From Eubacteriales bacterium (GTDB lineage: Bacteria > Bacillota > Clostridia > Oscillospirales > CAG-272): a stretch of 64,000 nucleotides of DNA. The DNA lies in contig JBGVHJ010000130.1 of assembly GCA_045122255.1 (NCBI GenBank), positions 2,208 through 66,207 on the forward strand, read 5' to 3'. A program made the translations under genes and the position numbers. Below the pieces are notes generated by a model. The model saw only the letters and a list, made by a program, of their open reading frames with translations. It was not told the DNA's origin and did no database searches. Shown piece by piece: positions 1 to 64,000 of this stretch (its first letter is position 1; each line of letters begins with the position of its first letter).

Positions 1-1018
1 ATGCAGCGGAACGGGACATCAGACGTCCTGCACCGTGAGGTGCGGAGCAGTTCCAATCCTCGTTGCCCTTGCCAATACAAATAAGCGAACCGTCGCGCAT
101 ATTGATGGGAACGAGAAGCTTCTCGCCCGCCTTTGCGGAGACTGCGCCCTTACGGAGTATCATCTCATTCACGTCTATGTAGTTGTGAATGGTCTGAAAA
201 GTCTCGACGGCTATCCAGCCGCAACGCTCAAGAATAATCTCTGCCATTCTTGCACGGTTTCTCTCGGCAAACTTCTGACAGATATCCACGTCGTGGAGGT
301 AGTCCTCCATAAAGGAGCCATAGAGGAAGCAAAGGTCACGGGGGAGCGTAGGCTCCTTGGCATTGAATTCCTTCTCAAGCGCCTTAATCGTTGCCTGAAT
401 TTCGGTTCTTCTGCCCTCGGCCTTGTAGGTGCGGATGATCTCCTCGCGCTGCTTGAAATACTCCTCCTTGCCCACGTTGAGATCAACGGCGATCTGCTGA
501 TAGAACTCGGCAACCTGTGTACCAAGGTTGCGGCTGCCGGAGTGAATGACAAGGTACTTGCCTCCATTCTCGTCTACGTCAACTTCAATAAAGTGGTTGC
601 CGCCGCCAAGCGTTCCGAGGGAACGCTCAAGACGCTTGGAATCCTTGAGGTATCTGTAGCAACGGAGCTGTGTGAGATCAAATCTCTCCTGTCTGCCATC
701 CCAAACGTTTCTGCCGCAGGGGATGAAATGTGCCGCCTCATCCACCTTCTCAAAATCAATATCAATGTTGTCAAGGTACACGGTGTACATGCCGCAACCG
801 ATATCCACACCGACCATCGAGGGAACGATCTTGTCGGTGATGGTCATAGTTGTACCAATGGTACACCCCTTGCCCGCGTGGACGTCGGGCATGATTCTGA
901 TCTTCGAGGACGCAAATGCCTCGGTATCGCACACCGCCTTTATCTGCTCACGCGCACCGTCCTCAAGGGTAGTAGCAAAGCACTTTGCAGTGTTAAAATT
1001 TCCTATAATCTCTATCAT
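1..1018 (-). CDS. rtcB: RNA ligase RtcB (3'-phosphate/5'-hydroxyl RNA-splicing ligase); C-terminal end runs off the left window edge
   Basis: It is absent from the ORF track because there is no stop codon inside the window. My minus-strand translation from ATG 1018..1016 gives MIEIIGNF..RIMPDVHAGKGCTIGTT..VGVDIGCGM..LGGGNHFIEV..VIHSGSRNLG..CSAPHGAGRLMSRS, the canonical RtcB motifs. An AGGAGA RBS lies about 7 nt upstream. The listed plus-strand ORF 35..1090 is its antisense shadow. Confidence 0.93.
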   Translation of the reverse strand, partial: MIEIIGNFNTAKCFATTLEDGAREQIKAVCDTEAFASSKIRIMPDVHAGKGCTIGTTMTITDKIVPSMVGVDIGCGMYTVYLDNIDIDFEKVDEAAHFIPCGRNVWDGRQERFDLTQLRCYRYLKDSKRLERSLGTLGGGNHFIEVDVDENGGKYLVIHSGSRNLGTQVAEFYQQIAVDLNVGKEEYFKQREEIIRTYKAEGRRTEIQATIKALEKEFNAKEPTLPRDLCFLYGSFMEDYLHDVDICQKFAERNRARMAEIILERCGWIAVETFQTIHNYIDVNEMILRKGAVSAKAGEKLLVPINMRDGSLICIGKGNEDWNCSAPHGAGRLMSRSAA

Positions 1019-1095
1019 GTCATTCTCCTTTCATATTGTACGGTCGGGCTATATTGTAGTTATATGGTTACAACGCGCCCGACCGTATAAAGGAT

Positions 1096-2199
1096 TTAGG
1101 CGTTGTTACCGTTTAAAATTGCGGTAAGCTGACCAAGAATATTGCCATTACCGTTCAAGGAAATGTTGCCTACGTTCTCGCAAATGCGCTCAACGTATTC
1201 CAGCTCCTTGAGCTTGTAAAGGGTCTGGTTTTCATCCATCAGCTTTGCCGTGTTCAAGAGAGAACGAGTGGATGCAACCTCCTCACGGCGAGTGATTACG
1301 TTTGCTTGTGCGCGCTTTTCTGCGACAAGGACGGTGTTCATGATCTCGCGGATCTCGCCGGGAAGAATGATATCCTTGACGCCTGCATCCGTAATTTCTA
1401 CGAACAGATCCTTTTCCTTGGCTTTCAGTTTAGCGAACACAAACTCGGACATCTGATCCTTGTTTTCAAGGATCTCATCCAGCTTGTATTTGCCAACGTA
1501 TTCGCGCAGGGCAAGCTGTGCCGCCACGTGCATTTGCTCTGCGAAATCATCGATCTCGGTCAGAATCTTGACGTAGTCGGTCACGCGGTAGTTGCAGACA
1601 AAATTGATGCGGAGAGAAACCTTATCTGCGGTAAGGATCTCCTGACCCGTGATATCCATTTGTGTCAAACGGGTATCCACAAAGCCCACGTCTACTTTAA
1701 TGGGAGTTTTCCAGAAGTAGTAAGTGCCTGCATCCAAAATGCGCTCAAGCTTCTGATTGAAGTAGAGTCTTGCCTTCTGGTATTCGGCAACCTCGATCTT
1801 GGTGTAATAGATCTGAGGGATTTTTGAGAAGATGTACTCGGGGATGGATTCGTCAACTGTAGGTGTAGAGATATCCACGATTTTGAATTCGTGTTGATCT
1901 ACGACAGACCAAAAGGCATATTTGCCGTGACGAAGAACGGAAGAAAACTTACCGTTTACATAGTGGAGAGCAAGTTCCTCGTCGCCTACTTCGACGACTG
2001 CAACTTGATCGACAACTGCTTTGTCTGCAAGCAAGGTTTCAAGAGCGCACTTGCTGCAAACGATAGGCTGTCCCAAGTTGGAAATCTCAATCTCCTTGCC
2101 GTTAAACAGGTGATATTTGCCTGCACCGAGCGTTTTTGTATACTTTCCGTTTTTGAAGAGAAACCCCTTCTGATTTTCATTAATAATCATCTTTTTCAT
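1096..2199 (-). CDS. slipin family protein (SPFH/Band-7 domain)
   Basis: A 367-aa ORF with a C-terminal SPFH core (ILTADKVSLRINFVCNYRV, AQLALREYVG, IILPGEIREIMN, AEKRAQANVITRREE). A GGAGG RBS precedes the ATG at 2199. It is co-directional with rtcB, 77 nt upstream of it. Confidence 0.85.
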   Translation of the reverse strand: MKKMIINENQKGFLFKNGKYTKTLGAGKYHLFNGKEIEISNLGQPIVCSKCALETLLADKAVVDQVAVVEVGDEELALHYVNGKFSSVLRHGKYAFWSVVDQHEFKIVDISTPTVDESIPEYIFSKIPQIYYTKIEVAEYQKARLYFNQKLERILDAGTYYFWKTPIKVDVGFVDTRLTQMDITGQEILTADKVSLRINFVCNYRVTDYVKILTEIDDFAEQMHVAAQLALREYVGKYKLDEILENKDQMSEFVFAKLKAKEKDLFVEITDAGVKDIILPGEIREIMNTVLVAEKRAQANVITRREEVASTRSLLNTAKLMDENQTLYKLKELEYVERICENVGNISLNGNGNILGQLTAILNGNNA

Positions 2200-2216
2200 A
2201 ATAAGTTATCCTCCTT

Positions 2217-2645
2217 AAAGGTAGTAAAGTCGCCTCGCTATCATTCATGCAAAAGCAGCGGCTGAAAATTTGAGTACCTCCTGCACAGTGCGGAAAGAAA
2301 TCTTTTGGCACTGTTTGGGATAACACGGTATCCATTCTCAGGCAAGGCCCCATTTGCATTGCTCTGCGAGGCGTACCGAAGCACTTCTCGCTTTGCCGAA
2401 TGATAACGAATCCTGAACAGAAATGTTCTCTTGCACACAATATCGTGCGCGTCATCTTTTGCGTCCCGAAGGACAAATCTTCCAAACCGCTGGCGATATG
2501 CTTTTGCATACGGCGGGATTCGAACCCACGAATATCGAGCTTGACAGGCTCAAGGAGCAAGTGTTCTTCTGGCATACACTTTGGAACATCCTCGTGCACC
2601 GCTGTGAAGGATCAACTCAAACACTGGCTTGAAGTAACCTTGCAA
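2217..2645 (-). ncRNA. Structured non-coding leader or ncRNA upstream of slipin-rtcB; class unknown
   Basis: About 430 nt with no RBS-preceded ORF. On the minus strand there are several exact hairpins. They are GUCC-UUCG-GGAC (2463..2474), CGAG-AA-GUGC-UUCG-GUAC-GC-CUCG (2367..2390), ACAGUGC/GCACUGU (2285..2314), GGAUA/UAUCC (2318..2333) and UAUGC-AAAA-GCAUA (2498..2511). It also contains the tRNA-like module at 2505..2552. Whether it is a 5' UTR or a separate RNA cannot be decided from sequence. Confidence 0.5.
2505..2552 (-). ncRNA. tRNA-Asp(GUC)-like 3' portion (anticodon arm, variable loop, T-arm, 3' acceptor strand) with no matching 5' half
   Basis: The minus strand reads UGAGC-CUGUCAA-GCUCG AUAUUC GUGGG-UUCGAAU-CCCGC CGUAUGC A. 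This gives a 7-nt loop with U33-GUC-A37, a canonical GG-UUCGAAUCC T-arm and a 7-nt acceptor-like tail. The upstream sequence does not supply a complementary GCAUACG acceptor strand or a D-arm, so it is not a functional tRNA gene. Confidence 0.5.
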
Positions 2646-2649
2646 GTAT

Positions 2650-2658
2650 ATTTTACCA
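2650..2658 (-). promoter_or_regulatory. Candidate extended -10 element (TGgTAAAAT) for the structured leader/slipin-rtcB transcript
   Basis: The minus strand reads ..GGAATGGTAAAATATACTTG.., which matches TGnTAxAAT. The -35 is weak (GTGAAA/CGTGAA). It lies just downstream of the WYL-gene terminator and two long inverted repeats. Confidence 0.3.
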
Positions 2659-2699
2659 TTCCGGTCACCGTTTTTCACGGAAAAAAAGCTGCGAAAACA

Positions 2700-2805
2700 C
2701 ACGGCGCGTGCAATTTTTCAATAAATTGAACAAACATTTGCGCCGTGCTGAAATATTCCTCGCAGTTTGAACAACCGCGTTTCGCAAGCGAAAACGGAAT
2801 ATTTC
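2700..2805. repeat. Two adjacent long inverted repeats (8-bp CACGGCGC/GCGCCGTG at 2700..2747; 10-bp GAAATATTCC/GGAATATTTC at 2750..2805), each with a nested inner hairpin
   Basis: The complementarity is exact and read directly from the sequence. The inner stems are CAATTT/AAATTG and CGTTTCGC/GCGAAAACG. The repeats sit between the WYL operon terminator and the candidate promoter, so they could be operators or RNA structure. Confidence 0.7.
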
Positions 2806-2829
2806 CTAAGGCCAGCAAAAAGCCGCGAA

Positions 2830-2858
2830 AATAACAAAAAAGCCCTCGAATGAGAGCT
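2830..2858 (-). terminator. Rho-independent terminator after the WYL gene pair
   Basis: The minus strand reads AGCUCUC-AUUC-GAGGGCU (one mismatch) followed by UUUUUUGUUAUUUU. It lies 7 nt after the stop codon at 2865..2867. Confidence 0.55.
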
Positions 2859-2864
2859 TTTTCA

Positions 2865-3776
2865 CTATTTTAATCCACAATTTAACTGTTTTTTCAGCTT
2901 TTCGATGATCAATTGCTTGAAAGATCCCGATCCGATAACCTCTACCATCGGTCCAAAGGAAAGGATTCTTATCACCATTTCGGGTTCATCATCGTGAGCA
3001 TATTTGATTTTTACGAGGTAATACTTTTTGTCAAGCTTTTCGGCTTGCTTTTCAAAATGGGCAAAATGGAGCATAAATCGTTCCATTGCATTCCGCTCGT
3101 CACGAATCTTTACGGTGATCGTGTCGTAAATCACCGCCTTTTCCTCACCTACCGATTGCCTTTCTCCGGTGTAATGAGCACAGGATCTGATCTTGGCAAG
3201 GTTGACGGTTGAAACGGCACGCCATCCCGCAGTGATCAATCTGAACTTGTCATCCTTTTCGGAATATTCGAGTCTTACAGGGCGGCATCTGACAAACATG
3301 GTGTTGCCCTTGCGGTTGACCATTTCGAACTTGATCTGAGAATCTTTTCGTATCGCCTCTAAAATGATTCGGAATTGTCTTATGTATTCTTCATCCTCAA
3401 AGGGATCTCCGTCGCCGTACTTATCGTAGACATGATAATCCGCAGGGGTGAAAAGTGGCTCCACGCCGTCAAGATTGGGAAATTCCACGCCGAACAATTT
3501 TACACGCGGGTCAAGCGAAATGGCTTTCAACCATTGCTTTTGAAGTGTGGTCAGCGGCATTGTTGGCTTGTGTTCAAGTGAGGTGGTCATATCGGAATGC
3601 ACGAGCTGCCATTTCTCGGTTTTGAGGGAGGGCATGATAGTTAATACACTCTCACCGAATGCACGCTCGGCTACGATCTTTTGCAATTCCTTTTCGGAAT
3701 GCTCGCCGTCAATGATGCCGGATATAATGGCGGCAACCGTATTGTAATATGCAGAGTAAAGCTCGGAAAATATCAT
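2865..3776 (-). CDS. WYL domain-containing protein (second of a pair)
   Basis: It has a WYL-type core (MFVRCRPVRLEYSEKDDKFRLITAG) followed by a WCX-like C-terminal beta-rich region. I place the start at MIFSELY (ATG 3776) because that gives an ATGA stop/start overlap with the upstream gene. Confidence 0.75.
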   Translation of the reverse strand: MIFSELYSAYYNTVAAIISGIIDGEHSEKELQKIVAERAFGESVLTIMPSLKTEKWQLVHSDMTTSLEHKPTMPLTTLQKQWLKAISLDPRVKLFGVEFPNLDGVEPLFTPADYHVYDKYGDGDPFEDEEYIRQFRIILEAIRKDSQIKFEMVNRKGNTMFVRCRPVRLEYSEKDDKFRLITAGWRAVSTVNLAKIRSCAHYTGERQSVGEEKAVIYDTITVKIRDERNAMERFMLHFAHFEKQAEKLDKKYYLVKIKYAHDDEPEMVIRILSFGPMVEVIGSGSFKQLIIEKLKKQLNCGLK

Positions 3777-5032
3777 TCGCTTACCTCCTCTTTTACATCG
3801 TACATCCAATACATAGCTTCCAAGTCCTTTTTGAATTGGTTCTCAACGCTACGATTGGAGAAGTTCATTTTTACGATACGGCAGATAAAGGTTCTGATCC
3901 AAGGGATCATCTCGCTTGAATCATAAACATCAGCAGAAAATCGATAGGTGTTCTCGTCCAGCTTTTCTACCGTTCCGACGCGCTTTTCGCGTTCAAGGCG
4001 CTTGATAATATATTCCTCATTGTCTTCCACCTTAACCGTAAATTCTACGTGCTCAAGGTGCTCCACGCCCCATTTGTTGCGCTTAACACTAACTCCCCAC
4101 ATCTTGCTTTGCATTCTGTCCAGCTCCGCACGAAGCTCGTCAAAGCGAGGAGTGGGATCTTCAAGCTTTACGTTGGATAAGTAATCCACACGGTAAGAGT
4201 GGAAGGAATTGTATTCAGGCAGATACGCAAGCAGATGCTGTCTGCCGCTTTGCACGCTGATGAACACACGAAGCGGAACGATACGGTTTCGTCTCGGCAT
4301 ATCTCTGCGACGGCTCATATTCGATATCGTTACAGCGCGCTTTTCTCTCATTGCCGTGAACAGAGAAGCAAGAACGCCGCTGTCAATGGCACCGGTTATG
4401 TAATGATGCTTGAAGGTGAACGCATCGGTATCGGATTCCTCTTTGTCGAGTATAAACGATCCGACGACTCCACAGGGAGCAACCTCCGAGAAATAATGCA
4501 AGACCTCGTCAAGGTCGGCAATGTCAGTATTATCGGCTCTGCGATAATATGCCTTTCGTCCTTCTTTTTCTGCCACGATAATTCCGGCTTCGCAGTATTC
4601 CTTAAGCTTTTTGCGAACGGTGGACTCATCGTACATCTGGGGGCTTTCAAAGCCAGACAGATATTTCTCATCAATTTTCTCAAGCAGCTCGGAAATAGTA
4701 CGCTTGACAGACGGATCGTGGAGAATGTCGAAGATAATGAAATGCAACGTAATATCGCCATCGGTAAAGCTCTTTGCTTTCCAAGCATTGTACAGCGGGT
4801 TGTGCCTGATCGTGCGGCTATCGATGGAGATGAAAACGTTTTTACCTTCGGGAGTGCGAACGAAGCTCATGTGATCGCCGAGCCAGCTTTCAAGGCGACG
4901 GCGCTCGTCATCGTAAGAACGCGCACTCTTGCTTTGATAGTCGTCACGGCTCTTGAAGCCGTAAACGTAGAAATCACGCATATATGCTCTGATTTTCTCA
5001 AAATTTTTGATAAGCTCACTGTATGAGGACAT
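3773..5032 (-). CDS. WYL domain-containing putative transcriptional regulator (first of a pair)
   Basis: A 419-aa ORF. It has an N-terminal wHTH-like region, a central WYL core (RIVPLRVFISVQSGRQHLLAYLPEYNSFHSYRVDYLSNV) and a C-terminal extension. It is translationally coupled to the next gene. Confidence 0.8.
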   Translation of the reverse strand: MSSYSELIKNFEKIRAYMRDFYVYGFKSRDDYQSKSARSYDDERRRLESWLGDHMSFVRTPEGKNVFISIDSRTIRHNPLYNAWKAKSFTDGDITLHFIIFDILHDPSVKRTISELLEKIDEKYLSGFESPQMYDESTVRKKLKEYCEAGIIVAEKEGRKAYYRRADNTDIADLDEVLHYFSEVAPCGVVGSFILDKEESDTDAFTFKHHYITGAIDSGVLASLFTAMREKRAVTISNMSRRRDMPRRNRIVPLRVFISVQSGRQHLLAYLPEYNSFHSYRVDYLSNVKLEDPTPRFDELRAELDRMQSKMWGVSVKRNKWGVEHLEHVEFTVKVEDNEEYIIKRLEREKRVGTVEKLDENTYRFSADVYDSSEMIPWIRTFICRIVKMNFSNRSVENQFKKDLEAMYWMYDVKEEVSE

Positions 5033-5070
5033 AGTTCACACTCCTTTCTGTGTATTTTATTGTTAGTTGC

Positions 5071-5496
5071 TTAGATTAAAATTCCATTACAATGATCCAC
5101 CTCATGCTGAATGATCTGTGCTGTCCAGCCGTTGAAGTTTTTCGTGCGCGTTTGCATATCCAAGGTCTGATACTGCACCTTGATGGTCTTATAGCGTTTA
5201 CACTTGCGTGGACCACCGAGAAGCGACAGACAGCCTTCCTCGGTATCATATGATCCGTCCTTCTTGATGATCTCGGGATTGAACATCACGGTATATGTAG
5301 GAGCTCGTCCGCTCTCGTCATGGAAAGCGATGATGCGCTTACGTACGCCGATCATATTTGCCGCCATTCCGACACAGCTTTCTCTGTGCGCCATCAGCGT
5401 ATCAAGCAGGTCATGTGCGACTTGCAAATCTTCTTTTGTTGCGACCTCCGACTTTCCTGCGAGAAATATCGGATCGTGCATCAGTTCTTTAATCAT
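5071..5496 (-). CDS. def: peptide deformylase
   Basis: The three def motifs are present: GMAANMIG (GxGxAAxQ-like), EEGCLSL and QHEVDHCNG (HExxH). The start is set at MIKELMHDPIFL (ATG 5496), which overlaps the upstream gene's stop by 8 nt. Confidence 0.9.
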   Translation of the reverse strand: MIKELMHDPIFLAGKSEVATKEDLQVAHDLLDTLMAHRESCVGMAANMIGVRKRIIAFHDESGRAPTYTVMFNPEIIKKDGSYDTEEGCLSLLGGPRKCKRYKTIKVQYQTLDMQTRTKNFNGWTAQIIQHEVDHCNGILI

Positions 5497-6097
5497 CCGT
5501 CTCCTCGCTATCGTTTGTGGCCACTTCGTAAGGCTTTCCTTTTTTCGCTTCAGTAGCAACTACTGCCTCGAGATTATCCAGAATAAATCTTTGTGCCTCC
5601 TCATTATAAAGCACTACCTGATACTCTCCGTAGCGTCCCGTTCGGGTCTCAACAGTAATTCCAATTTGATTTCCCTCCTCGGTCGGACGTTTAACGGGCT
5701 TCTTGCCGCCAAAATCATGTAAATAAAGCATTCCTATATTCAGAAGCCATTGGTTGATCTGGCGATAGGACACCTTCTCCATATTTTCGTTCTCGGTCAT
5801 TGCATAAATTCGCTTTGCAATCTCGCTAACAGGAATGGGCTCTTCGGAATATTCGAATTTCTCAAGTTGCTCAACAGAAACCGCAAACGGGATTTTAGGA
5901 GTACGCTTCGGCTTGTTTACCCCGCCGTTCTCATATACCTGACGAAGAATGTCCGACACATAGAAAAAGCAACGAGACAGGCGAACATTATTCGCTATAT
6001 CGTCGTCCGGAATAGGCGTATCGTCCAGTGGATTGATACCGTTTGCCAATTTGTCTATAAAAGATTTTGCGTATGCGATTTTTTCAAGTTCTGTCAT
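5489..6097 (-). CDS. hypothetical protein (about 202 aa, acidic C-terminus)
   Basis: The open frame has an AAAGGAA RBS 8 nt before ATG 6097 (MTELEKIAY..). The track's 6118 start is a TTG with no RBS. I recognise no family. The gene is flanked by two copies of the def 5' end. Confidence 0.7.
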   Translation of the reverse strand: MTELEKIAYAKSFIDKLANGINPLDDTPIPDDDIANNVRLSRCFFYVSDILRQVYENGGVNKPKRTPKIPFAVSVEQLEKFEYSEEPIPVSEIAKRIYAMTENENMEKVSYRQINQWLLNIGMLYLHDFGGKKPVKRPTEEGNQIGITVETRTGRYGEYQVVLYNEEAQRFILDNLEAVVATEAKKGKPYEVATNDSEETDD

Positions 6098-6127
6098 ACA
6101 AATAATTCCTTTCTTCAATTGCGATTT

Positions 6128-6184
6128 TTATTTCTGCGACTTTCCTGCGAGGAAGATGGGATCGCGCATTAGTTCTTTTACCAT
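6128..6184 (-). pseudogene. Duplicated, diverged 5' fragment of def (18 codons then stop)
   Basis: The minus strand encodes MVKELMRDPIFLAGKSQK*, compared with the real def N-terminus MIKELMHDPIFLAGKSEV. The nucleotide match is about 80% over about 49 nt (6136..6184 vs 5448..5496). Confidence 0.7.
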
Positions 6185-6201
6185 GTTGTTTCTCCGTATC
6201 T

Positions 6202-6855
6202 TTACTCAACTCCGTGCATCTCCATCAAATCGCGCAGATCTCCGAAGCTCTTGTCGTACTGCGCCCTGGAGATTGCACCGTTTTGAAGGAAGGTATCGAG
6301 CAATTTCTTCTGCTGACGGAACAGTTCAACCTTCTGCCAACGCTCCTTGGTCATAAGATTCGAGTGCCCCGTGCGGATCTCGCCAAGGAGCGACACTTCA
6401 ATGCCCTCTGTCTTGCGCTGATAGACAAATCCGAGCTTTTCCTGCACGCGACGGGATTTCTCATTGCCGTCGTAATAGCCGCACCAAATGCGGTTCATCC
6501 CAAGATCCTCAAAGGCGTAGCGGAGCATCTCACGCGCGGCCTCGGGAATCAATCCCTGCCCCCAAAACGGTTTTCCTATCCAATAACCAAGTTCGTATTC
6601 ATCGTCCTGCTCGGCGAGGTCATTGCGATGAAAACCGATGCTGCCAATGGGCTTTCCATTCTCTTTCAGACACACGGCAAAGGTATCGGGAGCGGACAGC
6701 ACCGTGCGAATGATTTCGCGGCTGTTCTCCACGCTCGTGTGAGGTGGCCATCCGGCAGATGGGCCTACCTCGGGGGCGCTTGCGTATGTGTATAAGTCAT
6801 CTGCATCCTCTTCGCGCCATAGGCGGAGAAGGAGGCGGGTTGTTTCCAAATTCAC
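6202..6855 (-). CDS. GNAT family N-acetyltransferase (RimJ/RimL-like) with C-terminal extension
   Basis: The N-terminus is TTRLLLRLWREEDADDLY, and the acetyl-CoA region reads WGQGLIPEAAREMLRYAF..NEKSRRVQEKLGF. Confidence 0.85.
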   Translation of the reverse strand: MNLETTRLLLRLWREEDADDLYTYASAPEVGPSAGWPPHTSVENSREIIRTVLSAPDTFAVCLKENGKPIGSIGFHRNDLAEQDDEYELGYWIGKPFWGQGLIPEAAREMLRYAFEDLGMNRIWCGYYDGNEKSRRVQEKLGFVYQRKTEGIEVSLLGEIRTGHSNLMTKERWQKVELFRQQKKLLDTFLQNGAISRAQYDKSFGDLRDLMEMHGVE

Positions 6856-6857
6856 CT

Positions 6858-7649
6858 TTAAAACTCCCCTTCTTTAAGTCCAAATCCTATTCTCCATACT
6901 TCCCTGTCTGTTTTAATCTCAAATATTTTCACGACAGACTGATATAATTGAGGATGTCGTTCGCAACGAGATGTATCGAATACATAGCGATAATCATCCC
7001 AATTACGGAATTTATGGATGTCATATGTGTTGTAAGTACAGCCTACTATCTTTTGCAAACCTTCATCAACCTTCAAAATGTGGTCGTAAGATGCAACAAG
7101 CATAACCATCTTCATCATCCAAACGAAGCGATCATACCATTCAACGTCATTGGGATCATCATTGCAAACATCAAATTGGTCATAAATAGCCGTAGACCAA
7201 AACCAGGATGCAGAGTCCGCATCCATACCCGCATCAAGAAGAAGTTTCAGTGATTTAATACCATACTCATTTTCAAGAAAGCAAAACAAGGGGTGCAGAC
7301 TATTATCGTTATCGTACGGAATGCGAGGCGATGACACATCCATACCATATTTCAAAAAGACCTCTGTGATTTTAGGAAGGTGAGGAAGATACTGATCATT
7401 AAAATACCCGTCTGGGCCAACCAGTTCTCCATAAATATGCTCAAGCAATCCCCATCCGTGTCCTGAAGTAGGGCCGAGAGGATCAGCTCCTTTTTTCAGA
7501 AGTTCTTCTACTGTATGAAAGTTTATACTCTCTTTTTGACATTCTTCGTATAGCTTTTTATTCAGTTCGATTTCTTCTGGCGTGTATATCCCCTCATATT
7601 TTTGCGTGTGTTCACGTTCGTAGTCGTTTGTATATTCGTATTCGCCCAC
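6858..7649 (-). CDS. hypothetical protein (one ankyrin-like LLKKGADP motif)
   Basis: A 263-aa ORF tightly packed between neighbours (2-nt gap to the GNAT gene). No family is recognised with confidence. Confidence 0.6.
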   Translation of the reverse strand: MGEYEYTNDYEREHTQKYEGIYTPEEIELNKKLYEECQKESINFHTVEELLKKGADPLGPTSGHGWGLLEHIYGELVGPDGYFNDQYLPHLPKITEVFLKYGMDVSSPRIPYDNDNSLHPLFCFLENEYGIKSLKLLLDAGMDADSASWFWSTAIYDQFDVCNDDPNDVEWYDRFVWMMKMVMLVASYDHILKVDEGLQKIVGCTYNTYDIHKFRNWDDYRYVFDTSRCERHPQLYQSVVKIFEIKTDREVWRIGFGLKEGEF

Positions 7650-7681
7650 AGTATACCTCCCTTCTTCAAACTATCAAAAAT

Positions 7682-8494
7682 TCACATTGACTTCCCACCC
7701 GAAACCTTGATGACCTGTCCCGTGATCATTCCCGCCTGTTCGCTTGACAGAAACAGAATGGTTTCGGCAATATCCTCGGGACGGACCAGCCTGCCCATCG
7801 GAATCAGCGGCACGACGACCTTCTCGAATTCCTCGTCGATCCAGCCTGTCTGAGTCGGACCGGGTGCAACACAGTTCACGGCAATCCCGTACTGTGCCGC
7901 TTCAAGCGCAATGCTGCGGGTCAGCGCTTCCAGCGTTGCCTTACTCGCGCCGTAAGTGATCTGACCGGCAAAGCTCTGCGCCGCATCGGTGGAGATGTTG
8001 GTGATTCTTCCAAAGTCACCGCGGCGGTTGATAAACTCCCGCATCATCATAATACTTCCGCGCACATTGACCGCAAAGGTGTCGTCGATGACGGATTGGG
8101 TGATCTTCTCGATGGTATCAAAGCCGTTTTCGTCATCGGTTGCCGCATTGTTCACGAGGACATCCACGCGACCGTACTTCGCCATCACACTTGCGTAGAT
8201 ATCCCTGACTGCATCCTCGCATGAAATATCGCTTTCCAGAATGAGATAGTCCGCGCCAATGCCCTTGAGCCGCGCTTCAACGGCGGAAGCATCTCCTGCG
8301 TTTGCGCCGTAGTAGCGGTCAACGCCGTTTCTATCGGTTTTTCTGGGATCAAAGGGGCGATCCACACGCTTGTACACAAGCACTACTTTGGCGCCTTCGC
8401 GTGCAAACGCAAGTGCTGTTGCCGCACCGATCCCCCAAGGATTATTTGCACCCGTAATGAGTGCGACTTTGTTTTTTAAGCCGTAGTCAATCAT
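7682..8494 (-). CDS. SDR family oxidoreductase
   Basis: It has the Rossmann motif VALITGANNPWGIGAA and the catalytic YGASKATLEALTRS motif. The start is set at MIDYGLKNK (ATG 8494) with an AGGAGA RBS. The longer track ORF is an N-terminal over-extension. Confidence 0.88.
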   Translation of the reverse strand: MIDYGLKNKVALITGANNPWGIGAATALAFAREGAKVVLVYKRVDRPFDPRKTDRNGVDRYYGANAGDASAVEARLKGIGADYLILESDISCEDAVRDIYASVMAKYGRVDVLVNNAATDDENGFDTIEKITQSVIDDTFAVNVRGSIMMMREFINRRGDFGRITNISTDAAQSFAGQITYGASKATLEALTRSIALEAAQYGIAVNCVAPGPTQTGWIDEEFEKVVVPLIPMGRLVRPEDIAETILFLSSEQAGMITGQVIKVSGGKSM

Positions 8495-8873
8495 GTGGTT
8501 TCTCCTGACAGTACACAGCGATCGCATCTGCGGCAAATTCCGCCGTTCCCTCGCCGTGCTTGTCGATATTCTTCTTGAACCGCTCGTCGGCGATGTACAT
8601 CTTGCCAAGACCTGCAAGGATCTCGTCGGTGCAGGTGTAGTAGTTGGCAGTAATGTGCGCCTGAAGCTTGGCTACAAGTGCCTGTGCTTTGGTTGAATCG
8701 GCACTCGCGCCACTATCCTTGCACGCCGCAAACTCGGCAAAGATAGCCATCAAGCCATCGTTTGCCTCTGCCCACTTCTCTTTTGTGTAGTTCTTTGTTT
8801 TCTGCTCGTGCTCACGATAGGCGGCGGTGTTGCCCCAACGAGAGCGAGCTTCGGTTTGGTAATTGTTACTCAT
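8487..8873 (-). CDS. TipAS-like antibiotic-recognition domain protein (no MerR HTH part)
   Basis: MSNNYQTEARSRWGNTAAYREHEQKTKNYTKEKWAEA..MYIADERFKKNID matches the TipAS C-terminal domain pattern. A GAGGAAACAA RBS precedes ATG 8873. Confidence 0.7.
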   Translation of the reverse strand: MSNNYQTEARSRWGNTAAYREHEQKTKNYTKEKWAEANDGLMAIFAEFAACKDSGASADSTKAQALVAKLQAHITANYYTCTDEILAGLGKMYIADERFKKNIDKHGEGTAEFAADAIAVYCQEKPHD

Positions 8874-9055
8874 TTGTTTCCTCTGTTGCATATTTTTGAG
8901 GGTTATAGATAACCTCAAATGCTGAATCAATTTTTCTTTTACAATATTATATCACAAAAAACAACCTTCTTCAAGGCATTTGTGTGAACGCGAGCAATTT
9001 TTCACCGAGCCTTTTTCTTTAATTATTGCGGTGCAAATTTTAATCGCAAACACTA

Positions 9056-9084
9056 TTGACAAATGGCTGAAGAAGAGGTACAAT
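9056..9084 (+). promoter_or_regulatory. Near-consensus sigma-A promoter (TTGACA-17-TACAAT) with no downstream CDS
   Basis: TTGACA is at 9056..9061, followed by an exact 17-nt spacer and TACAAT at 9079..9084. Confidence 0.6.
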
Positions 9085-9090
9085 ACAACG

Positions 9091-9200
9091 ACCTCAATGA
9101 GCTGAAGCTGCGAGAGCGACCACATCGGTTGACCACTAATTTTTATAAAAATCATCCGCTCCCGATAAGGCCGAAGCCATCGATTTGGGAGCGGATTTTT
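9091..9200 (+). ncRNA. Candidate small RNA of about 110 nt (orphan promoter plus intrinsic terminator)
   Basis: The predicted TSS is about 9091. The terminator is AUCCGCUCCC..(nested GGC-CGAA-GCC)..GGGAGCGGAU followed by UUUUU at 9154..9200. No RBS-preceded ORF lies inside or downstream on this strand. Confidence 0.45.
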
Positions 9201-9377
9201 ACGACCACATACACGACCATAGACACGACCGGAGCACCCGGAGACAAGATGCCACGAGAGCGCGAAAGGTCATTTTTGCAGTAGCGTAAAGGTCTGAAAA
9301 AAGAAAAATGACTGGAAAAATGTTCAAACCGTGCTTGGGGTAATATAGGCCGCAAGTTGAAGTCTTATTGCTCAAGC

Positions 9378-9417
9378 AAAAACACCTTGAAAACATCAGA
9401 GTTTTCAAGGTGTTTTT
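9378..9417 (-). terminator. Intrinsic terminator after the AP2-domain gene (symmetric, could act in both directions)
   Basis: AAAACACCUUGAAAAC..GUUUUCAAGGUGUUUU is a perfect 16-bp stem, flanked by a T-run on the minus strand and located 4 nt after the stop. Confidence 0.8.
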
Positions 9418-9420
9418 GGG

Positions 9421-9894
9421 TCAAATACTCGACATAAATTCGCCGAAATATTCCTGCTCTGCCGCCTTTCGTGCTTTAACGGCATCATCAAAATTTTTAT
9501 ATGAGCCAAAGTTCATCAGCTTGCCCTTGAACTTGAGTCTTGCTCGCCACAGTCCTGTTCTTTTGTCAAAATAGACTCCGCGGCAGCCGCTGGTATTTGT
9601 AGAACCCGGCTTATCGCTGACCAATCGGCTTATTTGGGTTCCGTCAACGTATCCTGCCTTTTCGCGCATCCTTTGACCCGCATATTTGCCGGCACAGTCG
9701 TTGCACATACTCAGATCGGGATTTGTAAGCTTATCGGTTGCCTTATACGTTATATTGCCGCAATCGCAACGGCATTCCCACAGTGGAACCGTTCTTGCAC
9801 CGCGAGAACCGCGCTTATCCGAGCAGCCTATAACCTCTAATCTTCCGAATCGGCGACCTACAAGGTCACCTGTGGTTGGTGATGCTCTTTTCAT
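9421..9894 (-). CDS. AP2/integrase-type DNA-binding domain protein with N-terminal Cys-rich region
   Basis: The C-terminal GVYFDKRTGLWRARLKFKGKLMNFGSYKNFDDAVKARKAAEQEYFGEF matches the AP2 domain pattern. The N-terminus has a CxCxCG..CxxC motif. Confidence 0.75.
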   Translation of the reverse strand: MKRASPTTGDLVGRRFGRLEVIGCSDKRGSRGARTVPLWECRCDCGNITYKATDKLTNPDLSMCNDCAGKYAGQRMREKAGYVDGTQISRLVSDKPGSTNTSGCRGVYFDKRTGLWRARLKFKGKLMNFGSYKNFDDAVKARKAAEQEYFGEFMSSI

Positions 9895-10069
9895 TTAATT
9901 CTCCGTTATTTTAGCGCCGAGCGAGATTTCGCGCGGCTTCCTTTTTTTGATTTTTCAACAATTTTTGCTTACGGCAATCAAAAAACACAATATGATGGCT
10001 TGTGTGCTTTGATTGCCGCCCAACCCCCGAAGGGGTTGGGTGGCGGGAATTCGCTAAAAGCTAATTATA

Positions 10070-13000
10070 TTAGCCGTAAATTGTCATCAAAGAGGAAACA
10101 TACTGACCAAACCATGTTCCAAGCCAATCCATAGATTGCTGGTCATAGTGTGCAGTATCATGCGCCTGAGTGCTCATGAGTGAAGTATCAATGTATGCAG
10201 AGTTGTAGATCGCTCCACCGGTAGGATTGAAGTGCATACCGGGAGCGTCAACTTTGCCATACAGTGCACTATACTCTGTAAGGGTACCGGGCACATACCA
10301 GATTCCTGCATTGTTTACCTTTGCGGCATTAACGATACTACTGTTCTTCCAAAGGGTGAGATTATCCTTACCATAAGGTGCAATACCTGCTGTGATAAAT
10401 CCGATACCACTACCGGGAACAGAACCGTTAGGTCGAGTTGCGTACTTAGCAAACTTAATACGGAAATTCTGAACAAGTGTCTGCTCATTTACTGCATAGT
10501 TGTTTGCGCAAGTCTCAGCTTTCTCAATTGCATCATTTTCACCCTGCATCCAAAGCAAGCTGCGGATCTGTACATCATATCCCTCTGCTACAAGGTCTTC
10601 TACACAATCCTCAACGTAATCCATCATCTTCTGCGACAGGTTCGCATTCTGTCTCCAATGGAGATCGAGGTTTGTACCGGGTGCAGTATACTTGATAATG
10701 AACCATTGCTGATCCTTAAGTCCTTCGGTGGTAGCAAGGTGATATGCCAATGCCGCCTCGGGACCGAATGTGGTATCATAGTATCCGCCGATACCGAAGG
10801 CGTACTTTTCGAATCCTGAGTTTTCATTCTGAGTGAATACGTTTACGCCATCATTGGTATATACGTTCTTATACTTAATGTATACATTCTTGTAATCAAC
10901 ATTAGCAAATTTATTGATAGCATTCTGATCGATTACAGTTGCACCAGCAGCGTTAGACTGACCGGAAAGAACGATTACGTTAACGTTAGGCTTTTCGGTA
11001 TCCTTGAAGGATTCACCACCGAAGTTGGACTTCATCTTGATCGTCCAGTCGGTGACCTTTTGAATACCATCCTCAAAAACGACTACCCAAGTGATAGTGT
11101 GAGTGCTTCCGGCTGCAAAATCGCTAAGAGTGAGCTTGGTATTTGCAACAATACCTTCATTACCATACTGATCAATAAATCCTTGATAGTTAGGATCACT
11201 CTGAACAAGCTTCTTGAAGTAGTCAGGAGCACTGTACTTGAGAGTTTCAACATCACCGTCAATGTAGTATCCTACACCTACAACAGGTTCATCATAACCC
11301 GTGATAAATCCTACACCAACTGTAGTCCAAGGAAGAGCTTCAGTAATAGTCAAACCATACTGACCATTGCCCATATTAACATACCATCCTGAAGGAGACA
11401 GTTCCTTCCAATTATTCGGGTACTTATCAACAAGATACTCACACTCACCAAACCAGTTAAAGAATCCGGTTGCCTGCTCACCATTTGCCCCTCCGGGGAA
11501 CTCACCCAAATAAGGATATGCGACACTGGGATAAGGATCATTTGCGGACGAAGAGTAATTCTTATAGAAAAGAGGACTATTGTTACCAAGATAGAACTGG
11601 AAGGGATCGAACCAATACTGCTTATGAGCATTATTTCCTTCGAGCATAGTTGTGTTCACTACCTCGATCGTACAAGTAGCACTTGTCACCTTTCCGGTGA
11701 TCTTATTGGTATAGCTTATGGTAACAGTCTTCTTACCTACAGTCGTCATATCAACAGAGCTAATATCGAAGTTAGTAATATCGCCCTTTGTACCGTCGGA
11801 TGCAATTGCATTTACAGTAAAGTCTGCGGTTGTAAGTCTATCCGAAGGCTTGAACATTGTCTTCTTAGGAGTTACAATAATCGCATTGAAATCATCCTTG
11901 ACGTCTACCCAAATGTTAGTGCTAACAGTCTTTTCATTCTCAGTGTATGTAATAGTGAGGTTCTTCTTACCGCCTATTGTCATATCGTGCTCGCTAACCG
12001 TATATTCATTGTCAGCAAGTGTCTTAGAAGAATGATAAGCATAGTTAGCCTTTACAGTGAGATGCAATGTATCTCCAACCACATAAAGGGTCTGAGATCC
12101 TTCGGTGGACAAGCTCACAGGCTGCTTAGCAGTTACTCTGCACCAAGTATTATAGGTATTACCGTCGATGGTAACGGAATGAGCCACGTTCTCGACAACC
12201 TCGCAATACTTTGCCAGCTTGATGGAGGAATTATCCAAGATGCCTGGGTCGGTCGGCTTAGCATCAGGATTTTCTTTAAGGATATTTTCAAAAACACCGG
12301 TATATGTGGGATCCTGGCGATATGCCTTATCGATCAGCATTACACCGTCGTGGATGGTGATGAAGGGTTCGTCACCCTCATAACCGTTGGTGCAGTTAAA
12401 CGCACCGTTGTTGCGGTTCTTGGTGTCGTTGGGAGTGTTGTTATACAAGAAGTAACCGCCATAGATGTTCATATTTCCGCCGGTACCTGCATAAATGAGA
12501 GCGCGGTTGCTGTTCTCATTCTTCATACTACCATTGGCGAAGTCATTGTTGCCGTCTTTGTCAACAGGAGTGCCAATGGGGTCGCCTGCATAACCGTCAG
12601 CAATGAATGCACCGCCGTAGATATCTACATAAGAAGGATCTGCAAAAGGAGCCCATACTGCATAGATGGAGCTCTCCATCTTAATGAAACCGCCGCCCTT
12701 GCGGTCGATAATGTTCAAGCTGCCATTTTTGTCTACAAAGAACAGAGCGCCAACATCCTGATTGCCGTTATAAGTATCGCTGCACTTTACAGTGATCTTG
12801 TGACCGTTCAAGTCAATGGCAACATTTTCACCTACAATATTGACGGCGTTATACCACATGGTTTTTCCGTCAGTACTTTTCGCTTTGTGGTCTTCGCTAC
12901 GGTCTGTGCTGCCGGCTTCCAGATTGATATCCAGATCCTTGGTCAGCTTGATTTCTACGTTGCTCTCCTTTACTGCATCACGCAGCTCTTCAAGAGTGCT

Positions 13001-14113
13001 CACGGACTTTTCAGTATAAGTAAACTCATAAGGGCTAAAGCTTGCGGTCTTAAAGGTAATAGTACCTGCAACCTCGTCGTAAACTGCGTCCTCAATGAGA
13101 ACACCGTTATGGTATGCCTGCATTGCCGCGAGAGCGTTAGGAGCCTCGACAACAACGGTTACCATCTGATCCTCGGTGAGGTTAGACTTGAGGTTTGTTA
13201 CCTTGATATCGTATGCATAAGCCTTGATATTCTCGCCCTCGATCTGAGGCTCGATACCGTCAAAGGTTACGGTAACGGGCTTTGTGGGATCAAGGATCGC
13301 GTCTGCAGGAACGGTAACCTTTGCGATCTTAAGTCCCTCGTTGGACAGGTCGAACTGAATGTTATCCTCGCCTGCTACGAGTGTCTTGGTCTCGGTTGCA
13401 AGAATAGTGGTGTCAGCGAAATCGTCGAAGGTTGCATCCTTGTCGTAATCATCGCCGAAGCTATCCGACTCATAGGAGGTCTGAGTAGCTATAACGTTAA
13501 TGCCAAATTCAATGGAAGGAGGATTTTTACCGTCGTGGTTAGCCTCGTTTCCAACTGTTTCGGGCATGTCTACCTTAATGAATGCATAATGAGAATCACC
13601 GGGGAAAAGATCCTGGTTGTTTCTGAACACGTTAACATTCTTAAAGGAAGTAGTGTTCTCGTAAGCAACGCCATTCTCACCGGAGAATGCAAGCATCATG
13701 GCAATATCGCCAATGTCATTAGCCTGCTGAACGAGAGTGCTTACAGTAAGAATATCAGAAAGAACAATGTCGCCACCGTCCTTGTTCTTACCAACAGTTT
13801 CATTGATAATATTCATGTTTGCAGAATATTTCAATGCAAGCGAACCCTTGTTGGTGATCTTAAGAGCAACCACCTCGGTGTGTCCGGGCTCCCAAAGTCC
13901 TATAGAGAAGAGGTCCTCTGCACCGTCAAGATCATTCCACGTTTTTCCGTCGAGAGTATACTGAACCTCTATATCGAGATTTCCGCTGGTTATTACGTTG
14001 CTGCCTGAAGAAACACTGTCGGTAAACCAAGCGAAGGTTGTACCGAGAAGCATTGAAAAGCAAAGCAACAAGGATATAAAGCTCAGCAATAACGATCTTT
14101 TAGTATGTTTCAT
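10070..14113 (-). CDS. Large secreted multidomain protein: SipW-type signal peptide, TasA/camelysin-like N-domain, beta-helix-like region, Ig-like repeats and a C-terminal SASA/GQSN (sialate O-acetylesterase-like) domain
   Basis: The N-terminus is MKHTKRSLLLSFISLLLCFSMLLGTTFAWFTDSVSSGSNVITSGNLDIEV, i.e. the SipW-cognate class motif. The MPETVGNEAN motif is shared with the upstream paralog. The C-terminus has VIVLSGQSNAAG..LLWMQGENDA. An AAGGAGA RBS is present, with a 15-nt gap to the upstream gene. Confidence 0.85.
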   Translation of the reverse strand: MKHTKRSLLLSFISLLLCFSMLLGTTFAWFTDSVSSGSNVITSGNLDIEVQYTLDGKTWNDLDGAEDLFSIGLWEPGHTEVVALKITNKGSLALKYSANMNIINETVGKNKDGGDIVLSDILTVSTLVQQANDIGDIAMMLAFSGENGVAYENTTSFKNVNVFRNNQDLFPGDSHYAFIKVDMPETVGNEANHDGKNPPSIEFGINVIATQTSYESDSFGDDYDKDATFDDFADTTILATETKTLVAGEDNIQFDLSNEGLKIAKVTVPADAILDPTKPVTVTFDGIEPQIEGENIKAYAYDIKVTNLKSNLTEDQMVTVVVEAPNALAAMQAYHNGVLIEDAVYDEVAGTITFKTASFSPYEFTYTEKSVSTLEELRDAVKESNVEIKLTKDLDINLEAGSTDRSEDHKAKSTDGKTMWYNAVNIVGENVAIDLNGHKITVKCSDTYNGNQDVGALFFVDKNGSLNIIDRKGGGFIKMESSIYAVWAPFADPSYVDIYGGAFIADGYAGDPIGTPVDKDGNNDFANGSMKNENSNRALIYAGTGGNMNIYGGYFLYNNTPNDTKNRNNGAFNCTNGYEGDEPFITIHDGVMLIDKAYRQDPTYTGVFENILKENPDAKPTDPGILDNSSIKLAKYCEVVENVAHSVTIDGNTYNTWCRVTAKQPVSLSTEGSQTLYVVGDTLHLTVKANYAYHSSKTLADNEYTVSEHDMTIGGKKNLTITYTENEKTVSTNIWVDVKDDFNAIIVTPKKTMFKPSDRLTTADFTVNAIASDGTKGDITNFDISSVDMTTVGKKTVTISYTNKITGKVTSATCTIEVVNTTMLEGNNAHKQYWFDPFQFYLGNNSPLFYKNYSSSANDPYPSVAYPYLGEFPGGANGEQATGFFNWFGECEYLVDKYPNNWKELSPSGWYVNMGNGQYGLTITEALPWTTVGVGFITGYDEPVVGVGYYIDGDVETLKYSAPDYFKKLVQSDPNYQGFIDQYGNEGIVANTKLTLSDFAAGSTHTITWVVVFEDGIQKVTDWTIKMKSNFGGESFKDTEKPNVNVIVLSGQSNAAGATVIDQNAINKFANVDYKNVYIKYKNVYTNDGVNVFTQNENSGFEKYAFGIGGYYDTTFGPEAALAYHLATTEGLKDQQWFIIKYTAPGTNLDLHWRQNANLSQKMMDYVEDCVEDLVAEGYDVQIRSLLWMQGENDAIEKAETCANNYAVNEQTLVQNFRIKFAKYATRPNGSVPGSGIGFITAGIAPYGKDNLTLWKNSSIVNAAKVNNAGIWYVPGTLTEYSALYGKVDAPGMHFNPTGGAIYNSAYIDTSLMSTQAHDTAHYDQQSMDWLGTWFGQYVSSLMTIYG

Positions 14114-14128
14114 ATTGCTATCTCCTTA

Positions 14129-15616
14129 TTAGTCGATTGCGGAAACGGTCCACCAACCGTCTGCGCCTTGTACTGCCTCATAGCCTTCTGCTACAAATGC
14201 AGAGGGATCAAATTCGAAGGTTCCGCCGTATATGGTGACAGTACCTCCGTTAGCCGCGGTGATCCACTTTGTTTTGGAGGTATTGCTACCGCCCTTACCA
14301 AAGGTACCGCCGTTTACAACGATGGATGCGTTCTGACCAGCATAGAGAACACCGTGTCTGTAATAAGCCCCCTCGTATCTGAAATCGCCTCCGTTAATAA
14401 TAACTTCAGCGCTTTCAAGGCTGGCCGCATAAACCAAATAACCGATATTGGTTCCGTATGCGGTGGATGTGACCGAACCAGAGTTGACGGTAACCTTACC
14501 ACCCTGTACGTTCAGTCCTCCTCTTTCAGCATTCAGAACAAGATCGTTAATCTCAACCTCGCCGGCTTTGACGTGGAAGCCGTATTTCGAGCCCTTAACC
14601 TCAATGTTCAGATTGTTAATGTAAAGAGTTCCCCAGTTCTCGATGGAGCCCTTCATATTGTTAACAATAGTTCCGTCTCCGGTGATCTCAAGATCACCAC
14701 GGTTAACGATTACGTAATCATCATCGGTTCCGCTTATGGTAGAGTTGTTTGTGTTCAGCGAAAGAGACTTGTCTTCAGCAAGCTCTTCCTTTACATCGGT
14801 GAGATTCATATTCTCGATCTTACCGACTCCGCCCTCTACAAACGCCTTATGGAGATCTTCATTGTTGTAGATCTCATGTACGGTAGGCTGGTCTACGTTG
14901 GCATCATACTGATTATCGAAGCTATCACTCTCGTGCGTAAACTGAGTTGCAAAGAGACGAATGCCAAGCTCTATGTAAGGAGCCTCGGTACCGGGCATTG
15001 TATTTGCCTCGTTTCCTACTGTCTCGGGCATTGTAAGGACGAGCGCGATCACCTGCGCTGTTTCTTCGCCGGGAAGAAGAGGAGAATCCTCTCTGATCTT
15101 CGCATCAGCGGATGAAAGCGTGTTAAGAGTTACGTTGCTCAACGCGCTCTCACGGGTTCCGAACATAGCGGGCATCAAGATATTCGCATAGTTGAAGCCC
15201 GAGCTGTATTCGTCCTGAACATACGCTCCGACCATAAGATAATCGGAAAGCTTGAATTCCTCGCCATATACGTTCGTTGCACCTTCCTCGTTGGCGATGT
15301 TTAAGGAAAGCAGATATTTAAGTGCAAGAGTTCCTGCATTAGACACTCTCAAATATACGACCTCGGTATATCCGGGCTCGTAAAGCGCGCCGTCTTTGAA
15401 AATCTTGGTGCTTTCATCAACGGGTGCCCACTCGTCAGACCAATTCGTCTTATACTCAAGAGCAACGTCTAATGAACCGGCTTGAATAATGTTATTCCCG
15501 CTCGTTACACTATCCGTAAACCACGCGTATGTCGTACCTATAAGCATGGTAAAGCAAATAAACAAAGATACAATGCTTACGACCAGTGCGCGTTTCGTGG
15601 TTTTCATGTTAGTCAT
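14129..15616 (-). CDS. Secreted TasA/camelysin-like protein with SipW-type signal peptide and C-terminal beta-helix-like repeats
   Basis: The N-terminus is MTNMKTTKRALVVSIVSLFICFTMLIGTTYAWFTDSVTSGNNIIQAGSLDV. The N-domain is paralogous to that of 10070..14113 (LTMPETVGNEAN, ESDSFDNQYD). The C-terminus has G-rich beta-helix-like repeats (GGKVTVNSG, INGGDF, VNGGTF, IYGGTF). An AAGGAGG RBS is present. Confidence 0.85.
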   Translation of the reverse strand: MTNMKTTKRALVVSIVSLFICFTMLIGTTYAWFTDSVTSGNNIIQAGSLDVALEYKTNWSDEWAPVDESTKIFKDGALYEPGYTEVVYLRVSNAGTLALKYLLSLNIANEEGATNVYGEEFKLSDYLMVGAYVQDEYSSGFNYANILMPAMFGTRESALSNVTLNTLSSADAKIREDSPLLPGEETAQVIALVLTMPETVGNEANTMPGTEAPYIELGIRLFATQFTHESDSFDNQYDANVDQPTVHEIYNNEDLHKAFVEGGVGKIENMNLTDVKEELAEDKSLSLNTNNSTISGTDDDYVIVNRGDLEITGDGTIVNNMKGSIENWGTLYINNLNIEVKGSKYGFHVKAGEVEINDLVLNAERGGLNVQGGKVTVNSGSVTSTAYGTNIGYLVYAASLESAEVIINGGDFRYEGAYYRHGVLYAGQNASIVVNGGTFGKGGSNTSKTKWITAANGGTVTIYGGTFEFDPSAFVAEGYEAVQGADGWWTVSAID

Positions 15617-15794
15617 TTTAAAATTACCTCCTTATTATGATATTTTTGCAAGACTAACTATGTATCGTGAAATTGCCGCTACACATCTTTGCTCTCATCG
15701 GTTCTCCGTCTCGACCGTCTGTCCGAGCACTGTTCAGGCTTCAATCCTCATCCGGACGGTTTCCGCAAAGCCACTCAAATACGAGCAAATATGA

Positions 15795-15819
15795 CATAAC
15801 GAGAGTTATGTGATATTTT
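15795..15819. repeat. Left arm of a perfect 25-bp inverted repeat (CATAACGAGAGTTATGTGATATTTT)
   Basis: It is the exact reverse complement of 16048..16072. The arm itself contains the palindrome CATAAC-GAGA-GTTATG. Confidence 0.95.
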
Positions 15820-15849
15820 ATAGCCAGTATTTCTCCATACATTTATCAT

Positions 15850-15878
15850 ATTATAACATATGACGTTGAAAAAATCAA
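15850..15878 (-). promoter_or_regulatory. Near-consensus promoter inside the invertible segment, currently facing the TasA-like operon (ON orientation)
   Basis: The minus strand reads TTGATT (15878..15873), a 17-nt spacer ending in TGT, and TATAAT (15855..15850). This is an extended -10, about 30 nt from IR-L and about 230 nt upstream of ATG 15616. Confidence 0.6.
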
Positions 15879-16047
15879 CCGTTTTGACAAAACTTTTTAC
15901 ATATTAATAAAAATTTATTGATTTTCACTTAAAAAATTGCACAGCAAAGCTACCTTTCGTACACTTTTTAAAGAAAAAAGCGTGCGGAAGGCTTTTGTTG
16001 TGCGTTTTTTTGTTTGGAATTGCTCGGTGCTTTTGTGCATTCCGTCC

Positions 16048-16072
16048 AAAATATCACATAACTCTCGTTATG
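16048..16072. repeat. Right arm of the perfect 25-bp inverted repeat (AAAATATCACATAACTCTCGTTATG)
   Basis: It is the exact reverse complement of 15795..15819 and lies 35 nt from the stop codon of the tyrosine recombinase gene. Confidence 0.95.
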
Positions 16073-16106
16073 CAAATTTCGTCTCGGTGCGCAGCATCGG
16101 GACTTT

Positions 16107-16946
16107 TTATATGATCAGCCGCATATGCTCCATCCTTTTTCTGTGCTCCGCGCCGGTTGTGACGATATAGATGCGTGTCGTGTTGATGCTTGCATGCCCG
16201 AGAATATCCGCAAGCTTGGCGATATCCTTATCCATACGGTAAAATGTCCTTGCAAACAGGTGCCTCAGATTATGTGGAAAGACCTTGCTTTCGGGCACGT
16301 TTGCCTGAAGGCAGAGCGCCTTCATATCCTTCCAGATACTGTTTCTGCTGACGGGTCTTCCACTTCTTGTGACAAATACCGGACCCGAAACGATCCCGCG
16401 AGCCTTAACGTATCGGAGCAGCTTTTTCTTCAGCTTAGGCACAATAAAAATACGTCTGTTTTTCCCCTTGCAGTTTACCGTCGCTTCCCCACTTCGCAAA
16501 GCTTCCACGGTGATATATTCCAGCTCGCTCACGCGTATACCCGTACCGCAGATCGTTTGTATAATAAGATTAAGGCGCTCATTATGCCTTGCATTCGCCG
16601 CCCCGATCAGTCTGATATACTCCGTGCGAGTCAGCTCCCTATCCTCCGAGCAGTAAGCTTCCCTTTGAACTCTGAATTGCTTGACACAGAGATCGTGCCA
16701 TCCGCAAAACCTAAAAAAGCAATTCATCGCCGCTATCATTGAGTTCGCACTTGCCACCGCGTACGTCTCTCCGAGCTTGCTTTTGTAGTCAAGTATACTC
16801 CGCTTGTCGATCTCCTCACTCTGAACAAATTTTGAAAAACGCTTTACGTCACGCACATATTTCTCGACCGTTGCGCGGCTTCTTTCTTCGTTTATCAAAT
16901 AAATTTCAAATTCCTGTATTTTTTGCGATGATAATTTTCTTCTCAT
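16107..16946 (-). CDS. Tyrosine site-specific recombinase (XerC/D-integrase family; candidate invertase)
   Basis: It has an N-terminal SAM-like core-binding domain and the catalytic residues in GTGIRVSEL (R), HNLRHLFA (HxxR) and LGHASINTTRIY (H..Y). An RBS GAAGGGGA is present. Confidence 0.88.
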   Translation of the reverse strand: MRRKLSSQKIQEFEIYLINEERSRATVEKYVRDVKRFSKFVQSEEIDKRSILDYKSKLGETYAVASANSMIAAMNCFFRFCGWHDLCVKQFRVQREAYCSEDRELTRTEYIRLIGAANARHNERLNLIIQTICGTGIRVSELEYITVEALRSGEATVNCKGKNRRIFIVPKLKKKLLRYVKARGIVSGPVFVTRSGRPVSRNSIWKDMKALCLQANVPESKVFPHNLRHLFARTFYRMDKDIAKLADILGHASINTTRIYIVTTGAEHRKRMEHMRLII

Positions 16947-16977
16947 ATTATTTCCCCTTCATAGAACTGTCCCATTA

Positions 16978-17007
16978 ATTATAACAAAATTCCGTTCGAT
17001 TATTCAA
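16978..17007 (-). promoter_or_regulatory. Candidate promoter of the recombinase gene (TTGAAT-18-TGTTATAAT)
   Basis: On the minus strand, TTGAAT is at 17007..17002 and TATAAT at 16983..16978, preceded by TGT. Confidence 0.45.
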
Positions 17008-17057
17008 AAACTCAGCAACTTCAAGGCTTTGATCATTTATATATACGTCACAAATTA

Positions 17058-17099
17058 CAAAAGCGCAAGGCATCCAAAGAGAAAGCCTTGCGCTTTTTT
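17058..17099 (-). terminator. Intrinsic terminator after the endonuclease I-family gene
   Basis: AAAGCGCAAGGC..GCCUUGCGCUUU is a 12-bp stem with flanking T/A runs on both strands. Confidence 0.75.
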
Positions 17100-17152
17100 A
17101 TCACTGCACGTCGGCACACCGACGAATGCAAAAATACAATTTTTTAATCCAT

Positions 17153-19285
17153 TTATTCTGTCAGGACGTATATTACCACGTCGAGCTGCTGCGAGCCCTC
17201 TGCATAGCACGAAAACAGTGAGCTGGTTTTGTTATATTTAATAAGATTTCTGCTATACGAGCCTTGCGATTTGATCACCGCAGTGCCGTCGGAATTGACC
17301 GTAATGCTCCAGCTTCCGTTGGCATCAAGCGTCGCCTTTGTTCTGAGATAATTATTACTTGAGCTTGCCGCATACAGATACCCGGTGCCGTCTATGTTAA
17401 AAGCAAAGGTGCCGCTAACGGCTCCCGATTCCAACGTAATGATCTGAACCGCTTGAGACGGAGCTGCGAGGCGGTCATCTTCCCTTTCTATCGCGGTCTG
17501 TCCTCGGTTGTTTCCGTTCTGAGTGGTACTCATAGCAAAGCTATGATCCCTCGCGGCAATGATTATCCGATCACCGACCGAAAGCTGAGACACATCCGTA
17601 ACAAGCCTCCAAACGGGCTCGGTCGGCTCATCCTCTTCCCCGAGGTCGATGGCGGTTATCACCGTGTGTCCTTTTATCTGCAGGTCTCTTATCTCTTCAT
17701 CCGTATAAATATTTGTACTCGTGACACCGTCAACGGTCTCTCTGACCTCCCAAGCGAGGTTCTCACTATCCGACAAATCTATGTCAGGGGCAATATTTTT
17801 CAGAGGAGCGTCATTAATTTTATAGAGATCGGAGGCGGTCACTCCGTCAATAGTTCCGTTGGTAACTCTGACAAGGTATTCAGTTCCGATATTGCTTTCC
17901 TTCACTCCGTTAAGGACTACGTCCGCCTTTTTCGCATAATCGATCAAGGTATTATGCATGTGCTTCTCGGCAGGTGTCGTATTGGTTGAGACATAGAGTC
18001 GCGTGTAAACGTATTCGAGCACGCTATAGGTCTCCGTAACGTCTCCCACGGTGACGGTTATACGCTTCCCGATATTTTGCAGAGGCATGCCTTGTTCCGA
18101 TATCCATACCGGATATCCGTACACTGTTAATTGCTTCCCGTTCTCAACAAACGGTTTAATTTTCAATTGAATGTAGTTATTTTCACCATCAAAGCAGAAA
18201 ACCGAGGGCTTTTCGGGCGAAGCAAACATGAATTTAAGCGTGTCGCCGTAATAAATATTGTTGTAAAACGGTCTTTCGGTTTCAGGGAATTCAGGCGTGG
18301 GAGCATCGGGAATTTCTGCTCCTTCGCCACCTTCGTTACCCCCTTCTCCGCCACCCTGAGGAGGTGTGGGCAGCTCCCCGTCAAGGGCAGAAAGCGAGGG
18401 AGTTATCATGCCTTCAGGGACCTCTTTTTCATAAAGAAGCCAAGCAAGCTCGGGGTAGTCGATAAATACGTTTCGGTTGCCCTGAATGTTCTGGACCACC
18501 TCGTTTCTTCCCATTTCCCAGGTATCAACGGGGTCAAGCTCGCACCATTCAAGGAGAACGTCTACGCTTTGGAACACCTCGGTGATGCTGTCAGCACCCC
18601 AATCTTCGCCCCAGCGCACGTAAACGTAAAGGCATATTCTTGCAACGTCGCCCTTGACGTTATCAAGCGGCTCGAAATAATTAGAATTGTAGGTTCCACC
18701 AAGCACTCCTACAGCGGGATTGCTTCCGTACTTTTCACTCGGAGAATTTCCCGATTCGCCGTATTTTTTATTACTTCGGGAGCTATTCACCCCCGCGTCG
18801 GACGGGCGAACATGATGCAAGTCCGCTCCACCACCCGTGGTGTTGCCGCCGCCGAGGCTTTGAGGCCAAACGTGTTCCCTGTTCCAACCGTTCCACTGAT
18901 CCATAGTCGCCTGATAGGATGTGTAAAGCAGGGTCACCTTGCCATTGCCATTTTCGCAGTCGGTCACGTCCGCTTTATAGTGACAGTCATCGTAAGAGGA
19001 CACCTTTGAATGAGTATCTGTCATAAGAGAGTGAAGGGAGCTCTTCAACACGCTTGAAGACAACGTGATCAAAGTGTCAAAGGAATAGCTTCCAGTATAA
19101 TAGGAATATGCGCTCGTTCCGTCCAAGGAGGTGCACCACACGCCGCGCGTGCCGGAGTTGTATTCCTTCGAATAGGTCTGCACTTGAGCGGCGTCCGCCC
19201 ACATCGGAAGGTGAAATGCTGTAAAAATAACGCTCACGAATATTAAGAGTGCCGCAATTTTTGTTGCCATTCTTTTCGGTCGCAT
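17153..19285 (-). CDS. Secreted endonuclease I-family nuclease with a long C-terminal extension
   Basis: The motifs NREHVWPQSLGG, DLHHVRPSDAGVNSSRSNKKYG, KGDVARICLYV and GNRNVFIDYPELA match the Endonuclease_1 (EndA/Vvn/Bsn-like) pattern. The signal peptide is MATKIAALLIFVSVIFTAF. The start is set at ATG 19285 with an AGGAG RBS. The C-terminal domain (WRLVTDVSQLSVGDRIIIAA..WSITVNSDGTAVIK) is homologous to a domain in 19601..22414. Confidence 0.85.
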   Translation of the reverse strand: MRPKRMATKIAALLIFVSVIFTAFHLPMWADAAQVQTYSKEYNSGTRGVWCTSLDGTSAYSYYTGSYSFDTLITLSSSVLKSSLHSLMTDTHSKVSSYDDCHYKADVTDCENGNGKVTLLYTSYQATMDQWNGWNREHVWPQSLGGGNTTGGGADLHHVRPSDAGVNSSRSNKKYGESGNSPSEKYGSNPAVGVLGGTYNSNYFEPLDNVKGDVARICLYVYVRWGEDWGADSITEVFQSVDVLLEWCELDPVDTWEMGRNEVVQNIQGNRNVFIDYPELAWLLYEKEVPEGMITPSLSALDGELPTPPQGGGEGGNEGGEGAEIPDAPTPEFPETERPFYNNIYYGDTLKFMFASPEKPSVFCFDGENNYIQLKIKPFVENGKQLTVYGYPVWISEQGMPLQNIGKRITVTVGDVTETYSVLEYVYTRLYVSTNTTPAEKHMHNTLIDYAKKADVVLNGVKESNIGTEYLVRVTNGTIDGVTASDLYKINDAPLKNIAPDIDLSDSENLAWEVRETVDGVTSTNIYTDEEIRDLQIKGHTVITAIDLGEEDEPTEPVWRLVTDVSQLSVGDRIIIAARDHSFAMSTTQNGNNRGQTAIEREDDRLAAPSQAVQIITLESGAVSGTFAFNIDGTGYLYAASSSNNYLRTKATLDANGSWSITVNSDGTAVIKSQGSYSRNLIKYNKTSSLFSCYAEGSQQLDVVIYVLTE

Positions 19286-19600
19286 ACAAAATCTCCTTTT
19301 TATGTTTTTAAAGATAAAATCGTCTTCAAAAACAGTATAACACATAAAAAGTGGAAAGTAAAGTAATTTTTTTATTTTTATGTGTTGCCTGCGCAAAAAT
19401 CAGCATCAGCATTATTTCTCGCTTTTGCTTTAGTTTTTGGCACATTTTGAGCAATGCGATCTTATTTTGCAAAATAAACAAAATTATGTCCAAAAAACCC
19501 TGAAAATTTACTCGTTTTTCGTCGATTTTGCCAATTTACTTATATATTGGCTTATGTTATAATGATGCTTGTGGAAAAAACACAGAAAGGAAGAGAAAAC

Positions 19601-22414
19601 ATGAAACGTTTCCATTTAGCAGCTCTGTTTGCGATCATACTCGCAGTTGTCATCTTCTTGCCTTCCTGCGGCAATACCGAGACACCTGTGGTACCTGACG
19701 ATACAGAGTCCACAATCAACAGCGAGGTTCCCGAGGAGCCCGATAACAAGGAATCCGACGAAACCAGCGAAAATGCTTCCGAAGAAACAAGCTCTGAGGC
19801 ATCAACAGAAACAACCGAAAACACTACCGAGGAATCTTCCGAGGAGACCACCGAGGACGTAGCGTCTTCCGAGGAGACCACCGAGGAAACCACCGAGGAG
19901 ACCACCGAGGGTCACACTCACAACTACGAGGCTGTAGTAACCGCTCCTACTTGCACCGAGGCAGGTTACACCACCTACACCTGCGAGTGCGGCGACACCT
20001 ACAAGGGTGACGAGGTTGCGGCAAAGGGTCACACCTTCATCGACAGCAAGTGTGCTTGCGGCGAAGAGTACGTTGCAGTTCCCAGCGGCGACTGGATACT
20101 CGTAACCGAGCTCAAGGACGGCGACCGAGTTCTTATCGGCGCTCCCGCTTACGGCAAGCTTCTCTCCGCTCTCAAGGTTTCTGCAGGCTCCTTCTACAAC
20201 AAGGGCGTTGATTATTCCGCAGACAACTTTGCAAACGTAACCGACGACGAGATCTTCGTTGTTACCGTTAACGATGACGGCACCTACACCTTCACCGCAG
20301 TAACCGGCGACGTTCTCGCTCTTGCTGCAAGCTATTCCTCTCTTAACAAGGACGGCGAGCACAAGTCATGGGCACTCACCGACAGAAACGACGGAACATT
20401 CCTTTTGAAGAATACCGGACGTAACCTCTATCTTGAGTGGTACAACTCCAAGGGTAACTGGAGCACCTACTCCGCAGGTAACACCGCTGAGTACTACCTC
20501 TCCTTCTACGTAAAGAATGAAAACGCAGGCGCAGAGCACGTTCACAACCACATCACCAAGGTTGTAGCTCCTACCTGCACCGTTGACGGCTACACCGAGT
20601 ACACCTGTGCTTGTGGCGACACCTACAAGGCAGACGAGGTTAAGGCTTCCGGCACTCACAGCTATACGCCCGAAGTAACCGCTCCCACCTGCACCGAGGC
20701 AGGCTACACCACCTACACCTGCTCTTGCGGTGATAGCTACAAGGCAGACGAGGTTGTAGCAAAGGGCCACACCTTCGTTGAAGGTAAGTGCGAGTGCGGC
20801 GAAAAGGATCCCGATTACAAGCCTCCCGTCCCCGGCGGCGTGGCTGATTTTGACGCCATCGTGCTTCCCTCCACCAAGCCCAACGGCGACTCCTCCTACA
20901 CCGCAACTTACACTTCTCCCAACGGCTGGATCACAGCTAACTCTGCAATTCAGTGCGGAGGTCCCGCAGGATGCTCCAATCCTCAGTACGTTGTTGTAGG
21001 TCCCGACAACACCCACAAGGCAGTATGCCTTAACGGTAAGACAACCGCTCCCGGTAAGATCACATCCCCCACTCTCAATACCGGTATTTCCAAGCTCACT
21101 ATTCAGTACACCAAGATATTCACAGATACCGATCTTTCCGTAACCGTTACCATTACCGATGCGGCAGGTAACAAATACACTCACGTTATCGAAAAGCTTG
21201 GTATGGACAAGAACGAGAAATACGTTGTTTATACTGACGAATGGGTTCTCGAAACTCCCGTTTCCGGCGAATTCACCATCGAGATCGTAAACAACTGCCC
21301 TACCGGTCAAACCGGCAACAAGGACCGCTTCACCATTCTCGATCTTTCTTGGGAAGGCGTTCACACTCACAATTACACCGCAACCACCACCGCAACCTGC
21401 ACCGCTGCAGGTGTTACCACCTACACCTGTGAGTGCGGTGACACCTACACCGAGGATACAGCAGCGCTCGGTCACGTTGACGCAAACCTCGACGTCGAGT
21501 GCGACAGAGAGGGCTGCACCAGCAAGGTAGCTCCCAAGGCTGACTCCGTTCTTTCTACATATACCGCTAACTGCGTAGGCTCCAAGGTTTCTGTTTCCAG
21601 CTCCTACTACGTCGTTGGTACTATCGTTGAGGTTCTTGACCAGAAGAACGGTATCTTCCTCATCGACGACGGCACAGGCGAAAAGTTCTATTTCAGACTT
21701 CCCAAGAATGCCGATGGCGTTTCTCACGCAAGCTGGGAGATCAAGCTCGTGCTTGGCGATAAGGTTCAGGTTTACGGCAAGATCAACAAGTACAACTCCA
21801 ACACAGCTCCTAACGGTCAGTACTGGCCCGCAATGCAGTCTCCCGTTGCAACTCTTCTTGAGCAGCACACCCACGACTTCACCTTCAGCCCCGCAGATTG
21901 CTCCGAGCCCGCTCGTTGCGCTTGCGGACAGGGTACCGGTGAGCCTCGCGGTTGCATCGACGAAAACTCCGACAGCATTTGTGACGATTGCGGAAAGAAT
22001 ACCAAGTACAGCTATGAGTACGTTGAGATCAGAACCGATAACGGTAGCGGAGTTCATGATGCTACCGCACTGACCTACACCTGGAGCAGCGATAACTTCA
22101 GTGTGCAGGTAGCTAAGGCTGCCGGCGGTAACCTTTACGTTACCTCCAAGGATCACATGAGAGTTTATAAGAGTAATAACATCATTCTTACCAACAAGAA
22201 CGGTCTCGCTGTCAAGACGGTAACCGTTCATCTCACCAACGAAACTCAGATAGCTAACTTCGAAAAGTTCCTCACCGGATACACCTACACCACCGACGCC
22301 GAGAAATTTACGATCACATTTGAGGTAAGCGCATTTGAAGCTCTTACTCTCACCAACCCCAGCACCGGTTCCACCACCCAGATCAAGGGATTCGAGTTCG
22401 GCTACGAGAAGTAA
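19601..22414 (+). CDS. Large surface lipoprotein: acidic linker, four Cys-rich repeats, a domain shared with the nuclease, and an OB-fold-like module
   Basis: The lipobox is FLPSCG. The linker is E/T/S-rich. Four copies of about 40 aa match APTCT[EV][AD]GYT[TE]YTC.CGD[ST]YK. WILVTELKDGDRVLIGA..WALTDRNDGTFLLK is homologous to the nuclease C-terminus. The OB-like segment is YYVVGTIVEVLDQKNGIFLIDDGTGEKFYF..GDKVQVYGKINKYN. Confidence 0.8.
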   Translation: MKRFHLAALFAIILAVVIFLPSCGNTETPVVPDDTESTINSEVPEEPDNKESDETSENASEETSSEASTETTENTTEESSEETTEDVASSEETTEETTEETTEGHTHNYEAVVTAPTCTEAGYTTYTCECGDTYKGDEVAAKGHTFIDSKCACGEEYVAVPSGDWILVTELKDGDRVLIGAPAYGKLLSALKVSAGSFYNKGVDYSADNFANVTDDEIFVVTVNDDGTYTFTAVTGDVLALAASYSSLNKDGEHKSWALTDRNDGTFLLKNTGRNLYLEWYNSKGNWSTYSAGNTAEYYLSFYVKNENAGAEHVHNHITKVVAPTCTVDGYTEYTCACGDTYKADEVKASGTHSYTPEVTAPTCTEAGYTTYTCSCGDSYKADEVVAKGHTFVEGKCECGEKDPDYKPPVPGGVADFDAIVLPSTKPNGDSSYTATYTSPNGWITANSAIQCGGPAGCSNPQYVVVGPDNTHKAVCLNGKTTAPGKITSPTLNTGISKLTIQYTKIFTDTDLSVTVTITDAAGNKYTHVIEKLGMDKNEKYVVYTDEWVLETPVSGEFTIEIVNNCPTGQTGNKDRFTILDLSWEGVHTHNYTATTTATCTAAGVTTYTCECGDTYTEDTAALGHVDANLDVECDREGCTSKVAPKADSVLSTYTANCVGSKVSVSSSYYVVGTIVEVLDQKNGIFLIDDGTGEKFYFRLPKNADGVSHASWEIKLVLGDKVQVYGKINKYNSNTAPNGQYWPAMQSPVATLLEQHTHDFTFSPADCSEPARCACGQGTGEPRGCIDENSDSICDDCGKNTKYSYEYVEIRTDNGSGVHDATALTYTWSSDNFSVQVAKAAGGNLYVTSKDHMRVYKSNNIILTNKNGLAVKTVTVHLTNETQIANFEKFLTGYTYTTDAEKFTITFEVSAFEALTLTNPSTGSTTQIKGFEFGYEK

Positions 22415-22467
22415 TTCAACCGTTTAGCATTTAACACAGCGTTATACTAACGCCAAATAACTAAAAA

Positions 22468-22540
22468 GAGCATATCCGAAAAGCTCGACAATGCCAATTT
22501 GCAGGAGCATTGTCGAAGGATTCGGGTATGCTCGTTTTTG
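22468..22540 (+). terminator. Long stem-loop terminator after 19601..22414
   Basis: GAGCAUAUCCGAA..(inner CUCGACAAUGC/GCAUUGUCGA)..UUCGGGUAUGCUC is followed by GUUUUUGUUUG. Confidence 0.7.
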
Positions 22541-22812
22541 TTTGTGCCATTTTTTGCCCGCCGCCTCCCGTGCAGGCTCAAAACAAGGACAATTATTAGC
22601 CAAACATTGGAATTGAATACGGCAGCGCTTGGATATCAAGAAAATTATTTCATATTTAATTATTAAACATGCACAAATACAGGCGGCAAATTTGGACAAA
22701 TCGCCAAAAAAACGATTTTTCTCGAAAAAATTCAAAAAAATAGTTTCAATTTTTACAATTGTGTGGTATAATATATTAGTTGTAAGTATTATTTTGAGAA
22801 AGGAGAAAAAAC

Positions 22813-23664
22813 ATGATCAAGGACATTCAAAAAGCAGGCATGTGGAAGCGTATTTCCGCCGCTCTGTTGGATATCGTCGTGCTCATAATCATAGCCGAGG
22901 CATTCATTTTGCTTTTTTCATGGATGACCGGATTCAGTGACCATCTCAAGAAATACGACGCCTTGGAAAATGAGCTTGCAGACATAGCCGAGGAGTATTA
23001 CAAGGAATACGGCGTGGACGTCGAGCTCATAGCCAATACCGAGGAGTTCGGCAAGCTTTCAAAGGAAGAACAGGACGCTTACAAGGTCATTGTTGAAGCC
23101 GCAGACAAGGCATTTAAAAAAGACTCAAAGGTCATGGAGATATACTACGAGCAGAATGACGTTCTTTCTGACATCATCAGCCGCTTACTGATCGTTATAA
23201 CCTTCCCGATCCTCATTTCCTTCACAATACTTGAATTCGTGATACCTCTCATATTCAAAAACGGTCAGACACTTGGCAAAAAGGCTTTCGGTATAGCCGT
23301 TATGCGAGTCGACGGCATAAAGGTCACCCCCTTTATGATGTTTGCCAGAGGCATTCTCGGAAAGTGCACCTTCGGATTACTGGTCCCCATATATCTCATT
23401 ATTATGGTGATCTTCAGCATACTCGACATCAGGCTTGGAGCAATAGTTCTCCTTGCAATACTGATCGCTCAGATAGTTATTCTTTTCGCAACGAAAAATC
23501 GCACCCCCATCCACGATATGCTGGCTCAGACCGTAACCGTGGATATGTCCTCGCAGATGATATTCGACACTCCCGAGGAGAGAGACGAGTATTACAACAG
23601 GATCACCTCGGAAAGCGCCGCCGATTTCGGTCGCAGCTTCCACGACACAACGGTGTCAAAATAA
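22813..23664 (+). CDS. RDD family membrane protein
   Basis: It has multiple TM segments and the GQTLGKKAFGIAVMRVDG motif typical of RDD domains. A GGAGAAAAAAC RBS is present, and the promoter region has a TGGTATAAT extended -10. Confidence 0.75.
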   Translation: MIKDIQKAGMWKRISAALLDIVVLIIIAEAFILLFSWMTGFSDHLKKYDALENELADIAEEYYKEYGVDVELIANTEEFGKLSKEEQDAYKVIVEAADKAFKKDSKVMEIYYEQNDVLSDIISRLLIVITFPILISFTILEFVIPLIFKNGQTLGKKAFGIAVMRVDGIKVTPFMMFARGILGKCTFGLLVPIYLIIMVIFSILDIRLGAIVLLAILIAQIVILFATKNRTPIHDMLAQTVTVDMSSQMIFDTPEERDEYYNRITSESAADFGRSFHDTTVSK

Positions 23665-23724
23665 ATTCGGTTCCAATTAAATTTTGAACATAAAAAGCAA
23701 CAATACAGGAAGGATGACAAGCAA

Positions 23725-24825
23725 ATGAAAGTTGTATTGGAAAATCTAACCAAAGTCTTCCCCTCGAGAAACAAGAAGTCGGGTGAGGAAGTAGTTGCGG
23801 TAAGCAACTTCACCTTTGAGATCCCCGACGGAAAGCTGATCGGTCTTCTCGGCCCCTCCGGTTGTGGAAAGAGTACCACTCTTTACATGATCAGCGGACT
23901 TCAGAAGCCCTCGGGCGGTAAGATCTTTTTCGGAGACGATGACGTTACCGATCTCTCTCCCGAAAACAGAGGCATCGGTCTGGTGTTCCAAAACTATGCA
24001 CTCTACCCCCATCTGACGGTCAAGCAGAACATCATGTTCCCGCTTCAGAACCTCAGAGGAGCTGACAAGCTCTCAAAGAGCGAGATGATCGAGCGCGCTT
24101 ATCAGGCGGCTAAGCTCGTTCAGATCGACAACCTTATGGAAAGAAAGCCCTCCGAGCTCTCCGGCGGTCAGCAGCAGAGAGTTGCTATCGCGCGTGCTCT
24201 TGTAAAGATGCCTAAGGTGCTTCTTCTCGACGAGCCTCTTTCCAACCTGGACGCACGTCTCCGTCTCCAGACCAGAGAAGAGATCCGCCGCATCCAGAAG
24301 GAGACCGGTATCACCACCATTTTCGTAACCCACGACCAGGAAGAGGCAATGTCCATTTCCGATATGATCGTAGTTATGAAGCTGGGTGTAGTTCAGCAGA
24401 CCGGTAAGCCCCAGGACATCTACGATGATCCTACCAACCTCTTCGTTGCAAAGTTCCTCGGAACTCCTCCTATCAACGTATTTGAGGGACTCGTTGAGGG
24501 CGGAAAGCTTTACATCGGTGAGAACGCGGTTTTCGACGTTCCCGGTGCAGACGATCAGGCTGTATACGTTGGTATCCGTCCCGAAGGCTTCATTCCCGAC
24601 GAAAACGGTCCCCTCGTATGTAACCTCAACAATATCGAGGTCATGGGAAGAGACGTCAGCGTAGTTTCTACTCACGAAGCGTCTGTTAATCCCATCGTCC
24701 GCTCGATCATCAACTCCGACGTCAAGATCGAGACCGCGGAGACTATAAGCTACACATTGAAGCCTCACAAGGTATTCCTCTTCAACAAAGAAACAGAAGA
24801 AAGAGTTTATTTTGAGGTGAAGTAA
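23725..24825 (+). CDS. ABC transporter ATP-binding protein, MalK/UgpC/MsmX type (CUT1)
   Basis: It has Walker A (GPSGCGKST), the Q-loop, the signature LSGGQQQRVAIARAL, Walker B (LLLDEPLSNLDA) and a C-terminal MalK-like regulatory/TOBE region. Confidence 0.92.
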   Translation: MKVVLENLTKVFPSRNKKSGEEVVAVSNFTFEIPDGKLIGLLGPSGCGKSTTLYMISGLQKPSGGKIFFGDDDVTDLSPENRGIGLVFQNYALYPHLTVKQNIMFPLQNLRGADKLSKSEMIERAYQAAKLVQIDNLMERKPSELSGGQQQRVAIARALVKMPKVLLLDEPLSNLDARLRLQTREEIRRIQKETGITTIFVTHDQEEAMSISDMIVVMKLGVVQQTGKPQDIYDDPTNLFVAKFLGTPPINVFEGLVEGGKLYIGENAVFDVPGADDQAVYVGIRPEGFIPDENGPLVCNLNNIEVMGRDVSVVSTHEASVNPIVRSIINSDVKIETAETISYTLKPHKVFLFNKETEERVYFEVK

Positions 24826-26837
24826 TGGTAGATAGCAAGCATCAATGGAAAGCTTGGGTGTACTTGCTCCCTGCTATCATTCTGCTTCTGATATTTACGG
24901 TCTACCCGATCATCAATACGGTCGTGACCGCATTTATCTACAACGTGGAATACAAGCCCGCAAGCATCCAGGTTGAAAGCGTTGAAAACGCAGAAGACAA
25001 ATATTACTTCTATTTTGTCGATGAAGACACTAACGAAAAGCGCTATATGAGTGCCGTAAGTGCTGAGGACGGTAGCCTTCACATGGGATATGTGGACGAG
25101 CCCGACGCTGCAAAAAGCGCATTCAGCTACGACGCATCTTTCTCGGTCTGGACATTGACAGTTGACGAAAAGCAGTACTTCTTTGCTGCTACCGATGATT
25201 CCGATGCAGATCTCATCGAGGCAACCGAGGAAAACATCGAAATGCTCGGTCAGTCCATCTACCCCGCAAATCTGATGCTCAACGGTAAGATCGTAACCAA
25301 GCTCGACCCTTCGAATCCCGAGGCTGAGGAGGAAAGCGGCTCCGAGTCCGTGTCCGAGTCCGAAACCGAGGCAGTGACCGAATCCGACACCGAGACCGGT
25401 GACGAATCGACCACCGAAGGCGAGGGCAACGCAGTTGCAGGAACCACCAACAAGCCCTCCAAGGATAACAAAAATGCATATACGTTCGGTGTATTCAAGG
25501 GCATGCCCGAGGCACTGAGATACATATTGGCAACCGGAGAGAACGGACACCTTGACACCACCGCTGACCTTGACGAGGCTTCTCTGATAGCAGGTCAGGG
25601 ATTCACTGTGGACGGCAAGAGAAGCTTTAAGCTTTACATCCCCGACGCTAAGATCAACCCCACCGTATACATGAACGTCGTTGTTGACGCCGACGGTTCC
25701 GCATCTCTTGAATATGCAGACACCACCGATGTACTCTTCGCATACAACAGCGATCTTGGTGCTTGGACCTGCACCGTAAACGAAACCGAATATTATCTCG
25801 GTCTCGACGGTATTAACCGAATCGGTGTTTATCCCACTGCCGAAATCGCAGAGGAAAACGCTCCTGCTCCCGCAAAGGTATATCTTCACAGAGAAAACGG
25901 TGAAGCAGAAGAAGTAACCGCATTCCTCCCCCGTTTCGCATTCCGTATCGGTGTAAACCGCGTTGCTAACGGTGAACAGTTCTTCATCACTACCGGCGAA
26001 TCCGAGACTAACGGTCTCATGCTCACTCAGGACGTAATTAAGGGTGAAACCTTCCGCAAGTTCGGTATAAATAACTTCGTGCGCGTTCTTACGAGCAAGG
26101 GAAGTGACTTTATGACCTGCTTGTTGAACACATTCATTCTGACCATCACCACCGTTCCGCTCTCAACAGTCCTCGCACTGCTTATCGCGGTAGGTCTTAA
26201 CTCCATCAAGCCTCTTCAGAGACTTCTCCAGACTATCTTCTTCCTGCCCTACGTTACCAACTCTATCGCAATAGGTATGGTATTCGCGGCAATGTTCAAT
26301 ATCGTCGGTATTAATTCCGCGCAGGAATCCGTCGGTATTATAAACAACGTTCTGGGCATATTCGGAATCGAGAGAATAAACTGGATCAACCAGGGCGCTC
26401 CCGCATGGGCAAGCTTCACTGCTATTATCATTTACATCGTATGGAACGCACTCCCCTTCAAGATCCTTATCCTTCTCGGCGGATTGCAGAGCATCAACAA
26501 GCAGTACTACGATGCGGCTAAGATCGACAGCACTCCCAAGTGGCGCGTTCTTACCAGAATCACCGTTCCGCTGCTCTCCCCCATGCTCACATACACCATC
26601 ATCACCAGCTTTATCGGCGGCTTCAAGGAATATTCCAGCGTCGTCGGTATATTCGGCGACTCCAGAAGAGTTCCCGGCGGTGCTAACATGAACACCATCG
26701 TAGGACATATTCAGGATCACCTTGAAATCACTCAGGACTACGGTCTTGCAGGTGCTGCGGCGCTTATGCTCTTCGTTATCATCTTCATCGTTACCATGAT
26801 CAACCTGCGCATAAGCAAGAAGAGCACTCACTATTAA
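24825..26837 (+). CDS. ABC transporter permease, MalF-like, with a roughly 400-aa extracytoplasmic insertion after TM1
   Basis: The N-terminal TM is WVYLLPAIILLLIFTVYPII and the C-terminal 230 aa form a typical CUT1 permease core. About 400 aa in between are hydrophilic. They contain an acidic ESGSESVSESETE linker and repeated W-T-x-T-V-[DN]-E-x-[QE]-Y-[FY] motifs. The start overlaps the ATPase stop (ATG at 24825). Confidence 0.85.
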   Translation: MVDSKHQWKAWVYLLPAIILLLIFTVYPIINTVVTAFIYNVEYKPASIQVESVENAEDKYYFYFVDEDTNEKRYMSAVSAEDGSLHMGYVDEPDAAKSAFSYDASFSVWTLTVDEKQYFFAATDDSDADLIEATEENIEMLGQSIYPANLMLNGKIVTKLDPSNPEAEEESGSESVSESETEAVTESDTETGDESTTEGEGNAVAGTTNKPSKDNKNAYTFGVFKGMPEALRYILATGENGHLDTTADLDEASLIAGQGFTVDGKRSFKLYIPDAKINPTVYMNVVVDADGSASLEYADTTDVLFAYNSDLGAWTCTVNETEYYLGLDGINRIGVYPTAEIAEENAPAPAKVYLHRENGEAEEVTAFLPRFAFRIGVNRVANGEQFFITTGESETNGLMLTQDVIKGETFRKFGINNFVRVLTSKGSDFMTCLLNTFILTITTVPLSTVLALLIAVGLNSIKPLQRLLQTIFFLPYVTNSIAIGMVFAAMFNIVGINSAQESVGIINNVLGIFGIERINWINQGAPAWASFTAIIIYIVWNALPFKILILLGGLQSINKQYYDAAKIDSTPKWRVLTRITVPLLSPMLTYTIITSFIGGFKEYSSVVGIFGDSRRVPGGANMNTIVGHIQDHLEITQDYGLAGAAALMLFVIIFIVTMINLRISKKSTHY

Positions 26838-26856
26838 TGAAGGGAGGAACAGCAAA

Positions 26857-27903
26857 ATGGCTAAGAAAGAAAAGAACGTCACTAACACTATGAAAGTGAT
26901 GGAAGAAAAGAACATTCAGAAGGTTGCTTCCTCTCAGAAGGTAGGAAAGGTCTTCGGACAGATCGCGGTCTACACCTTCCTTGGAATCATGGCACTGATC
27001 GTGCTCTTCCCCTTCTACTTCATGATCATTTCGTCCTTGAAGGACATGCCCGAGTACAGAGAGCCTGTTCCCACGCTCATTCCTCAATCGTGGCAGTATG
27101 AAAACTACACCGACCTCCTTATTCCTCACGAGTGGGCAGAGAAAGTCGGACTGGCTGGAGTCATCGTTTCCGAGGAAGCTCCCCAGCACGACTTCGATCT
27201 CTTCACCCTCTTCAGAAATACCATGTACGTCGGTATAGTATCCACCATATTCTCGGTCGTTATCACCGTCCTCAGCGCATTCGCGTTTGCACGACTAAAC
27301 TTTAAAGGTAAGAACATGCTATTCGCGGCGCTCTTGGGAACGATGATGATCCCCGGCGAGCTCTTTACTATCACGAACTACGCGACGGTTATGACCAAGG
27401 GAGGCTGGTTCCCCACCCTCTTCAACGGTATGGGTAATCTGTTCGGTCTGTTGGATTTCAACATTCCCTTCGTGGATTCCAGCTTTGCGGCTCTGATCGT
27501 GCCCTTCCTCGTAAGCGTATTCTACATTTACCTTTTGAGACAGAACTTCTTGCAGATACCCAACGAGCTCTACCTCGCCGCTAAGGTCGACGGTACCAGC
27601 GACTTCAAGTATCTCTGCAAGGTTATGATCCCTCTCTCGCTCCCCACCATTATCTCGATCACCATCCTGAAGATGATGGGTGCGTGGAACTCCTACATGT
27701 GGCCCCGTCTCGTTGCAAACGACGATGCTCACAGACTGATCACCAACGGTCTTAGAAATGCATTCGCCGACGTTAACGGTGACGTTAACATTCCTCAGCA
27801 GATGGCGGCGGTTGCGCTCGTTTCGATTCCTCTCTTCTTAGTATTCGTTTTCTTGAGAAAATATATTATGAAGGGCGTAAGCCGAAGCGGTATCAAGGGT
27901 TAA
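26857..27903 (+). CDS. ABC transporter permease, MalG-like (CUT1)
   Basis: It has six predicted TM segments and an EAA-like loop (YLAAKVDGTSDFKYLCKVMIPLSLP). A GGAGGAACAGCAAA RBS is present. Confidence 0.88.
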   Translation: MAKKEKNVTNTMKVMEEKNIQKVASSQKVGKVFGQIAVYTFLGIMALIVLFPFYFMIISSLKDMPEYREPVPTLIPQSWQYENYTDLLIPHEWAEKVGLAGVIVSEEAPQHDFDLFTLFRNTMYVGIVSTIFSVVITVLSAFAFARLNFKGKNMLFAALLGTMMIPGELFTITNYATVMTKGGWFPTLFNGMGNLFGLLDFNIPFVDSSFAALIVPFLVSVFYIYLLRQNFLQIPNELYLAAKVDGTSDFKYLCKVMIPLSLPTIISITILKMMGAWNSYMWPRLVANDDAHRLITNGLRNAFADVNGDVNIPQQMAAVALVSIPLFLVFVFLRKYIMKGVSRSGIKG

Positions 27904-27965
27904 TCGCTTTTTCAGCAGAAGAAAAGGCTTAACAATAAGAAAAAAATTTTTTGGAGGACAAAAAC

Positions 27966-29492
27966 ATGAAAATGAGATTTCTCGCATTCTTTATGGCAGC
28001 TATTCTCTGCTTCGGTTCTATAGCACTCGTTGCTTGTGACAACACGAAGCCCAATGAGAACAAGGGTCCCGAAGAAAGCAGCACTCCCGAAACCCCCGAG
28101 ACTCCCGACAACGAGTCCCAGCAGCAGCAGAAGCCCGACGATAACGAGCAGAAGCCCGACACCCCCGTTGTTAAGGACGAGGGCTACGACGGAAGCGCAG
28201 TTACCGTTGTATTCTACCACACTATGGGTCAGAACCTCAGAGACGTTCTCGATCTTTACATCGCAGAATTCAACAAGCTCTACCCCAACATTACCATCCA
28301 GCACGAGCAGGTTGGTGGCTACGACGACGTTCGTCAGCAGATCAGCACCGAGATCACCGTTGGTAACCAGCCCAACATCGCTTACTGCTATCCCGACCAC
28401 GTTGCTTCCTACAACACCGCTAAGGCAGTATTCCCCCTCGACTCCCTCATCAACAGCATGGCAATAGTTACCCGCGCTGACGGCAGCGAAGAGGTTATGG
28501 GTCTTGACCAGTACCAGATCAACGACTTTATCCCCGGTTACTACAACGAGGGTAAGCAGTTCGGTGACGGTAAGATGTACACCCTTCCCCTTTCCAAGTC
28601 TACCGAGGTTCTTTACTACAACAAGACCTTCTTCGACAAGCACGGCCTCACTCCTCCCACCACTTGGGAAGAGATGGAAGCTCTCTGCGCACGCATCAAG
28701 GAGATCGAGCCCAATTCTATCCCTCTCGGATACGACAGCGAAGCTAACTGGTTCATCACCATGACCGAGCAGCTCGGCACTCCCTACACCAGCGCAACCG
28801 GCGATCACTTCCTCTTCAACACTGCAGAGAACAGAGAGTTCGTTAAGGAGTTCAGAAGCTGGTATGAGGCAGGCTACCTCACCACTCAGGAGCTCTTCGG
28901 CGCATACACCTCCGGTCTTTACGTAACCAACGATCCCACAAAGCCCACAAGCTACATGTCCATCGGTTCCTCCGCAGGTGCTACTCACCAGCGTCCCGCT
29001 AAGGAAAACGGCGCATACCCCTTCGAGGTAGGCATCACCACTATTCCTCAGAAAGATGCTTCCAACCCCAAGGTTATCTCTCAGGGTCCTTCCCTCTGTA
29101 TCTTCGATAAGGCTAACAAGCAGGAAGTTTACGCTTCTTGGCTCTTCATGAAGTTCCTTACCACCAACGTTGAATTCCAGGCTGAATTCTCCATGGCTTC
29201 CGGTTACGTTCCCGTTCTTAAGTCCGTTGCCGAGAACGAGGCTTATGCAGCTTGGCTTAACGGTGCAAACGGCGGCGACGGCATCGCAGCTCTCTCCGCA
29301 AAGGTTTGTCTCGATCAGGCTGACGCTTACTACACCTCTCCCGCATTCAACGGTTCTTCCACCGCTCGTGACCAGGTAGGTCTTCTTATGCAGGATTGCT
29401 TCACCACTGCCGTTCCCGAAGGCAAGACCATCGATCAGCTTCTTGACGAGCTCTTCGAGGCTGCAGTTGAAAAGTGCAAGTACCTCTCTTAA
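27966..29492 (+). CDS. ABC transporter extracellular solute-binding lipoprotein (family 1, sugar/Ugp-like)
   Basis: The lipobox is ALVACDN, followed by a P/E/Q-rich linker and a typical SBP_bac_1 layout (VVFYHTMGQNL..YPDHVASY..LPLSKSTEVLYYNK..WEEM). GGAGG lies 8 nt before ATG 27966. Confidence 0.85.
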   Translation: MKMRFLAFFMAAILCFGSIALVACDNTKPNENKGPEESSTPETPETPDNESQQQQKPDDNEQKPDTPVVKDEGYDGSAVTVVFYHTMGQNLRDVLDLYIAEFNKLYPNITIQHEQVGGYDDVRQQISTEITVGNQPNIAYCYPDHVASYNTAKAVFPLDSLINSMAIVTRADGSEEVMGLDQYQINDFIPGYYNEGKQFGDGKMYTLPLSKSTEVLYYNKTFFDKHGLTPPTTWEEMEALCARIKEIEPNSIPLGYDSEANWFITMTEQLGTPYTSATGDHFLFNTAENREFVKEFRSWYEAGYLTTQELFGAYTSGLYVTNDPTKPTSYMSIGSSAGATHQRPAKENGAYPFEVGITTIPQKDASNPKVISQGPSLCIFDKANKQEVYASWLFMKFLTTNVEFQAEFSMASGYVPVLKSVAENEAYAAWLNGANGGDGIAALSAKVCLDQADAYYTSPAFNGSSTARDQVGLLMQDCFTTAVPEGKTIDQLLDELFEAAVEKCKYLS

Positions 29493-29529
29493 TCAATAAT
29501 TGAGGTCAAACAAACAGGTTAATATAATA

Positions 29530-30963
29530 ATGAAGAAAATCATTAGCAATCTGCTTGTTATCGCATTGCTGATAGGTACCCTTGTAGGGTGCCTGTCAGC
29601 TTGTGTTAACACAGGCAACGAACAAGAAACCGACTCTACGTCCACTTCCACACCGGTAGAAAACGAGAGTCAGGAAAACACCTCTTCCGAGGGCTCTTCC
29701 GAGGAAGAAACCGAAAAACCCGCAGAGCATATCGACTTTGCAGGATCGGTCAAGCTCGACATGAACTCCGAGACCCTCAAGCAAGAGGTTACCGTCAAGG
29801 CGTTTATCGACGGCGATACAACTCACTTCTACGTCCCCACCTCTCTTATGGACACCGGATTTATTAAGGCAAGATATCTTTCCGTAAATACCCCCGAGTC
29901 CACAGGTAAGATCGAGGAATGGGGTAAGGCGGCTTCCAACTTCACTAAGGAGAAGCTTTCAAGCGCTACCTCCATTATCATTGAATCGGACACCGCAACT
30001 CTTAACGCAGACTCCACCGGAGACAGATATCTCCTTTGGATCTGGTACAAGCCCCAGGGCAGCGACGAATACCGCAACCTCAATATCGAAATATTGCAGA
30101 ACGGTCTCGCGATCGCTTCCAACTCCGCTAACAACCGTTACGGAAGCATCTGTATGGATGCCATCAATCAGGCGAGAGCTGAAAAGCTCCACGTTTATTC
30201 AGGCCAGAAGGATCCTAACTTCTTCTACGGCGACGCATACGAGCTCACACTCAAGGAGCTCCGTTGCAACATCGAGCAGTATAACGGTGCTAAGGTCGCA
30301 TTCACCGGAGTCATAACCATGGACCACGATAATGCGGTATACGTTGAAAGCTACGATGAAGAGACCGCTATGTGGTACGGAATGTACGTATACTACGGCT
30401 TCGAATCCAGCAGCTATCTGCTCGACTTCCTTTCCATTGGCAACGAGGTAAGAATCGTTGGTACCGTATCCTATTACGAGACCGGCGGAAGCTATCAGGT
30501 TTCCGGACTTTCTTACCGTGCAATGAGACCCAATGATCCCTCCAACACTCAGAAACTCAGCGAGGGACATACTCCCGTTTACCTTCCCACCGCTCCCGAG
30601 ACCTTTGCTAACAAGAAGGTTGACGTAACAAGCCTTGACGAGGAAGGAAACGAGGTCATCAAGACCTACAGCTACGCGCAGCTTGCAGTCTACTCCTCCA
30701 TCAGCATGGAAGGACTTAAGGTTGTTCGCGTATACACCACCGACACCGAGGGCAGCTCTAACAAGGGCGCAATGACACTTACCTGCGAGGCAAACGGTGT
30801 AACCATTCAGGTTCGCACCACCGTTTTCCGTGATGCAGACGGAAATCTGATCACCGAGGATTATTATAAAGGTAAGACCATTGACGTTAAGGGTATTATC
30901 GAATTCTTCTCCGGCGATTATCAGATCAAGGTATTCCACCCCAGTGATATTATTATTCATTAA
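29530..30963 (+). CDS. Surface lipoprotein with staphylococcal-nuclease (SNase/thermonuclease) domain plus OB-fold-like C-terminal modules
   Basis: The lipobox is LVGCLSAC. The SNase pattern is VKAFIDGDTTHFYV..IKARYLSVNTPES..GKAASNFTKEKL..DRYLLWIWY..NLNIEILQNGLA. The C-terminus has YNGAKVAFTGVIT..VRIVGTVSYYETGGSYQV. Confidence 0.82.
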   Translation: MKKIISNLLVIALLIGTLVGCLSACVNTGNEQETDSTSTSTPVENESQENTSSEGSSEEETEKPAEHIDFAGSVKLDMNSETLKQEVTVKAFIDGDTTHFYVPTSLMDTGFIKARYLSVNTPESTGKIEEWGKAASNFTKEKLSSATSIIIESDTATLNADSTGDRYLLWIWYKPQGSDEYRNLNIEILQNGLAIASNSANNRYGSICMDAINQARAEKLHVYSGQKDPNFFYGDAYELTLKELRCNIEQYNGAKVAFTGVITMDHDNAVYVESYDEETAMWYGMYVYYGFESSSYLLDFLSIGNEVRIVGTVSYYETGGSYQVSGLSYRAMRPNDPSNTQKLSEGHTPVYLPTAPETFANKKVDVTSLDEEGNEVIKTYSYAQLAVYSSISMEGLKVVRVYTTDTEGSSNKGAMTLTCEANGVTIQVRTTVFRDADGNLITEDYYKGKTIDVKGIIEFFSGDYQIKVFHPSDIIIH

Positions 30964-30996
30964 TAATATAAAAATCAAAATTCATAAGGAGACATT

Positions 30997-33927
30997 ATGA
31001 AAAAACTAATTGCAATTGTTCTCGTTGCACTTATGTGCATTTCCGTTCTTGCGGCATGTACTCCCGCAGAACCCGAGACACCCGACACCCCCGAATCCTC
31101 CACTCCCGAGACCAACGAGTCCGAGCCCAATGAGGATACTTCCTCTGAGCCCGACGGCGAGGATACATCCTCTACTCCCAATGCTTCCGAGTACGATGTT
31201 GAGGCGGCTAAGGAGAACGTTAAGGTTCTTAACAATAACCTTCTTAAGAACCCCAGCACCGGTAAGGACTTCACCGTTACTCCCCAGGTTATGATCGCAG
31301 GTGTTGTTTACACCGTTACCTGGACCGTTAACACCGACAAGGTTACCGTTGACGTAAACGACGAAGAGAAAACCGTTACCATCAATGTTGACGAGGATGC
31401 TCTTGAGGAACTCGCATACGTCCTCACCGCAACCATTACCGCTCCCGATGGAACTACCGCTGTTCTCGAGTTCAACCTCACAGTTCCTAAATTCAAGTTC
31501 ACTACCTTTGCTGAGTACGCTGCAGCTGAAAAGGGTACCTTTGTAACTGTACAGGGTATCGTTACCGGTGTATTCTCCAAGACTACCGGCTCCGCTGCTA
31601 ACGGCCTTTACATTCAGGATCTGAATAACGAGGGCGGTTACTACGTATACAACCTCGCTGATGATCCCAACGGCACTATCCTTCCCGGTATGACCGTTGT
31701 AGTTCGTGGTGACACAGATCTTTACAACGGCACCTACGAGATCGTAAATGCTTCCGTTCAGGTTACTGACGAGACTATCAAGACCGTAGAGCCCATCGAC
31801 TACACCAACCTTCTTGCAACAGCAGAAAAGCTCAGCGATACAGCTCTCGTTGCAAAGCAGGCGCTTCTCGTTACCGTTAAGGGTGTTACCATCCTTGAGG
31901 CTGGCGACAACGGCTACTACTACTTCCAGGCAGGAGCTCACAAGGTTTACCTCAGAATCTCCAGCTCTAACAACGCTACTACCTCCGAGGCTCTCGAAGC
32001 TATCAAGGCTGCTCACGGAGCTAACTACGGTAACGTTGCAGACGTTACCGGTGTAATCTCTCTTTACAACGGCAACTTCTACCTCTCCCCCATCTCTGCT
32101 GATGCATTCAGCAATATCACTGTTCCCGAGAGAACCGACGCTGAGAAGGCTGCTCTCGAGCTTTCAGGTCTTAAGCTCGACGCTTCCGCGTCCTCCAACA
32201 AGGTTATCGAGCTCCCCGCAGTTGGAACTACTTATGAAAATGTAACCTTCACTTGGGCAACCACCGATACTACAGGTGCTGCTGTTATTGCTGACGGTAA
32301 GCTCACTCTCACTATTCCCGATGCTGAGCTTGTTGTAACTATCACCGTTACCGCAACCTGCGGCGAAGCAACTGATACCAAGGAATTCACCATCAAGCTT
32401 TCCAAGACCATCACCCCTCTCAAGGACGCTATTGAGATCGGTGCGGCTAAGGATCACAACACCTACACCGAGGACAAGTACATCGTTGCAGGTGTCATCA
32501 CCGAAATTTATAACGAACAGTACGGCAATATGTACATCGTTGACGAGCTTGGCAACAAGTTCACCGTTTACGGCGTATACATTGAAGGCAAGAAGTACGG
32601 CGACTTCACCGGTGCTAAGCCCGTTGCAGGCGACTACATCGTAGTTATGGGTGCTCTCGGTCAGTACAACGGCACCGCTCAGATGAAGAACGCTGACCTC
32701 GTTTCCTTCACTACTCCCACCAGCATTACCGACGCGGTTGCTCTCGGCGCTGCTAAGGATCACAACACCTACACCGAAGATAAGTACGTTATTTCCGGTG
32801 AGATCACTGAAGTTCAGAGCGATAAGTACGGTAACGTAGTTATCAAGGACGCAGCAGGCAACTCTATTCTCGTATACGGTCTCTACAGTGCTAACGGCGC
32901 TACCAGATACGACGCTATGGAGACAAAGCCCGCAGTTGGCGACACCATCGTCGTTCTCGGTATTCTCGGTCAGTACAATGGCACCGCTCAGATGAAGAAC
33001 GGCTGGCTCATCGGCTACACCGCAGGTAATGCTGGTGGTAACGAGGGCGGCAACGAAGGCGGCAATGAAGGCGGCAATGAAGGTACTACTACTCCTTCCG
33101 ACAAGATCACTACCATTGCAGGTGCTCTTGCAGGAACTGTAGGTGCAGAGGTTGAGCTTATCGGTACCGTTTCTGAATTCTATCAGGGTTGGAATACCCA
33201 GTACAACAACTGCTCTCCTTACATCGTTGACGATGCAGGCAACAAGATCATTGTTTTCCGTTGCAAGCTCGACGTTAAGATCGGCGACGTAATCAAGGTT
33301 GTTGGTGTGCTTGGTGCATACAACAATGTAAATCAGGTTGCAGAGGGCTCTACCGTTACTCTTGTAACCGCTCACGTGTGCAGCGATTTCACCGCAGCTG
33401 ACTGCCTCAACGCAGCAGTTTGCAAGGTGTGCGGAAAGGCTAACGGCGAGGCTCTCGGTCACGCTTACACCGACGGTGCTTGCACAAGATGTGGCGCAAC
33501 TCAGACCACCGGAACCGTTACCGTAAGCAAGACTATTGCTTCCCTTATCACCGAGCTTGGTTGGACAGGCAGCACTACAAAGCAGACCTTCACTCTTGAC
33601 GATAACGTAACCGTTAAGATCAACGGTGGAAACAACACCGGTAAGGCATACAACGGTGACCATATCCGTATCTATGCTACCGATTCTCCCGCAGGAACCA
33701 TAACCATTTCTGTTCCCGAAGGCTATGAGCTTGTTTCCATTAAGATCTCCGCTCAGACTGGAACCTATGCATTCCTTTATCTTGGCGAAGGCACAACCGA
33801 TATTTGTAATGTAACCACCGCTGTTTCCGGATCTTCCGTAGTTCTTAATTCTGTTAAGAACGGATCCGACGGCAAGCAGGTACGTGTTACCGCAATCGAG
33901 GTTGTTTACCAGCCCGTAGCAGGCTAA
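30997..33927 (+). CDS. Large surface lipoprotein with at least four OB-fold-like modules, a Cys-rich segment and a C-terminal domain shared with 19601..22414
   Basis: The lipobox is VLAACT. The repeated pattern is [VI]xG[VEI][IV]T..[LV]YG..GDx[IV]VVxGxLGQYNGTAQMKN (two nearly identical copies), plus GTFVTVQGIVTGVF..LYIQD..MTVVVRGDTDLYNGTYEI and AEVELIGTVSEF..GDVIKVVGVLGAYNNVNQV. These resemble the OB modules of the YhcR/ExeM-type extracellular nucleases as I remember them. Confidence 0.8.
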   Translation: MKKLIAIVLVALMCISVLAACTPAEPETPDTPESSTPETNESEPNEDTSSEPDGEDTSSTPNASEYDVEAAKENVKVLNNNLLKNPSTGKDFTVTPQVMIAGVVYTVTWTVNTDKVTVDVNDEEKTVTINVDEDALEELAYVLTATITAPDGTTAVLEFNLTVPKFKFTTFAEYAAAEKGTFVTVQGIVTGVFSKTTGSAANGLYIQDLNNEGGYYVYNLADDPNGTILPGMTVVVRGDTDLYNGTYEIVNASVQVTDETIKTVEPIDYTNLLATAEKLSDTALVAKQALLVTVKGVTILEAGDNGYYYFQAGAHKVYLRISSSNNATTSEALEAIKAAHGANYGNVADVTGVISLYNGNFYLSPISADAFSNITVPERTDAEKAALELSGLKLDASASSNKVIELPAVGTTYENVTFTWATTDTTGAAVIADGKLTLTIPDAELVVTITVTATCGEATDTKEFTIKLSKTITPLKDAIEIGAAKDHNTYTEDKYIVAGVITEIYNEQYGNMYIVDELGNKFTVYGVYIEGKKYGDFTGAKPVAGDYIVVMGALGQYNGTAQMKNADLVSFTTPTSITDAVALGAAKDHNTYTEDKYVISGEITEVQSDKYGNVVIKDAAGNSILVYGLYSANGATRYDAMETKPAVGDTIVVLGILGQYNGTAQMKNGWLIGYTAGNAGGNEGGNEGGNEGGNEGTTTPSDKITTIAGALAGTVGAEVELIGTVSEFYQGWNTQYNNCSPYIVDDAGNKIIVFRCKLDVKIGDVIKVVGVLGAYNNVNQVAEGSTVTLVTAHVCSDFTAADCLNAAVCKVCGKANGEALGHAYTDGACTRCGATQTTGTVTVSKTIASLITELGWTGSTTKQTFTLDDNVTVKINGGNNTGKAYNGDHIRIYATDSPAGTITISVPEGYELVSIKISAQTGTYAFLYLGEGTTDICNVTTAVSGSSVVLNSVKNGSDGKQVRVTAIEVVYQPVAG
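33034..33081 (+). repeat. Four tandem 12-bp units encoding (GGNE)4 inside 30997..33927
   Basis: The units are ggtggtaacgag ggcggcaacgaa ggcggcaatgaa ggcggcaatgaa, read directly. This is an in-frame low-complexity linker. Confidence 0.9.
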
Positions 33928-33947
33928 TATCATTTAGTCAAATTTTT

Positions 33948-33975
33948 CCACCCCGCCACGGCGGGGTGGTTTTTT
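33948..33975 (+). terminator. Intrinsic terminator after 30997..33927
   Basis: CCACCCCGC-CACG-GCGGGGUGG followed by UUUUUU. Confidence 0.85.
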
Positions 33976-34017
33976 ATCGTAAAATCCGCATAAATTCACC
34001 TTTTTTCTCTAAAAGCC

Positions 34018-34046
34018 TTGCAAAAGTCAGAAAAATATAGTATAAT
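34018..34046 (+). promoter_or_regulatory. Promoter of the barnase-like RNase gene (TTGCAA-17-TATAAT)
   Basis: TTGCAA is at 34018..34023, followed by a 17-nt spacer and TATAAT at 34041..34046. Confidence 0.6.
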
Positions 34047-34078
34047 ATATCGTAATTTTGATTTTGAAAGGCAAATAT

Positions 34079-35269
34079 ATGAAATTCAACTACAGAATAC
34101 TATCGTTTTTACTGGCTCTGTTGCTGACTATCGCAATATTTACCGGTTGCAACACCACGGGCAATGAAAATCTTTCCGACGTGCCCTCAGAAAGCGAAAG
34201 CTCCGAGATAGAATCAAGCGAGCACGGCTCCGGCGAGGAAAGTGAAGGTATCGATTCGTCCGATACGGTGTCAGAAAGCGAAGAAAGTGAAGAGAGCGAC
34301 GAAACCTCAGAAATCACGGCAACGAGCGGCGAAGAGACCACAAGCGAGATCGAAAGCTCCGAAGAAAGCGAAGTTCTTCCCCCTCTCGAAATACACGAGG
34401 CGTTGGGTTCCCCTGCAGGCTATCTCCCCGCAGGAAGCTACGAGGAGGCTATCGAGAGAAGCAAAAATAATCAGCTTTCGGGATACGATTTCGTGCCCGA
34501 TCAGGCTCCGATCCTTTCCGAATACCGCCCGATGCAGGACGGCAAGTACGTAAAGAACACCAACTCGTACTACGCGGACTACAACACCTACGTAGTCGTA
34601 GACGCTTACGGCAGAGAGGTCTTCCGCATTTATCGCGGTGGCGCGTACATAACTCTTGAAGAGGTTGCCGCATACGTTTACGCCTTCGGCACATATCCCG
34701 CAAATCACACGTACACAAAAACCACCAGCGTTTCGGGTAACGCATGGGGCAAATATCTGCGCTCCAATCACTCGAAATTCAGCGGCAACACATCCAAATA
34801 TCCCTACGAGCCCGAGCTTCCCCGAATCAGCGGTTGCGGTGGAGATCTCCAATACTGGGAAATGGATATCGGAACCACGGGCACAGACTGTGATCCCTCT
34901 TATTCTGCCGTTATATACAATAACGGCACAAAGATCACTCGCGGTGCCGCGAGAATAGTTTACACCTGGAACGACCTTAACGGAAACGGCATGACCGATC
35001 CCACCGACATCGTTTTTGTCTTCTACACCTACAACCACTACAACGATTTTCAGGAATATCTGAATTATTACGGCGGTTGGGGCGAAATGTTCGGAAACAT
35101 CACGGGCGGAGGCAAGATCTCCAGCAAGTACGATTACAATCCCACGCCGTATGTACCCGTTGTAAACGGTTCGATAGAGGCAAGATTTGAAGAGTCCGCC
35201 CCCTCAGAGTGCATCATCCTGCTCGCCTGGATCGACCGCAGAGCATTTGAGCTTATTACAAACGCATAA
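34079..35269 (+). CDS. Surface lipoprotein with a barnase/binase-like (N1/T1 superfamily) ribonuclease domain
   Basis: The lipobox is IFTGCN, followed by an acidic S/E linker. The core LEEVAAYVYAFGTYPANHTYTK..GNAWGKYL..YWEMDIGT..RGAARIVYTWN..VFYTYNHYNDFQEY parallels the barnase pattern (VADYLQTYHKLPDNYITK..EADINY..R..RILYS..YKTTDHYQTF) as I remember it. Confidence 0.65.
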   Translation: MKFNYRILSFLLALLLTIAIFTGCNTTGNENLSDVPSESESSEIESSEHGSGEESEGIDSSDTVSESEESEESDETSEITATSGEETTSEIESSEESEVLPPLEIHEALGSPAGYLPAGSYEEAIERSKNNQLSGYDFVPDQAPILSEYRPMQDGKYVKNTNSYYADYNTYVVVDAYGREVFRIYRGGAYITLEEVAAYVYAFGTYPANHTYTKTTSVSGNAWGKYLRSNHSKFSGNTSKYPYEPELPRISGCGGDLQYWEMDIGTTGTDCDPSYSAVIYNNGTKITRGAARIVYTWNDLNGNGMTDPTDIVFVFYTYNHYNDFQEYLNYYGGWGEMFGNITGGGKISSKYDYNPTPYVPVVNGSIEARFEESAPSECIILLAWIDRRAFELITNA

Positions 35270-35273
35270 TATA

Positions 35274-35308
35274 AAAAACCGACGAAAGCTTTGCTTTCGT
35301 CGGTTTTT
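35274..35308. terminator. Bidirectional intrinsic terminator between the convergent RNase and surE genes
   Basis: AAAAAACCGACGAAAGC-UUU-GCUUUCGUCGGUUUUU has A/T runs on both sides. Confidence 0.85.
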
Positions 35309-35311
35309 AGT

Positions 35312-36034
35312 TTATTTATAAAGATCCTTAAGCTTAGCATACGCCGCAAGATCGGTCTTGTTTGCGGTAAGAGGAGAGATAGATACGTAACCGCCTCTTA
35401 TAGCGTTTATATCCACCGCAAGGTTGCTGGGATCGCCCTTGACCGGCTCACCGACCTGCTTGTACATGTCGTTTCCGCAACAAACGAAGGAATCACTGTA
35501 GAACATTCCGCCCTGATGGGTGATCCTGATCCCCTTGCTCTTTTCGGTGGGGATATTCACGTTAAGAAGCTCGGTGTGCTTGAGTAGCTCCTTCTCTTCG
35601 ATAAAGGAATATACCTCGTCAAGCTCTGCTACGGCATTGTCAAATCCGTCCTTGTCGGTGGAAAAGGCGATCGCCTTAAAGCCCATTCTCGAAGCCTCAA
35701 ATATAGCTCCGATAGTGCCTGAATATGCGATGTCGTCTCCGAGATTATAGCCGTAATTGATTCCCGAAAGTATCAGATCATACTCTCTTTCAAGCCCAAG
35801 CACTCCGAAACGGACACAGTCGGCAGGAGTTGAATCCATCGCCCAAGCCTCAATGCCGTCGAACTCGACGCGCTTGATCTCTACGGGATGAAAGAAATCG
35901 ATCGACTGGCTCTTTCCGCTCTGCTCTACCTTGGGCGCCACCACGGTGACCTCACCCAGCTTCTCTGCCCAATGAGCAAGGGCTCTCAAGGACTTGGATG
36001 CAATACCGTCATCGTTAGTCACAAGTATTCTCAT
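35312..36034 (-). CDS. surE: 5'/3'-nucleotidase SurE
   Basis: MRILVTNDDGIASKSLRALA..VVAPKVEQSGKSQSI..GINYGYNLGDDIAYSGTIGAIFEA. The ATG at 36034 overlaps the upstream stop (ATGA). Confidence 0.9.
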   Translation of the reverse strand: MRILVTNDDGIASKSLRALAHWAEKLGEVTVVAPKVEQSGKSQSIDFFHPVEIKRVEFDGIEAWAMDSTPADCVRFGVLGLEREYDLILSGINYGYNLGDDIAYSGTIGAIFEASRMGFKAIAFSTDKDGFDNAVAELDEVYSFIEEKELLKHTELLNVNIPTEKSKGIRITHQGGMFYSDSFVCCGNDMYKQVGEPVKGDPSNLAVDINAIRGGYVSISPLTANKTDLAAYAKLKDLYK

Positions 36035-37014
36035 ATCCAGCCCTCGTTGTTTTCCTTGTAGTCCTTCAGTCTCGCGTCGCACTCCTCAAGAATAGCCTTG
36101 ATCTCCTTCTTGGAGTTGAGCGTAGCGCCTGCCGCGCAAGCGTGACCGCCGCCGCGATATCTTTCAGCGATCTCGCTGATAGTTACAAATCTCGAGCGCA
36201 GACGAACTCTTATGTTCTTCTTTTCTGTGTTTTCAATGAAAGCCAACCACATAAGGCTCCCTCTGATCGACTCGAGGTGCGAAACGCACGCACTTGCCTG
36301 CTCGCCCGAAAGTCCGAACTTCTTCTGCATAGCCTTGTCAACGATGATATACGCCACACCGTTTTTCGTAACCTTCATCTTTTTATAGACGTATGACTGG
36401 AACTTCAGCTCCTCGAAATCCTTGATATAGAGATTGGCATAAAGCGTATCGGTATCAATGCCGGCATCGAGAAGCATACCCGCATATCTCATGGTATCTC
36501 CGTCCACCGAGCGGAAGCGGAAGCGTCCCGAGTCGGTGACCATACCCACGTAAAGGTAGGTTGCCGCCTCCTTCGTAAGCTGAAGCTCGTCGCGGAAGGT
36601 GCTCCAGAATTCAACCACCATCTCGCAGGTAGAGGACTTCTCCTCCTCTATCCAGCAGTAGTCTCCGTAGGGCTTGTGGTCGATATGGTGGTCGATCTTA
36701 GCAATCTCACGGCAATTCTTGTATTTCTGATTTGAAATTCTGTCCTCGCTTCCGGTATCAAGCACAAGCGCCAGCGCATCGGCATAAAGCTCGTCCGCAA
36801 TAGGCTCGTCCTCACCGCCAAGGAAGCTGAGATAATCGGAATAATCGTTGTTAAGAAGATATATCTCCTTTTCAGGGAAGGACGCGCGGAGTATTTCGCG
36901 CATACCCTTGGTAGAACCGATAGCGTCTCCGTCGGGTCTGAAATGACGGAATATGATAATTCTGTTATATTCTTTTATCTTTTGGAGTATCTTCTCCATA
37001 TTTTCTCTGTTCAT
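36031..37014 (-). CDS. DHH/DHHA1 family phosphoesterase, NrnA-like (oligoribonuclease/pAp phosphatase)
   Basis: The motifs are FRHFRPDGDAIGST, LVLDTG, KIDHHIDHK and GGGHACAAG. Confidence 0.85.
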   Translation of the reverse strand: MNRENMEKILQKIKEYNRIIIFRHFRPDGDAIGSTKGMREILRASFPEKEIYLLNNDYSDYLSFLGGEDEPIADELYADALALVLDTGSEDRISNQKYKNCREIAKIDHHIDHKPYGDYCWIEEEKSSTCEMVVEFWSTFRDELQLTKEAATYLYVGMVTDSGRFRFRSVDGDTMRYAGMLLDAGIDTDTLYANLYIKDFEELKFQSYVYKKMKVTKNGVAYIIVDKAMQKKFGLSGEQASACVSHLESIRGSLMWLAFIENTEKKNIRVRLRSRFVTISEIAERYRGGGHACAAGATLNSKKEIKAILEECDARLKDYKENNEGWI

Positions 37015-37952
37015 ATCTGTTCCTCTGCAATTCTATTAAGATCTTCAAGCAGCATCATAGCCTCGTCGTAATTCTTCAGGGTGCATCCGCTTGCCTTTTC
37101 GTGACCGCCGCCGCCGTACTTTACCGCGGTGCGGTTGATATTGTAACGGCTGGAGCGAAGCTCGCAAAGAATGCCGTCCTCAGTCTCGGTAAAGTTGACC
37201 CAGATATCGACTCCGCGGATCTCGCCCATAACGCCGACCATACCGCGTGAAATTGTGAAGGTATCAACTCCGCTCTCGCGCGCCTCATCTGCGGTGGTAT
37301 ATATATATGCTACGTTTTTATCCGTAAATTTAACCTTAAGCACGAACTGTGCGCGCAAACGGATATATGAAAAATCGTCCGCATAGAGGTTTCGGTATAT
37401 TTCCGACGTATCTATTCCCGTCTCCAGAAGGATCGCCGCACGTCGCAGGGTGTCGGGCTTAGTGGAATCATAGCGGAAGCGTCCGGAATCGGTGACCATA
37501 CCGGTGTAGATCGCCGCAGCCGCCTCGGTCGAGATCTGCCAACCCGCCTCCACAGCGAGGGAGACGATAAGTCCGCAGCAGCTTTCATAGCTTGTGTCGG
37601 TCACCTCAACGTTTGCGATCTTTTCACAGAATATGTGATGGTCTATTCTCGCGGTCTCTGCGGCAAGATTATATCTCGTATCGCTTATAAGCGCGCTTGC
37701 AGAGGTATCGAGAATGATGGCGAGCGCACCTGCGTAATCCTCATCAAGGACGGTGTCGGGGGTGCTATCCTTAACAAAGGCATATCTTCCCGCTCCATCG
37801 CCCACGGCAAGCACGCGCTTGTGGGGATAATTCTCGGCGATCAGCTTTTTAAGTCCGATCTGGCTTCCGATAGCGTCGCCGTCGGGCTTGGTGTGTCTGT
37901 GGATAATTACCGTGTCGTATTTCTCGATCAAAGAAATAATAGATTCAAACAT
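37011..37952 (-). CDS. DHH/DHHA1 family phosphoesterase, NrnA-like (second paralog)
   Basis: The motifs are HRHTKPDGDAIGSQ, IILDTS, RIDHHIF and GGGHEKASG. There is a 4-nt overlap with the downstream paralog. Confidence 0.85.
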   Translation of the reverse strand: MFESIISLIEKYDTVIIHRHTKPDGDAIGSQIGLKKLIAENYPHKRVLAVGDGAGRYAFVKDSTPDTVLDEDYAGALAIILDTSASALISDTRYNLAAETARIDHHIFCEKIANVEVTDTSYESCCGLIVSLAVEAGWQISTEAAAAIYTGMVTDSGRFRYDSTKPDTLRRAAILLETGIDTSEIYRNLYADDFSYIRLRAQFVLKVKFTDKNVAYIYTTADEARESGVDTFTISRGMVGVMGEIRGVDIWVNFTETEDGILCELRSSRYNINRTAVKYGGGGHEKASGCTLKNYDEAMMLLEDLNRIAEEQI

Positions 37953-37964
37953 TTCCGTCTCTCC

Positions 37965-39167
37965 TTACATATCAAAATAGCCTTTGTATTCAACGCGCAG
38001 ATCGCTGTTCGGGAACAGGTAGGCGTGAAGATCGATGAGATAATCGTCGGTCATGCTGGCGATATAATCAACAACGATCTGGTTAGGCTCTGAGCTTTCA
38101 TAGGCTGTCTCACGCTTATAGTGAGCAGAATTGATGTAATCAATGTGATGCGAGAAGATGGGCGAGGTGTGATTATTCGCCTTGAGATCGTCAAGCAGCT
38201 GACCGTATATCTCCGCCATCATAGGTCGCACGGTGGTATTAAGTCCCGCAAGCTTCGCGGCATTGTTATATATCAGCTCGTAATTTTCCTTTTGAGACTT
38301 CTTGAGCGCATTGAAGTGCTTGGCATCGAGCTTGATATGATCCTTGCCGTAGCTGTTCTCTATTATATTGACGACAAGATTGTTTATGATCTCCGCATTG
38401 ATCGAGCCGATCTCCTCGTTATAGAATACGCTTTCTTCAACTATCTTCGCGCGGGACGCGTCCTGGCGGTCCTTTCCGAGGTAAGCGATGACGTCGGAAA
38501 TGCGCACAACGACGCCCTCAAGTGTATTGGGCATCAGCTTCACGGTGAATTCCTTACTCTCGTAGCATTTTTCAAGGATCTTGTCAAACTCGTCAAAGCC
38601 GCTTATAGGCTCAACGTGATATTCGTCGCAAAGCAGCTCACCGTTATGCGTAAGTATGCCGCCCAGAGTCTGAAGGCTTATGTTATAAGGGAAAATACCG
38701 TCAAGAACTCGAACCGACTGAACGTTGTGATAAAAATGTCTTCCGGTATGGTTGAAATATAGCTCGTCGAGGTATTTTTCGCCATTGTGAGCAAAGGGTG
38801 GGTGACCGATATCGTGACCCAGCGCGATAGCCTCGATAAGATCGAGGTTGAGATGCAGAGCCGCGCCAATGGTGCGCGCGATTCGGGAAACGAGCTGAAC
38901 GTGCAGACTGCGACGGGTTATATCGTCATTTTTGCAAAGAGAAAATACCTGAGTCTTGTCAGCGTATCGGTTGTAGAACGGGCAATGCATTATTTTATCG
39001 ATATCGTGAACAAAGGTGGGGCGCCAGACCGTGGCGGTATCCTTAGAAAGATTATGGCGACGAATCACCTTATCGTCAGGGAAAGAAACGTCTTCATAGA
39101 CTCCGCTTTCCTTGGCAAGGCGGATAGCCTCTGTCGTAGCATTTGAAAGCTTTTCGTATTTCGGCAT
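37965..39167 (-). CDS. HD domain phosphohydrolase (dGTPase-like dNTP triphosphohydrolase family)
   Basis: RSLHVQLVSRIARTIG..IALGHDIGHPPFAHNGE..VRISDVIAYLGKD matches the dGTPase-like HD pattern. Confidence 0.8.
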   Translation of the reverse strand: MPKYEKLSNATTEAIRLAKESGVYEDVSFPDDKVIRRHNLSKDTATVWRPTFVHDIDKIMHCPFYNRYADKTQVFSLCKNDDITRRSLHVQLVSRIARTIGAALHLNLDLIEAIALGHDIGHPPFAHNGEKYLDELYFNHTGRHFYHNVQSVRVLDGIFPYNISLQTLGGILTHNGELLCDEYHVEPISGFDEFDKILEKCYESKEFTVKLMPNTLEGVVVRISDVIAYLGKDRQDASRAKIVEESVFYNEEIGSINAEIINNLVVNIIENSYGKDHIKLDAKHFNALKKSQKENYELIYNNAAKLAGLNTTVRPMMAEIYGQLLDDLKANNHTSPIFSHHIDYINSAHYKRETAYESSEPNQIVVDYIASMTDDYLIDLHAYLFPNSDLRVEYKGYFDM

Positions 39168-39418
39168 GGTTTATCCTCCGTTAATATTTGAAAGCCTCTG
39201 ATTTTCCGCAAAATTCCATTTGCGGTCTTTCGGGGCGGGATTTTCGTGAAATTATTCTGTATTGCAATAAATCTCCTTTTACATTATAACACAACTTTCG
39301 TCAAATTTCAATATTAAATTATATTTTTCCTTTTTTTCTCTTGCCCTTGAGACGAAAATATGGTATACTTATACATAGAGAATTATTATGCCCCCATCGG
39401 GGTCGAAAGGATATGTAA

Positions 39419-40003
39419 ATGGCAAAGCTTTATTTTAAATACGGTGCGATGGGCTCGTCCAAAACGGCAAATGCGCTGATCACAAAATTCAATTATGAGG
39501 AGCGCGGAATGAAGGTCTGGCTTATCAAGCCCGCCCTTGACGATCGCAACGGAGTCACCAAGGTCCACTCAAGAATAGGCATTGAGGCTGACGCCTTCGT
39601 GGTTTCTCCCGAGACCGATCTTATCTGCGAATTTGAAAATCGCAAGGACATTCACGCCATTATTGCCGACGAGTGTCAGTTTTTCACCACCGAGCAGATC
39701 GATCAGCTTCGCCGCATAGTAGATGAATACGACATTCCCGTGCTCTGCTTCGGACTGAGAACCGACTTTCTTACCCGACTTTTCGACGGAAGCAAAAGGC
39801 TTTTCGAGGTTGCCGACTCGATCAACGAGGTAAAAACCATCTGCGCCTGCGGAAAAAAGGCGATCGTTAACGCGCGTATCGACAGTGAAGGCAGGGTGCT
39901 CGTGGAGGGCGGACAAATACTTATCGGCGGCAACGACGCATACGTTGCTATGTGCCATAGCTGTTGGAAAAGAGCAGCCGCGAAATATACAAAACCCGAA
40001 TAA
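39419..40003 (+). CDS. tdk: thymidine kinase
   Basis: It has the P-loop YGAMGSSKTANAL, IIADECQFF and a C-terminal zinc ribbon (CACGKKA..CHSCW). Confidence 0.92.
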   Translation: MAKLYFKYGAMGSSKTANALITKFNYEERGMKVWLIKPALDDRNGVTKVHSRIGIEADAFVVSPETDLICEFENRKDIHAIIADECQFFTTEQIDQLRRIVDEYDIPVLCFGLRTDFLTRLFDGSKRLFEVADSINEVKTICACGKKAIVNARIDSEGRVLVEGGQILIGGNDAYVAMCHSCWKRAAAKYTKPE

Positions 40004-40005
40004 TA

Positions 40006-40047
40006 AAACCAAACACCGACGAGAAGCCCTCGTCGGTGTTTGGTTTA
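40006..40047. terminator. Bidirectional intrinsic terminator between tdk and the convergent 40068 gene
   Basis: AAACCAAACACCGACGAG..CUCGUCGGUGUUUGGUUU is an 18-bp perfect stem. Confidence 0.85.
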
Positions 40048-40067
40048 TATTGAAATGAAATTGCGAT

Positions 40068-41432
40068 TTATTTCGTCAAGAACAACAGCTTATGCTTTTT
40101 CACGCTGAATCGGTCGGAGATCATGCCGCTTTCTCTATCCGTCCATTTGTCCTTGAGCACTATTTCGTAATCCGCGTCGGACAGGTTTCCAACCACAAGA
40201 TATTTTTCGTGGCTGACAAACATCGAAATATTGACGTTTTGCGGAATGGGGGACAAAATATCGTCGCTTTCGGTCAGTCCGATATAAGCGATGGTATTTT
40301 CCTCCACCATAGGCTTATAGAGCTTCATATACTTGCTCCAAGTGGGGTAATCGCGCTCGTCATCGGGTATCGCAGACCAACGGCTGTGCACGTAAGGTCC
40401 GTCGGGATGCTCCTTGTTGTAATCGTAGACCGCCTTTTGGAACTTATATCCACCGCCCGGCTCAGATCCCGGAGTGCAATACATAGGCACGTTCTCATCG
40501 ATGACTCTGCCTCTGAGGGGTCTGCCGCAGGAGGTGAGCAACGGGAACTGGAGGAAAGGTATAACAGCGGTGAAGAAATAGTCGGGGTCCTTGATAGCCG
40601 AAAGTGCTTTATCGGGACACGGCACAACGTAAAACGGGAAATGCTTTCCAACGGTCAGATTATCGGTGCTGGCGCCCTCTCCTATCCAGAGGTAATCGTA
40701 TACCTTATCAAGACAGGGAGCGGGAGAATTGTAATTGATATGCAGCTTATAGATACCGCCGCGCTTCTTTACCTCTCCGTAAATGGTAGCAAGAAGATCC
40801 TCGAGCTCGGGATCATAGCCGCCGCCCGGCACGTCATCTCTCTTTATGTAATTATTTCCGTAGAAAAAGCTGCTGTCTGTGCCGTAATCGTTATATATTC
40901 CGTCAAAATCGTGGCGGTCAAGGACTTGGAAGGTCTTGGGCAGAATGAAATTTCGCCACTCCTCACTGCTTGCAGAGCAGACGCGGTACTGAAAATGAGT
41001 TCCGGTTCTGCAATAAAGCTTTCTTATGGTGAAGCTTTCCTTGAAATCGGGGTCAAACTCGTGGAGAAAGCCCGACGAGATATAGGGGATGACCTTTATG
41101 CCGAAGTCGTGGCAAAGCTTTATGAAATTATCAAGCCCTTTAGGGTCGAAGCTGGTGTATTTATCTGCGCCAAAGCGACGGATATGGTCGTTCCAATCCT
41201 CATGCAGCTGAATAAGCTGAACCCCGTTTTCCGCCATTCCCTTTATCATATTATAATCGTATTCGGTGGGCTCGATGGAAAAGGGCGCGGGATAGTCGCC
41301 AAGATGATAGACCGCCTGAGCGGGCAGATATTCGCCTATTCTGTGACGGCAAGCAAAGCTATGATTGCCAATAACCGCGCTCTTGGTGTTTTCAATGCGC
41401 GCTCTGTGCTCTTCAAGTGTAAGAAATTTCAT
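40068..41432 (-). CDS. hypothetical protein (possibly a glycoside-hydrolase-like TIM barrel), last gene of the amino-sugar operon
   Basis: A 454-aa ORF with clean coding potential. I recognise no diagnostic motif. The function guess rests only on context and an alternating beta/alpha pattern. Confidence 0.6.
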   Translation of the reverse strand: MKFLTLEEHRARIENTKSAVIGNHSFACRHRIGEYLPAQAVYHLGDYPAPFSIEPTEYDYNMIKGMAENGVQLIQLHEDWNDHIRRFGADKYTSFDPKGLDNFIKLCHDFGIKVIPYISSGFLHEFDPDFKESFTIRKLYCRTGTHFQYRVCSASSEEWRNFILPKTFQVLDRHDFDGIYNDYGTDSSFFYGNNYIKRDDVPGGGYDPELEDLLATIYGEVKKRGGIYKLHINYNSPAPCLDKVYDYLWIGEGASTDNLTVGKHFPFYVVPCPDKALSAIKDPDYFFTAVIPFLQFPLLTSCGRPLRGRVIDENVPMYCTPGSEPGGGYKFQKAVYDYNKEHPDGPYVHSRWSAIPDDERDYPTWSKYMKLYKPMVEENTIAYIGLTESDDILSPIPQNVNISMFVSHEKYLVVGNLSDADYEIVLKDKWTDRESGMISDRFSVKKHKLLFLTK

Positions 41433-41551
41433 TTGAATTCTCCTTTATGTATAGAGATCAATTAAATTTTAATCCATAACGGAGAAAAAGTCAAGTTTTT
41501 TCAAAAAATCAGTATTATTGTGCCGATTTCGCGGAAAATAATTCAAGGTTT

Positions 41552-42709
41552 TTAATCACCGAAATCAACGATATTTCCGCCAACGAAGACGTGGGAGACG
41601 TTTATATCCTCGTCGAAGGCAATAACGTCTGCATCCCTTCCCTCGGCGATAATTCCCTTGTTAAGTCCAAGAAGCCTTGCGGGATTTTCGGTCAGCATTC
41701 TGACGGCATTGGGTACATCACAGTCACAGCCGTCCTTCAAGGTTCGGATAAGCACGTCAGCGGTAGCAACGCTTCCGGCAAACGCCTCGCGGCTCTTCAG
41801 CTTGGCAACTCCGTCCTCGACGATAAATTCGGTGCCGCACATTTCGCCCTCTACAATATCCGAGCCTGCAACAGAGAGACTATCGGTACAGAGGATCACC
41901 TTGTCATATCCCTTTATCTTGATTATCATTTTGATAAGCTCACACGGAAGATGACTTCCGTCGGCAATTATCTCGGCAATAAGCTCATCGGAAAGGAAGG
42001 TGGTCTCAATAACGCCAAGGCTTCTATATCCCTTATTTCTCGTCACCGTTGACATAGTAGAATAAAGGTGGGTAATAAGATTACAGCCGTTATCGATTGC
42101 GGTCAGCATATCCTCATATTTAGCGTCGGTATGCCCTGCAGAGGCAATAATTCCTCTATCAGTGATGTATTTGCAGAAGGCGCCCTCTTCGTCATTCTCA
42201 GGGGCATATGTCCACCTGGCGACGTATTTTCCGTATTCCTGCACGGCATTCACATACTCTTCTTCAATGGGAGGTGTTATGTGATCGGGGCATTGTGCTC
42301 CGCAATGCTTTTTTGAGAGATAAGGGCCTTCAAGATGCGCGCCGATGATGTTTGCTTTTGCTTTTTTTGAGTCCATCGCCGCTCTGATATTTTCAAGAGA
42401 GCACATCATATTTTTATACGCACTTGCCGAAACGGTAGGAAGTATCGAGGTCGTTCCGTGCTTTAAGTGGAAGTCACAGCCCGCGATCACGTCCTCGGCG
42501 CTCGAATCGGCGAAAGCAAAGCCACCGCCGCCGTGAGTGTGGATGTCAATAAAACCGGGGCTTACGTATTTGCCAGTGAGATCGTAAAGCTTGTCGCAAG
42601 CAATCGCAGAGCACGATATTTTTGAGATAACTCCATTCTCAAACGCGATATAGCCGTCGAAGAGCTCATTCTTTATAATGATCTTATCGCTTTTGATGGC
42701 TACGGTCAT
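41552..42709 (-). CDS. nagA: N-acetylglucosamine-6-phosphate deacetylase
   Basis: The motifs are GFIDIHTHGGGGF, GAHLEGPYLS and ASAGHTDA, with a 4-nt overlap to the nagB-like gene. Confidence 0.85.
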   Translation of the reverse strand: MTVAIKSDKIIIKNELFDGYIAFENGVISKISCSAIACDKLYDLTGKYVSPGFIDIHTHGGGGFAFADSSAEDVIAGCDFHLKHGTTSILPTVSASAYKNMMCSLENIRAAMDSKKAKANIIGAHLEGPYLSKKHCGAQCPDHITPPIEEEYVNAVQEYGKYVARWTYAPENDEEGAFCKYITDRGIIASAGHTDAKYEDMLTAIDNGCNLITHLYSTMSTVTRNKGYRSLGVIETTFLSDELIAEIIADGSHLPCELIKMIIKIKGYDKVILCTDSLSVAGSDIVEGEMCGTEFIVEDGVAKLKSREAFAGSVATADVLIRTLKDGCDCDVPNAVRMLTENPARLLGLNKGIIAEGRDADVIAFDEDINVSHVFVGGNIVDFGD

Positions 42710-43479
42710 AATGTCTCCCCCTTCAAAAGCGCAGAGCTGTCGGGATCGAGATAAAGAGTTGCATTCTTATGCGTTCTCAAAATGCTCGCGGGACAGTGCT
42801 CGTCTATGCTTCCCGTCACCGTCTCGTTTACCGCCCAGGCCTTGGTCGCGGCGGGCACGATGCAGAATATGTGATCGGTGTTGACAAGCGTGGGGATAGT
42901 AAGCGTCAAAGCGCACTCGGGAACAGAGTCAAGATCAGCAAAGCAACCGTCGTTGACCTGCTGCTGTCGGCAAATAAGATCGAGAGAAACCGCCTTAACG
43001 GTCTCCTTGTCGTCAAATTGCGCCACGTGAGGATCGTTAAAGGCAATGTGACCGTTCTCGCCGATACCCATAACCACGATATCGGGGCGGTTTTCTTTAA
43101 GACACGCGGAATATCTTGCGCATTCCGCGTCACTGTCGGTAGCCGACGCGTCGATATAATTCACGCTTTTAAAGGGAACGAGCGCAAAAAGTCGGTCGCG
43201 GAGGAAGTTACCGAATGCCTGAGGAGCGCTTGCAGGAAGACCGATATATTCGTCCATATGATAGACATTTATTCTTCCCCATTCGATATCCTTGTCAGCC
43301 GCCAGTGCCGCAAGGACCTCGTTCTGCGAGGGCGCGGCGGCGAAGATCATATTTATTTCAGATTTTTCCTTAAGGATCTCTGCAATGGCATTTTTTATAT
43401 CATTCGCGGCTCCCTCTCCCATTTCGGCGCGAGAGGGATATATTTTTATATTAAGGCTATCCTTTTTCAGTTTTTTCAT
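42706..43479 (-). CDS. nagB: glucosamine-6-phosphate deaminase/isomerase family protein
   Basis: IFAAAPSQNE..VYHMDEYIGL..VMGIGENGHIAFNDP is the NagB/6-phosphogluconolactonase family pattern. Confidence 0.82.
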   Translation of the reverse strand: MKKLKKDSLNIKIYPSRAEMGEGAANDIKNAIAEILKEKSEINMIFAAAPSQNEVLAALAADKDIEWGRINVYHMDEYIGLPASAPQAFGNFLRDRLFALVPFKSVNYIDASATDSDAECARYSACLKENRPDIVVMGIGENGHIAFNDPHVAQFDDKETVKAVSLDLICRQQQVNDGCFADLDSVPECALTLTIPTLVNTDHIFCIVPAATKAWAVNETVTGSIDEHCPASILRTHKNATLYLDPDSSALLKGETL

Positions 43480-44321
43480 ATTCTCTCCAAAATTTCCTTT
43501 ATCTTATCGACCGCATCCGCGAAGGCATCCTGCAGCGTGTCATATTTGTATGGGTTGTCAAATCCTCTGCCGGTCAGGGCATTCAGACCCGAAAAGGTCT
43601 GCAGATGCGGCTCAAGAGTAACGAAGGTCTGTCTGCCGTTCTTAGCGAAGAGTCCGAGTATCTCCTCGATCCTCGCCTCTCCCTTTCCGGGAGGAACGAT
43701 AGCGCCCGCAGCAAGCGCGTCCTTGATGTGGAAATAATCGATATAGGGGCAAAGCAGACGGTACGCCTTCATCGGATCATAGCCTTCAAGAGCGAAATTG
43801 CCCATATCGAAGACACAACCGAGTCTGCCGCCGAAATATTCAAGCAGCTCAAGACAGTTTTCTGGCTGCTCGCCGAATATTTTAGCCTCGTTCTCGTGGC
43901 AGAGTCTGACACCGTATTTTTCGGCAATATCGATCATCTTCCCTACAGTTTCAAAGACCTTATCCTTATAATCAAGGATATTTTTGCCCTTTGGAGGGTA
44001 GAAGCTGAACATACGGACGTATGGTGCGCCAAGCGTTTTGGCAATATGACAAACTCTTTCGGTCTTTTTAAGATGCGCATCAAGATCTCCGTCAATAGTG
44101 ATCTTGCCGAGAGGCGAGCCGATCGAATTTACCTTTATTCCGTATTTATCCAATAGACTCTTCAGGTTATCGATCTCGCAATCGTTCATATCCGAAACGT
44201 TCTTTTTATCGGCAAAACGAAGCTCTATATGAGTGATACCGAAGACACCGAGAGCGATAAGCTGCTTCTCAAGCTCAGGGCAGTATTCGTCGGCAAACGC
44301 AGATAAAATATACTTTTCCAT
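43476..44321 (-). CDS. sugar phosphate isomerase/epimerase (xylose isomerase-like TIM barrel)
   Basis: The AP-endonuclease-2/TIM pattern is GITHIELRF..VNSIGSP..VRMFSF..LCHENE..FDMGNF. Confidence 0.75.
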   Translation of the reverse strand: MEKYILSAFADEYCPELEKQLIALGVFGITHIELRFADKKNVSDMNDCEIDNLKSLLDKYGIKVNSIGSPLGKITIDGDLDAHLKKTERVCHIAKTLGAPYVRMFSFYPPKGKNILDYKDKVFETVGKMIDIAEKYGVRLCHENEAKIFGEQPENCLELLEYFGGRLGCVFDMGNFALEGYDPMKAYRLLCPYIDYFHIKDALAAGAIVPPGKGEARIEEILGLFAKNGRQTFVTLEPHLQTFSGLNALTGRGFDNPYKYDTLQDAFADAVDKIKEILERI

Positions 44322-45193
44322 CAGACGGTAAACCTCTTTACTTTCTCTTCTTTTCCGCTATCCATCGATCTTTCGATAGCATTCATAACAAAAACGGGTG
44401 CGATAAAATCCTCATAGCTCAAGGGCTGCTCTCCGCCCGAAAGAAGCTTGTAGAACTCCATAAATTCATTATAGAAGCACTTATTGCCCGAAAGAGAGAT
44501 CTCCGCTCCTACGTTGCTCTTTTCAGCGAAGCGCGCGGCATAATAGAGATAGTTGTTGTAAACAAACAGACCCGAAACGTCGTAATTTTCATAATGGAAT
44601 ACCACGCTTATACCGTCGGAATGTTTTTTTGCCGAAACAGACACGGGGTATCTGCCGAAAATCTTCATTACCATCTCGGTAAGGTGCTGAGCATAGAAAT
44701 AGATACCGCCGTATTTTTCGTCGGCATTCATAGGTGCTCTGACAAATCCACCCAGTGTCTTGCCGTCCACCTCATTTTTTGCGTCCTCGGCAAGCTTGCA
44801 GACAAGCTCCTCCTTTGCCAGCGATGAGCCACCGCTGACCCTCACGGATGCGCCCTTCAGCAATCCTGCAAGCTCAATAGCCTCGTCCTCCTTGATGGTA
44901 ATAGGCTTATCGATAAACATAGGAACTCCGCTCTCTATATAAGGGCGCGCGTATTTCAGGTGGTTGTCACCGTGTCGCGCGGTTATGATAACACCGTCCA
45001 CCTGACCCACCGCCTCGTCATAGCTTTCCATCACCTTGACGTTAAATATCTTGGCAAGTCTTGCCGCAGGAGCCTCTTCGTCACTGTAGATTCCGATGAC
45101 CTCAACGTCGGAAAACTCGGGCATTTTCTTGATAAAATTCAAAAACTGATCGGCATGAGAATTTTCACAGCCGAGAATAACTACTTTTTTCAT
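44321..45193 (-). CDS. Gfo/Idh/MocA family oxidoreductase
   Basis: The N-terminal Rossmann is KKVVILGCENSHADQFL, with family-typical length and context. Confidence 0.7.
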   Translation of the reverse strand: MKKVVILGCENSHADQFLNFIKKMPEFSDVEVIGIYSDEEAPAARLAKIFNVKVMESYDEAVGQVDGVIITARHGDNHLKYARPYIESGVPMFIDKPITIKEDEAIELAGLLKGASVRVSGGSSLAKEELVCKLAEDAKNEVDGKTLGGFVRAPMNADEKYGGIYFYAQHLTEMVMKIFGRYPVSVSAKKHSDGISVVFHYENYDVSGLFVYNNYLYYAARFAEKSNVGAEISLSGNKCFYNEFMEFYKLLSGGEQPLSYEDFIAPVFVMNAIERSMDSGKEEKVKRFTV

Positions 45194-45203
45194 ATTTACC
45201 TCA

Positions 45204-46283
45204 TCAAATATACTTTACAGGCAGAGGGTTCTGCGCGTGAACCGTCTCGATCACGCCGATGATCTTCGCGGCGATCTCAGCCGTGGCATACATCTCCTTG
45301 CCCTCGGTGAGCTTTTCGTAAAGCTCTCTGTAAAATTCGCTTGAGCCTACGTCAAAGGGAGTGCCGTTGAATTTGTCAGCCTCAACGTGCTTTTTAAGCG
45401 CCTCTCCGCAATAAGCGGGCATTCTGTTGGCATTCTCCAGGAAGTGCTCGATAACCGGTCTTTCGGGATTCTCGCCTTCAACGATATAAGTCATTTCATA
45501 CTCCGCGATCTTGCATTTAAGCGTTCCGCGTGTTCCGAGGATCTTTACGTTATAGTCGATATAGGCATCGTTTGAGCAGACCTCAACGTCGACCACGGGC
45601 TTATCCTTTGCGGTGAGAATTATCTTGGCGTAATCGTCTCCGTCTCCGCTTGTAAGCGCAGTGCCGAGGCGGCTGAATTCCACCTTCGCGTCATCGGCAA
45701 AGTCCAGATATCCAAGAGCCAGACCTACGGGGTGAGGGCCGGTATTATAAAGTCCTCCCGCGCACTTTTTCTGCAGAGTCTGCCAATCCCAGCGTCTCGC
45801 AAAGCCGTTGAAGCGTACGCTTACCTGCTTGATCTCACCAAGCGTGCCGTCAGCGATCTTTTCAAGGGTGAAACGGTAATAAGGCGCGTAGAAGCTCTGC
45901 TGGAATACCGAAACGGTAACCCCCTTCTGCTTTGCTATCTCAATAAGCTCGTCACACTGATATCTGAGTCTCGAGAAAGGCTTTTCAACCAAAACGTTAA
46001 AGCCGTGAAGCAAAAGGTCCTTGGTTATAGAATAATGCTGATCCGAATAAGAGGCATTGACTACAAGATCCACGTCTTCAACGTCAAAAAGCTCGGTATA
46101 ATTTGCAAACACACGGCAGCCCTCGTACTCGCCGAGAGCTCTGTTTCTTCGAAATTCATCTTCTTCGACTATATATTTTACGTTATAATAAACGTTTGCA
46201 TCGGAATGAAAATACTTGCCGTGAATATCTCTTCCGCTTCTTCCCTGTCCGATAATTGCAACGTTCAGTTTTTTTACTTCCAT
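45204..46283 (-). CDS. Gfo/Idh/MocA family oxidoreductase
   Basis: LNVAIIGQGRSGRDIHG..VLVEKPF are the Rossmann and EKP motifs. Confidence 0.82.
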   Translation of the reverse strand: MEVKKLNVAIIGQGRSGRDIHGKYFHSDANVYYNVKYIVEEDEFRRNRALGEYEGCRVFANYTELFDVEDVDLVVNASYSDQHYSITKDLLLHGFNVLVEKPFSRLRYQCDELIEIAKQKGVTVSVFQQSFYAPYYRFTLEKIADGTLGEIKQVSVRFNGFARRWDWQTLQKKCAGGLYNTGPHPVGLALGYLDFADDAKVEFSRLGTALTSGDGDDYAKIILTAKDKPVVDVEVCSNDAYIDYNVKILGTRGTLKCKIAEYEMTYIVEGENPERPVIEHFLENANRMPAYCGEALKKHVEADKFNGTPFDVGSSEFYRELYEKLTEGKEMYATAEIAAKIIGVIETVHAQNPLPVKYI

Positions 46284-46432
46284 TTTTCCGCATCCTTTCG
46301 GTTTTTCAGAGAAATATACTCTGTTATTTTATTATATAATACATAAAAACAAATGTAAATTGCAAATAATGCATTTTTATATTGCAAAAACTGAACAGAT
46401 GTGGTATTATAATATTGAATGGAGGCGATAGA

Positions 46433-47254
46433 ATGTATAAGGAATACGGATTTAAAAACAAGGAGCTTTTTTACAAGCACGTTACGACTCCCGCCAAGGA
46501 TTGCTCCTCCTTTGCGATCCACACCCACAATATGTACGAGCTTTTGTATTTCGTGGGAGGGAATGCCGTGGGAGCTATTGAGGATAAGCGTTACAGATTA
46601 AAAAAAGGGGATCTTATGCTGATCCGCCCTATGAAATATCATTTTATCGAGATCGATCCCACCGCAGACTACGAAAGATACGATATTCTGTTTGACGAGC
46701 GCTCCGTTGGAATAAGATTTACCGATATGATACCCGACGGTACTGAAATTATAAATATCGGCGAAAATCCCACGGCGGCTGATATTTTCAAAAAGCTGGA
46801 TATCTATTATTCAAAGCTTTCGAGGGATGATTTCTCCGACGTACTGCCCATTCTTATTAAAGAGCTGTTTTATTCCCTGAAGATAGCGCAGGTCGCCGAC
46901 AAGCGTGAGATCAAGGAAATTAATCCCACTGTTTCTGCCGCACTGAGGTACATAAACAACAATCTGTTCACGCTGAAGAGCATATCGGAGGTCGCGGAGG
47001 CACTGTTTATCACCGAGAGCTATCTTTACAGAATTTTTAAGAGTGAGCTTCACAAGAGCCCCAAGAAATACATCAACGACAAGCGTCTTCTCGCCGCGCA
47101 AAGCCTTATACAGATGGGCGAAAAGCCCACAGAAATATACGAAAGGTGCGGCTTTTCGGACTACACCGCATTTTTCAGAAGCTATAAGGAGTATTTCGGC
47201 TATTCGCCCTCCAAGGAGCAGGATTACACCTACGGTTTTGAGGATACACACTAA
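46433..47254 (+). CDS. AraC family transcriptional regulator
   Basis: It has an N-terminal cupin-like domain and a C-terminal dual HTH (ISEVAEALFITESYLYRIFK..CGFSDYTAFFRSYKEYFGYSP). A GGAGG RBS precedes ATG 46433. It is divergent from the amino-sugar operon. Confidence 0.88.
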   Translation: MYKEYGFKNKELFYKHVTTPAKDCSSFAIHTHNMYELLYFVGGNAVGAIEDKRYRLKKGDLMLIRPMKYHFIEIDPTADYERYDILFDERSVGIRFTDMIPDGTEIINIGENPTAADIFKKLDIYYSKLSRDDFSDVLPILIKELFYSLKIAQVADKREIKEINPTVSAALRYINNNLFTLKSISEVAEALFITESYLYRIFKSELHKSPKKYINDKRLLAAQSLIQMGEKPTEIYERCGFSDYTAFFRSYKEYFGYSPSKEQDYTYGFEDTH

Positions 47255-47287
47255 CAAAAATCGCCGTTTTCACGGCGATTTTTGTGT

Positions 47288-49129
47288 TCATTTAGTTTTA
47301 GGTAATTCCGTCACTCTCAGCTTAGCGCAACCGTAGGGATGCAGTTCAACGGATACGGGAGCATCCAGAGCCTTGCGACTGAAGGGAGACTTTGCGCAAA
47401 CGCGGTCGAATCTCGGCTCGTGCCTCCAATCGATATGCGAAAGGCTTGCCACAAGCTTCACGGGCGGATTCTTTGACGAGAAGGGATAGCCGTCGGACGT
47501 GCATTCGCACTCCTTAACATCAAGCTCATCAGATGCAAATCCGTAGTTCCAATCAGATATTCTCTTTAAATGGTAGTCACAGTAAGGGAATTTCCTCTCA
47601 ACGCCCGCTCTCGTATACTCGACCTTCTTGCTTTCAAAATCCACGGGAACCGAGAACAAAAGTGAGCCGCGGCGCGCGGTATACATGCCGTCCGGACGGG
47701 AAATAAGAGCAGCCGACACGTCATAGGAGACCGAAATGAGGGTCTCGCCTGCCTCAAAGCCGCCGAAATTCAGCATCTGTCTCTTGGAGACTGATTCCCC
47801 GTTGACCTTGATATTTTTTGCAAAGCTCGGGATACGCACATGCAGCTTCATAGAGGTTTTCTTATCCGATTTTACGCGATACGTAAAGGAATTTTTGAAG
47901 GGATAATCGGTTTCAAGGGAGACCTCAATATTCGCACCTCTGTATTTAAAATTCACAACCGAGGCAAGCGGAATTGCGGAAACCACTCCGTCACGCGCTC
48001 TCATAAAGGTGGAAAGCGCAAGCTTAGGCCAGCCCTGACCGAAATTCGAGGTGCAGCAGCCGTAATGTGGCTCAAGTCCGAACTCGTGTGCGTGCATATC
48101 GTTGGTTCCGAATATCGGGTTGCCGCCAAAAGGCGTGCAATCGATCTGGTTGACCATCTGAACGTACTGATGCGCCCACATATCGTCGGTAAAGGTCGCA
48201 GGTAGCGCGTTGAATGCCTGAAGCTCAAGCAGCTCCGCCCACTTTTTGTCACCTGTTACGGCATAAAGCCACTCGCAGGAATACATAAGCTCAACCACGG
48301 CACAAAGCTCGGTGCCCTGTATGGGAGACACGCCCGACAGACATTCGTCACCGGTGTAAATTCCCGTGACGGTACCGTTGTATTTTTTCAGTGCCGCATC
48401 GAGGCGGTCGGCAATACCGGTATAGCTCTCACCAAGCAGCTCGCAGGAGATCGCCTCGCTCTTCAGCATCATACAAAGGTTTACAATATGAGTATCAAAG
48501 CTCCAGCGGTTGGAGGGGGATTTCCAAAGCTCGGTCAAGGCTTCGTAGTCTGTTCCCTGCTCCTTGAGTATTTTAGCAAGATCGGTGACCCAAGTCTCCT
48601 CGGGGTATCTTTCTTTTATAAAGCGGATCGCTACAAAACACTCAAACCAACGGTATTTTCCCCAGTTAAAAAGCTTGATCTTGCCATCGCGCAAAAGCTC
48701 GTAGTAATTTTTAAGTGTCTTTCGTATGACCTCCGGCACTCTTTCGTCGCCCGAGCATTGATAATATACGGTCAGCACCTTGGTGAGAAGCGAGATAGCC
48801 CAGGTGTCATACCATTCCCTTGGAGTTTTTCCGTTGGGGCATATCCAACCGTCTTCCTGCTGATTCTCTATTATCCTGTCGATATATTTTTTAGCGCGCG
48901 CCTTTTTGTCCTCGTCATCGAGAAGATACGCCATAGGAATAAAGCCGTCCAGCCAATAGGGCACTCGCTCCCAGCCCTCGCGGTCTCCGCCTATCCACGC
49001 GCTGTCTCGGACGTCAGGCCAGACCTTGTCAAGATTTCCGCAGAGTCCGTCCGCCTGTATCTCAAGCTGACGGCGAAGCCATCCCGCACTTTTCAACTCG
49101 TTGCTTGTAAAAAAAGAATACTTATCCAT
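47288..49129 (-). CDS. glycoside hydrolase, probably family 127-like (DUF1680/beta-L-arabinofuranosidase-like)
   Basis: The N-terminal GWLRRQLEIQADGLCGNLDKVWPDV..SAWIGGDREGWERVPYWLDGFIPMAYLL resembles the GH127-related family as I remember it. The assignment is not verified. Confidence 0.6.
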   Translation of the reverse strand: MDKYSFFTSNELKSAGWLRRQLEIQADGLCGNLDKVWPDVRDSAWIGGDREGWERVPYWLDGFIPMAYLLDDEDKKARAKKYIDRIIENQQEDGWICPNGKTPREWYDTWAISLLTKVLTVYYQCSGDERVPEVIRKTLKNYYELLRDGKIKLFNWGKYRWFECFVAIRFIKERYPEETWVTDLAKILKEQGTDYEALTELWKSPSNRWSFDTHIVNLCMMLKSEAISCELLGESYTGIADRLDAALKKYNGTVTGIYTGDECLSGVSPIQGTELCAVVELMYSCEWLYAVTGDKKWAELLELQAFNALPATFTDDMWAHQYVQMVNQIDCTPFGGNPIFGTNDMHAHEFGLEPHYGCCTSNFGQGWPKLALSTFMRARDGVVSAIPLASVVNFKYRGANIEVSLETDYPFKNSFTYRVKSDKKTSMKLHVRIPSFAKNIKVNGESVSKRQMLNFGGFEAGETLISVSYDVSAALISRPDGMYTARRGSLLFSVPVDFESKKVEYTRAGVERKFPYCDYHLKRISDWNYGFASDELDVKECECTSDGYPFSSKNPPVKLVASLSHIDWRHEPRFDRVCAKSPFSRKALDAPVSVELHPYGCAKLRVTELPKTK

Positions 49130-49267
49130 GCCACAATACCGCCTTTTCGGAATTTTATATTGACATTAAGCCTTATATAATATATAATTATGATAACACA
49201 CCGCGAAAAGGAATGCAATAGCATCTATCGGTAAAAACATTGCAAAAAACGACTTTTTGGAGGGATC

Positions 49268-50023
49268 ATGAAGCTTCATCATTCACCGGTACCCGATTAT
49301 TATATTTGCGCAAAAAAGGTTTTTGAGGTCGGAGAGGAGCACGTAACGAGGATATACGGCAGAAGCGTGCTTATTCTGATGCTTTCGGGAAATCTTCGTT
49401 TTTTAGAGAACGGCGAGCCCGTTTCCCTTGAAAAGGGCGAATTTTACATTCAACAGCAAAGGATCTTGCAGGAGGGTCTGCCTCTCGACGATCCGCCCAC
49501 ATATTATTACATCGAATTCAACGGACATTTTTCAAGCGAAGGAGCTCTTCCGCTGAGAGGTCGGTTTGATTCCAATATAATAATGCCGCTTTTTGAGGAG
49601 ATGCTTAACTCGGGCAACGGATTTTTTAAAAATGCGCAGCTGAACCGCATACTTGCCATGCTTTCGGGCGAGTATGAGAGCAACGGCTCGACGGCGCATC
49701 TCGTCAAGCGCTATATCGACTCTAACTACGCGTCCCCCATAACGGTCACCGATATCGCAGATCACTTTGGATACAGTCAGGATCATATCACCAGAATATT
49801 CAAAAAGGAATTCGGGATCACACCGCATAAGCGTCTGACCGAGGTAAGACTTAAGCAGGCGGTATGGCTCCTGCAGAACACCGACATTTCGATAGAACGC
49901 ATTTCCGCGGCGGTCGGATTTGCCGATTTTTCGGTCTTTTGGCGCGCATTCAAGAAAAAATATTTCCTCTCCCCAAGAGAGATCCGGAGCTCCGTTGATT
50001 CTGCCGCGTCAAAACACAACTAA
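49268..50023 (+). CDS. AraC family transcriptional regulator
   Basis: The C-terminal HTH pair is VTDIADHFGYSQDHITRIFKKEFG..AVGFADFSVFWRAFKKKY. Confidence 0.85.
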   Translation: MKLHHSPVPDYYICAKKVFEVGEEHVTRIYGRSVLILMLSGNLRFLENGEPVSLEKGEFYIQQQRILQEGLPLDDPPTYYYIEFNGHFSSEGALPLRGRFDSNIIMPLFEEMLNSGNGFFKNAQLNRILAMLSGEYESNGSTAHLVKRYIDSNYASPITVTDIADHFGYSQDHITRIFKKEFGITPHKRLTEVRLKQAVWLLQNTDISIERISAAVGFADFSVFWRAFKKKYFLSPREIRSSVDSAASKHN

Positions 50024-50034
50024 TAAAATGATTC

Positions 50035-50064
50035 AAAAAAGCCTTGTAACACAAGGCTTTTTTG
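50035..50064 (+). terminator. Intrinsic terminator after the AraC gene
   Basis: AAAAAGCCUUGU-AAC-ACAAGGCUUUUUU. Confidence 0.85.
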
Positions 50065-50301
50065 AATTCTACCGATAGTAGAATCGGGATTTCACCCGTG
50101 GTAGAGTCTGCTTTTTCAATTTGTAGAGCCACTCGCGCAAAGGGTTTATTGACTTTCGCCGTCAACCGGCATATTATATTTTCAGGGCAAGCATCACGCT
50201 TGCCCCACGCTTATATTATGTAAAAGAAAACCTTAGCTGAAAGACAAGATCGCCGTTTTGCAACCGAAACGGTTATTTTGTTGGAAAGGATAAATCCGCA
50301 A

Positions 50302-51264
50302 ATGAAAAATCAGTGCCAAGCAAAAGAGATCATACCAATATTCTTTGCCGTAGACGACAACTACGCGCCCTATCTTTCGGTCACTCTGAGATCCCTTATT
50401 GAAAACAGTTCAAATGAAAACGTTTACGATATCAATATCCTCATAGAAGAGCTTTCCGACAGGAACGTCAAAAGCATTCTGACAATGCAGACCGAGAACG
50501 TGAAAATAAAATTCGTTTCGGTCACCGAAAAGCTTCGCGCCCTCTGCAGGAAGCTGCACATGAGAGATTATTATACCAAGGCTACCTATTACCGCTTTTT
50601 TATCCCCGAGCTTTTCCCCGAGTGCGAAAAGGGGCTTTATCTTGATTGCGATATAGTATTGACCGCAGACGCGGCAGAGTTATATCACACCGAGCTTGGC
50701 GATAATTATATCGCCGCTATCCCCGAGGAATTCATTACCGACGTTGAGGTGTTTGGACTTTATTCCGAAAAGGTTCTGGGCGTTCCCAGGCAGGAATATA
50801 TAAATGCCGGAATTCTCGTTATGAATCTCGAAATGATGAGACGGGATCACGTCAAGGAGCAATTCGCCTCCCTGCTCGAAAGGGTTACCTACCGCGTAGC
50901 GCAGGATCAGGACTATCTTAACGTGATCTGCAAGGATAAAACGGTAATACTTGACAAGACCTGGAATCGCACTCCGATGCCCTATGCCGACCGAACCGTT
51001 ATGCCTAAGATCGCTCATTACAAGATCAATTTCAAGCCGTGGAAGTTTGACGGCATTCCTTTTGGCGAGCTTTTTTGGGAATACGCAAAGGCAACACCTT
51101 ATTTTGAAGAGCTGTTAGCATATAAAGCAGGCTACGGTGAGGATCTGAGGCTTCGTGACAAAAAGCAATACGAGGAGCTTGTCAAACTGGCACTCAGCGA
51201 AATCAACGAAAAGGAAAGAGAGCAGGAGATCTTCGACGACGCCATGCTCTTCGCGGTGAAATAA
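50302..51264 (+). CDS. glycosyltransferase family 8
   Basis: The motifs are IFFAVDDNYAPYLSVTLRSL, LYLDCDIVL (DxD) and NAGILVMNL. The start is set at ATG 50302. Confidence 0.85.
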   Translation: MKNQCQAKEIIPIFFAVDDNYAPYLSVTLRSLIENSSNENVYDINILIEELSDRNVKSILTMQTENVKIKFVSVTEKLRALCRKLHMRDYYTKATYYRFFIPELFPECEKGLYLDCDIVLTADAAELYHTELGDNYIAAIPEEFITDVEVFGLYSEKVLGVPRQEYINAGILVMNLEMMRRDHVKEQFASLLERVTYRVAQDQDYLNVICKDKTVILDKTWNRTPMPYADRTVMPKIAHYKINFKPWKFDGIPFGELFWEYAKATPYFEELLAYKAGYGEDLRLRDKKQYEELVKLALSEINEKEREQEIFDDAMLFAVK

Positions 51265-51265
51265 T

Positions 51266-52123
51266 ATGGCAATATCCCCCGAAACACAAAAGCTTTTAGA
51301 TAGGATCGATGAATTTGAAAAAAATGGGTGGTTTGACAAGGATATCAACGACGATCCGCCCACCCGTCCTCTCCGACCCGGTGAGGTCGACTACACCGGC
51401 AAGAAGCTCTCAACCCGAATAGGCACGAAAATCGCCAACAAGATCGGTCAGCGGCATTTTGAAAAGATGATGAAGAATGGCGACGTTGTCCTCAAGGAGA
51501 TACGCGGAAGCGAGAACCTGGCGGGGCTTAAGGACAAGGGAGTTCTTATAACCTGCAATCATTTCAGCGTTTTCGACAACTACGCGGTTCTCAAAGCGGT
51601 AGAGCCGATCCTCCACAAGCGAATCCTTTACAAAATAATCAGAGAGGGCAACTATACCTCCTTTCCGGGGCTCTACGGCTACCTATTCCGTCATTGCAAC
51701 ACACTTCCCCTCTCATCGAGCTACACCTGCTTAAAGGAGCTTATGGCGGCTATCCACACGCTTTTTTGTCGCAAGGAAAAAATTCTTATCTATCCCGAGC
51801 AGGGCATGTGGATGAATTACCGCAAGCCGCGCCCTCTTAAGCTTGGAAGCTTTCGCTTTGCCGTCAAGGAAAATGTTCCCGTCCTGCCGCTCTTTATCAC
51901 ACTGGAGGATACCGAAAGCACAGGCGGCGACGGACTCCCGATCCAGGCGTACACTGTTCATATACTTCCGCCCATTTACCCCGACAAAGGTCTTTCGGTG
52001 AGAGAAAACACCGAGATGATGTGCCGACGAAACTATCAGCTCTGGAAGGACACCTACGAATCCTTCTACGGCATCAAGCTTGAATACACTACAGATGGCG
52101 AGGTGTCTCCGTGCTCTATCTGA
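51266..52123 (+). CDS. lysophospholipid/1-acyl-glycerol-3-phosphate acyltransferase family protein
   Basis: It has the HxxxxD-type motif CNHFSVFDNY and IYPEQGMW (FPEGT-like). There is a 1-nt gap after the GT8 gene. Confidence 0.75.
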   Translation: MAISPETQKLLDRIDEFEKNGWFDKDINDDPPTRPLRPGEVDYTGKKLSTRIGTKIANKIGQRHFEKMMKNGDVVLKEIRGSENLAGLKDKGVLITCNHFSVFDNYAVLKAVEPILHKRILYKIIREGNYTSFPGLYGYLFRHCNTLPLSSSYTCLKELMAAIHTLFCRKEKILIYPEQGMWMNYRKPRPLKLGSFRFAVKENVPVLPLFITLEDTESTGGDGLPIQAYTVHILPPIYPDKGLSVRENTEMMCRRNYQLWKDTYESFYGIKLEYTTDGEVSPCSI

Positions 52124-52683
52124 TAATTATATTGATCGCAACCCTTCTTATCTGCGGGGTGAATCTCGTTTTTATGGTTCCCTTCTCGCTTTTGGAATTT
52201 GCCACCGTCGTCTTTTCAACTCTTCTCGGAGTGGTTGCGATTATTGCCATAGACGGCATTTCCGCGCTTATCATCCGAAGGCTAACTCCCACATCGTGGT
52301 ATTTCCCCGAAAGAAAGGCATTCAGAGTATCAAAAAAAGAACGTGATTTTTACAAAAAGCTCAAAATAAAGCAATGGAAGGACAAGGTTCCCGAGCTTGG
52401 CGGATTTACAAGCTTTCACAAGGATAAGCTTGTAAGCACCGACGACGAAGCTTATCTAGAGCGGTTTATTCTCGAGGCAAATTACGGCGTAGTAATACAT
52501 CTCGCAAATGCCATTCTCGGCTTTCTTATAGCCTTTATTCCTCTCTGCTCGTCTCCTTCTATCTGGATACCCATTGTTGCGGTCAATTTTATATTAAGTC
52601 TTCTCCCCGTCGCCATTTTGCGCTATACAAGCTACACGCTACACAATCTTTACGTAAGATGCAATAAAAAGAATAACAAATAG
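52111..52683 (+). CDS. membrane protein resembling glycosyl-4,4'-diaponeurosporenoate acyltransferase (CrtO-like)
   Basis: It has two N-terminal TMs, then WYFPERKAF..KIKQWKDKVPE..LEANYGVVIHLAN..ILRYTSYTL, similar in layout to staphylococcal CrtO as I remember it. It overlaps the upstream gene by 13 nt. Confidence 0.5.
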   Translation: MLYLIIILIATLLICGVNLVFMVPFSLLEFATVVFSTLLGVVAIIAIDGISALIIRRLTPTSWYFPERKAFRVSKKERDFYKKLKIKQWKDKVPELGGFTSFHKDKLVSTDDEAYLERFILEANYGVVIHLANAILGFLIAFIPLCSSPSIWIPIVAVNFILSLLPVAILRYTSYTLHNLYVRCNKKNNK

Positions 52684-52717
52684 CAAAATGCTCCCGCAAA
52701 CGCAGGAGCATTTTGAT

Positions 52718-53347
52718 TTATTTTTCTTTCTTTTCCATCAGTGACCAGAGAACGATTATGATCTGTCCCGGCACACCGAGAGCGTAAAATTGCCAGAAAT
52801 CCATACTGCAAAGCAATATGAGAGTAATGTGCAGCGCGATTATCAGCGACCACATCAGAAGCGATATGATCAAATAATTTCTTCTGCGGTTGAACCATAT
52901 CGAATTCAACACCAGCCAGACTATTGCGGAAACGGCAGGAGCATAAGCAAAGGCTAACCAATGTCCGACTATTCCGTCGGTGGAAAGATCTATAGAAAAG
53001 AATACTATGAGAGCTATGATCCATACCAGCACAACACTCATACCGGTAATGGTTCCGTGAGCCCTTTTCTTTTTTGCTATTTGCTTTTTAACGGCATCAT
53101 CATCCACGGGGAGTCCGTCCTGTCCCGGAGTAATAAGATAGTCCACGGTAACTCCGAAGATGTCGGCTATCTGCTTCAGCACCGATATATCGGGTACGGA
53201 CTCACCGCGTTCCCATTTGGAAATCGCTTTATCCGAATAATTCAGCTTCTCGGCAAGCTCTATCTGAGTCATGCCTCTTCCGCGGCGAAGCAGAACGATA
53301 TTTTCCGCGATTATTGCTTTAATGTCCTCCACAGAACTCACCTCCAA
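52718..53347 (-). CDS. XRE-family helix-turn-helix protein with C-terminal transmembrane region
   Basis: The HTH is LRRGRGMTQIELAEKLNYSDKAISKWERGESVPDISVLKQIADIFGVTVDYL, followed by 3-4 hydrophobic segments. Confidence 0.85.
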   Translation of the reverse strand: MEVSSVEDIKAIIAENIVLLRRGRGMTQIELAEKLNYSDKAISKWERGESVPDISVLKQIADIFGVTVDYLITPGQDGLPVDDDAVKKQIAKKKRAHGTITGMSVVLVWIIALIVFFSIDLSTDGIVGHWLAFAYAPAVSAIVWLVLNSIWFNRRRNYLIISLLMWSLIIALHITLILLCSMDFWQFYALGVPGQIIIVLWSLMEKKEK

Positions 53348-53374
53348 TCAAAAAGTCATTCGTAACGAGCAATT

Positions 53375-53809
53375 TTACCTTTTTATAAGCGATTTAAGCT
53401 TTCCCATCAGCCGTCTGCACGCTCTTCGCATTCCAAAGGTCGCAGTGCGGCATCTGTAATATAGCTTATAGCCTGCACCGTCAAGGTTCAGCTTTTTCTC
53501 GCCTCTCCATACCTCACTGAGCACACCGATCACGTCGTCATCCGTAACACCAGTCTCGCAAGTTATGCAATTGTCTCCGCAAAAGACGTATGAATCGGGC
53601 AATACCTTGACCACTCTGTGGAGCAGATACTTACCCTTGTAGCGGTAAAGCGCCACGTCATATTTTTTGAGCCTGCCCGAGACGGGAGTTATCACAACGG
53701 TATCCCGTCTGTCTCGGAGCATAGGCTTCATGCTGATGCCCGAGGTCGTACACACGTACATTCCGTCACGGGCGATCATCTCTTCTATTTTATCTTCACG
53801 GATCTCCAT
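53375..53809 (-). CDS. S24/S26-like (signal-peptidase/LexA-fold) peptidase family protein
   Basis: TTSGISMKPMLRDRRDTVVI..YDVALYRYKGKYLLHRVV has the SM(x)P serine motif and a K-containing strand. The ATG at 53809 lies 1 nt after the PqqD stop. The track ORF is over-extended. Confidence 0.6.
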   Translation of the reverse strand: MEIREDKIEEMIARDGMYVCTTSGISMKPMLRDRRDTVVITPVSGRLKKYDVALYRYKGKYLLHRVVKVLPDSYVFCGDNCITCETGVTDDDVIGVLSEVWRGEKKLNLDGAGYKLYYRCRTATFGMRRACRRLMGKLKSLIKR

Positions 53810-53810
53810 A

Positions 53811-54077
53811 TCAGTCTGTAATAAATCCGTTTTCAGTAAGCTCGGAAACGACCTTTTCAACGTCGGCGAGAGCAACAGAACGCTCAACGTCGTATTCCTC
53901 GCAGATCGCGTCGCAGATCTCAGACGTGGAAAGTCCTTTTTCAATCCCCTTCCAGACCGCCGCGGCAGTATCGTTGAGCTTGATCATTCCGCGAAAGCTT
54001 CGGCTTGCCTCACCCACGGCAACCACAACGTAGTTTCCCATAACGCGGCGAAGCACAAATCCTTTTTTTATTTTCAT
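53811..54077 (-). CDS. PqqD family protein (RRE-type peptide-binding chaperone)
   Basis: An 88-aa ORF. KKGFVLRRVMGNYVVVAVGEASRSFRGMIKLNDTAAAVWKGIEKG..SEICDAICEEYDVERSVALADVEKVVSELTENGFI is the typical PqqD-like pattern. Confidence 0.75.
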   Translation of the reverse strand: MKIKKGFVLRRVMGNYVVVAVGEASRSFRGMIKLNDTAAAVWKGIEKGLSTSEICDAICEEYDVERSVALADVEKVVSELTENGFITD

Positions 54078-54104
54078 AACTATAAATTCCTTTTGGGACT
54101 TTAA

Positions 54105-55883
54105 TCAGTTGAGAGACTCAAATTCCTCAAGAGCCGCCTTAAAGGAAGCCATGCAGGAATTGAACGCGTCCATCTTGGTAAGGTCAACGCCTGCGAGCTT
54201 GAGAAGCTCTACGGGGCTGTCAGATCCGCCGGAGGAGAGGAACTTGAAGTAATCGGCAACCGCCGCATCACCCTCGTTATATATTCTCTCGGCGATAGAG
54301 ACCGCGGAGATGATACCGGTAGCATACTTGTATACGTAGAAGCCTCTGTAAAGGTGAGGAATTCTTGCCCACTCGTATGCGATCTCGGGATCACTTACGA
54401 CGCTTCTGCCGTAATATTTCTTGTTAAGGTTATAGTATACCTCGTTAAGAGCATCCTTGGTGAGAGGCTGACCCTTCTCTGCCATATCGTGAGCGATGTA
54501 CTCGAACTCGGCAAACTGGGTCTGGCGGAAGAGTGTGCCCTTAAGCATATCCATGTAGTAGGAAAGGAGATACTTCTTAAGCTTTTCGTCGGTAGTGGTC
54601 TTGAGCAGATACTTGAGCAGAAGCACCTCGTTAACGGTGGAAGCGACCTCGGCTACGAATATCTTATAGCTTGCCTTCTCCTGAGGCTGATTCTTCTCGG
54701 AGAAGTAGGAGTGCATTGCGTGACCCAGCTCGTGAGCCAAAGTAAACACGTCGCCGGTAGTCTTCTGATAGTTAAGAAGCACGTAGGGGTGAGGGCAACC
54801 GTAAACGCTTGCGCTGTAAGCTCCGCTTCTCTTTCCGTCGGTCTCCTCAACGTCGATCCAGCCGTTATCGTGAGCCTCCTGAAGAAGTGCCTGATACTCG
54901 GTTCCGAGAGGAGCAAGACCTTCCTTGACGATCTTGAATGCTTCCTCGTAATCTACCTTTATTTCAGCGTCCTCGATGGGAGAAACGTAGACGTCGTACA
55001 TATGGAGCGACTTAAGACCCATAAGCTTTTTCTTATCTCTGTAATATCTGTGAAGCAGAGGCAGACCCTTCTTAACGCTCTTGAGAAGGTTCTGATATAC
55101 CTTTACGCTTACGTCCTCGCTGTCAAGCGCCTTTTCGAGAGAGGAATCATACTTTCTCGCGCGTGCGAGGAAAACGTCCTTATCAACGTTGCCAACGTAT
55201 GCGGCGGTAATGGTGTTGATAAGTCCGATGTATGCCTTATAATACGCTCTGAAGGTGTCGCGGCGAACCTTGCGGTCGGGGGAGTGCAGGAGCACACCGT
55301 ACATACCGTGGGTAAGCGTTACCTTTTCTCCGTTCACCTTAATGGTGGGATAGGGGAAATCGGCGTTGTCGATCATGGTGAACACCTGTCTGAAGCCGTC
55401 GAAGATTCTGCTTTCCTGAGAGAGCAGCGCCTCGATCTCCTTGGAAAGAACGTGAGGCTTTCTCTTGATGATCTTGCGGATGGTGTAATCGTAGTCCTTG
55501 AATCTCTCGTCTGCCGCAAGCTTTTCGAGAGTCTCGGTAGGAAGGGCGGTAAGCTCGGGATCGATATATGCGATATTGCCCATCAGCTTCATTTCAAGCA
55601 CGTCGAGGCGGGAGAGGAGCGCAGAAAATTCCGAGCTTCTGGTGTCCTCATCGTGGCGCATAAATGCATAGAGACCGAGAAGGCTGAGATCCTTTGCGAC
55701 CGCATTCACACCCTCAAGGCACTCGTAAAGCAGATCGGGATTGGAGAGCTTGCCCTCATACTGTGAAAAATCCAGCTTTTCGGCAACCTCATCGTAAACC
55801 TTATTCCATTCTTCAACACTTTCAAATATGTCTTCAACACGCCATTTAAGGTTGGCGGGAACCTGACTTCTTTCTTTTCCCAT
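54105..55883 (-). CDS. pepF: oligoendopeptidase F (M3B)
   Basis: It has the HELGHAMHS zinc motif and family-typical length. GGAGG lies 8 nt before ATG 55883. Confidence 0.9.
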   Translation of the reverse strand: MGKERSQVPANLKWRVEDIFESVEEWNKVYDEVAEKLDFSQYEGKLSNPDLLYECLEGVNAVAKDLSLLGLYAFMRHDEDTRSSEFSALLSRLDVLEMKLMGNIAYIDPELTALPTETLEKLAADERFKDYDYTIRKIIKRKPHVLSKEIEALLSQESRIFDGFRQVFTMIDNADFPYPTIKVNGEKVTLTHGMYGVLLHSPDRKVRRDTFRAYYKAYIGLINTITAAYVGNVDKDVFLARARKYDSSLEKALDSEDVSVKVYQNLLKSVKKGLPLLHRYYRDKKKLMGLKSLHMYDVYVSPIEDAEIKVDYEEAFKIVKEGLAPLGTEYQALLQEAHDNGWIDVEETDGKRSGAYSASVYGCPHPYVLLNYQKTTGDVFTLAHELGHAMHSYFSEKNQPQEKASYKIFVAEVASTVNEVLLLKYLLKTTTDEKLKKYLLSYYMDMLKGTLFRQTQFAEFEYIAHDMAEKGQPLTKDALNEVYYNLNKKYYGRSVVSDPEIAYEWARIPHLYRGFYVYKYATGIISAVSIAERIYNEGDAAVADYFKFLSSGGSDSPVELLKLAGVDLTKMDAFNSCMASFKAALEEFESLN

Positions 55884-56078
55884 TTTTATGTCCTCCAAAA
55901 ACTTAAGGAAGATCGGATCTTACCGATCAATTATCTAATTATAACACACAAAAAGTATTTTTTCAATAGTTAAAAATGTAAAATTTACGAAAACGGCCAC
56001 TTTTTGCATCAAAAAAGTGGCAAATTTCGCATTTTTGTTAAAATTCACTTAATATAGCGGCAAATTCGACCAAATCTA

Positions 56079-56107
56079 TTGACTCGCCCCCGGCTTTGTG
56101 GTATAAT
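56079..56107 (+). promoter_or_regulatory. asnA promoter (TTGACT-17-TATAAT)
   Basis: TTGACT is at 56079..56084 and TATAAT at 56102..56107, with an exact 17-nt spacer. Confidence 0.65.
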
Positions 56108-56157
56108 ACTGTATTGACATTTATGACCGACTAAAGTCGGTATTTTCGGAGAGAAAA

Positions 56158-57165
56158 ATGAAAAAAAGCTACATTCCCGAGGGCTACGCTCCCGTGCTCG
56201 ATGCTTATGACACACAGCGCGCCATAGCCTTCATTAAAAACACCTTTCAGGAGGAATTTGCCTCCAGCTTGAACTTAAAAAGAGTTTCCGCGCCTCTTTT
56301 CGTTACCGAGGCGTCGGGTCTTAACGATAACCTCAGCGGAGTCGAGCGCCCCGTTTCCTTTGATGTGCCTGCTATCGGAGCCGACGCGCAGGTAGTTCAC
56401 TCACTCGCTAAATGGAAGCGCCTTGCCCTCAAGCGCTACGGCTTTTCGGTAGGTAACGGTCTTTATACCGACATGAACGCAATACGCCGCGACGAGGAGC
56501 TTGACAATATCCACTCGATATACGTTGACCAGTGGGACTGGGAGAAGATAATCACCAAGGAAAACAGAAATCTCGACTATCTGAAGCTTATCGTCCGCGC
56601 TATCGTCAAGGCTATCTGCAATACTAACGACCGCCTTCACGTGCGCTATCCCCAGCTTCGCATAGATCTCTGCCCCGAGGTCTCCTTCATCACCTCCCAG
56701 GAGCTTGAGGATATGTATCCCGATCTTTCCGGCAGCGAGCGCGAGCACGCATATCTCCGCCAGCACAAGACCGCATTTATTATGCAGATAGGCGGCAAGC
56801 TGAAATCGGGCAAGCCCCACGACGGGCGCGCGCCCGACTATGACGATTGGCAGCTCAACGGCGACCTTTTCTTCTGGGACGAGGTGCTTGACCGTTCTCT
56901 TGAAATTTCTTCAATGGGTATCAGAGTTGACAGCGAGGCTCTCGACCGTCAGCTTACTCTCGCCAGATGCGACGACAGACGAGAGCTTCCCTTCCACAAA
57001 ATGCTCTTGAACGATGAGCTTCCCCTCACCATTGGCGGCGGTATCGGTCAGTCCCGTCTCTGTATGCTTATGATGGGCTGCGCCCACATCGGTGAGGTTC
57101 AGTCCAGCATCTGGGACAGCGAAACGGTAAGAGTTTGCGAAGAAAACAAAGTACCTCTTCTTTAA
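56158..57165 (+). CDS. asnA: aspartate--ammonia ligase (asparagine synthetase A)
   Basis: The N-terminus is [55 protein letters not shown] is the class II aaRS-like AsnA pattern. Confidence 0.9.
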
Positions 57166-57209
57166 TATTTAAAAAACGGTGGATCCCGTCAAAAGGATCC
57201 ACCGCATTT

Positions 57210-57923
57210 TTATTTCATTATTCCGTACGAAGTCTCTGCCGCTTCCTTCGACATGTCACATTCAAGAAGATAGAACGGTACCCTCTCTGCAAGAGCGTCA
57301 AGAAGATCAAGAGTTTTGAGCATCATTTCTCCGTTTTTGGGAAGATATACCTGCTTCATCAGCTCATCGAAATACTCCGCAGGAGATATTTCTGTAATAC
57401 GGTTCGTCTTGCCTCTTCTCAGCAGAATGATCCCGGCGAGAGGAGCGGAAATATTATTTTTCCAATTCTCCTTGCCCGCCCACGGACAGGAATAGACCGT
57501 TACACCATCCTGAAGCACTCCAAGGATCGGCTTGTCTCCGTTGATAACCGTGATCTCATCACCGAAATACTTCATCAAAAGTCCCACGTGAGTGGATTTT
57601 CCCGTACCCGACGGAGCGGTGAAAATATAGCCCTTATCTCCAACCCTTATCGACGCTCCGTGAAAAACGAATCTGTCGAAATCGGGTAACTGCTCGGCAA
57701 TTGCCCTGTAAAGGCAAACGCATTCGCAATACCTTCGGCTGAGATTTACGTCATACTCCTCCACCTCACGGTCGATCTCCCCTTCACTAACCGAAGCATA
57801 TATATCAATTTTTTCGGAATCGCTTAAAAAGTCCTTGCAAAAAAGACGGTTGTCCTCATATCGGGTCTTCATGTTCACCGTCAATCCCGCAATATTTATC
57901 CGAAATTGAATATCATCAAGCAT
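57210..57923 (-). CDS. HPr-kinase-C-terminal-like P-loop protein (HprK-related)
   Basis: FHGASIRVGDKGYIFTAPSGTGKSTH resembles the HprK/PEPCK-like P-loop fold proteins that accompany PqqD-like genes. The assignment is tentative. Confidence 0.5.
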   Translation of the reverse strand: MLDDIQFRINIAGLTVNMKTRYEDNRLFCKDFLSDSEKIDIYASVSEGEIDREVEEYDVNLSRRYCECVCLYRAIAEQLPDFDRFVFHGASIRVGDKGYIFTAPSGTGKSTHVGLLMKYFGDEITVINGDKPILGVLQDGVTVYSCPWAGKENWKNNISAPLAGIILLRRGKTNRITEISPAEYFDELMKQVYLPKNGEMMLKTLDLLDALAERVPFYLLECDMSKEAAETSYGIMK

Positions 57924-58045
57924 AATTTAACCTACCTATAGTAAATCTAAAAAATCAGTCCTTAATAGCAAGACCCGTCGCAAAAAGCCGACGGATCTTG
58001 TACTATGATTGATTTTAAAAGAATGTAAAACGTCGCTATGTGACA

Positions 58046-58378
58046 TCAGAAGGGCTGGAAGCCAAGTCCCCAATCCTCATCTCCGTTACCAGACTCTGTC
58101 TCCTCGGTCTCTTTCTCTAAGGTCTCAGCGGTCGTGCTCTCGGAGCTTTCGGTGTTGCCGACAGTCTCGGATTCAGACTGCTCTGCAGACTCGCTCTCCC
58201 CGGCGCCGTTACTCGTCTCATCGGACGTCTCTACGCTTTCTCCGCCAACATTGTCAGTGCTCTCAGTAGTACTTTCGCTCTCCTCGGGCTTATCCGCCTC
58301 GGGAACAGTGCAGGAAGCAATAAAAAGTACAGAAAGCATCAATGCCAAAACGATAAAAAACAGTTTACTTTTTTTCAT
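58046..58378 (-). CDS. small acidic lipoprotein
   Basis: The signal and lipobox read KKSKLFFIVLALMLSVLFIASC, followed by an E/S/T-rich low-complexity region. The choice of start (58378 vs 58399) is uncertain. Confidence 0.6.
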   Translation of the reverse strand: MKKSKLFFIVLALMLSVLFIASCTVPEADKPEESESTTESTDNVGGESVETSDETSNGAGESESAEQSESETVGNTESSESTTAETLEKETEETESGNGDEDWGLGFQPF

Positions 58379-58400
58379 ATGCATCAACCCTGTTTTCATT

Positions 58401-58592
58401 TTACTGCTCTTCTTTGGGGATCTCTATTTCAACACCGTTGACCGTTCCGCCAACCTCAAAAGCATCTCCAATGGTCTCTTCGGGATCATCCTGCACGTCT
58501 CCGTTACAGCTTCCGCAAGAGGTAAGGGCAACAGATACGAGAATTGCGGTGAGAACCGCCATAACAGCGGCAATTATCTTCTTAATATTCAT
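58401..58592 (-). CDS. small lipoprotein (63 aa)
   Basis: MNIKKIIAAVMAVLTAILVSVALTSCGSC carries a lipobox. The stop lies 2 nt before the next gene's longest frame. Confidence 0.55.
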   Translation of the reverse strand: MNIKKIIAAVMAVLTAILVSVALTSCGSCNGDVQDDPEETIGDAFEVGGTVNGVEIEIPKEEQ

Positions 58593-58770
58593 AAAATCCT
58601 CCAGATTTTTTCGTTATATACATTATAACATACTAAAGTCGCACTTGTCAATAGCTATTGCGCGATTTGGCAGATTGCCGCAGATTTTGAAAACAAAATC
58701 TGCTTTTTTTGATTGCGATCGGTCGCAAAGGCAATATAATAACAGAAATGCCACAATTGTGAGGACAAAA

Positions 58771-59445
58771 ATGTTTGAAAGAAAAGAAGCTTCAAGAAAG
58801 ATCGCTTTTAAAAGAGAAGAATTGTTAAGACCGACGCTCGATACAAGGAGAACGGTCATAAGAGAGCTTTTTGAAGAGCATTCAACCGTGTGGGATGCTC
58901 TTCCCTGTCTTCGCCGTCACATAGAGCTTCACGGCGACTCATTGCCGTACGACGAATTCGACGAGATATCTGAAAGCGTTTGGGTGCACGTTTCCGCTTA
59001 CCTTGCACCGACCTGCAAGATTGAAGCCCCCGCCATAATCTGCGGAGGCGCGAAAATATGCCATTACGCTCACGTTGAAGGCTCGGTCATCGGCGCGTTT
59101 TCCACCGTAGGCGAGTCGAGCCACGTTAAAAACAGCGTACTATTCGACCGAAGCACGCTCGGAGAACACAGCTCCCTTTTCACATCGATACTGGGGTACG
59201 AGGCAATGCTGAGTAATGGCTGCCATGTAGCCGACACAAGGCTTGACGGAAAATCTGTTTTCGTCGGAATGCCTGACGGAATATATGCAACCGGAAAAGA
59301 AAGGCTTGGCGGCATAATATGTGACGGTGTCAAGGTCGGCATGTCTTGCGTTGTAAATCCCGGAAGCGTGATAGACGCATACACCAAGGTCTATCCGCTG
59401 ACCTCGGTCTCGGGATACGTTTATCCCTATTCCACCGTGAAATAA
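58771..59445 (+). CDS. left-handed beta-helix (hexapeptide-repeat) protein
   Basis: GAGG lies 8 nt before ATG 58771. The C-terminal half has imperfect hexapeptide periodicity (IICGGAKICHYAHVEGSVIGAFSTVGESSHVKNSVLF..). The track ORF 58414.. is over-extended. Confidence 0.6.
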   Translation: MFERKEASRKIAFKREELLRPTLDTRRTVIRELFEEHSTVWDALPCLRRHIELHGDSLPYDEFDEISESVWVHVSAYLAPTCKIEAPAIICGGAKICHYAHVEGSVIGAFSTVGESSHVKNSVLFDRSTLGEHSSLFTSILGYEAMLSNGCHVADTRLDGKSVFVGMPDGIYATGKERLGGIICDGVKVGMSCVVNPGSVIDAYTKVYPLTSVSGYVYPYSTVK

Positions 59446-59485
59446 AAATGAGATCCCGAGCGTTTTTTCACTCGGGATCTTAGTT

Positions 59486-59896
59486 TTATTTAACCTGCTT
59501 GAAAAATTCCAACTGCTCGCCGTCGGGACCTTCAACAAAGGCTACCTGAATAGCGATGGGTGACGGGCGCGCATCGTTGAGAGGAACGGTCTTAGGCGCG
59601 ACCGAGGGCTTTGCCCCAAGAGACACCGCCAGCTCGTATGCCGCCGGAACGTCGTCTACGGCTATTGCAAAATGCTGCCATCTTCCCTCTGCGGGATAGT
59701 CAACTCCGCGATTGGCAAAAAGCTCAAGTCTTCCGCCGTCGCCAATATCAAGCATTACTATCTCAAGCTCTCCCTCGCCCCAGCGAACTATCTCGGACAT
59801 ACCGAGAGCCTTATAAAAGGCAAGCGATCTTTCAAGAGACGTGGTGCGAAGAGCCACGTGATGAAAGCCTGCCCCTGCTATTATTTTGTTACTCAT
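59486..59896 (-). CDS. VOC (glyoxalase/bleomycin-resistance/dioxygenase) family protein
   Basis: FHHVALRTTSLERSLAFYKALGM..GRWQHFAIAVDDV is the VOC pattern. Confidence 0.8.
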   Translation of the reverse strand: MSNKIIAGAGFHHVALRTTSLERSLAFYKALGMSEIVRWGEGELEIVMLDIGDGGRLELFANRGVDYPAEGRWQHFAIAVDDVPAAYELAVSLGAKPSVAPKTVPLNDARPSPIAIQVAFVEGPDGEQLEFFKQVK

Positions 59897-59924
59897 GCCT
59901 TTTTCTCCTGTTTTTATTTTTTGA

Positions 59925-61361
59925 TTATTGCTGGTTTCTCAATCCCTTGGGATAGTGATTTTTGCAAACGTTATCGCTTATCTTGCCTCCGCCAACGGGA
60001 CAGCCGTCTATAAGCACCGCCGCCCAGCCCGAAGGCTTTCCGTCGCACTCTGCCGCTCCGTCAACGCTTATTTCATGCCCCTTCAGATATTCCGCGACCT
60101 TTTCGTCGCTCTGCTTTAACGTTACCCGCCTTTTAAACGACACACCGAACGCAGAGAAAAGCTGATGGTGCGGAGCAAATTTTCTGCCCAACAGTTCACC
60201 GACACAAACGCCTGCCGCAAACACACCGTATTTAGGCAGATCGATCTCAGGCTTCAAAAATGCCCTGCCGTTGAGGGCGATCAGCTCATATTTTACTCCA
60301 AGCGCATAATCCTCGCAAAGGTTTTCCGCGAGAAAAACAGCCGCCGACTTCAAAAGCTCGGCATCCTCACGCGACACACGCTCCTGCGCGCTATTTTTCT
60401 TTTTATTCTTTTTTGAAGAGCGTTCCTCGGACACGCCGCAATCAGCGCCGCAAGAGCGCTCAAGCACCGCAATAAACTGACCCTCGCCCTTAGAAATATG
60501 AGGATAGAATCGGCGGGTCTTGGTCATATCGTATCGGCAGCCCTCGAAGCAGATGCCGTCAGCCGTAACGCTTTTAAGCTCGGGAAGAACGTCAGAGAGC
60601 TCGAAATCGGTGAAGCTGTCAAGAAACCACTCCACGTTCTTTTCGTTTTCTTCAAGCGAAAACGTGCAGGTAGAGTATATCAGCCTGCCGCCCGGCGCGA
60701 CACACCTTGCCACGTTTGCAAGTATTTCTCTCTGCCTCTCGGCGCACATCTCTACGTTTTGAAGGCTCCATTCATCAACCGCGCGGTCATTTTTTCGGAA
60801 CATTCCCTCTCCCGAGCAGGGCGCGTCGCAAAGCACAACGTCAAATCTATCGGGATAGGTTTCGGCAAGGACCGCCGTATCAAGATTTACAACTACTGTA
60901 TTTCTGCACCCCATTCGCTCAACGTTGCCCTGCAATATCCTGCAACGCTTGGGCTCATATTCGTTGGCGACCAAAATTCCGCTGTTTCCCGCAAAAGCCG
61001 CAAGCTGAGTGGTCTTGCCGCCGGGAGCCGAGCAGGAGTCAAGAATTTTCGCGCCTTCATCGATCTCTATAGCGTGGACCGTTGCCATAGCCGAGGGATC
61101 CTGCATATATATCATTCCTGCGTGATGGCAAGGGAGCGAGCCGGGAAAAGCCTCCTCGGTATAGTAAGCACCCCTTGGAAATGCCATAGCCTTGCGCTCG
61201 ATATTTGGTGAGGAGGCTTCAAAATCCTCGGCGGTGATCTTTATGGGATTTACTCTGAACGACCTTACCGCCGCCTCGTTTTCAATCGCCGAGAACAGCT
61301 TTCCGCTCTCCTCCTCGCCTATCATGGCGATCATTCTGTTTTTAAATTCAATCGGAAGCAT
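59925..61361 (-). CDS. RsmB/RsmF-family rRNA cytosine-C5 methyltransferase
   Basis: The SAM motif is LDSCSAPGGKTTQLA and the catalytic motifs are DAPCSGEGMFRK and YSTCT. A C-terminal PUA-like extension resembles RsmF. Confidence 0.85.
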   Translation of the reverse strand: MLPIEFKNRMIAMIGEEESGKLFSAIENEAAVRSFRVNPIKITAEDFEASSPNIERKAMAFPRGAYYTEEAFPGSLPCHHAGMIYMQDPSAMATVHAIEIDEGAKILDSCSAPGGKTTQLAAFAGNSGILVANEYEPKRCRILQGNVERMGCRNTVVVNLDTAVLAETYPDRFDVVLCDAPCSGEGMFRKNDRAVDEWSLQNVEMCAERQREILANVARCVAPGGRLIYSTCTFSLEENEKNVEWFLDSFTDFELSDVLPELKSVTADGICFEGCRYDMTKTRRFYPHISKGEGQFIAVLERSCGADCGVSEERSSKKNKKKNSAQERVSREDAELLKSAAVFLAENLCEDYALGVKYELIALNGRAFLKPEIDLPKYGVFAAGVCVGELLGRKFAPHHQLFSAFGVSFKRRVTLKQSDEKVAEYLKGHEISVDGAAECDGKPSGWAAVLIDGCPVGGGKISDNVCKNHYPKGLRNQQ

Positions 61362-62026
61362 TATTTTTCTCCTAAGTCAAGCAGACTGAATATCTGATTT
61401 TTCAGCTCATCTGCATTATCCGCAAAATGCCGAGCGCCGTACTCCTCAAGAAGATCTCTGTCTCTGAATCCCCACGTCAGACTTACGCAAGGCAGACCTG
61501 CATTGGATGCGGTGAGGACGTCGACCTCCGAGTCGCCCACGAAGACGGCGCGGTCGCATTCCACAGTCTTCATAGCAAAAATAACGGGATCAGCCGCAGG
61601 CTTTCTTTGGATATCGGGTCGGTCGCCCACAGAAAAATCAACGAGATCGCCAAAATATTGCTCGCAGAGCAGCTTTACAGAGGGATCAGGCTTGTTGGAC
61701 ACCACCGCCACCGAGATCCCCTTGCCTTTAAGCTCCCTCAACACGTCAAGCACGCCGTCGTAGGGCTTGGTTGCTATAGCCGAATGCGCTCTGTAATATT
61801 CGGCATATTCGGATACGTATTTTGCAAAGGTCTCTTCATCCACCGTCTCGGGCATAGAGCATTTTATAAGATGCGCGGCGCCGTTTCCGAGATATCTCCT
61901 CACTGTCATCTTTGAGATAGCAGGATATCCGTGAGACTCCAAAAAATAATTTACGGCGCTTGTGAGATCGTCAAGCGTATCCAGAAGCGTGCCGTCAAGA
62001 TCGAAAATAACTGCTGATTTACTCAT
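61361..62026 (-). CDS. HAD-superfamily phosphatase (phosphoglycolate phosphatase-like)
   Basis: The motifs are AVIFDLDGTLLDT, VVSNK and FVGDSEVDV. Confidence 0.85.
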   Translation of the reverse strand: MSKSAVIFDLDGTLLDTLDDLTSAVNYFLESHGYPAISKMTVRRYLGNGAAHLIKCSMPETVDEETFAKYVSEYAEYYRAHSAIATKPYDGVLDVLRELKGKGISVAVVSNKPDPSVKLLCEQYFGDLVDFSVGDRPDIQRKPAADPVIFAMKTVECDRAVFVGDSEVDVLTASNAGLPCVSLTWGFRDRDLLEEYGARHFADNADELKNQIFSLLDLGEK

Positions 62027-62198
62027 TTTTTATTCCTTTAACGTAATAATTCATTATAATTTTACACCATACAAGCCGCTTTGTCAATCGGTAAAAGAAA
62101 AATCGCCCCTCTTATGTCGACAAATTTCGTAACCTCAGCCAAGACGAATTAATACAATAATAATGGAGAATTCCAATTTTTTATTTACGGAGACACCT

Positions 62199-62453
62199 AT
62201 GAACAAAACGATCAGACTGTGCGACCTCAGAGACGGCGAGGTGGCAAGCGTTAAAGAAATATATCCCGAGTGCCGCATAAGGCAGAGACTTTTCGACGTA
62301 GGACTTATCGAGGGCACGAGAGTAGAATGCGTGTTCAAAAGCCCTATCGGAGGAATGAAGGCATATCTTATCCGAGGCGCGGTCATCGCAATTCGGGACG
62401 AGGACTGTCAAAGCGTCTCGGTTGATACGGAGGATAGCTATGGGACTGACTAA
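62199..62453 (+). CDS. feoA: ferrous iron transport protein A
   Basis: LCDLRDGEVASVKEI..RQRLFDVGLIEGTRVECV..IRGAVIAIR is an SH3-like FeoA. GGAG lies 8 nt before ATG 62199. Confidence 0.85.
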   Translation: MNKTIRLCDLRDGEVASVKEIYPECRIRQRLFDVGLIEGTRVECVFKSPIGGMKAYLIRGAVIAIRDEDCQSVSVDTEDSYGTD

Positions 62454-64000
62454 ATCATCTACGGGACAAGGACTTTTTGGAGGCAAAAAGCAAAAGCATC
62501 AAAGCGCAGACTTCAAAATTGCCATAGCCGGCAACCCAAACGTAGGAAAAAGCACGATCTTCAACGCGCTTACGGGTATGAATCAGCACACCGGCAACTG
62601 GCCCGGAAAGACCGTGGGATATGCCGAAGGAGTTTTTTCCGTGGGAGAGGCTTGCGGTATTGCCGTCGACATCCCAGGCACTTATTCGCTGATAACACAC
62701 TCTCCGGAGGAAGAGGTGGCGCGAGAGATCATTCTTTCCAAAAGTATAGACGCGGTGATAGTGGTATGCGACGCCACCTGCCTCGAGAGGAATCTGATCT
62801 TAGCTCTACATATCATTGAGCTTGGCAAGCCTACCATGATCTGCGTAAATCTGCTTGACGAGGCAAAGCGCAAGGGCATATCCATAGATCTCCAAAAGCT
62901 CTCGGAGGAGCTTGGAGTTCCTGCAATAGGCGTTATCGCGCGAAGAAAAAGCGGAATCCGTGATTTGAAAAGCCGCTTATCCGACGTTTTGGATCAAAAA
63001 GAAAAATACATAAGACAAAATGTTCCTCAAAACCCGGGAAAAGACGCGCAGGCTTACGTAAAGGAAGCTGAAAGAATAGCATCGGTCGCATCCTTGCATA
63101 CAAAAAAAGACACCGATGACCGCGACCGCACCCTCGACCGTCTCTTCACGGGCAAAAAGACCGCGTTTCCCATAATGCTTGCAATGCTTCTGCTGGTCTT
63201 CTGGCTTACCATTGTGGGAGCAAACTATCCGTCGGAGCTACTCTCAAGAGCGCTGTTTTATCTTGGAGACCTTATCGGTGGCGCACTTTTATATATAGGC
63301 TGCCCCGCTTTTTTACACGGGCTTCTCATCGACGGACTTTACAAAACTCTTGCCTGGATAGTTTCGGTAATGCTTCCGCCTATGGCGATATTTTTCCCAC
63401 TTTTCACCCTTCTTGAGGATTCGGGATACCTACCGAGGGTAGCATTCAATCTTGATGCGCCCTTTAAAAGGTGCAAAAGCTGCGGAAAGCAGGCGCTCAC
63501 TATGTGCATGGGCTTCGGATGCAACGCGGCAGGGGTAGTGGGATGCAGAATAATCGACTCGCCGCGAGAGCAGCTTATCGCCATGATAACCAATTCATTC
63601 GTGCCCTGCAACGGCAGGTTTCCCCTGCTTATAGCGCTGATATCGATGTTTTTCGTGGGAAGTAGCGGCGGATTGGGGGCAGGATTGGCATCTGCGGTCT
63701 TTCTCTGCGCGCTGATAACATTAAGTATTGTCATAACGCTCATTACCTCAAAAATACTGTCCGCGACTGTGCTTAAAGGTGCTCCGTCGGCATTCACTCT
63801 TGAATTGCCGCCCTACAGAGCACCCGAGGTCGGCAAGGTCATCGTCCGCTCTATCCTTGACAGAACGGTTTTCGTGCTGGGCAGAGCCGTAATATCCGCT
63901 ATACCTGCAGGGATAATTCTGTGGCTGATGGCTAACCTGCATATCGGAGACTCCACATGGCTTTCGATCTGCTCGGGCTTTCTTGACCCCTTTGCCCGAA
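62440..64000 (+). CDS. feoB: ferrous iron transporter FeoB; continues past the right window edge
   Basis: It is absent from the ORF track because there is no stop inside the window. My translation from ATG 62440 gives ..FKIAIAGNPNVGKSTIFNALTG..NWPGKTV..DIPGTYSL.. (G domain) and later GYLPRVAFNLDAPFKR..GFGCNAAGV..FVPCNGRF (membrane gate motifs). It overlaps the feoA stop by 14 nt. Confidence 0.9.
   Translation, partial: MGLTKSSTGQGLFGGKKQKHQSADFKIAIAGNPNVGKSTIFNALTGMNQHTGNWPGKTVGYAEGVFSVGEACGIAVDIPGTYSLITHSPEEEVAREIILSKSIDAVIVVCDATCLERNLILALHIIELGKPTMICVNLLDEAKRKGISIDLQKLSEELGVPAIGVIARRKSGIRDLKSRLSDVLDQKEKYIRQNVPQNPGKDAQAYVKEAERIASVASLHTKKDTDDRDRTLDRLFTGKKTAFPIMLAMLLLVFWLTIVGANYPSELLSRALFYLGDLIGGALLYIGCPAFLHGLLIDGLYKTLAWIVSVMLPPMAIFFPLFTLLEDSGYLPRVAFNLDAPFKRCKSCGKQALTMCMGFGCNAAGVVGCRIIDSPREQLIAMITNSFVPCNGRFPLLIALISMFFVGSSGGLGAGLASAVFLCALITLSIVITLITSKILSATVLKGAPSAFTLELPPYRAPEVGKVIVRSILDRTVFVLGRAVISAIPAGIILWLMANLHIGDSTWLSICSGFLDPFAR

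Follow-up and report, generated by a model that had tools for sequence, protein, structure and literature searches.

The 64,000-nucleotide stretch of DNA analysed here (the window, to which all positions refer) contains a real gene module that is deeply conserved in uncultured Clostridia of gut and rumen; its function is most likely the scavenging of extracellular nucleic acid. A sequence-only reading of the same DNA had flagged the span 17153-40003 as one locus, but the conserved unit (22813-33927) is smaller. It is a core operon with the order RDD-ATPase-permease-permease-solute-binding protein (SBP)-SNase-OB lipoprotein, with one promoter and one terminator, and an HD-NrnA-NrnA-SurE operon is usually adjacent and convergent to it. 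The RDD-to-OB part of the flagged span is kept at related loci, but Endonuclease I, a 955-aa lipoprotein and Tdk accompany it in only 0, 2 and 4 of 84 loci, respectively.

Genes of the core operon, from RDD through OB, are separated by gaps of 0-60 nt. One strong promoter, read from the sequence, lies 5' of the RDD gene (plus strand), with an extended -10 element (TGTGGTATAAT) about 40 nt upstream of the gene. The operon is closed by an intrinsic terminator on the plus strand (33948-33969), consisting of a 9-bp GC-rich stem followed by T6, and the convergent units are separated by a bidirectional terminator (35274-35308) with a 16-bp stem and T-runs on both strands. The promoters of the locus were searched for a shared operator and none was found.

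Synteny was assessed in a close set of 84 loci (80 species-representative genomes and 4 contigs) and in a divergent metagenomic branch, whose SBPs are about 31-60% identical to protein P0253, itself 36% identical to the SBP of the window. Loci with at least 1.5 kb of downstream sequence were taken as informative for SNase adjacency. The SNase gene came right after the SBP gene in all 84 close loci, including 75/75 informative species-level genome loci, and in 59 of the 65 loci of the divergent branch (SBP about 35% identical), where tandem duplicates of SBPs and SNases were frequent. Similarly, all genome loci that extended 5 kb or more upstream (59/59) had an RDD gene 5' of the ATPase gene, as did 35/44 divergent metagenome loci; it was often present as two or three tandem copies. 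An OB protein was present in 40 of 52 genome loci with enough downstream sequence and the DHH/DHHA1 pair in 34 of 52 with at least 8 kb downstream; the pair remained adjacent despite flipped orientation at five loci (L029, L055, L072, L111 and L112), and the cytoplasmic operon was absent from about a third of the loci with enough flank. Further recurrent neighbours were OB/aBig_2 proteins, an OB protein with a weak EndoU match, a 5'-3' exonuclease and a PHP protein. Glycoside hydrolases did not recur near the ABC genes in the more than 160 loci examined. The ABC genes are accompanied by nucleases, as well as by OB proteins and the DHH/DHHA1 pair, and not by glycoside hydrolases. Given the SNase counts in genome and divergent loci, the clustering exceeds chance. 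Because the related loci come mainly from one broad clade of metagenome-assembled genomes (MAGs), common descent, and not independent maintenance, may account for part of the synteny.

HMM searches recovered the predicted RDD protein, Ugp-like CUT1 importer, SurE, two NrnA-like DHH proteins, dGTPase-like HD protein and Tdk. The first gene of the core operon (22813-23664, plus strand, as are all genes of this operon) encodes an RDD-family membrane protein (Pfam RDD, E 4e-13). The importer is complete by Pfam and NCBIfam, with an ATPase, two permeases and a family-1 SBP lipoprotein. The ATPase (23725-24825) is of the UgpC/MalK type (ABC_tran, E 2e-36; weak OB_MalK/CysA_C); UgpC was its top curated NCBIfam model, followed by MalK, although the UgpC score of 339 bits was under the equivalog cut-off of 432. 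In the MalF/UgpA-like permease (24825-26837), BPD_transp_1 covered residues 448-666 only, and an extracytoplasmic insertion of about 370 aa after TM1 showed no match to any of the locus's other surface proteins. Orthologues of this permease have a median length of 316 aa and few exceed 480 aa. The second permease (26857-27903) also carries BPD_transp_1, with UgpE and MalG as its best NCBIfam models.

Specificity of the importer would be determined by the SBP (start at 27951 or 27966, end at 29492; SBP_bac_8, E 2e-37; SBP_bac_1). It has more than 7000 homologues, the best 120 of which are all at least 64% identical. When its profile was compared with the PDB, the highest score was obtained for a dinucleotide-binding protein (84 bits, E 4e-23), followed by UgpB (62 bits) and sugar SBPs (at most 46 bits). 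This dinucleotide (U3G)-binding protein is from Thermus thermophilus (7C0F series) and was described by Chandravanshi et al. (FEBS J 2021; pmid 33599038). Fold comparison gave the same order: with an AF2 model of medium quality (pLDDT 76.6), the best 25 Foldseek matches were all the U3G-bound protein (E 3e-22, TM 0.8 on target), and UgpB came next. Overall identity to the Thermus protein is about 23-29%. Eight residues mutated in the 7C0F series, which we assumed to contact the ligand, align with Y124, Y147, D149, S217, Y319, S340, H346 (Y in most family members) and Q378 of the SBP. In the family consensus five of these positions are identical and three are conservative, compared with a background identity of 29%; this identity enrichment is modest (binomial P about 0.05). 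The nearest solved relatives of the SBP bind phosphodiesters (a dinucleotide and glycerophosphodiesters) and not oligosaccharides. The Thermus protein is a family-1 SBP able to hold a dinucleotide, but unlike the SBP of the window it is an orphan that adjoins glpX and ribonucleotide reductase rather than permeases or a nuclease, and no homologues of it were found outside Thermus and Meiothermus.

UgpBAEC is a CUT1 importer of glycerophosphodiesters and sn-glycerol-3-phosphate, with phosphodiesters or phosphomonoesters as substrates. Among curated families it gave the best match to the ATPase, to one permease and to the SBP, yet all equivalog cut-offs were missed here and the genomic context is one of nucleases, not glycerophosphodiesterases. 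To our knowledge, every CUT1 system whose substrate has been proven transports sugars, polyols or glycerophosphodiesters.

The translations of the SBP, the SNase, both large proteins and a 403-aa protein show lipoboxes (L-x-x-C). The SNase-type lipoprotein (start at 29500 or 29530, end at 30963) was confirmed by HMM (SNase, E 5.5e-9; tRNA_anti_2, E 0.008). Among 79 orthologues the DGDT and (N/D)TPE motifs and the catalytic Arg are invariant, with the D40 position occupied by N in 70. The protein also has a conserved, beta-rich C-terminal extension of about 250 aa with a weak OB signal. The last gene of the operon (30997-33927) encodes a 976-aa surface lipoprotein with repeated OB-fold modules (weak PF01336, aBig_2). 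Its own PF01336 match is sub-threshold, but PF01336 was found in 40 of 55 positional homologues (best E 6.7e-20) and aBig_2 in 22. The modules match a nucleic-acid-binding OB family and not a carbohydrate-binding module. Two OB lipoproteins of about 950 aa had been proposed; the 976-aa protein fits this description, but the 955-aa lipoprotein (start at 19547 or 19601, end at 22414, plus strand) had no match in a Pfam search and consists mostly of Cys-rich repeats. One OB-like module in it can be aligned with OB proteins from other loci. A hairpin and T-run 3' of the stop codon form its own terminator, and its matches in two close loci are partial; the gene is a lineage-specific accessory.

Two of three proposed exported nucleases were borne out by HMM, the SNase and an Endonuclease I (17153 to 19285 or 19396, minus strand; Endonuclease_1, E 2.2e-36), in whose translation the motifs quoted in the sequence-only reading (NREHVWPQS, DLHHVRPSD and GNRNVFIDYPE) were found. 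The latter has a plain signal peptide without a lipobox, and a C-terminal extension of about 430 aa that shares a module of about 140 aa with the 955-aa lipoprotein (BLASTP, E 2e-4). It too is a lineage-specific accessory, with homologues 3' of the SNase gene at two divergent loci (L114 and L120). The third, a supposed barnase-like RNase, is a 403-aa lipoprotein (start at 34058 or 34079, end at 35269, plus strand) that forms a separate transcription unit with a promoter-like site at 34018-34046. Its score against Pfam Ribonuclease (E 0.0036, 18 bits) is below the gathering score of 24, its family profile had no match in the PDB, and its AF2 model (pLDDT 62.5) had no Foldseek match better than E=1. 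Direct comparison with barnase, binase and RNase Sa gave 2% probability in hhalign and 6.5 bits in hmmsearch; none of these comparisons confirmed the RNase assignment. It belongs to an unannotated conserved family of 2416 proteins that are named 'hypothetical' and have no Pfam domain; the gene occupies the same slot in 7/84 loci and at L090.

Domains of the cytoplasmic HD-NrnA-NrnA-SurE operon were likewise recovered by HMM. This minus-strand operon has a promoter-like site at 39311-39283, 5' of its first gene, which encodes an HD-domain dGTPase-like triphosphohydrolase (37965-39167; HD and HD_assoc). All dGTPase models were below cut-off for this protein, which is present in 21/84 loci. Two tandem NrnA-like phosphoesterases follow (37011-37952 and 36031-37014), each with DHH and DHHA1; the NrnA model scored highest for both (247 and 237 bits) without reaching its equivalog cut-off of 350. 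The NrnA family acts on oligonucleotides of 2-5 nt. SurE, a 5'/3'-nucleotidase (36034 or 36082 to 35312; Pfam SurE, E 6.5e-50), exceeded its TIGR00087 cut-off (169.7 bits against 135.1) and was found in 32/84 loci. Tdk, which had been counted with this salvage machinery, is indeed encoded next door (39419-40003, plus strand; TK, E 4.5e-43; NF003300, 246 bits against a cut-off of 195), but it is a loosely associated neighbour, found elsewhere also at L090, and not a conserved part of the module.

The concept of nucleic-acid scavenging is not new, with precedents in mycoplasmas and Izemoplasmatales. The suggested novelty of a CUT1 importer tied to nucleic-acid products is not supported in view of these precedents (PMC3585158, PMC9740415, PMC8289736, PMC8397711, PMC10470597) and of a family-1 SBP with bound dinucleotide in the PDB. 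SNase-ABC operons are known from M. agalactiae (MAG_5030-5070, lipoprotein P80), M. hyopneumoniae (Mhp379) and M. pneumoniae (MPN133 and the downstream ABC operon), and their authors proposed that the nuclease supplies nucleic-acid precursors to the transporter (PMC3585158, PMC9740415). As here, a surface SNase lipoprotein, a sugar-type ABC importer and a sugar-SBP-like lipoprotein share one transcript, and the SBP of the window weakly matches a mycoplasma lipoprotein model (NCBIfam lipo_P68, E 1.4e-8). The mycoplasma order is SBP-SNase-ATPase-permeases, whereas here it is RDD-ATPase-permeases-SBP-SNase-OB; the hosts are wall-less pathogens, and the published descriptions, on which the comparison is based, include no RDD protein, OB lipoprotein or linked NrnA/SurE operon. 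No substrate determination for the transporter was found in these papers. The 'DNA-degradation loci' of Ca. Izemoplasmatales and relatives (Wasmund et al. 2021; Xianfuyuplasma coldseepsis zrk13; Hujiaoplasma nucleasis zrk29; PMC8289736, PMC8397711, PMC10470597) similarly combine secreted nucleases, including thermonuclease, EddB DNA-degradation protein and DNase/RNase endonuclease, with 3'-5' nucleases, NrnA, phosphohydrolases and ABC transporters. They are induced by DNA or RNA in cultured strains, and homologues of their SBP lie beside nucleases in other genomes (same sources). In contrast to the present module, these loci of marine wall-less Bacilli relatives have a phosphate (Pst) transporter and a large nuclease/lamin-tail protein, are described without RDD or OB-fold lipoproteins (again by published description), and were inferred by the authors to transport nucleosides or nucleobases. 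Nucleoside ABC importers (RnsBACD, NupABC-BmpA and mycoplasma P48, a Bmp/PnrA-type SBP-dependent importer; PMC12892991) also salvage nucleic-acid components through an SBP, but with a Bmp/PnrA SBP and a CUT2 translocator, which are of other families. Pfam and NCBIfam HMM searches found no Bmp or CUT2 signature in any protein of the locus.

Taken as a whole, we consider it probable that DNA or RNA is captured and cleaved at the cell surface, that short phosphorylated fragments are imported, and that NrnA and SurE finish their degradation. Judging from their domain family, the OB-fold lipoproteins would tether extracellular DNA or RNA to the cell. The tethered SNase, given its conserved catalytic residues, would then cleave the captured nucleic acid, and in this lineage secreted Endonuclease I may add to cleavage. 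Products of SNases are 3'-phospho mono-, di- and oligonucleotides. The SBP would bind a small product that contains a phosphodiester, most probably a dinucleotide, a short oligonucleotide or a 3'-nucleotide, for import by the Ugp-like translocator; we infer this step from the invariant SBP-SNase linkage, the phosphodiester-binding relatives, the lack of a recurrent secreted phosphatase and the oligonucleotide-acting cytoplasmic enzymes. By the known activities of their families, the two NrnA-like enzymes would hydrolyse short oligonucleotides in the cytoplasm, SurE would strip 3' or 5' phosphates and the HD enzyme would trim surplus dNTP. Kinases such as Tdk could feed nucleosides back into salvage. 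Of the nucleic-acid utilisation system originally envisaged, the CUT1 importer with cytoplasmic finishing is favoured by synteny, the OB family and the SBP relatives, and the extent, third nuclease and novelty claimed for it are not.

The same module might instead import dephosphorylated products (nucleosides, deoxyribose or ribose), with phosphates removed outside the cell by enzymes encoded elsewhere and NrnA and SurE as housekeeping neighbours. CUT1 systems are classically sugar importers, the permeases and ATPase resemble MalFGK/UgpAEC, and Tdk adjoins the module at this locus and a few others. An orphan SBP homologue at L089 lies beside an NT5C-guanylate kinase fusion, DeoC and a xanthine/uracil permease, and a Metallophos/5'-nucleotidase gene is present in a neighbouring operon at L090. 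For the ABC systems of the Izemoplasmatales loci, Wasmund et al. inferred transport of nucleosides or nucleobases and state that nucleotides need dephosphorylation before import. We nevertheless regard this alternative as unlikely, since no secreted phosphatase or nucleotidase recurred in the more than 160 loci and the closest relatives of the SBP bind phosphodiesters, not ribose, nucleosides (Bmp/CUT2) or sugars. The tandem NrnA-like pair, moreover, is the commonest cytoplasmic neighbour and stays linked through rearrangements.

General phosphate scavenging by a Ugp-like importer of glycerophosphodiesters or teichoic-acid fragments, with the SNase as one of several feeder phosphodiesterases, would agree with UgpC, UgpE and UgpB as top curated models for three of the four transporter proteins and with UgpB as second-best structural match of the SBP. 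The Thermus protein reportedly also binds glycerophosphocholine. The equivalog cut-offs were missed widely, however (SBP, 67 bits against 411; ATPase, 339 against 432), GlpQ/UgpQ did not recur in the examined loci and the recurrent neighbours are all related to nucleic acid, which makes this explanation very doubtful. Least credible, to the point of being highly improbable, is that the nucleases serve other ends (biofilm or eDNA remodelling, escape from DNA traps, a barrier to foreign DNA, or anti-phage dNTP depletion by the dGTPase) and that an unrelated sugar transporter shares their operon. For mycoplasma surface SNases, discussion centres on virulence and NET evasion, and PADLOC models matched both the HD protein (dGTPase, E 5e-42) and the SNase domain (candidate family SNc+LTD, E 3e-10). 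Against this, SBP-SNase adjacency in one operon persists to about 35% SBP identity, which is hard to explain without functional coupling, and the carriers are MAGs of gut commensals. Housekeeping Dgt proteins fit the dGTPase model as well, the curated anti-phage dGTPase model gave 88 bits against a cut-off of 400, and PADLOC models found no other defence genes.

The substrate assigned to this SBP family is inferred throughout. We tentatively suggest that the importer carries di- or oligonucleotides in phosphorylated form, and not nucleosides or sugars, a choice slightly short of even odds; the nearby Tdk is equally compatible with nucleoside import. With considerably more confidence, we propose that in these uncultured Clostridia the module serves the uptake of nucleic-acid breakdown products.

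A gene map of the window was drawn from its ORF listing and HMM scans. A secreted Endonuclease I with a long C-terminal extension (17153-19396, minus strand; Endonuclease_1, E 2e-36) lies beside a 955-aa lipoprotein that has no Pfam match (19547-22414, plus strand). HMM matches then identified, all on the plus strand, an RDD membrane protein (22813-23664), a UgpC/MalK-like ATPase (23725-24825), a MalF/UgpA-like permease whose transporter domain begins only at about residue 448 (24825-26837), a UgpE/MalG-like permease (26857-27903), a family-1 solute-binding lipoprotein (SBP; 27951-29492) and an SNase lipoprotein (29500-30963). They are followed on the same strand by a 976-aa lipoprotein with weak OB-fold and aBig_2 matches (the OB lipoprotein; 30997-33927) and a 403-aa lipoprotein with a sub-threshold Ribonuclease match (34058-35269). 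The minus strand carries SurE (35312-36082), two NrnA-like DHH/DHHA1 proteins (36031-37014 and 37011-37952) and a dGTPase-like HD protein (37965-39167), and thymidine kinase (Tdk) is again on the plus strand (39419-40003); all of these were found by HMM. The flanks, a tyrosine recombinase (16107-16946, minus strand) and a NagA/NagB-type sugar cluster past 41.5 kb, are unrelated. Between Tdk and this sugar-catabolism operon is a 454-aa ORF (40068-41432, minus strand), overlapped by a long antisense ORF, for which Pfam and NCBIfam searches gave no match.

The genes from RDD to the OB lipoprotein are tightly packed, with gaps of 0-60 nt. Ahead of this block, sequence inspection revealed a good RBS and an extended -10 promoter, and behind it a strong terminator (33948-33969). 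The 403-aa gene has a promoter-like site of its own; between it and the convergent HD-NrnA-NrnA-SurE operon, whose near-consensus promoter lies at 39311-39283, is a bidirectional terminator (35274-35308). A separate terminator follows the 955-aa lipoprotein gene. An Rfam scan of the whole window detected neither a riboswitch nor any other family, and no operator-like 12-mer was common to the four promoter regions, which shared only RBS and -10 look-alikes.

Conservation of this arrangement was examined through the SBP, which has more than 7000 homologues, the top 120 being at least 64% identical. A scan restricted to one genome per species returned 481 relatives; the best 80 of these are without exception Clostridia MAGs from gut or rumen, with the labels Oscillospiraceae, Faecousia, Christensenellaceae or Eubacteriales. 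ORFs of 84 related loci (80 species-representative genomes and 4 contigs) were searched with the window proteins by phmmer. The SNase gene lies immediately 3' of the SBP gene in all 84 loci, including 75 of 75 with at least 1.5 kb of downstream sequence, and RDD precedes the ATPase in 59 of the 59 loci with enough upstream sequence. An OB-type lipoprotein follows the SNase in 40/52 loci and the DHH pair is nearby in 34/52; SurE was found in 32 and the HD protein in 21 of the 84. The remaining genes are sparse across the 84 loci, with the 403-aa protein in seven, Tdk in four, the 955-aa protein in two and Endonuclease I in none. These counts define the conserved module as RDD-ABC-SBP-SNase(-OB), to which an NrnA-pair/SurE/HD operon is often linked, with Endonuclease I, the 955-aa lipoprotein and Tdk as local additions. 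The sequence-only reading, which had drawn a single nucleic-acid capture, degradation and import locus across 17153-40003, was largely correct as an observation, although the boundaries are narrower than it proposed. The tyrosine recombinase at 16107-16946, made up of Phage_integrase and a SAM-like N-terminal domain, directly adjoins the Endonuclease I/955-aa lipoprotein pair; from this neighbourhood, the non-conserved pair may be a later insertion.

The SBP-SNase association extends to distant relatives. Representatives of the SBP family at 50% clustering included three loci (L085-L087) in which the SBP is just 36-37% identical to that of the window and an SNase again comes directly after it; one SBP has an aBig_2 protein after it. 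A metagenome scan seeded with eight sequences of the divergent SBP branch returned 79 loci, in which the SNase came after the SBP in 59 of 65 informative cases and RDD upstream in 35 of 44. The expectation that a nuclease and ABC neighbourhood would be kept in related genomes was therefore borne out at both depths. SBP, SNase and RDD often occur in the divergent branch as tandem duplicates, RDD reaching two to three tandem copies in loci L092-L118; the duplications there suggest sub-functionalisation, for example for DNA versus RNA products. An Endonuclease I homologue follows the SNase in two of the divergent loci. In another sampled locus (L089, 1-11495), an SBP 37% identical to that of the window has no adjacent permeases and sits amid nucleotide-metabolism genes, namely an NT5C-guanylate kinase fusion, DeoC and a xanthine/uracil permease. 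Loci L055, L069 and L083 belong to MAGs labelled Sphaerochaetaceae, Bacteroides or Spirochaetales, yet carry SBPs 63-70% identical to the Clostridia ones; these odd labels probably reflect mis-binning or mislabelling and not lateral transfer.

When all remaining ORFs of the related loci were clustered, the other recurrent neighbours were further surface proteins of OB/Ig-like type, an OB protein weakly matching EndoU, a 5'-3' exonuclease and a PHP protein. Neither a glycoside hydrolase nor a secreted phosphatase recurred among them; as predicted from the sequence, the ABC genes travel with nucleases and not with glycoside hydrolases.

The importer is a complete system of the CUT1 type (TC 3.A.1.1), as first proposed. 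The ATPase matched ABC_tran (E 2e-36), with weak OB_MalK/CysA_C matches, and its top NCBIfam models were UgpC (339 bits), GlcV and MalK. Two BPD_transp_1 permeases of MalF/UgpA and MalG/UgpE type are present, and the SBP matched SBP_bac_8 (E 2e-37) and SBP_bac_1 (E 1e-23), its Foldseek matches all being cluster-D SBPs. Against the UgpB equivalog model (NF008211, cut-off 411 bits) the SBP scored 67.3 bits, with the N-terminal third alone aligning. The MalF/UgpA-like permease contains an extracytoplasmic insertion of about 370 aa (24930-26030 within the gene 24825-26837) between TM1 and the conserved permease core; part of the insertion is an acidic low-complexity stretch. The median orthologue of this permease is 316 aa long, and long insertions (490-939 aa) occur in just a handful. 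The insertion had no Pfam match and did not resemble the Endonuclease I tail, the 955-aa lipoprotein or other surface proteins.

The closest solved relative of the SBP, by sequence and by fold, is the 7C0F series of Thermus thermophilus structures, annotated as a "sugar ABC transporter". A profile of the SBP family searched against PDB ranked this series first (84 bits) and E. coli UgpB second (62 bits), with all sugar binders at 46 bits or below, and Foldseek ranked the two in the same order from an AF2 model of the SBP (pLDDT 76.6). The 7C0F entry titles name a dinucleotide (U3G)-binding protein, and the series includes point mutants Y56F, F79A, N81A, S127A, Y224A, T240A, Y246A and Q274A; we assume from these titles that the eight mutated residues line the ligand site. 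In an 82-sequence alignment, the matching positions of the window SBP are Y124, Y147, D149, S217, Y319, S340, H346 and Q378. All eight are strongly conserved in the SBP family; at position 346 the window has H and 51 of 81 members have Y. The family consensus (Y, Y, D, S, Y, S, Y, Q) gives five identities and three conservative changes relative to the Thermus residues, against a background identity of 29%. This conservation is suggestive, but no proof, of a dinucleotide-type ligand site in the SBP. As the gene of the Thermus protein, an orphan SBP, has no nuclease beside it, the comparison supports ligand chemistry and not homology or ancestry of the system.

Two exported nucleases recognised in the first reading scored above their Pfam gathering scores, Endonuclease I at 126 bits (Endonuclease_1, gathering score 25) and the SNase at 36.9 bits (gathering score 21). 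Against the E. coli EndA equivalog, the window Endonuclease I reached 30 bits versus a cut-off of 372, and it is assigned here to the wider EndA/Vvn family. The SNase motifs DGDT and (N/D)TPE and the catalytic Arg are invariant in 79 orthologues, and the C-terminal part of the protein, about 250 aa, is conserved and beta-rich with a weak OB signal. The position of the staphylococcal nuclease Ca-ligand Asp40 (VNTPE codons, 29884-29898) is N in 70 of the 79 orthologues and D in 9, a substitution that may alter metal preference; an SNase homologue of M. agalactiae was reported to be Mg-dependent.

Two large lipoproteins had been described as packed with OB-fold modules, and this held for one of them. 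The 976-aa protein is itself sub-threshold for PF01336 (23.3 versus 27 bits), but 40 of its 55 positional homologues match this family (best E 6.7e-20), which makes the family match solid. For the 955-aa lipoprotein a Pfam scan gave no OB-fold match, and a relationship between the C-terminal domains of the two proteins was rejected as not significant (E 0.31). The 955-aa protein (19547-22414) contains five to six Cys-rich repeats of about 40 aa each (H-x-H-x-Y ... C-T-x-x-G-Y-T-x-Y-x-C-x-C-G-D-x-Y); the OB lipoprotein has a similar Cys-rich segment near its C-terminus (33300-33500), and six of its positional homologues match Pfam CPxCG_zf. The C-terminal 140 aa or so of Endonuclease I (17153-17650, minus strand) form a module in common with residues 183-312 of the 955-aa lipoprotein (20093-20482, plus strand; BLASTP E 2e-4, 25% identity), which may be a substrate-binding or anchoring domain.

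The 403-aa lipoprotein had been taken for a barnase-like RNase. It shows two short co-linear motif matches, a lead only. The Pfam Ribonuclease score was 18.2 bits, under the gathering score of 24; hhalign gave a 2% probability against barnase, and none of barnase, binase and RNase Sa was significant in hmmsearch (6.5 bits for barnase). The family profile had no match in PDB and an AF2 model (pLDDT 62.5) no Foldseek match better than E=1. As an RNase N1/T1/barnase identity lacked significant profile or fold support, the protein was not counted as a nuclease. It belongs to a large, unnamed family of 2416 proteins without a Pfam domain, which recurs in the same slot and has many invariant residues, such as ITLEEVAAYVYAFG, YPYEP, GCGG, GTTGTDCD, ITRGAARIVY, FYTYNHYNDF and GGWGE. 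One related locus (L090, 6913-9116) has two paralogues side by side in this slot, between the OB protein and SurE.

NrnA-type DHH enzymes degrade oligonucleotides of 2-5 nt and remove phosphate from pAp; SurE acts as a 5'/3'-nucleotidase, Dgt enzymes hydrolyse dNTPs and Tdk serves in thymidine salvage. Of the cytoplasmic enzymes originally named, SurE was confirmed above its cut-off (TIGR00087, 169.7 versus 135.1 bits), while the NrnA-like and HD proteins have the expected domains with scores below theirs: the NrnA-like pair has DHH + DHHA1 architecture and aligns full-length at 247 and 237 bits (equivalog cut-off 350), and the HD protein has HD and HD_assoc and 123 bits against TIGR01353 (subfamily cut-off 152). 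The HD protein also matched the PADLOC dGTPase model over its full length (E 5e-42). We considered a defence system and rejected this reading, as PADLOC yielded only generic dGTPase and SNase-domain matches.

On the comparative evidence, interpretation of the module as a nucleic-acid utilisation system is well supported. OB lipoproteins would capture the polymer and the SNase would cleave it at the surface; SNase products are 3'-phosphorylated mono-, di- and oligonucleotides. A small phosphodiester-bearing product would be taken by the SBP, imported through the Ugp-like translocator and finished inside the cell by the NrnA pair and SurE. Phosphorylated fragments are the most economical substrate, a choice to which we give slightly less than an even chance, because no extracellular phosphatase recurs, an oligonucleotide-specific enzyme pair is persistently linked and the SBP resembles phosphodiester binders. 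The main alternative, that the importer carries nucleosides or pentoses, appears unlikely on the same grounds. Within the phosphorylated-fragment reading, we propose somewhat more tentatively that the SBP family is dedicated to importing di- or short oligonucleotides in phosphorylated form, whose phosphodiester bonds would cross the membrane intact and be dismantled inside by the paired NrnA and SurE.

Nuclease-fed ABC import is already known as a concept from mycoplasmas and Izemoplasmatales, and the earlier claim that such a system had no precedent does not stand. The mycoplasma SNase lipoproteins MAG_5040, Mhp379, MPN133 and MHO_0730 share operons with a sugar-type ABC importer; in M. agalactiae the transcript also encodes the SBP-like lipoprotein P80 (MAG_5030). 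These systems were proposed to import nucleic-acid precursors (PMC3585158, PMC9740415). One operon of the window likewise encodes a sugar-type ABC translocator together with an SNase and an SBP lipoprotein (as defined in PMC3585158), but in a different gene order. This comparison is by published description, the only sequence link being a weak NCBIfam lipo_P68 match (E 1.4e-8); P68 (mhp390) is encoded outside the mhp379 operon. The mycoplasma nucleoside binder P48 is of another (Bmp) type (PMC12892991). Wasmund et al. described "DNA-degradation loci" of Izemoplasmatales that comprise nucleases, 3'-5' nucleases, phosphohydrolases and ABC transporters, and noted that SBP homologues in other genomes likewise adjoin nucleases (PMC8289736); such loci are induced on DNA/RNA in cultured Izemoplasma-like strains (PMC8397711, PMC10470597). 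Co-localised secreted nucleases, 3'-5' nucleases, phosphohydrolases and an ABC transporter are also found in the window, whereas the phosphate (Pst) ABC transporter and the large DNA-binding nuclease/lamin-tail protein of those loci (PMC8289736) are absent; no Pst or LTD domain was detected in the window between 14 and 44 kb or among the recurrent neighbours. What is new here is that walled gut Clostridia follow the same logic in a module that is sharply defined and very widespread, and that is set apart by its conserved partners: RDD, OB lipoproteins, and a tandem NrnA pair together with SurE and Dgt. Also new is the link to a dinucleotide-binding SBP structure, which sharpens the substrate hypothesis.

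Among uncultured Clostridia of gut and rumen the module is present in at least 481 species-level genomes, and metagenomic homologues number in the thousands; its proteins are currently annotated only as "sugar ABC transporter" or "hypothetical". If the proposed import is correct, hundreds of gut Clostridia species would share oligonucleotide uptake as a widespread route, contradicting the usual assumption that nucleotides are dephosphorylated outside the cell before uptake, and both the family-1 SBPs that bind nucleotides and the conserved RDD partner would gain their first physiological role. A large set of proteins now regarded as sugar transporters would be re-annotated, and the SBP would offer a tractable protein for asking whether bacteria import oligonucleotides as such, a question that also stands in the mycoplasma and Izemoplasma literature. 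For these organisms, nucleic acid of dietary or host-cell origin, or set free by phage lysis and from dead microbes, would then be a dedicated nutrient niche.
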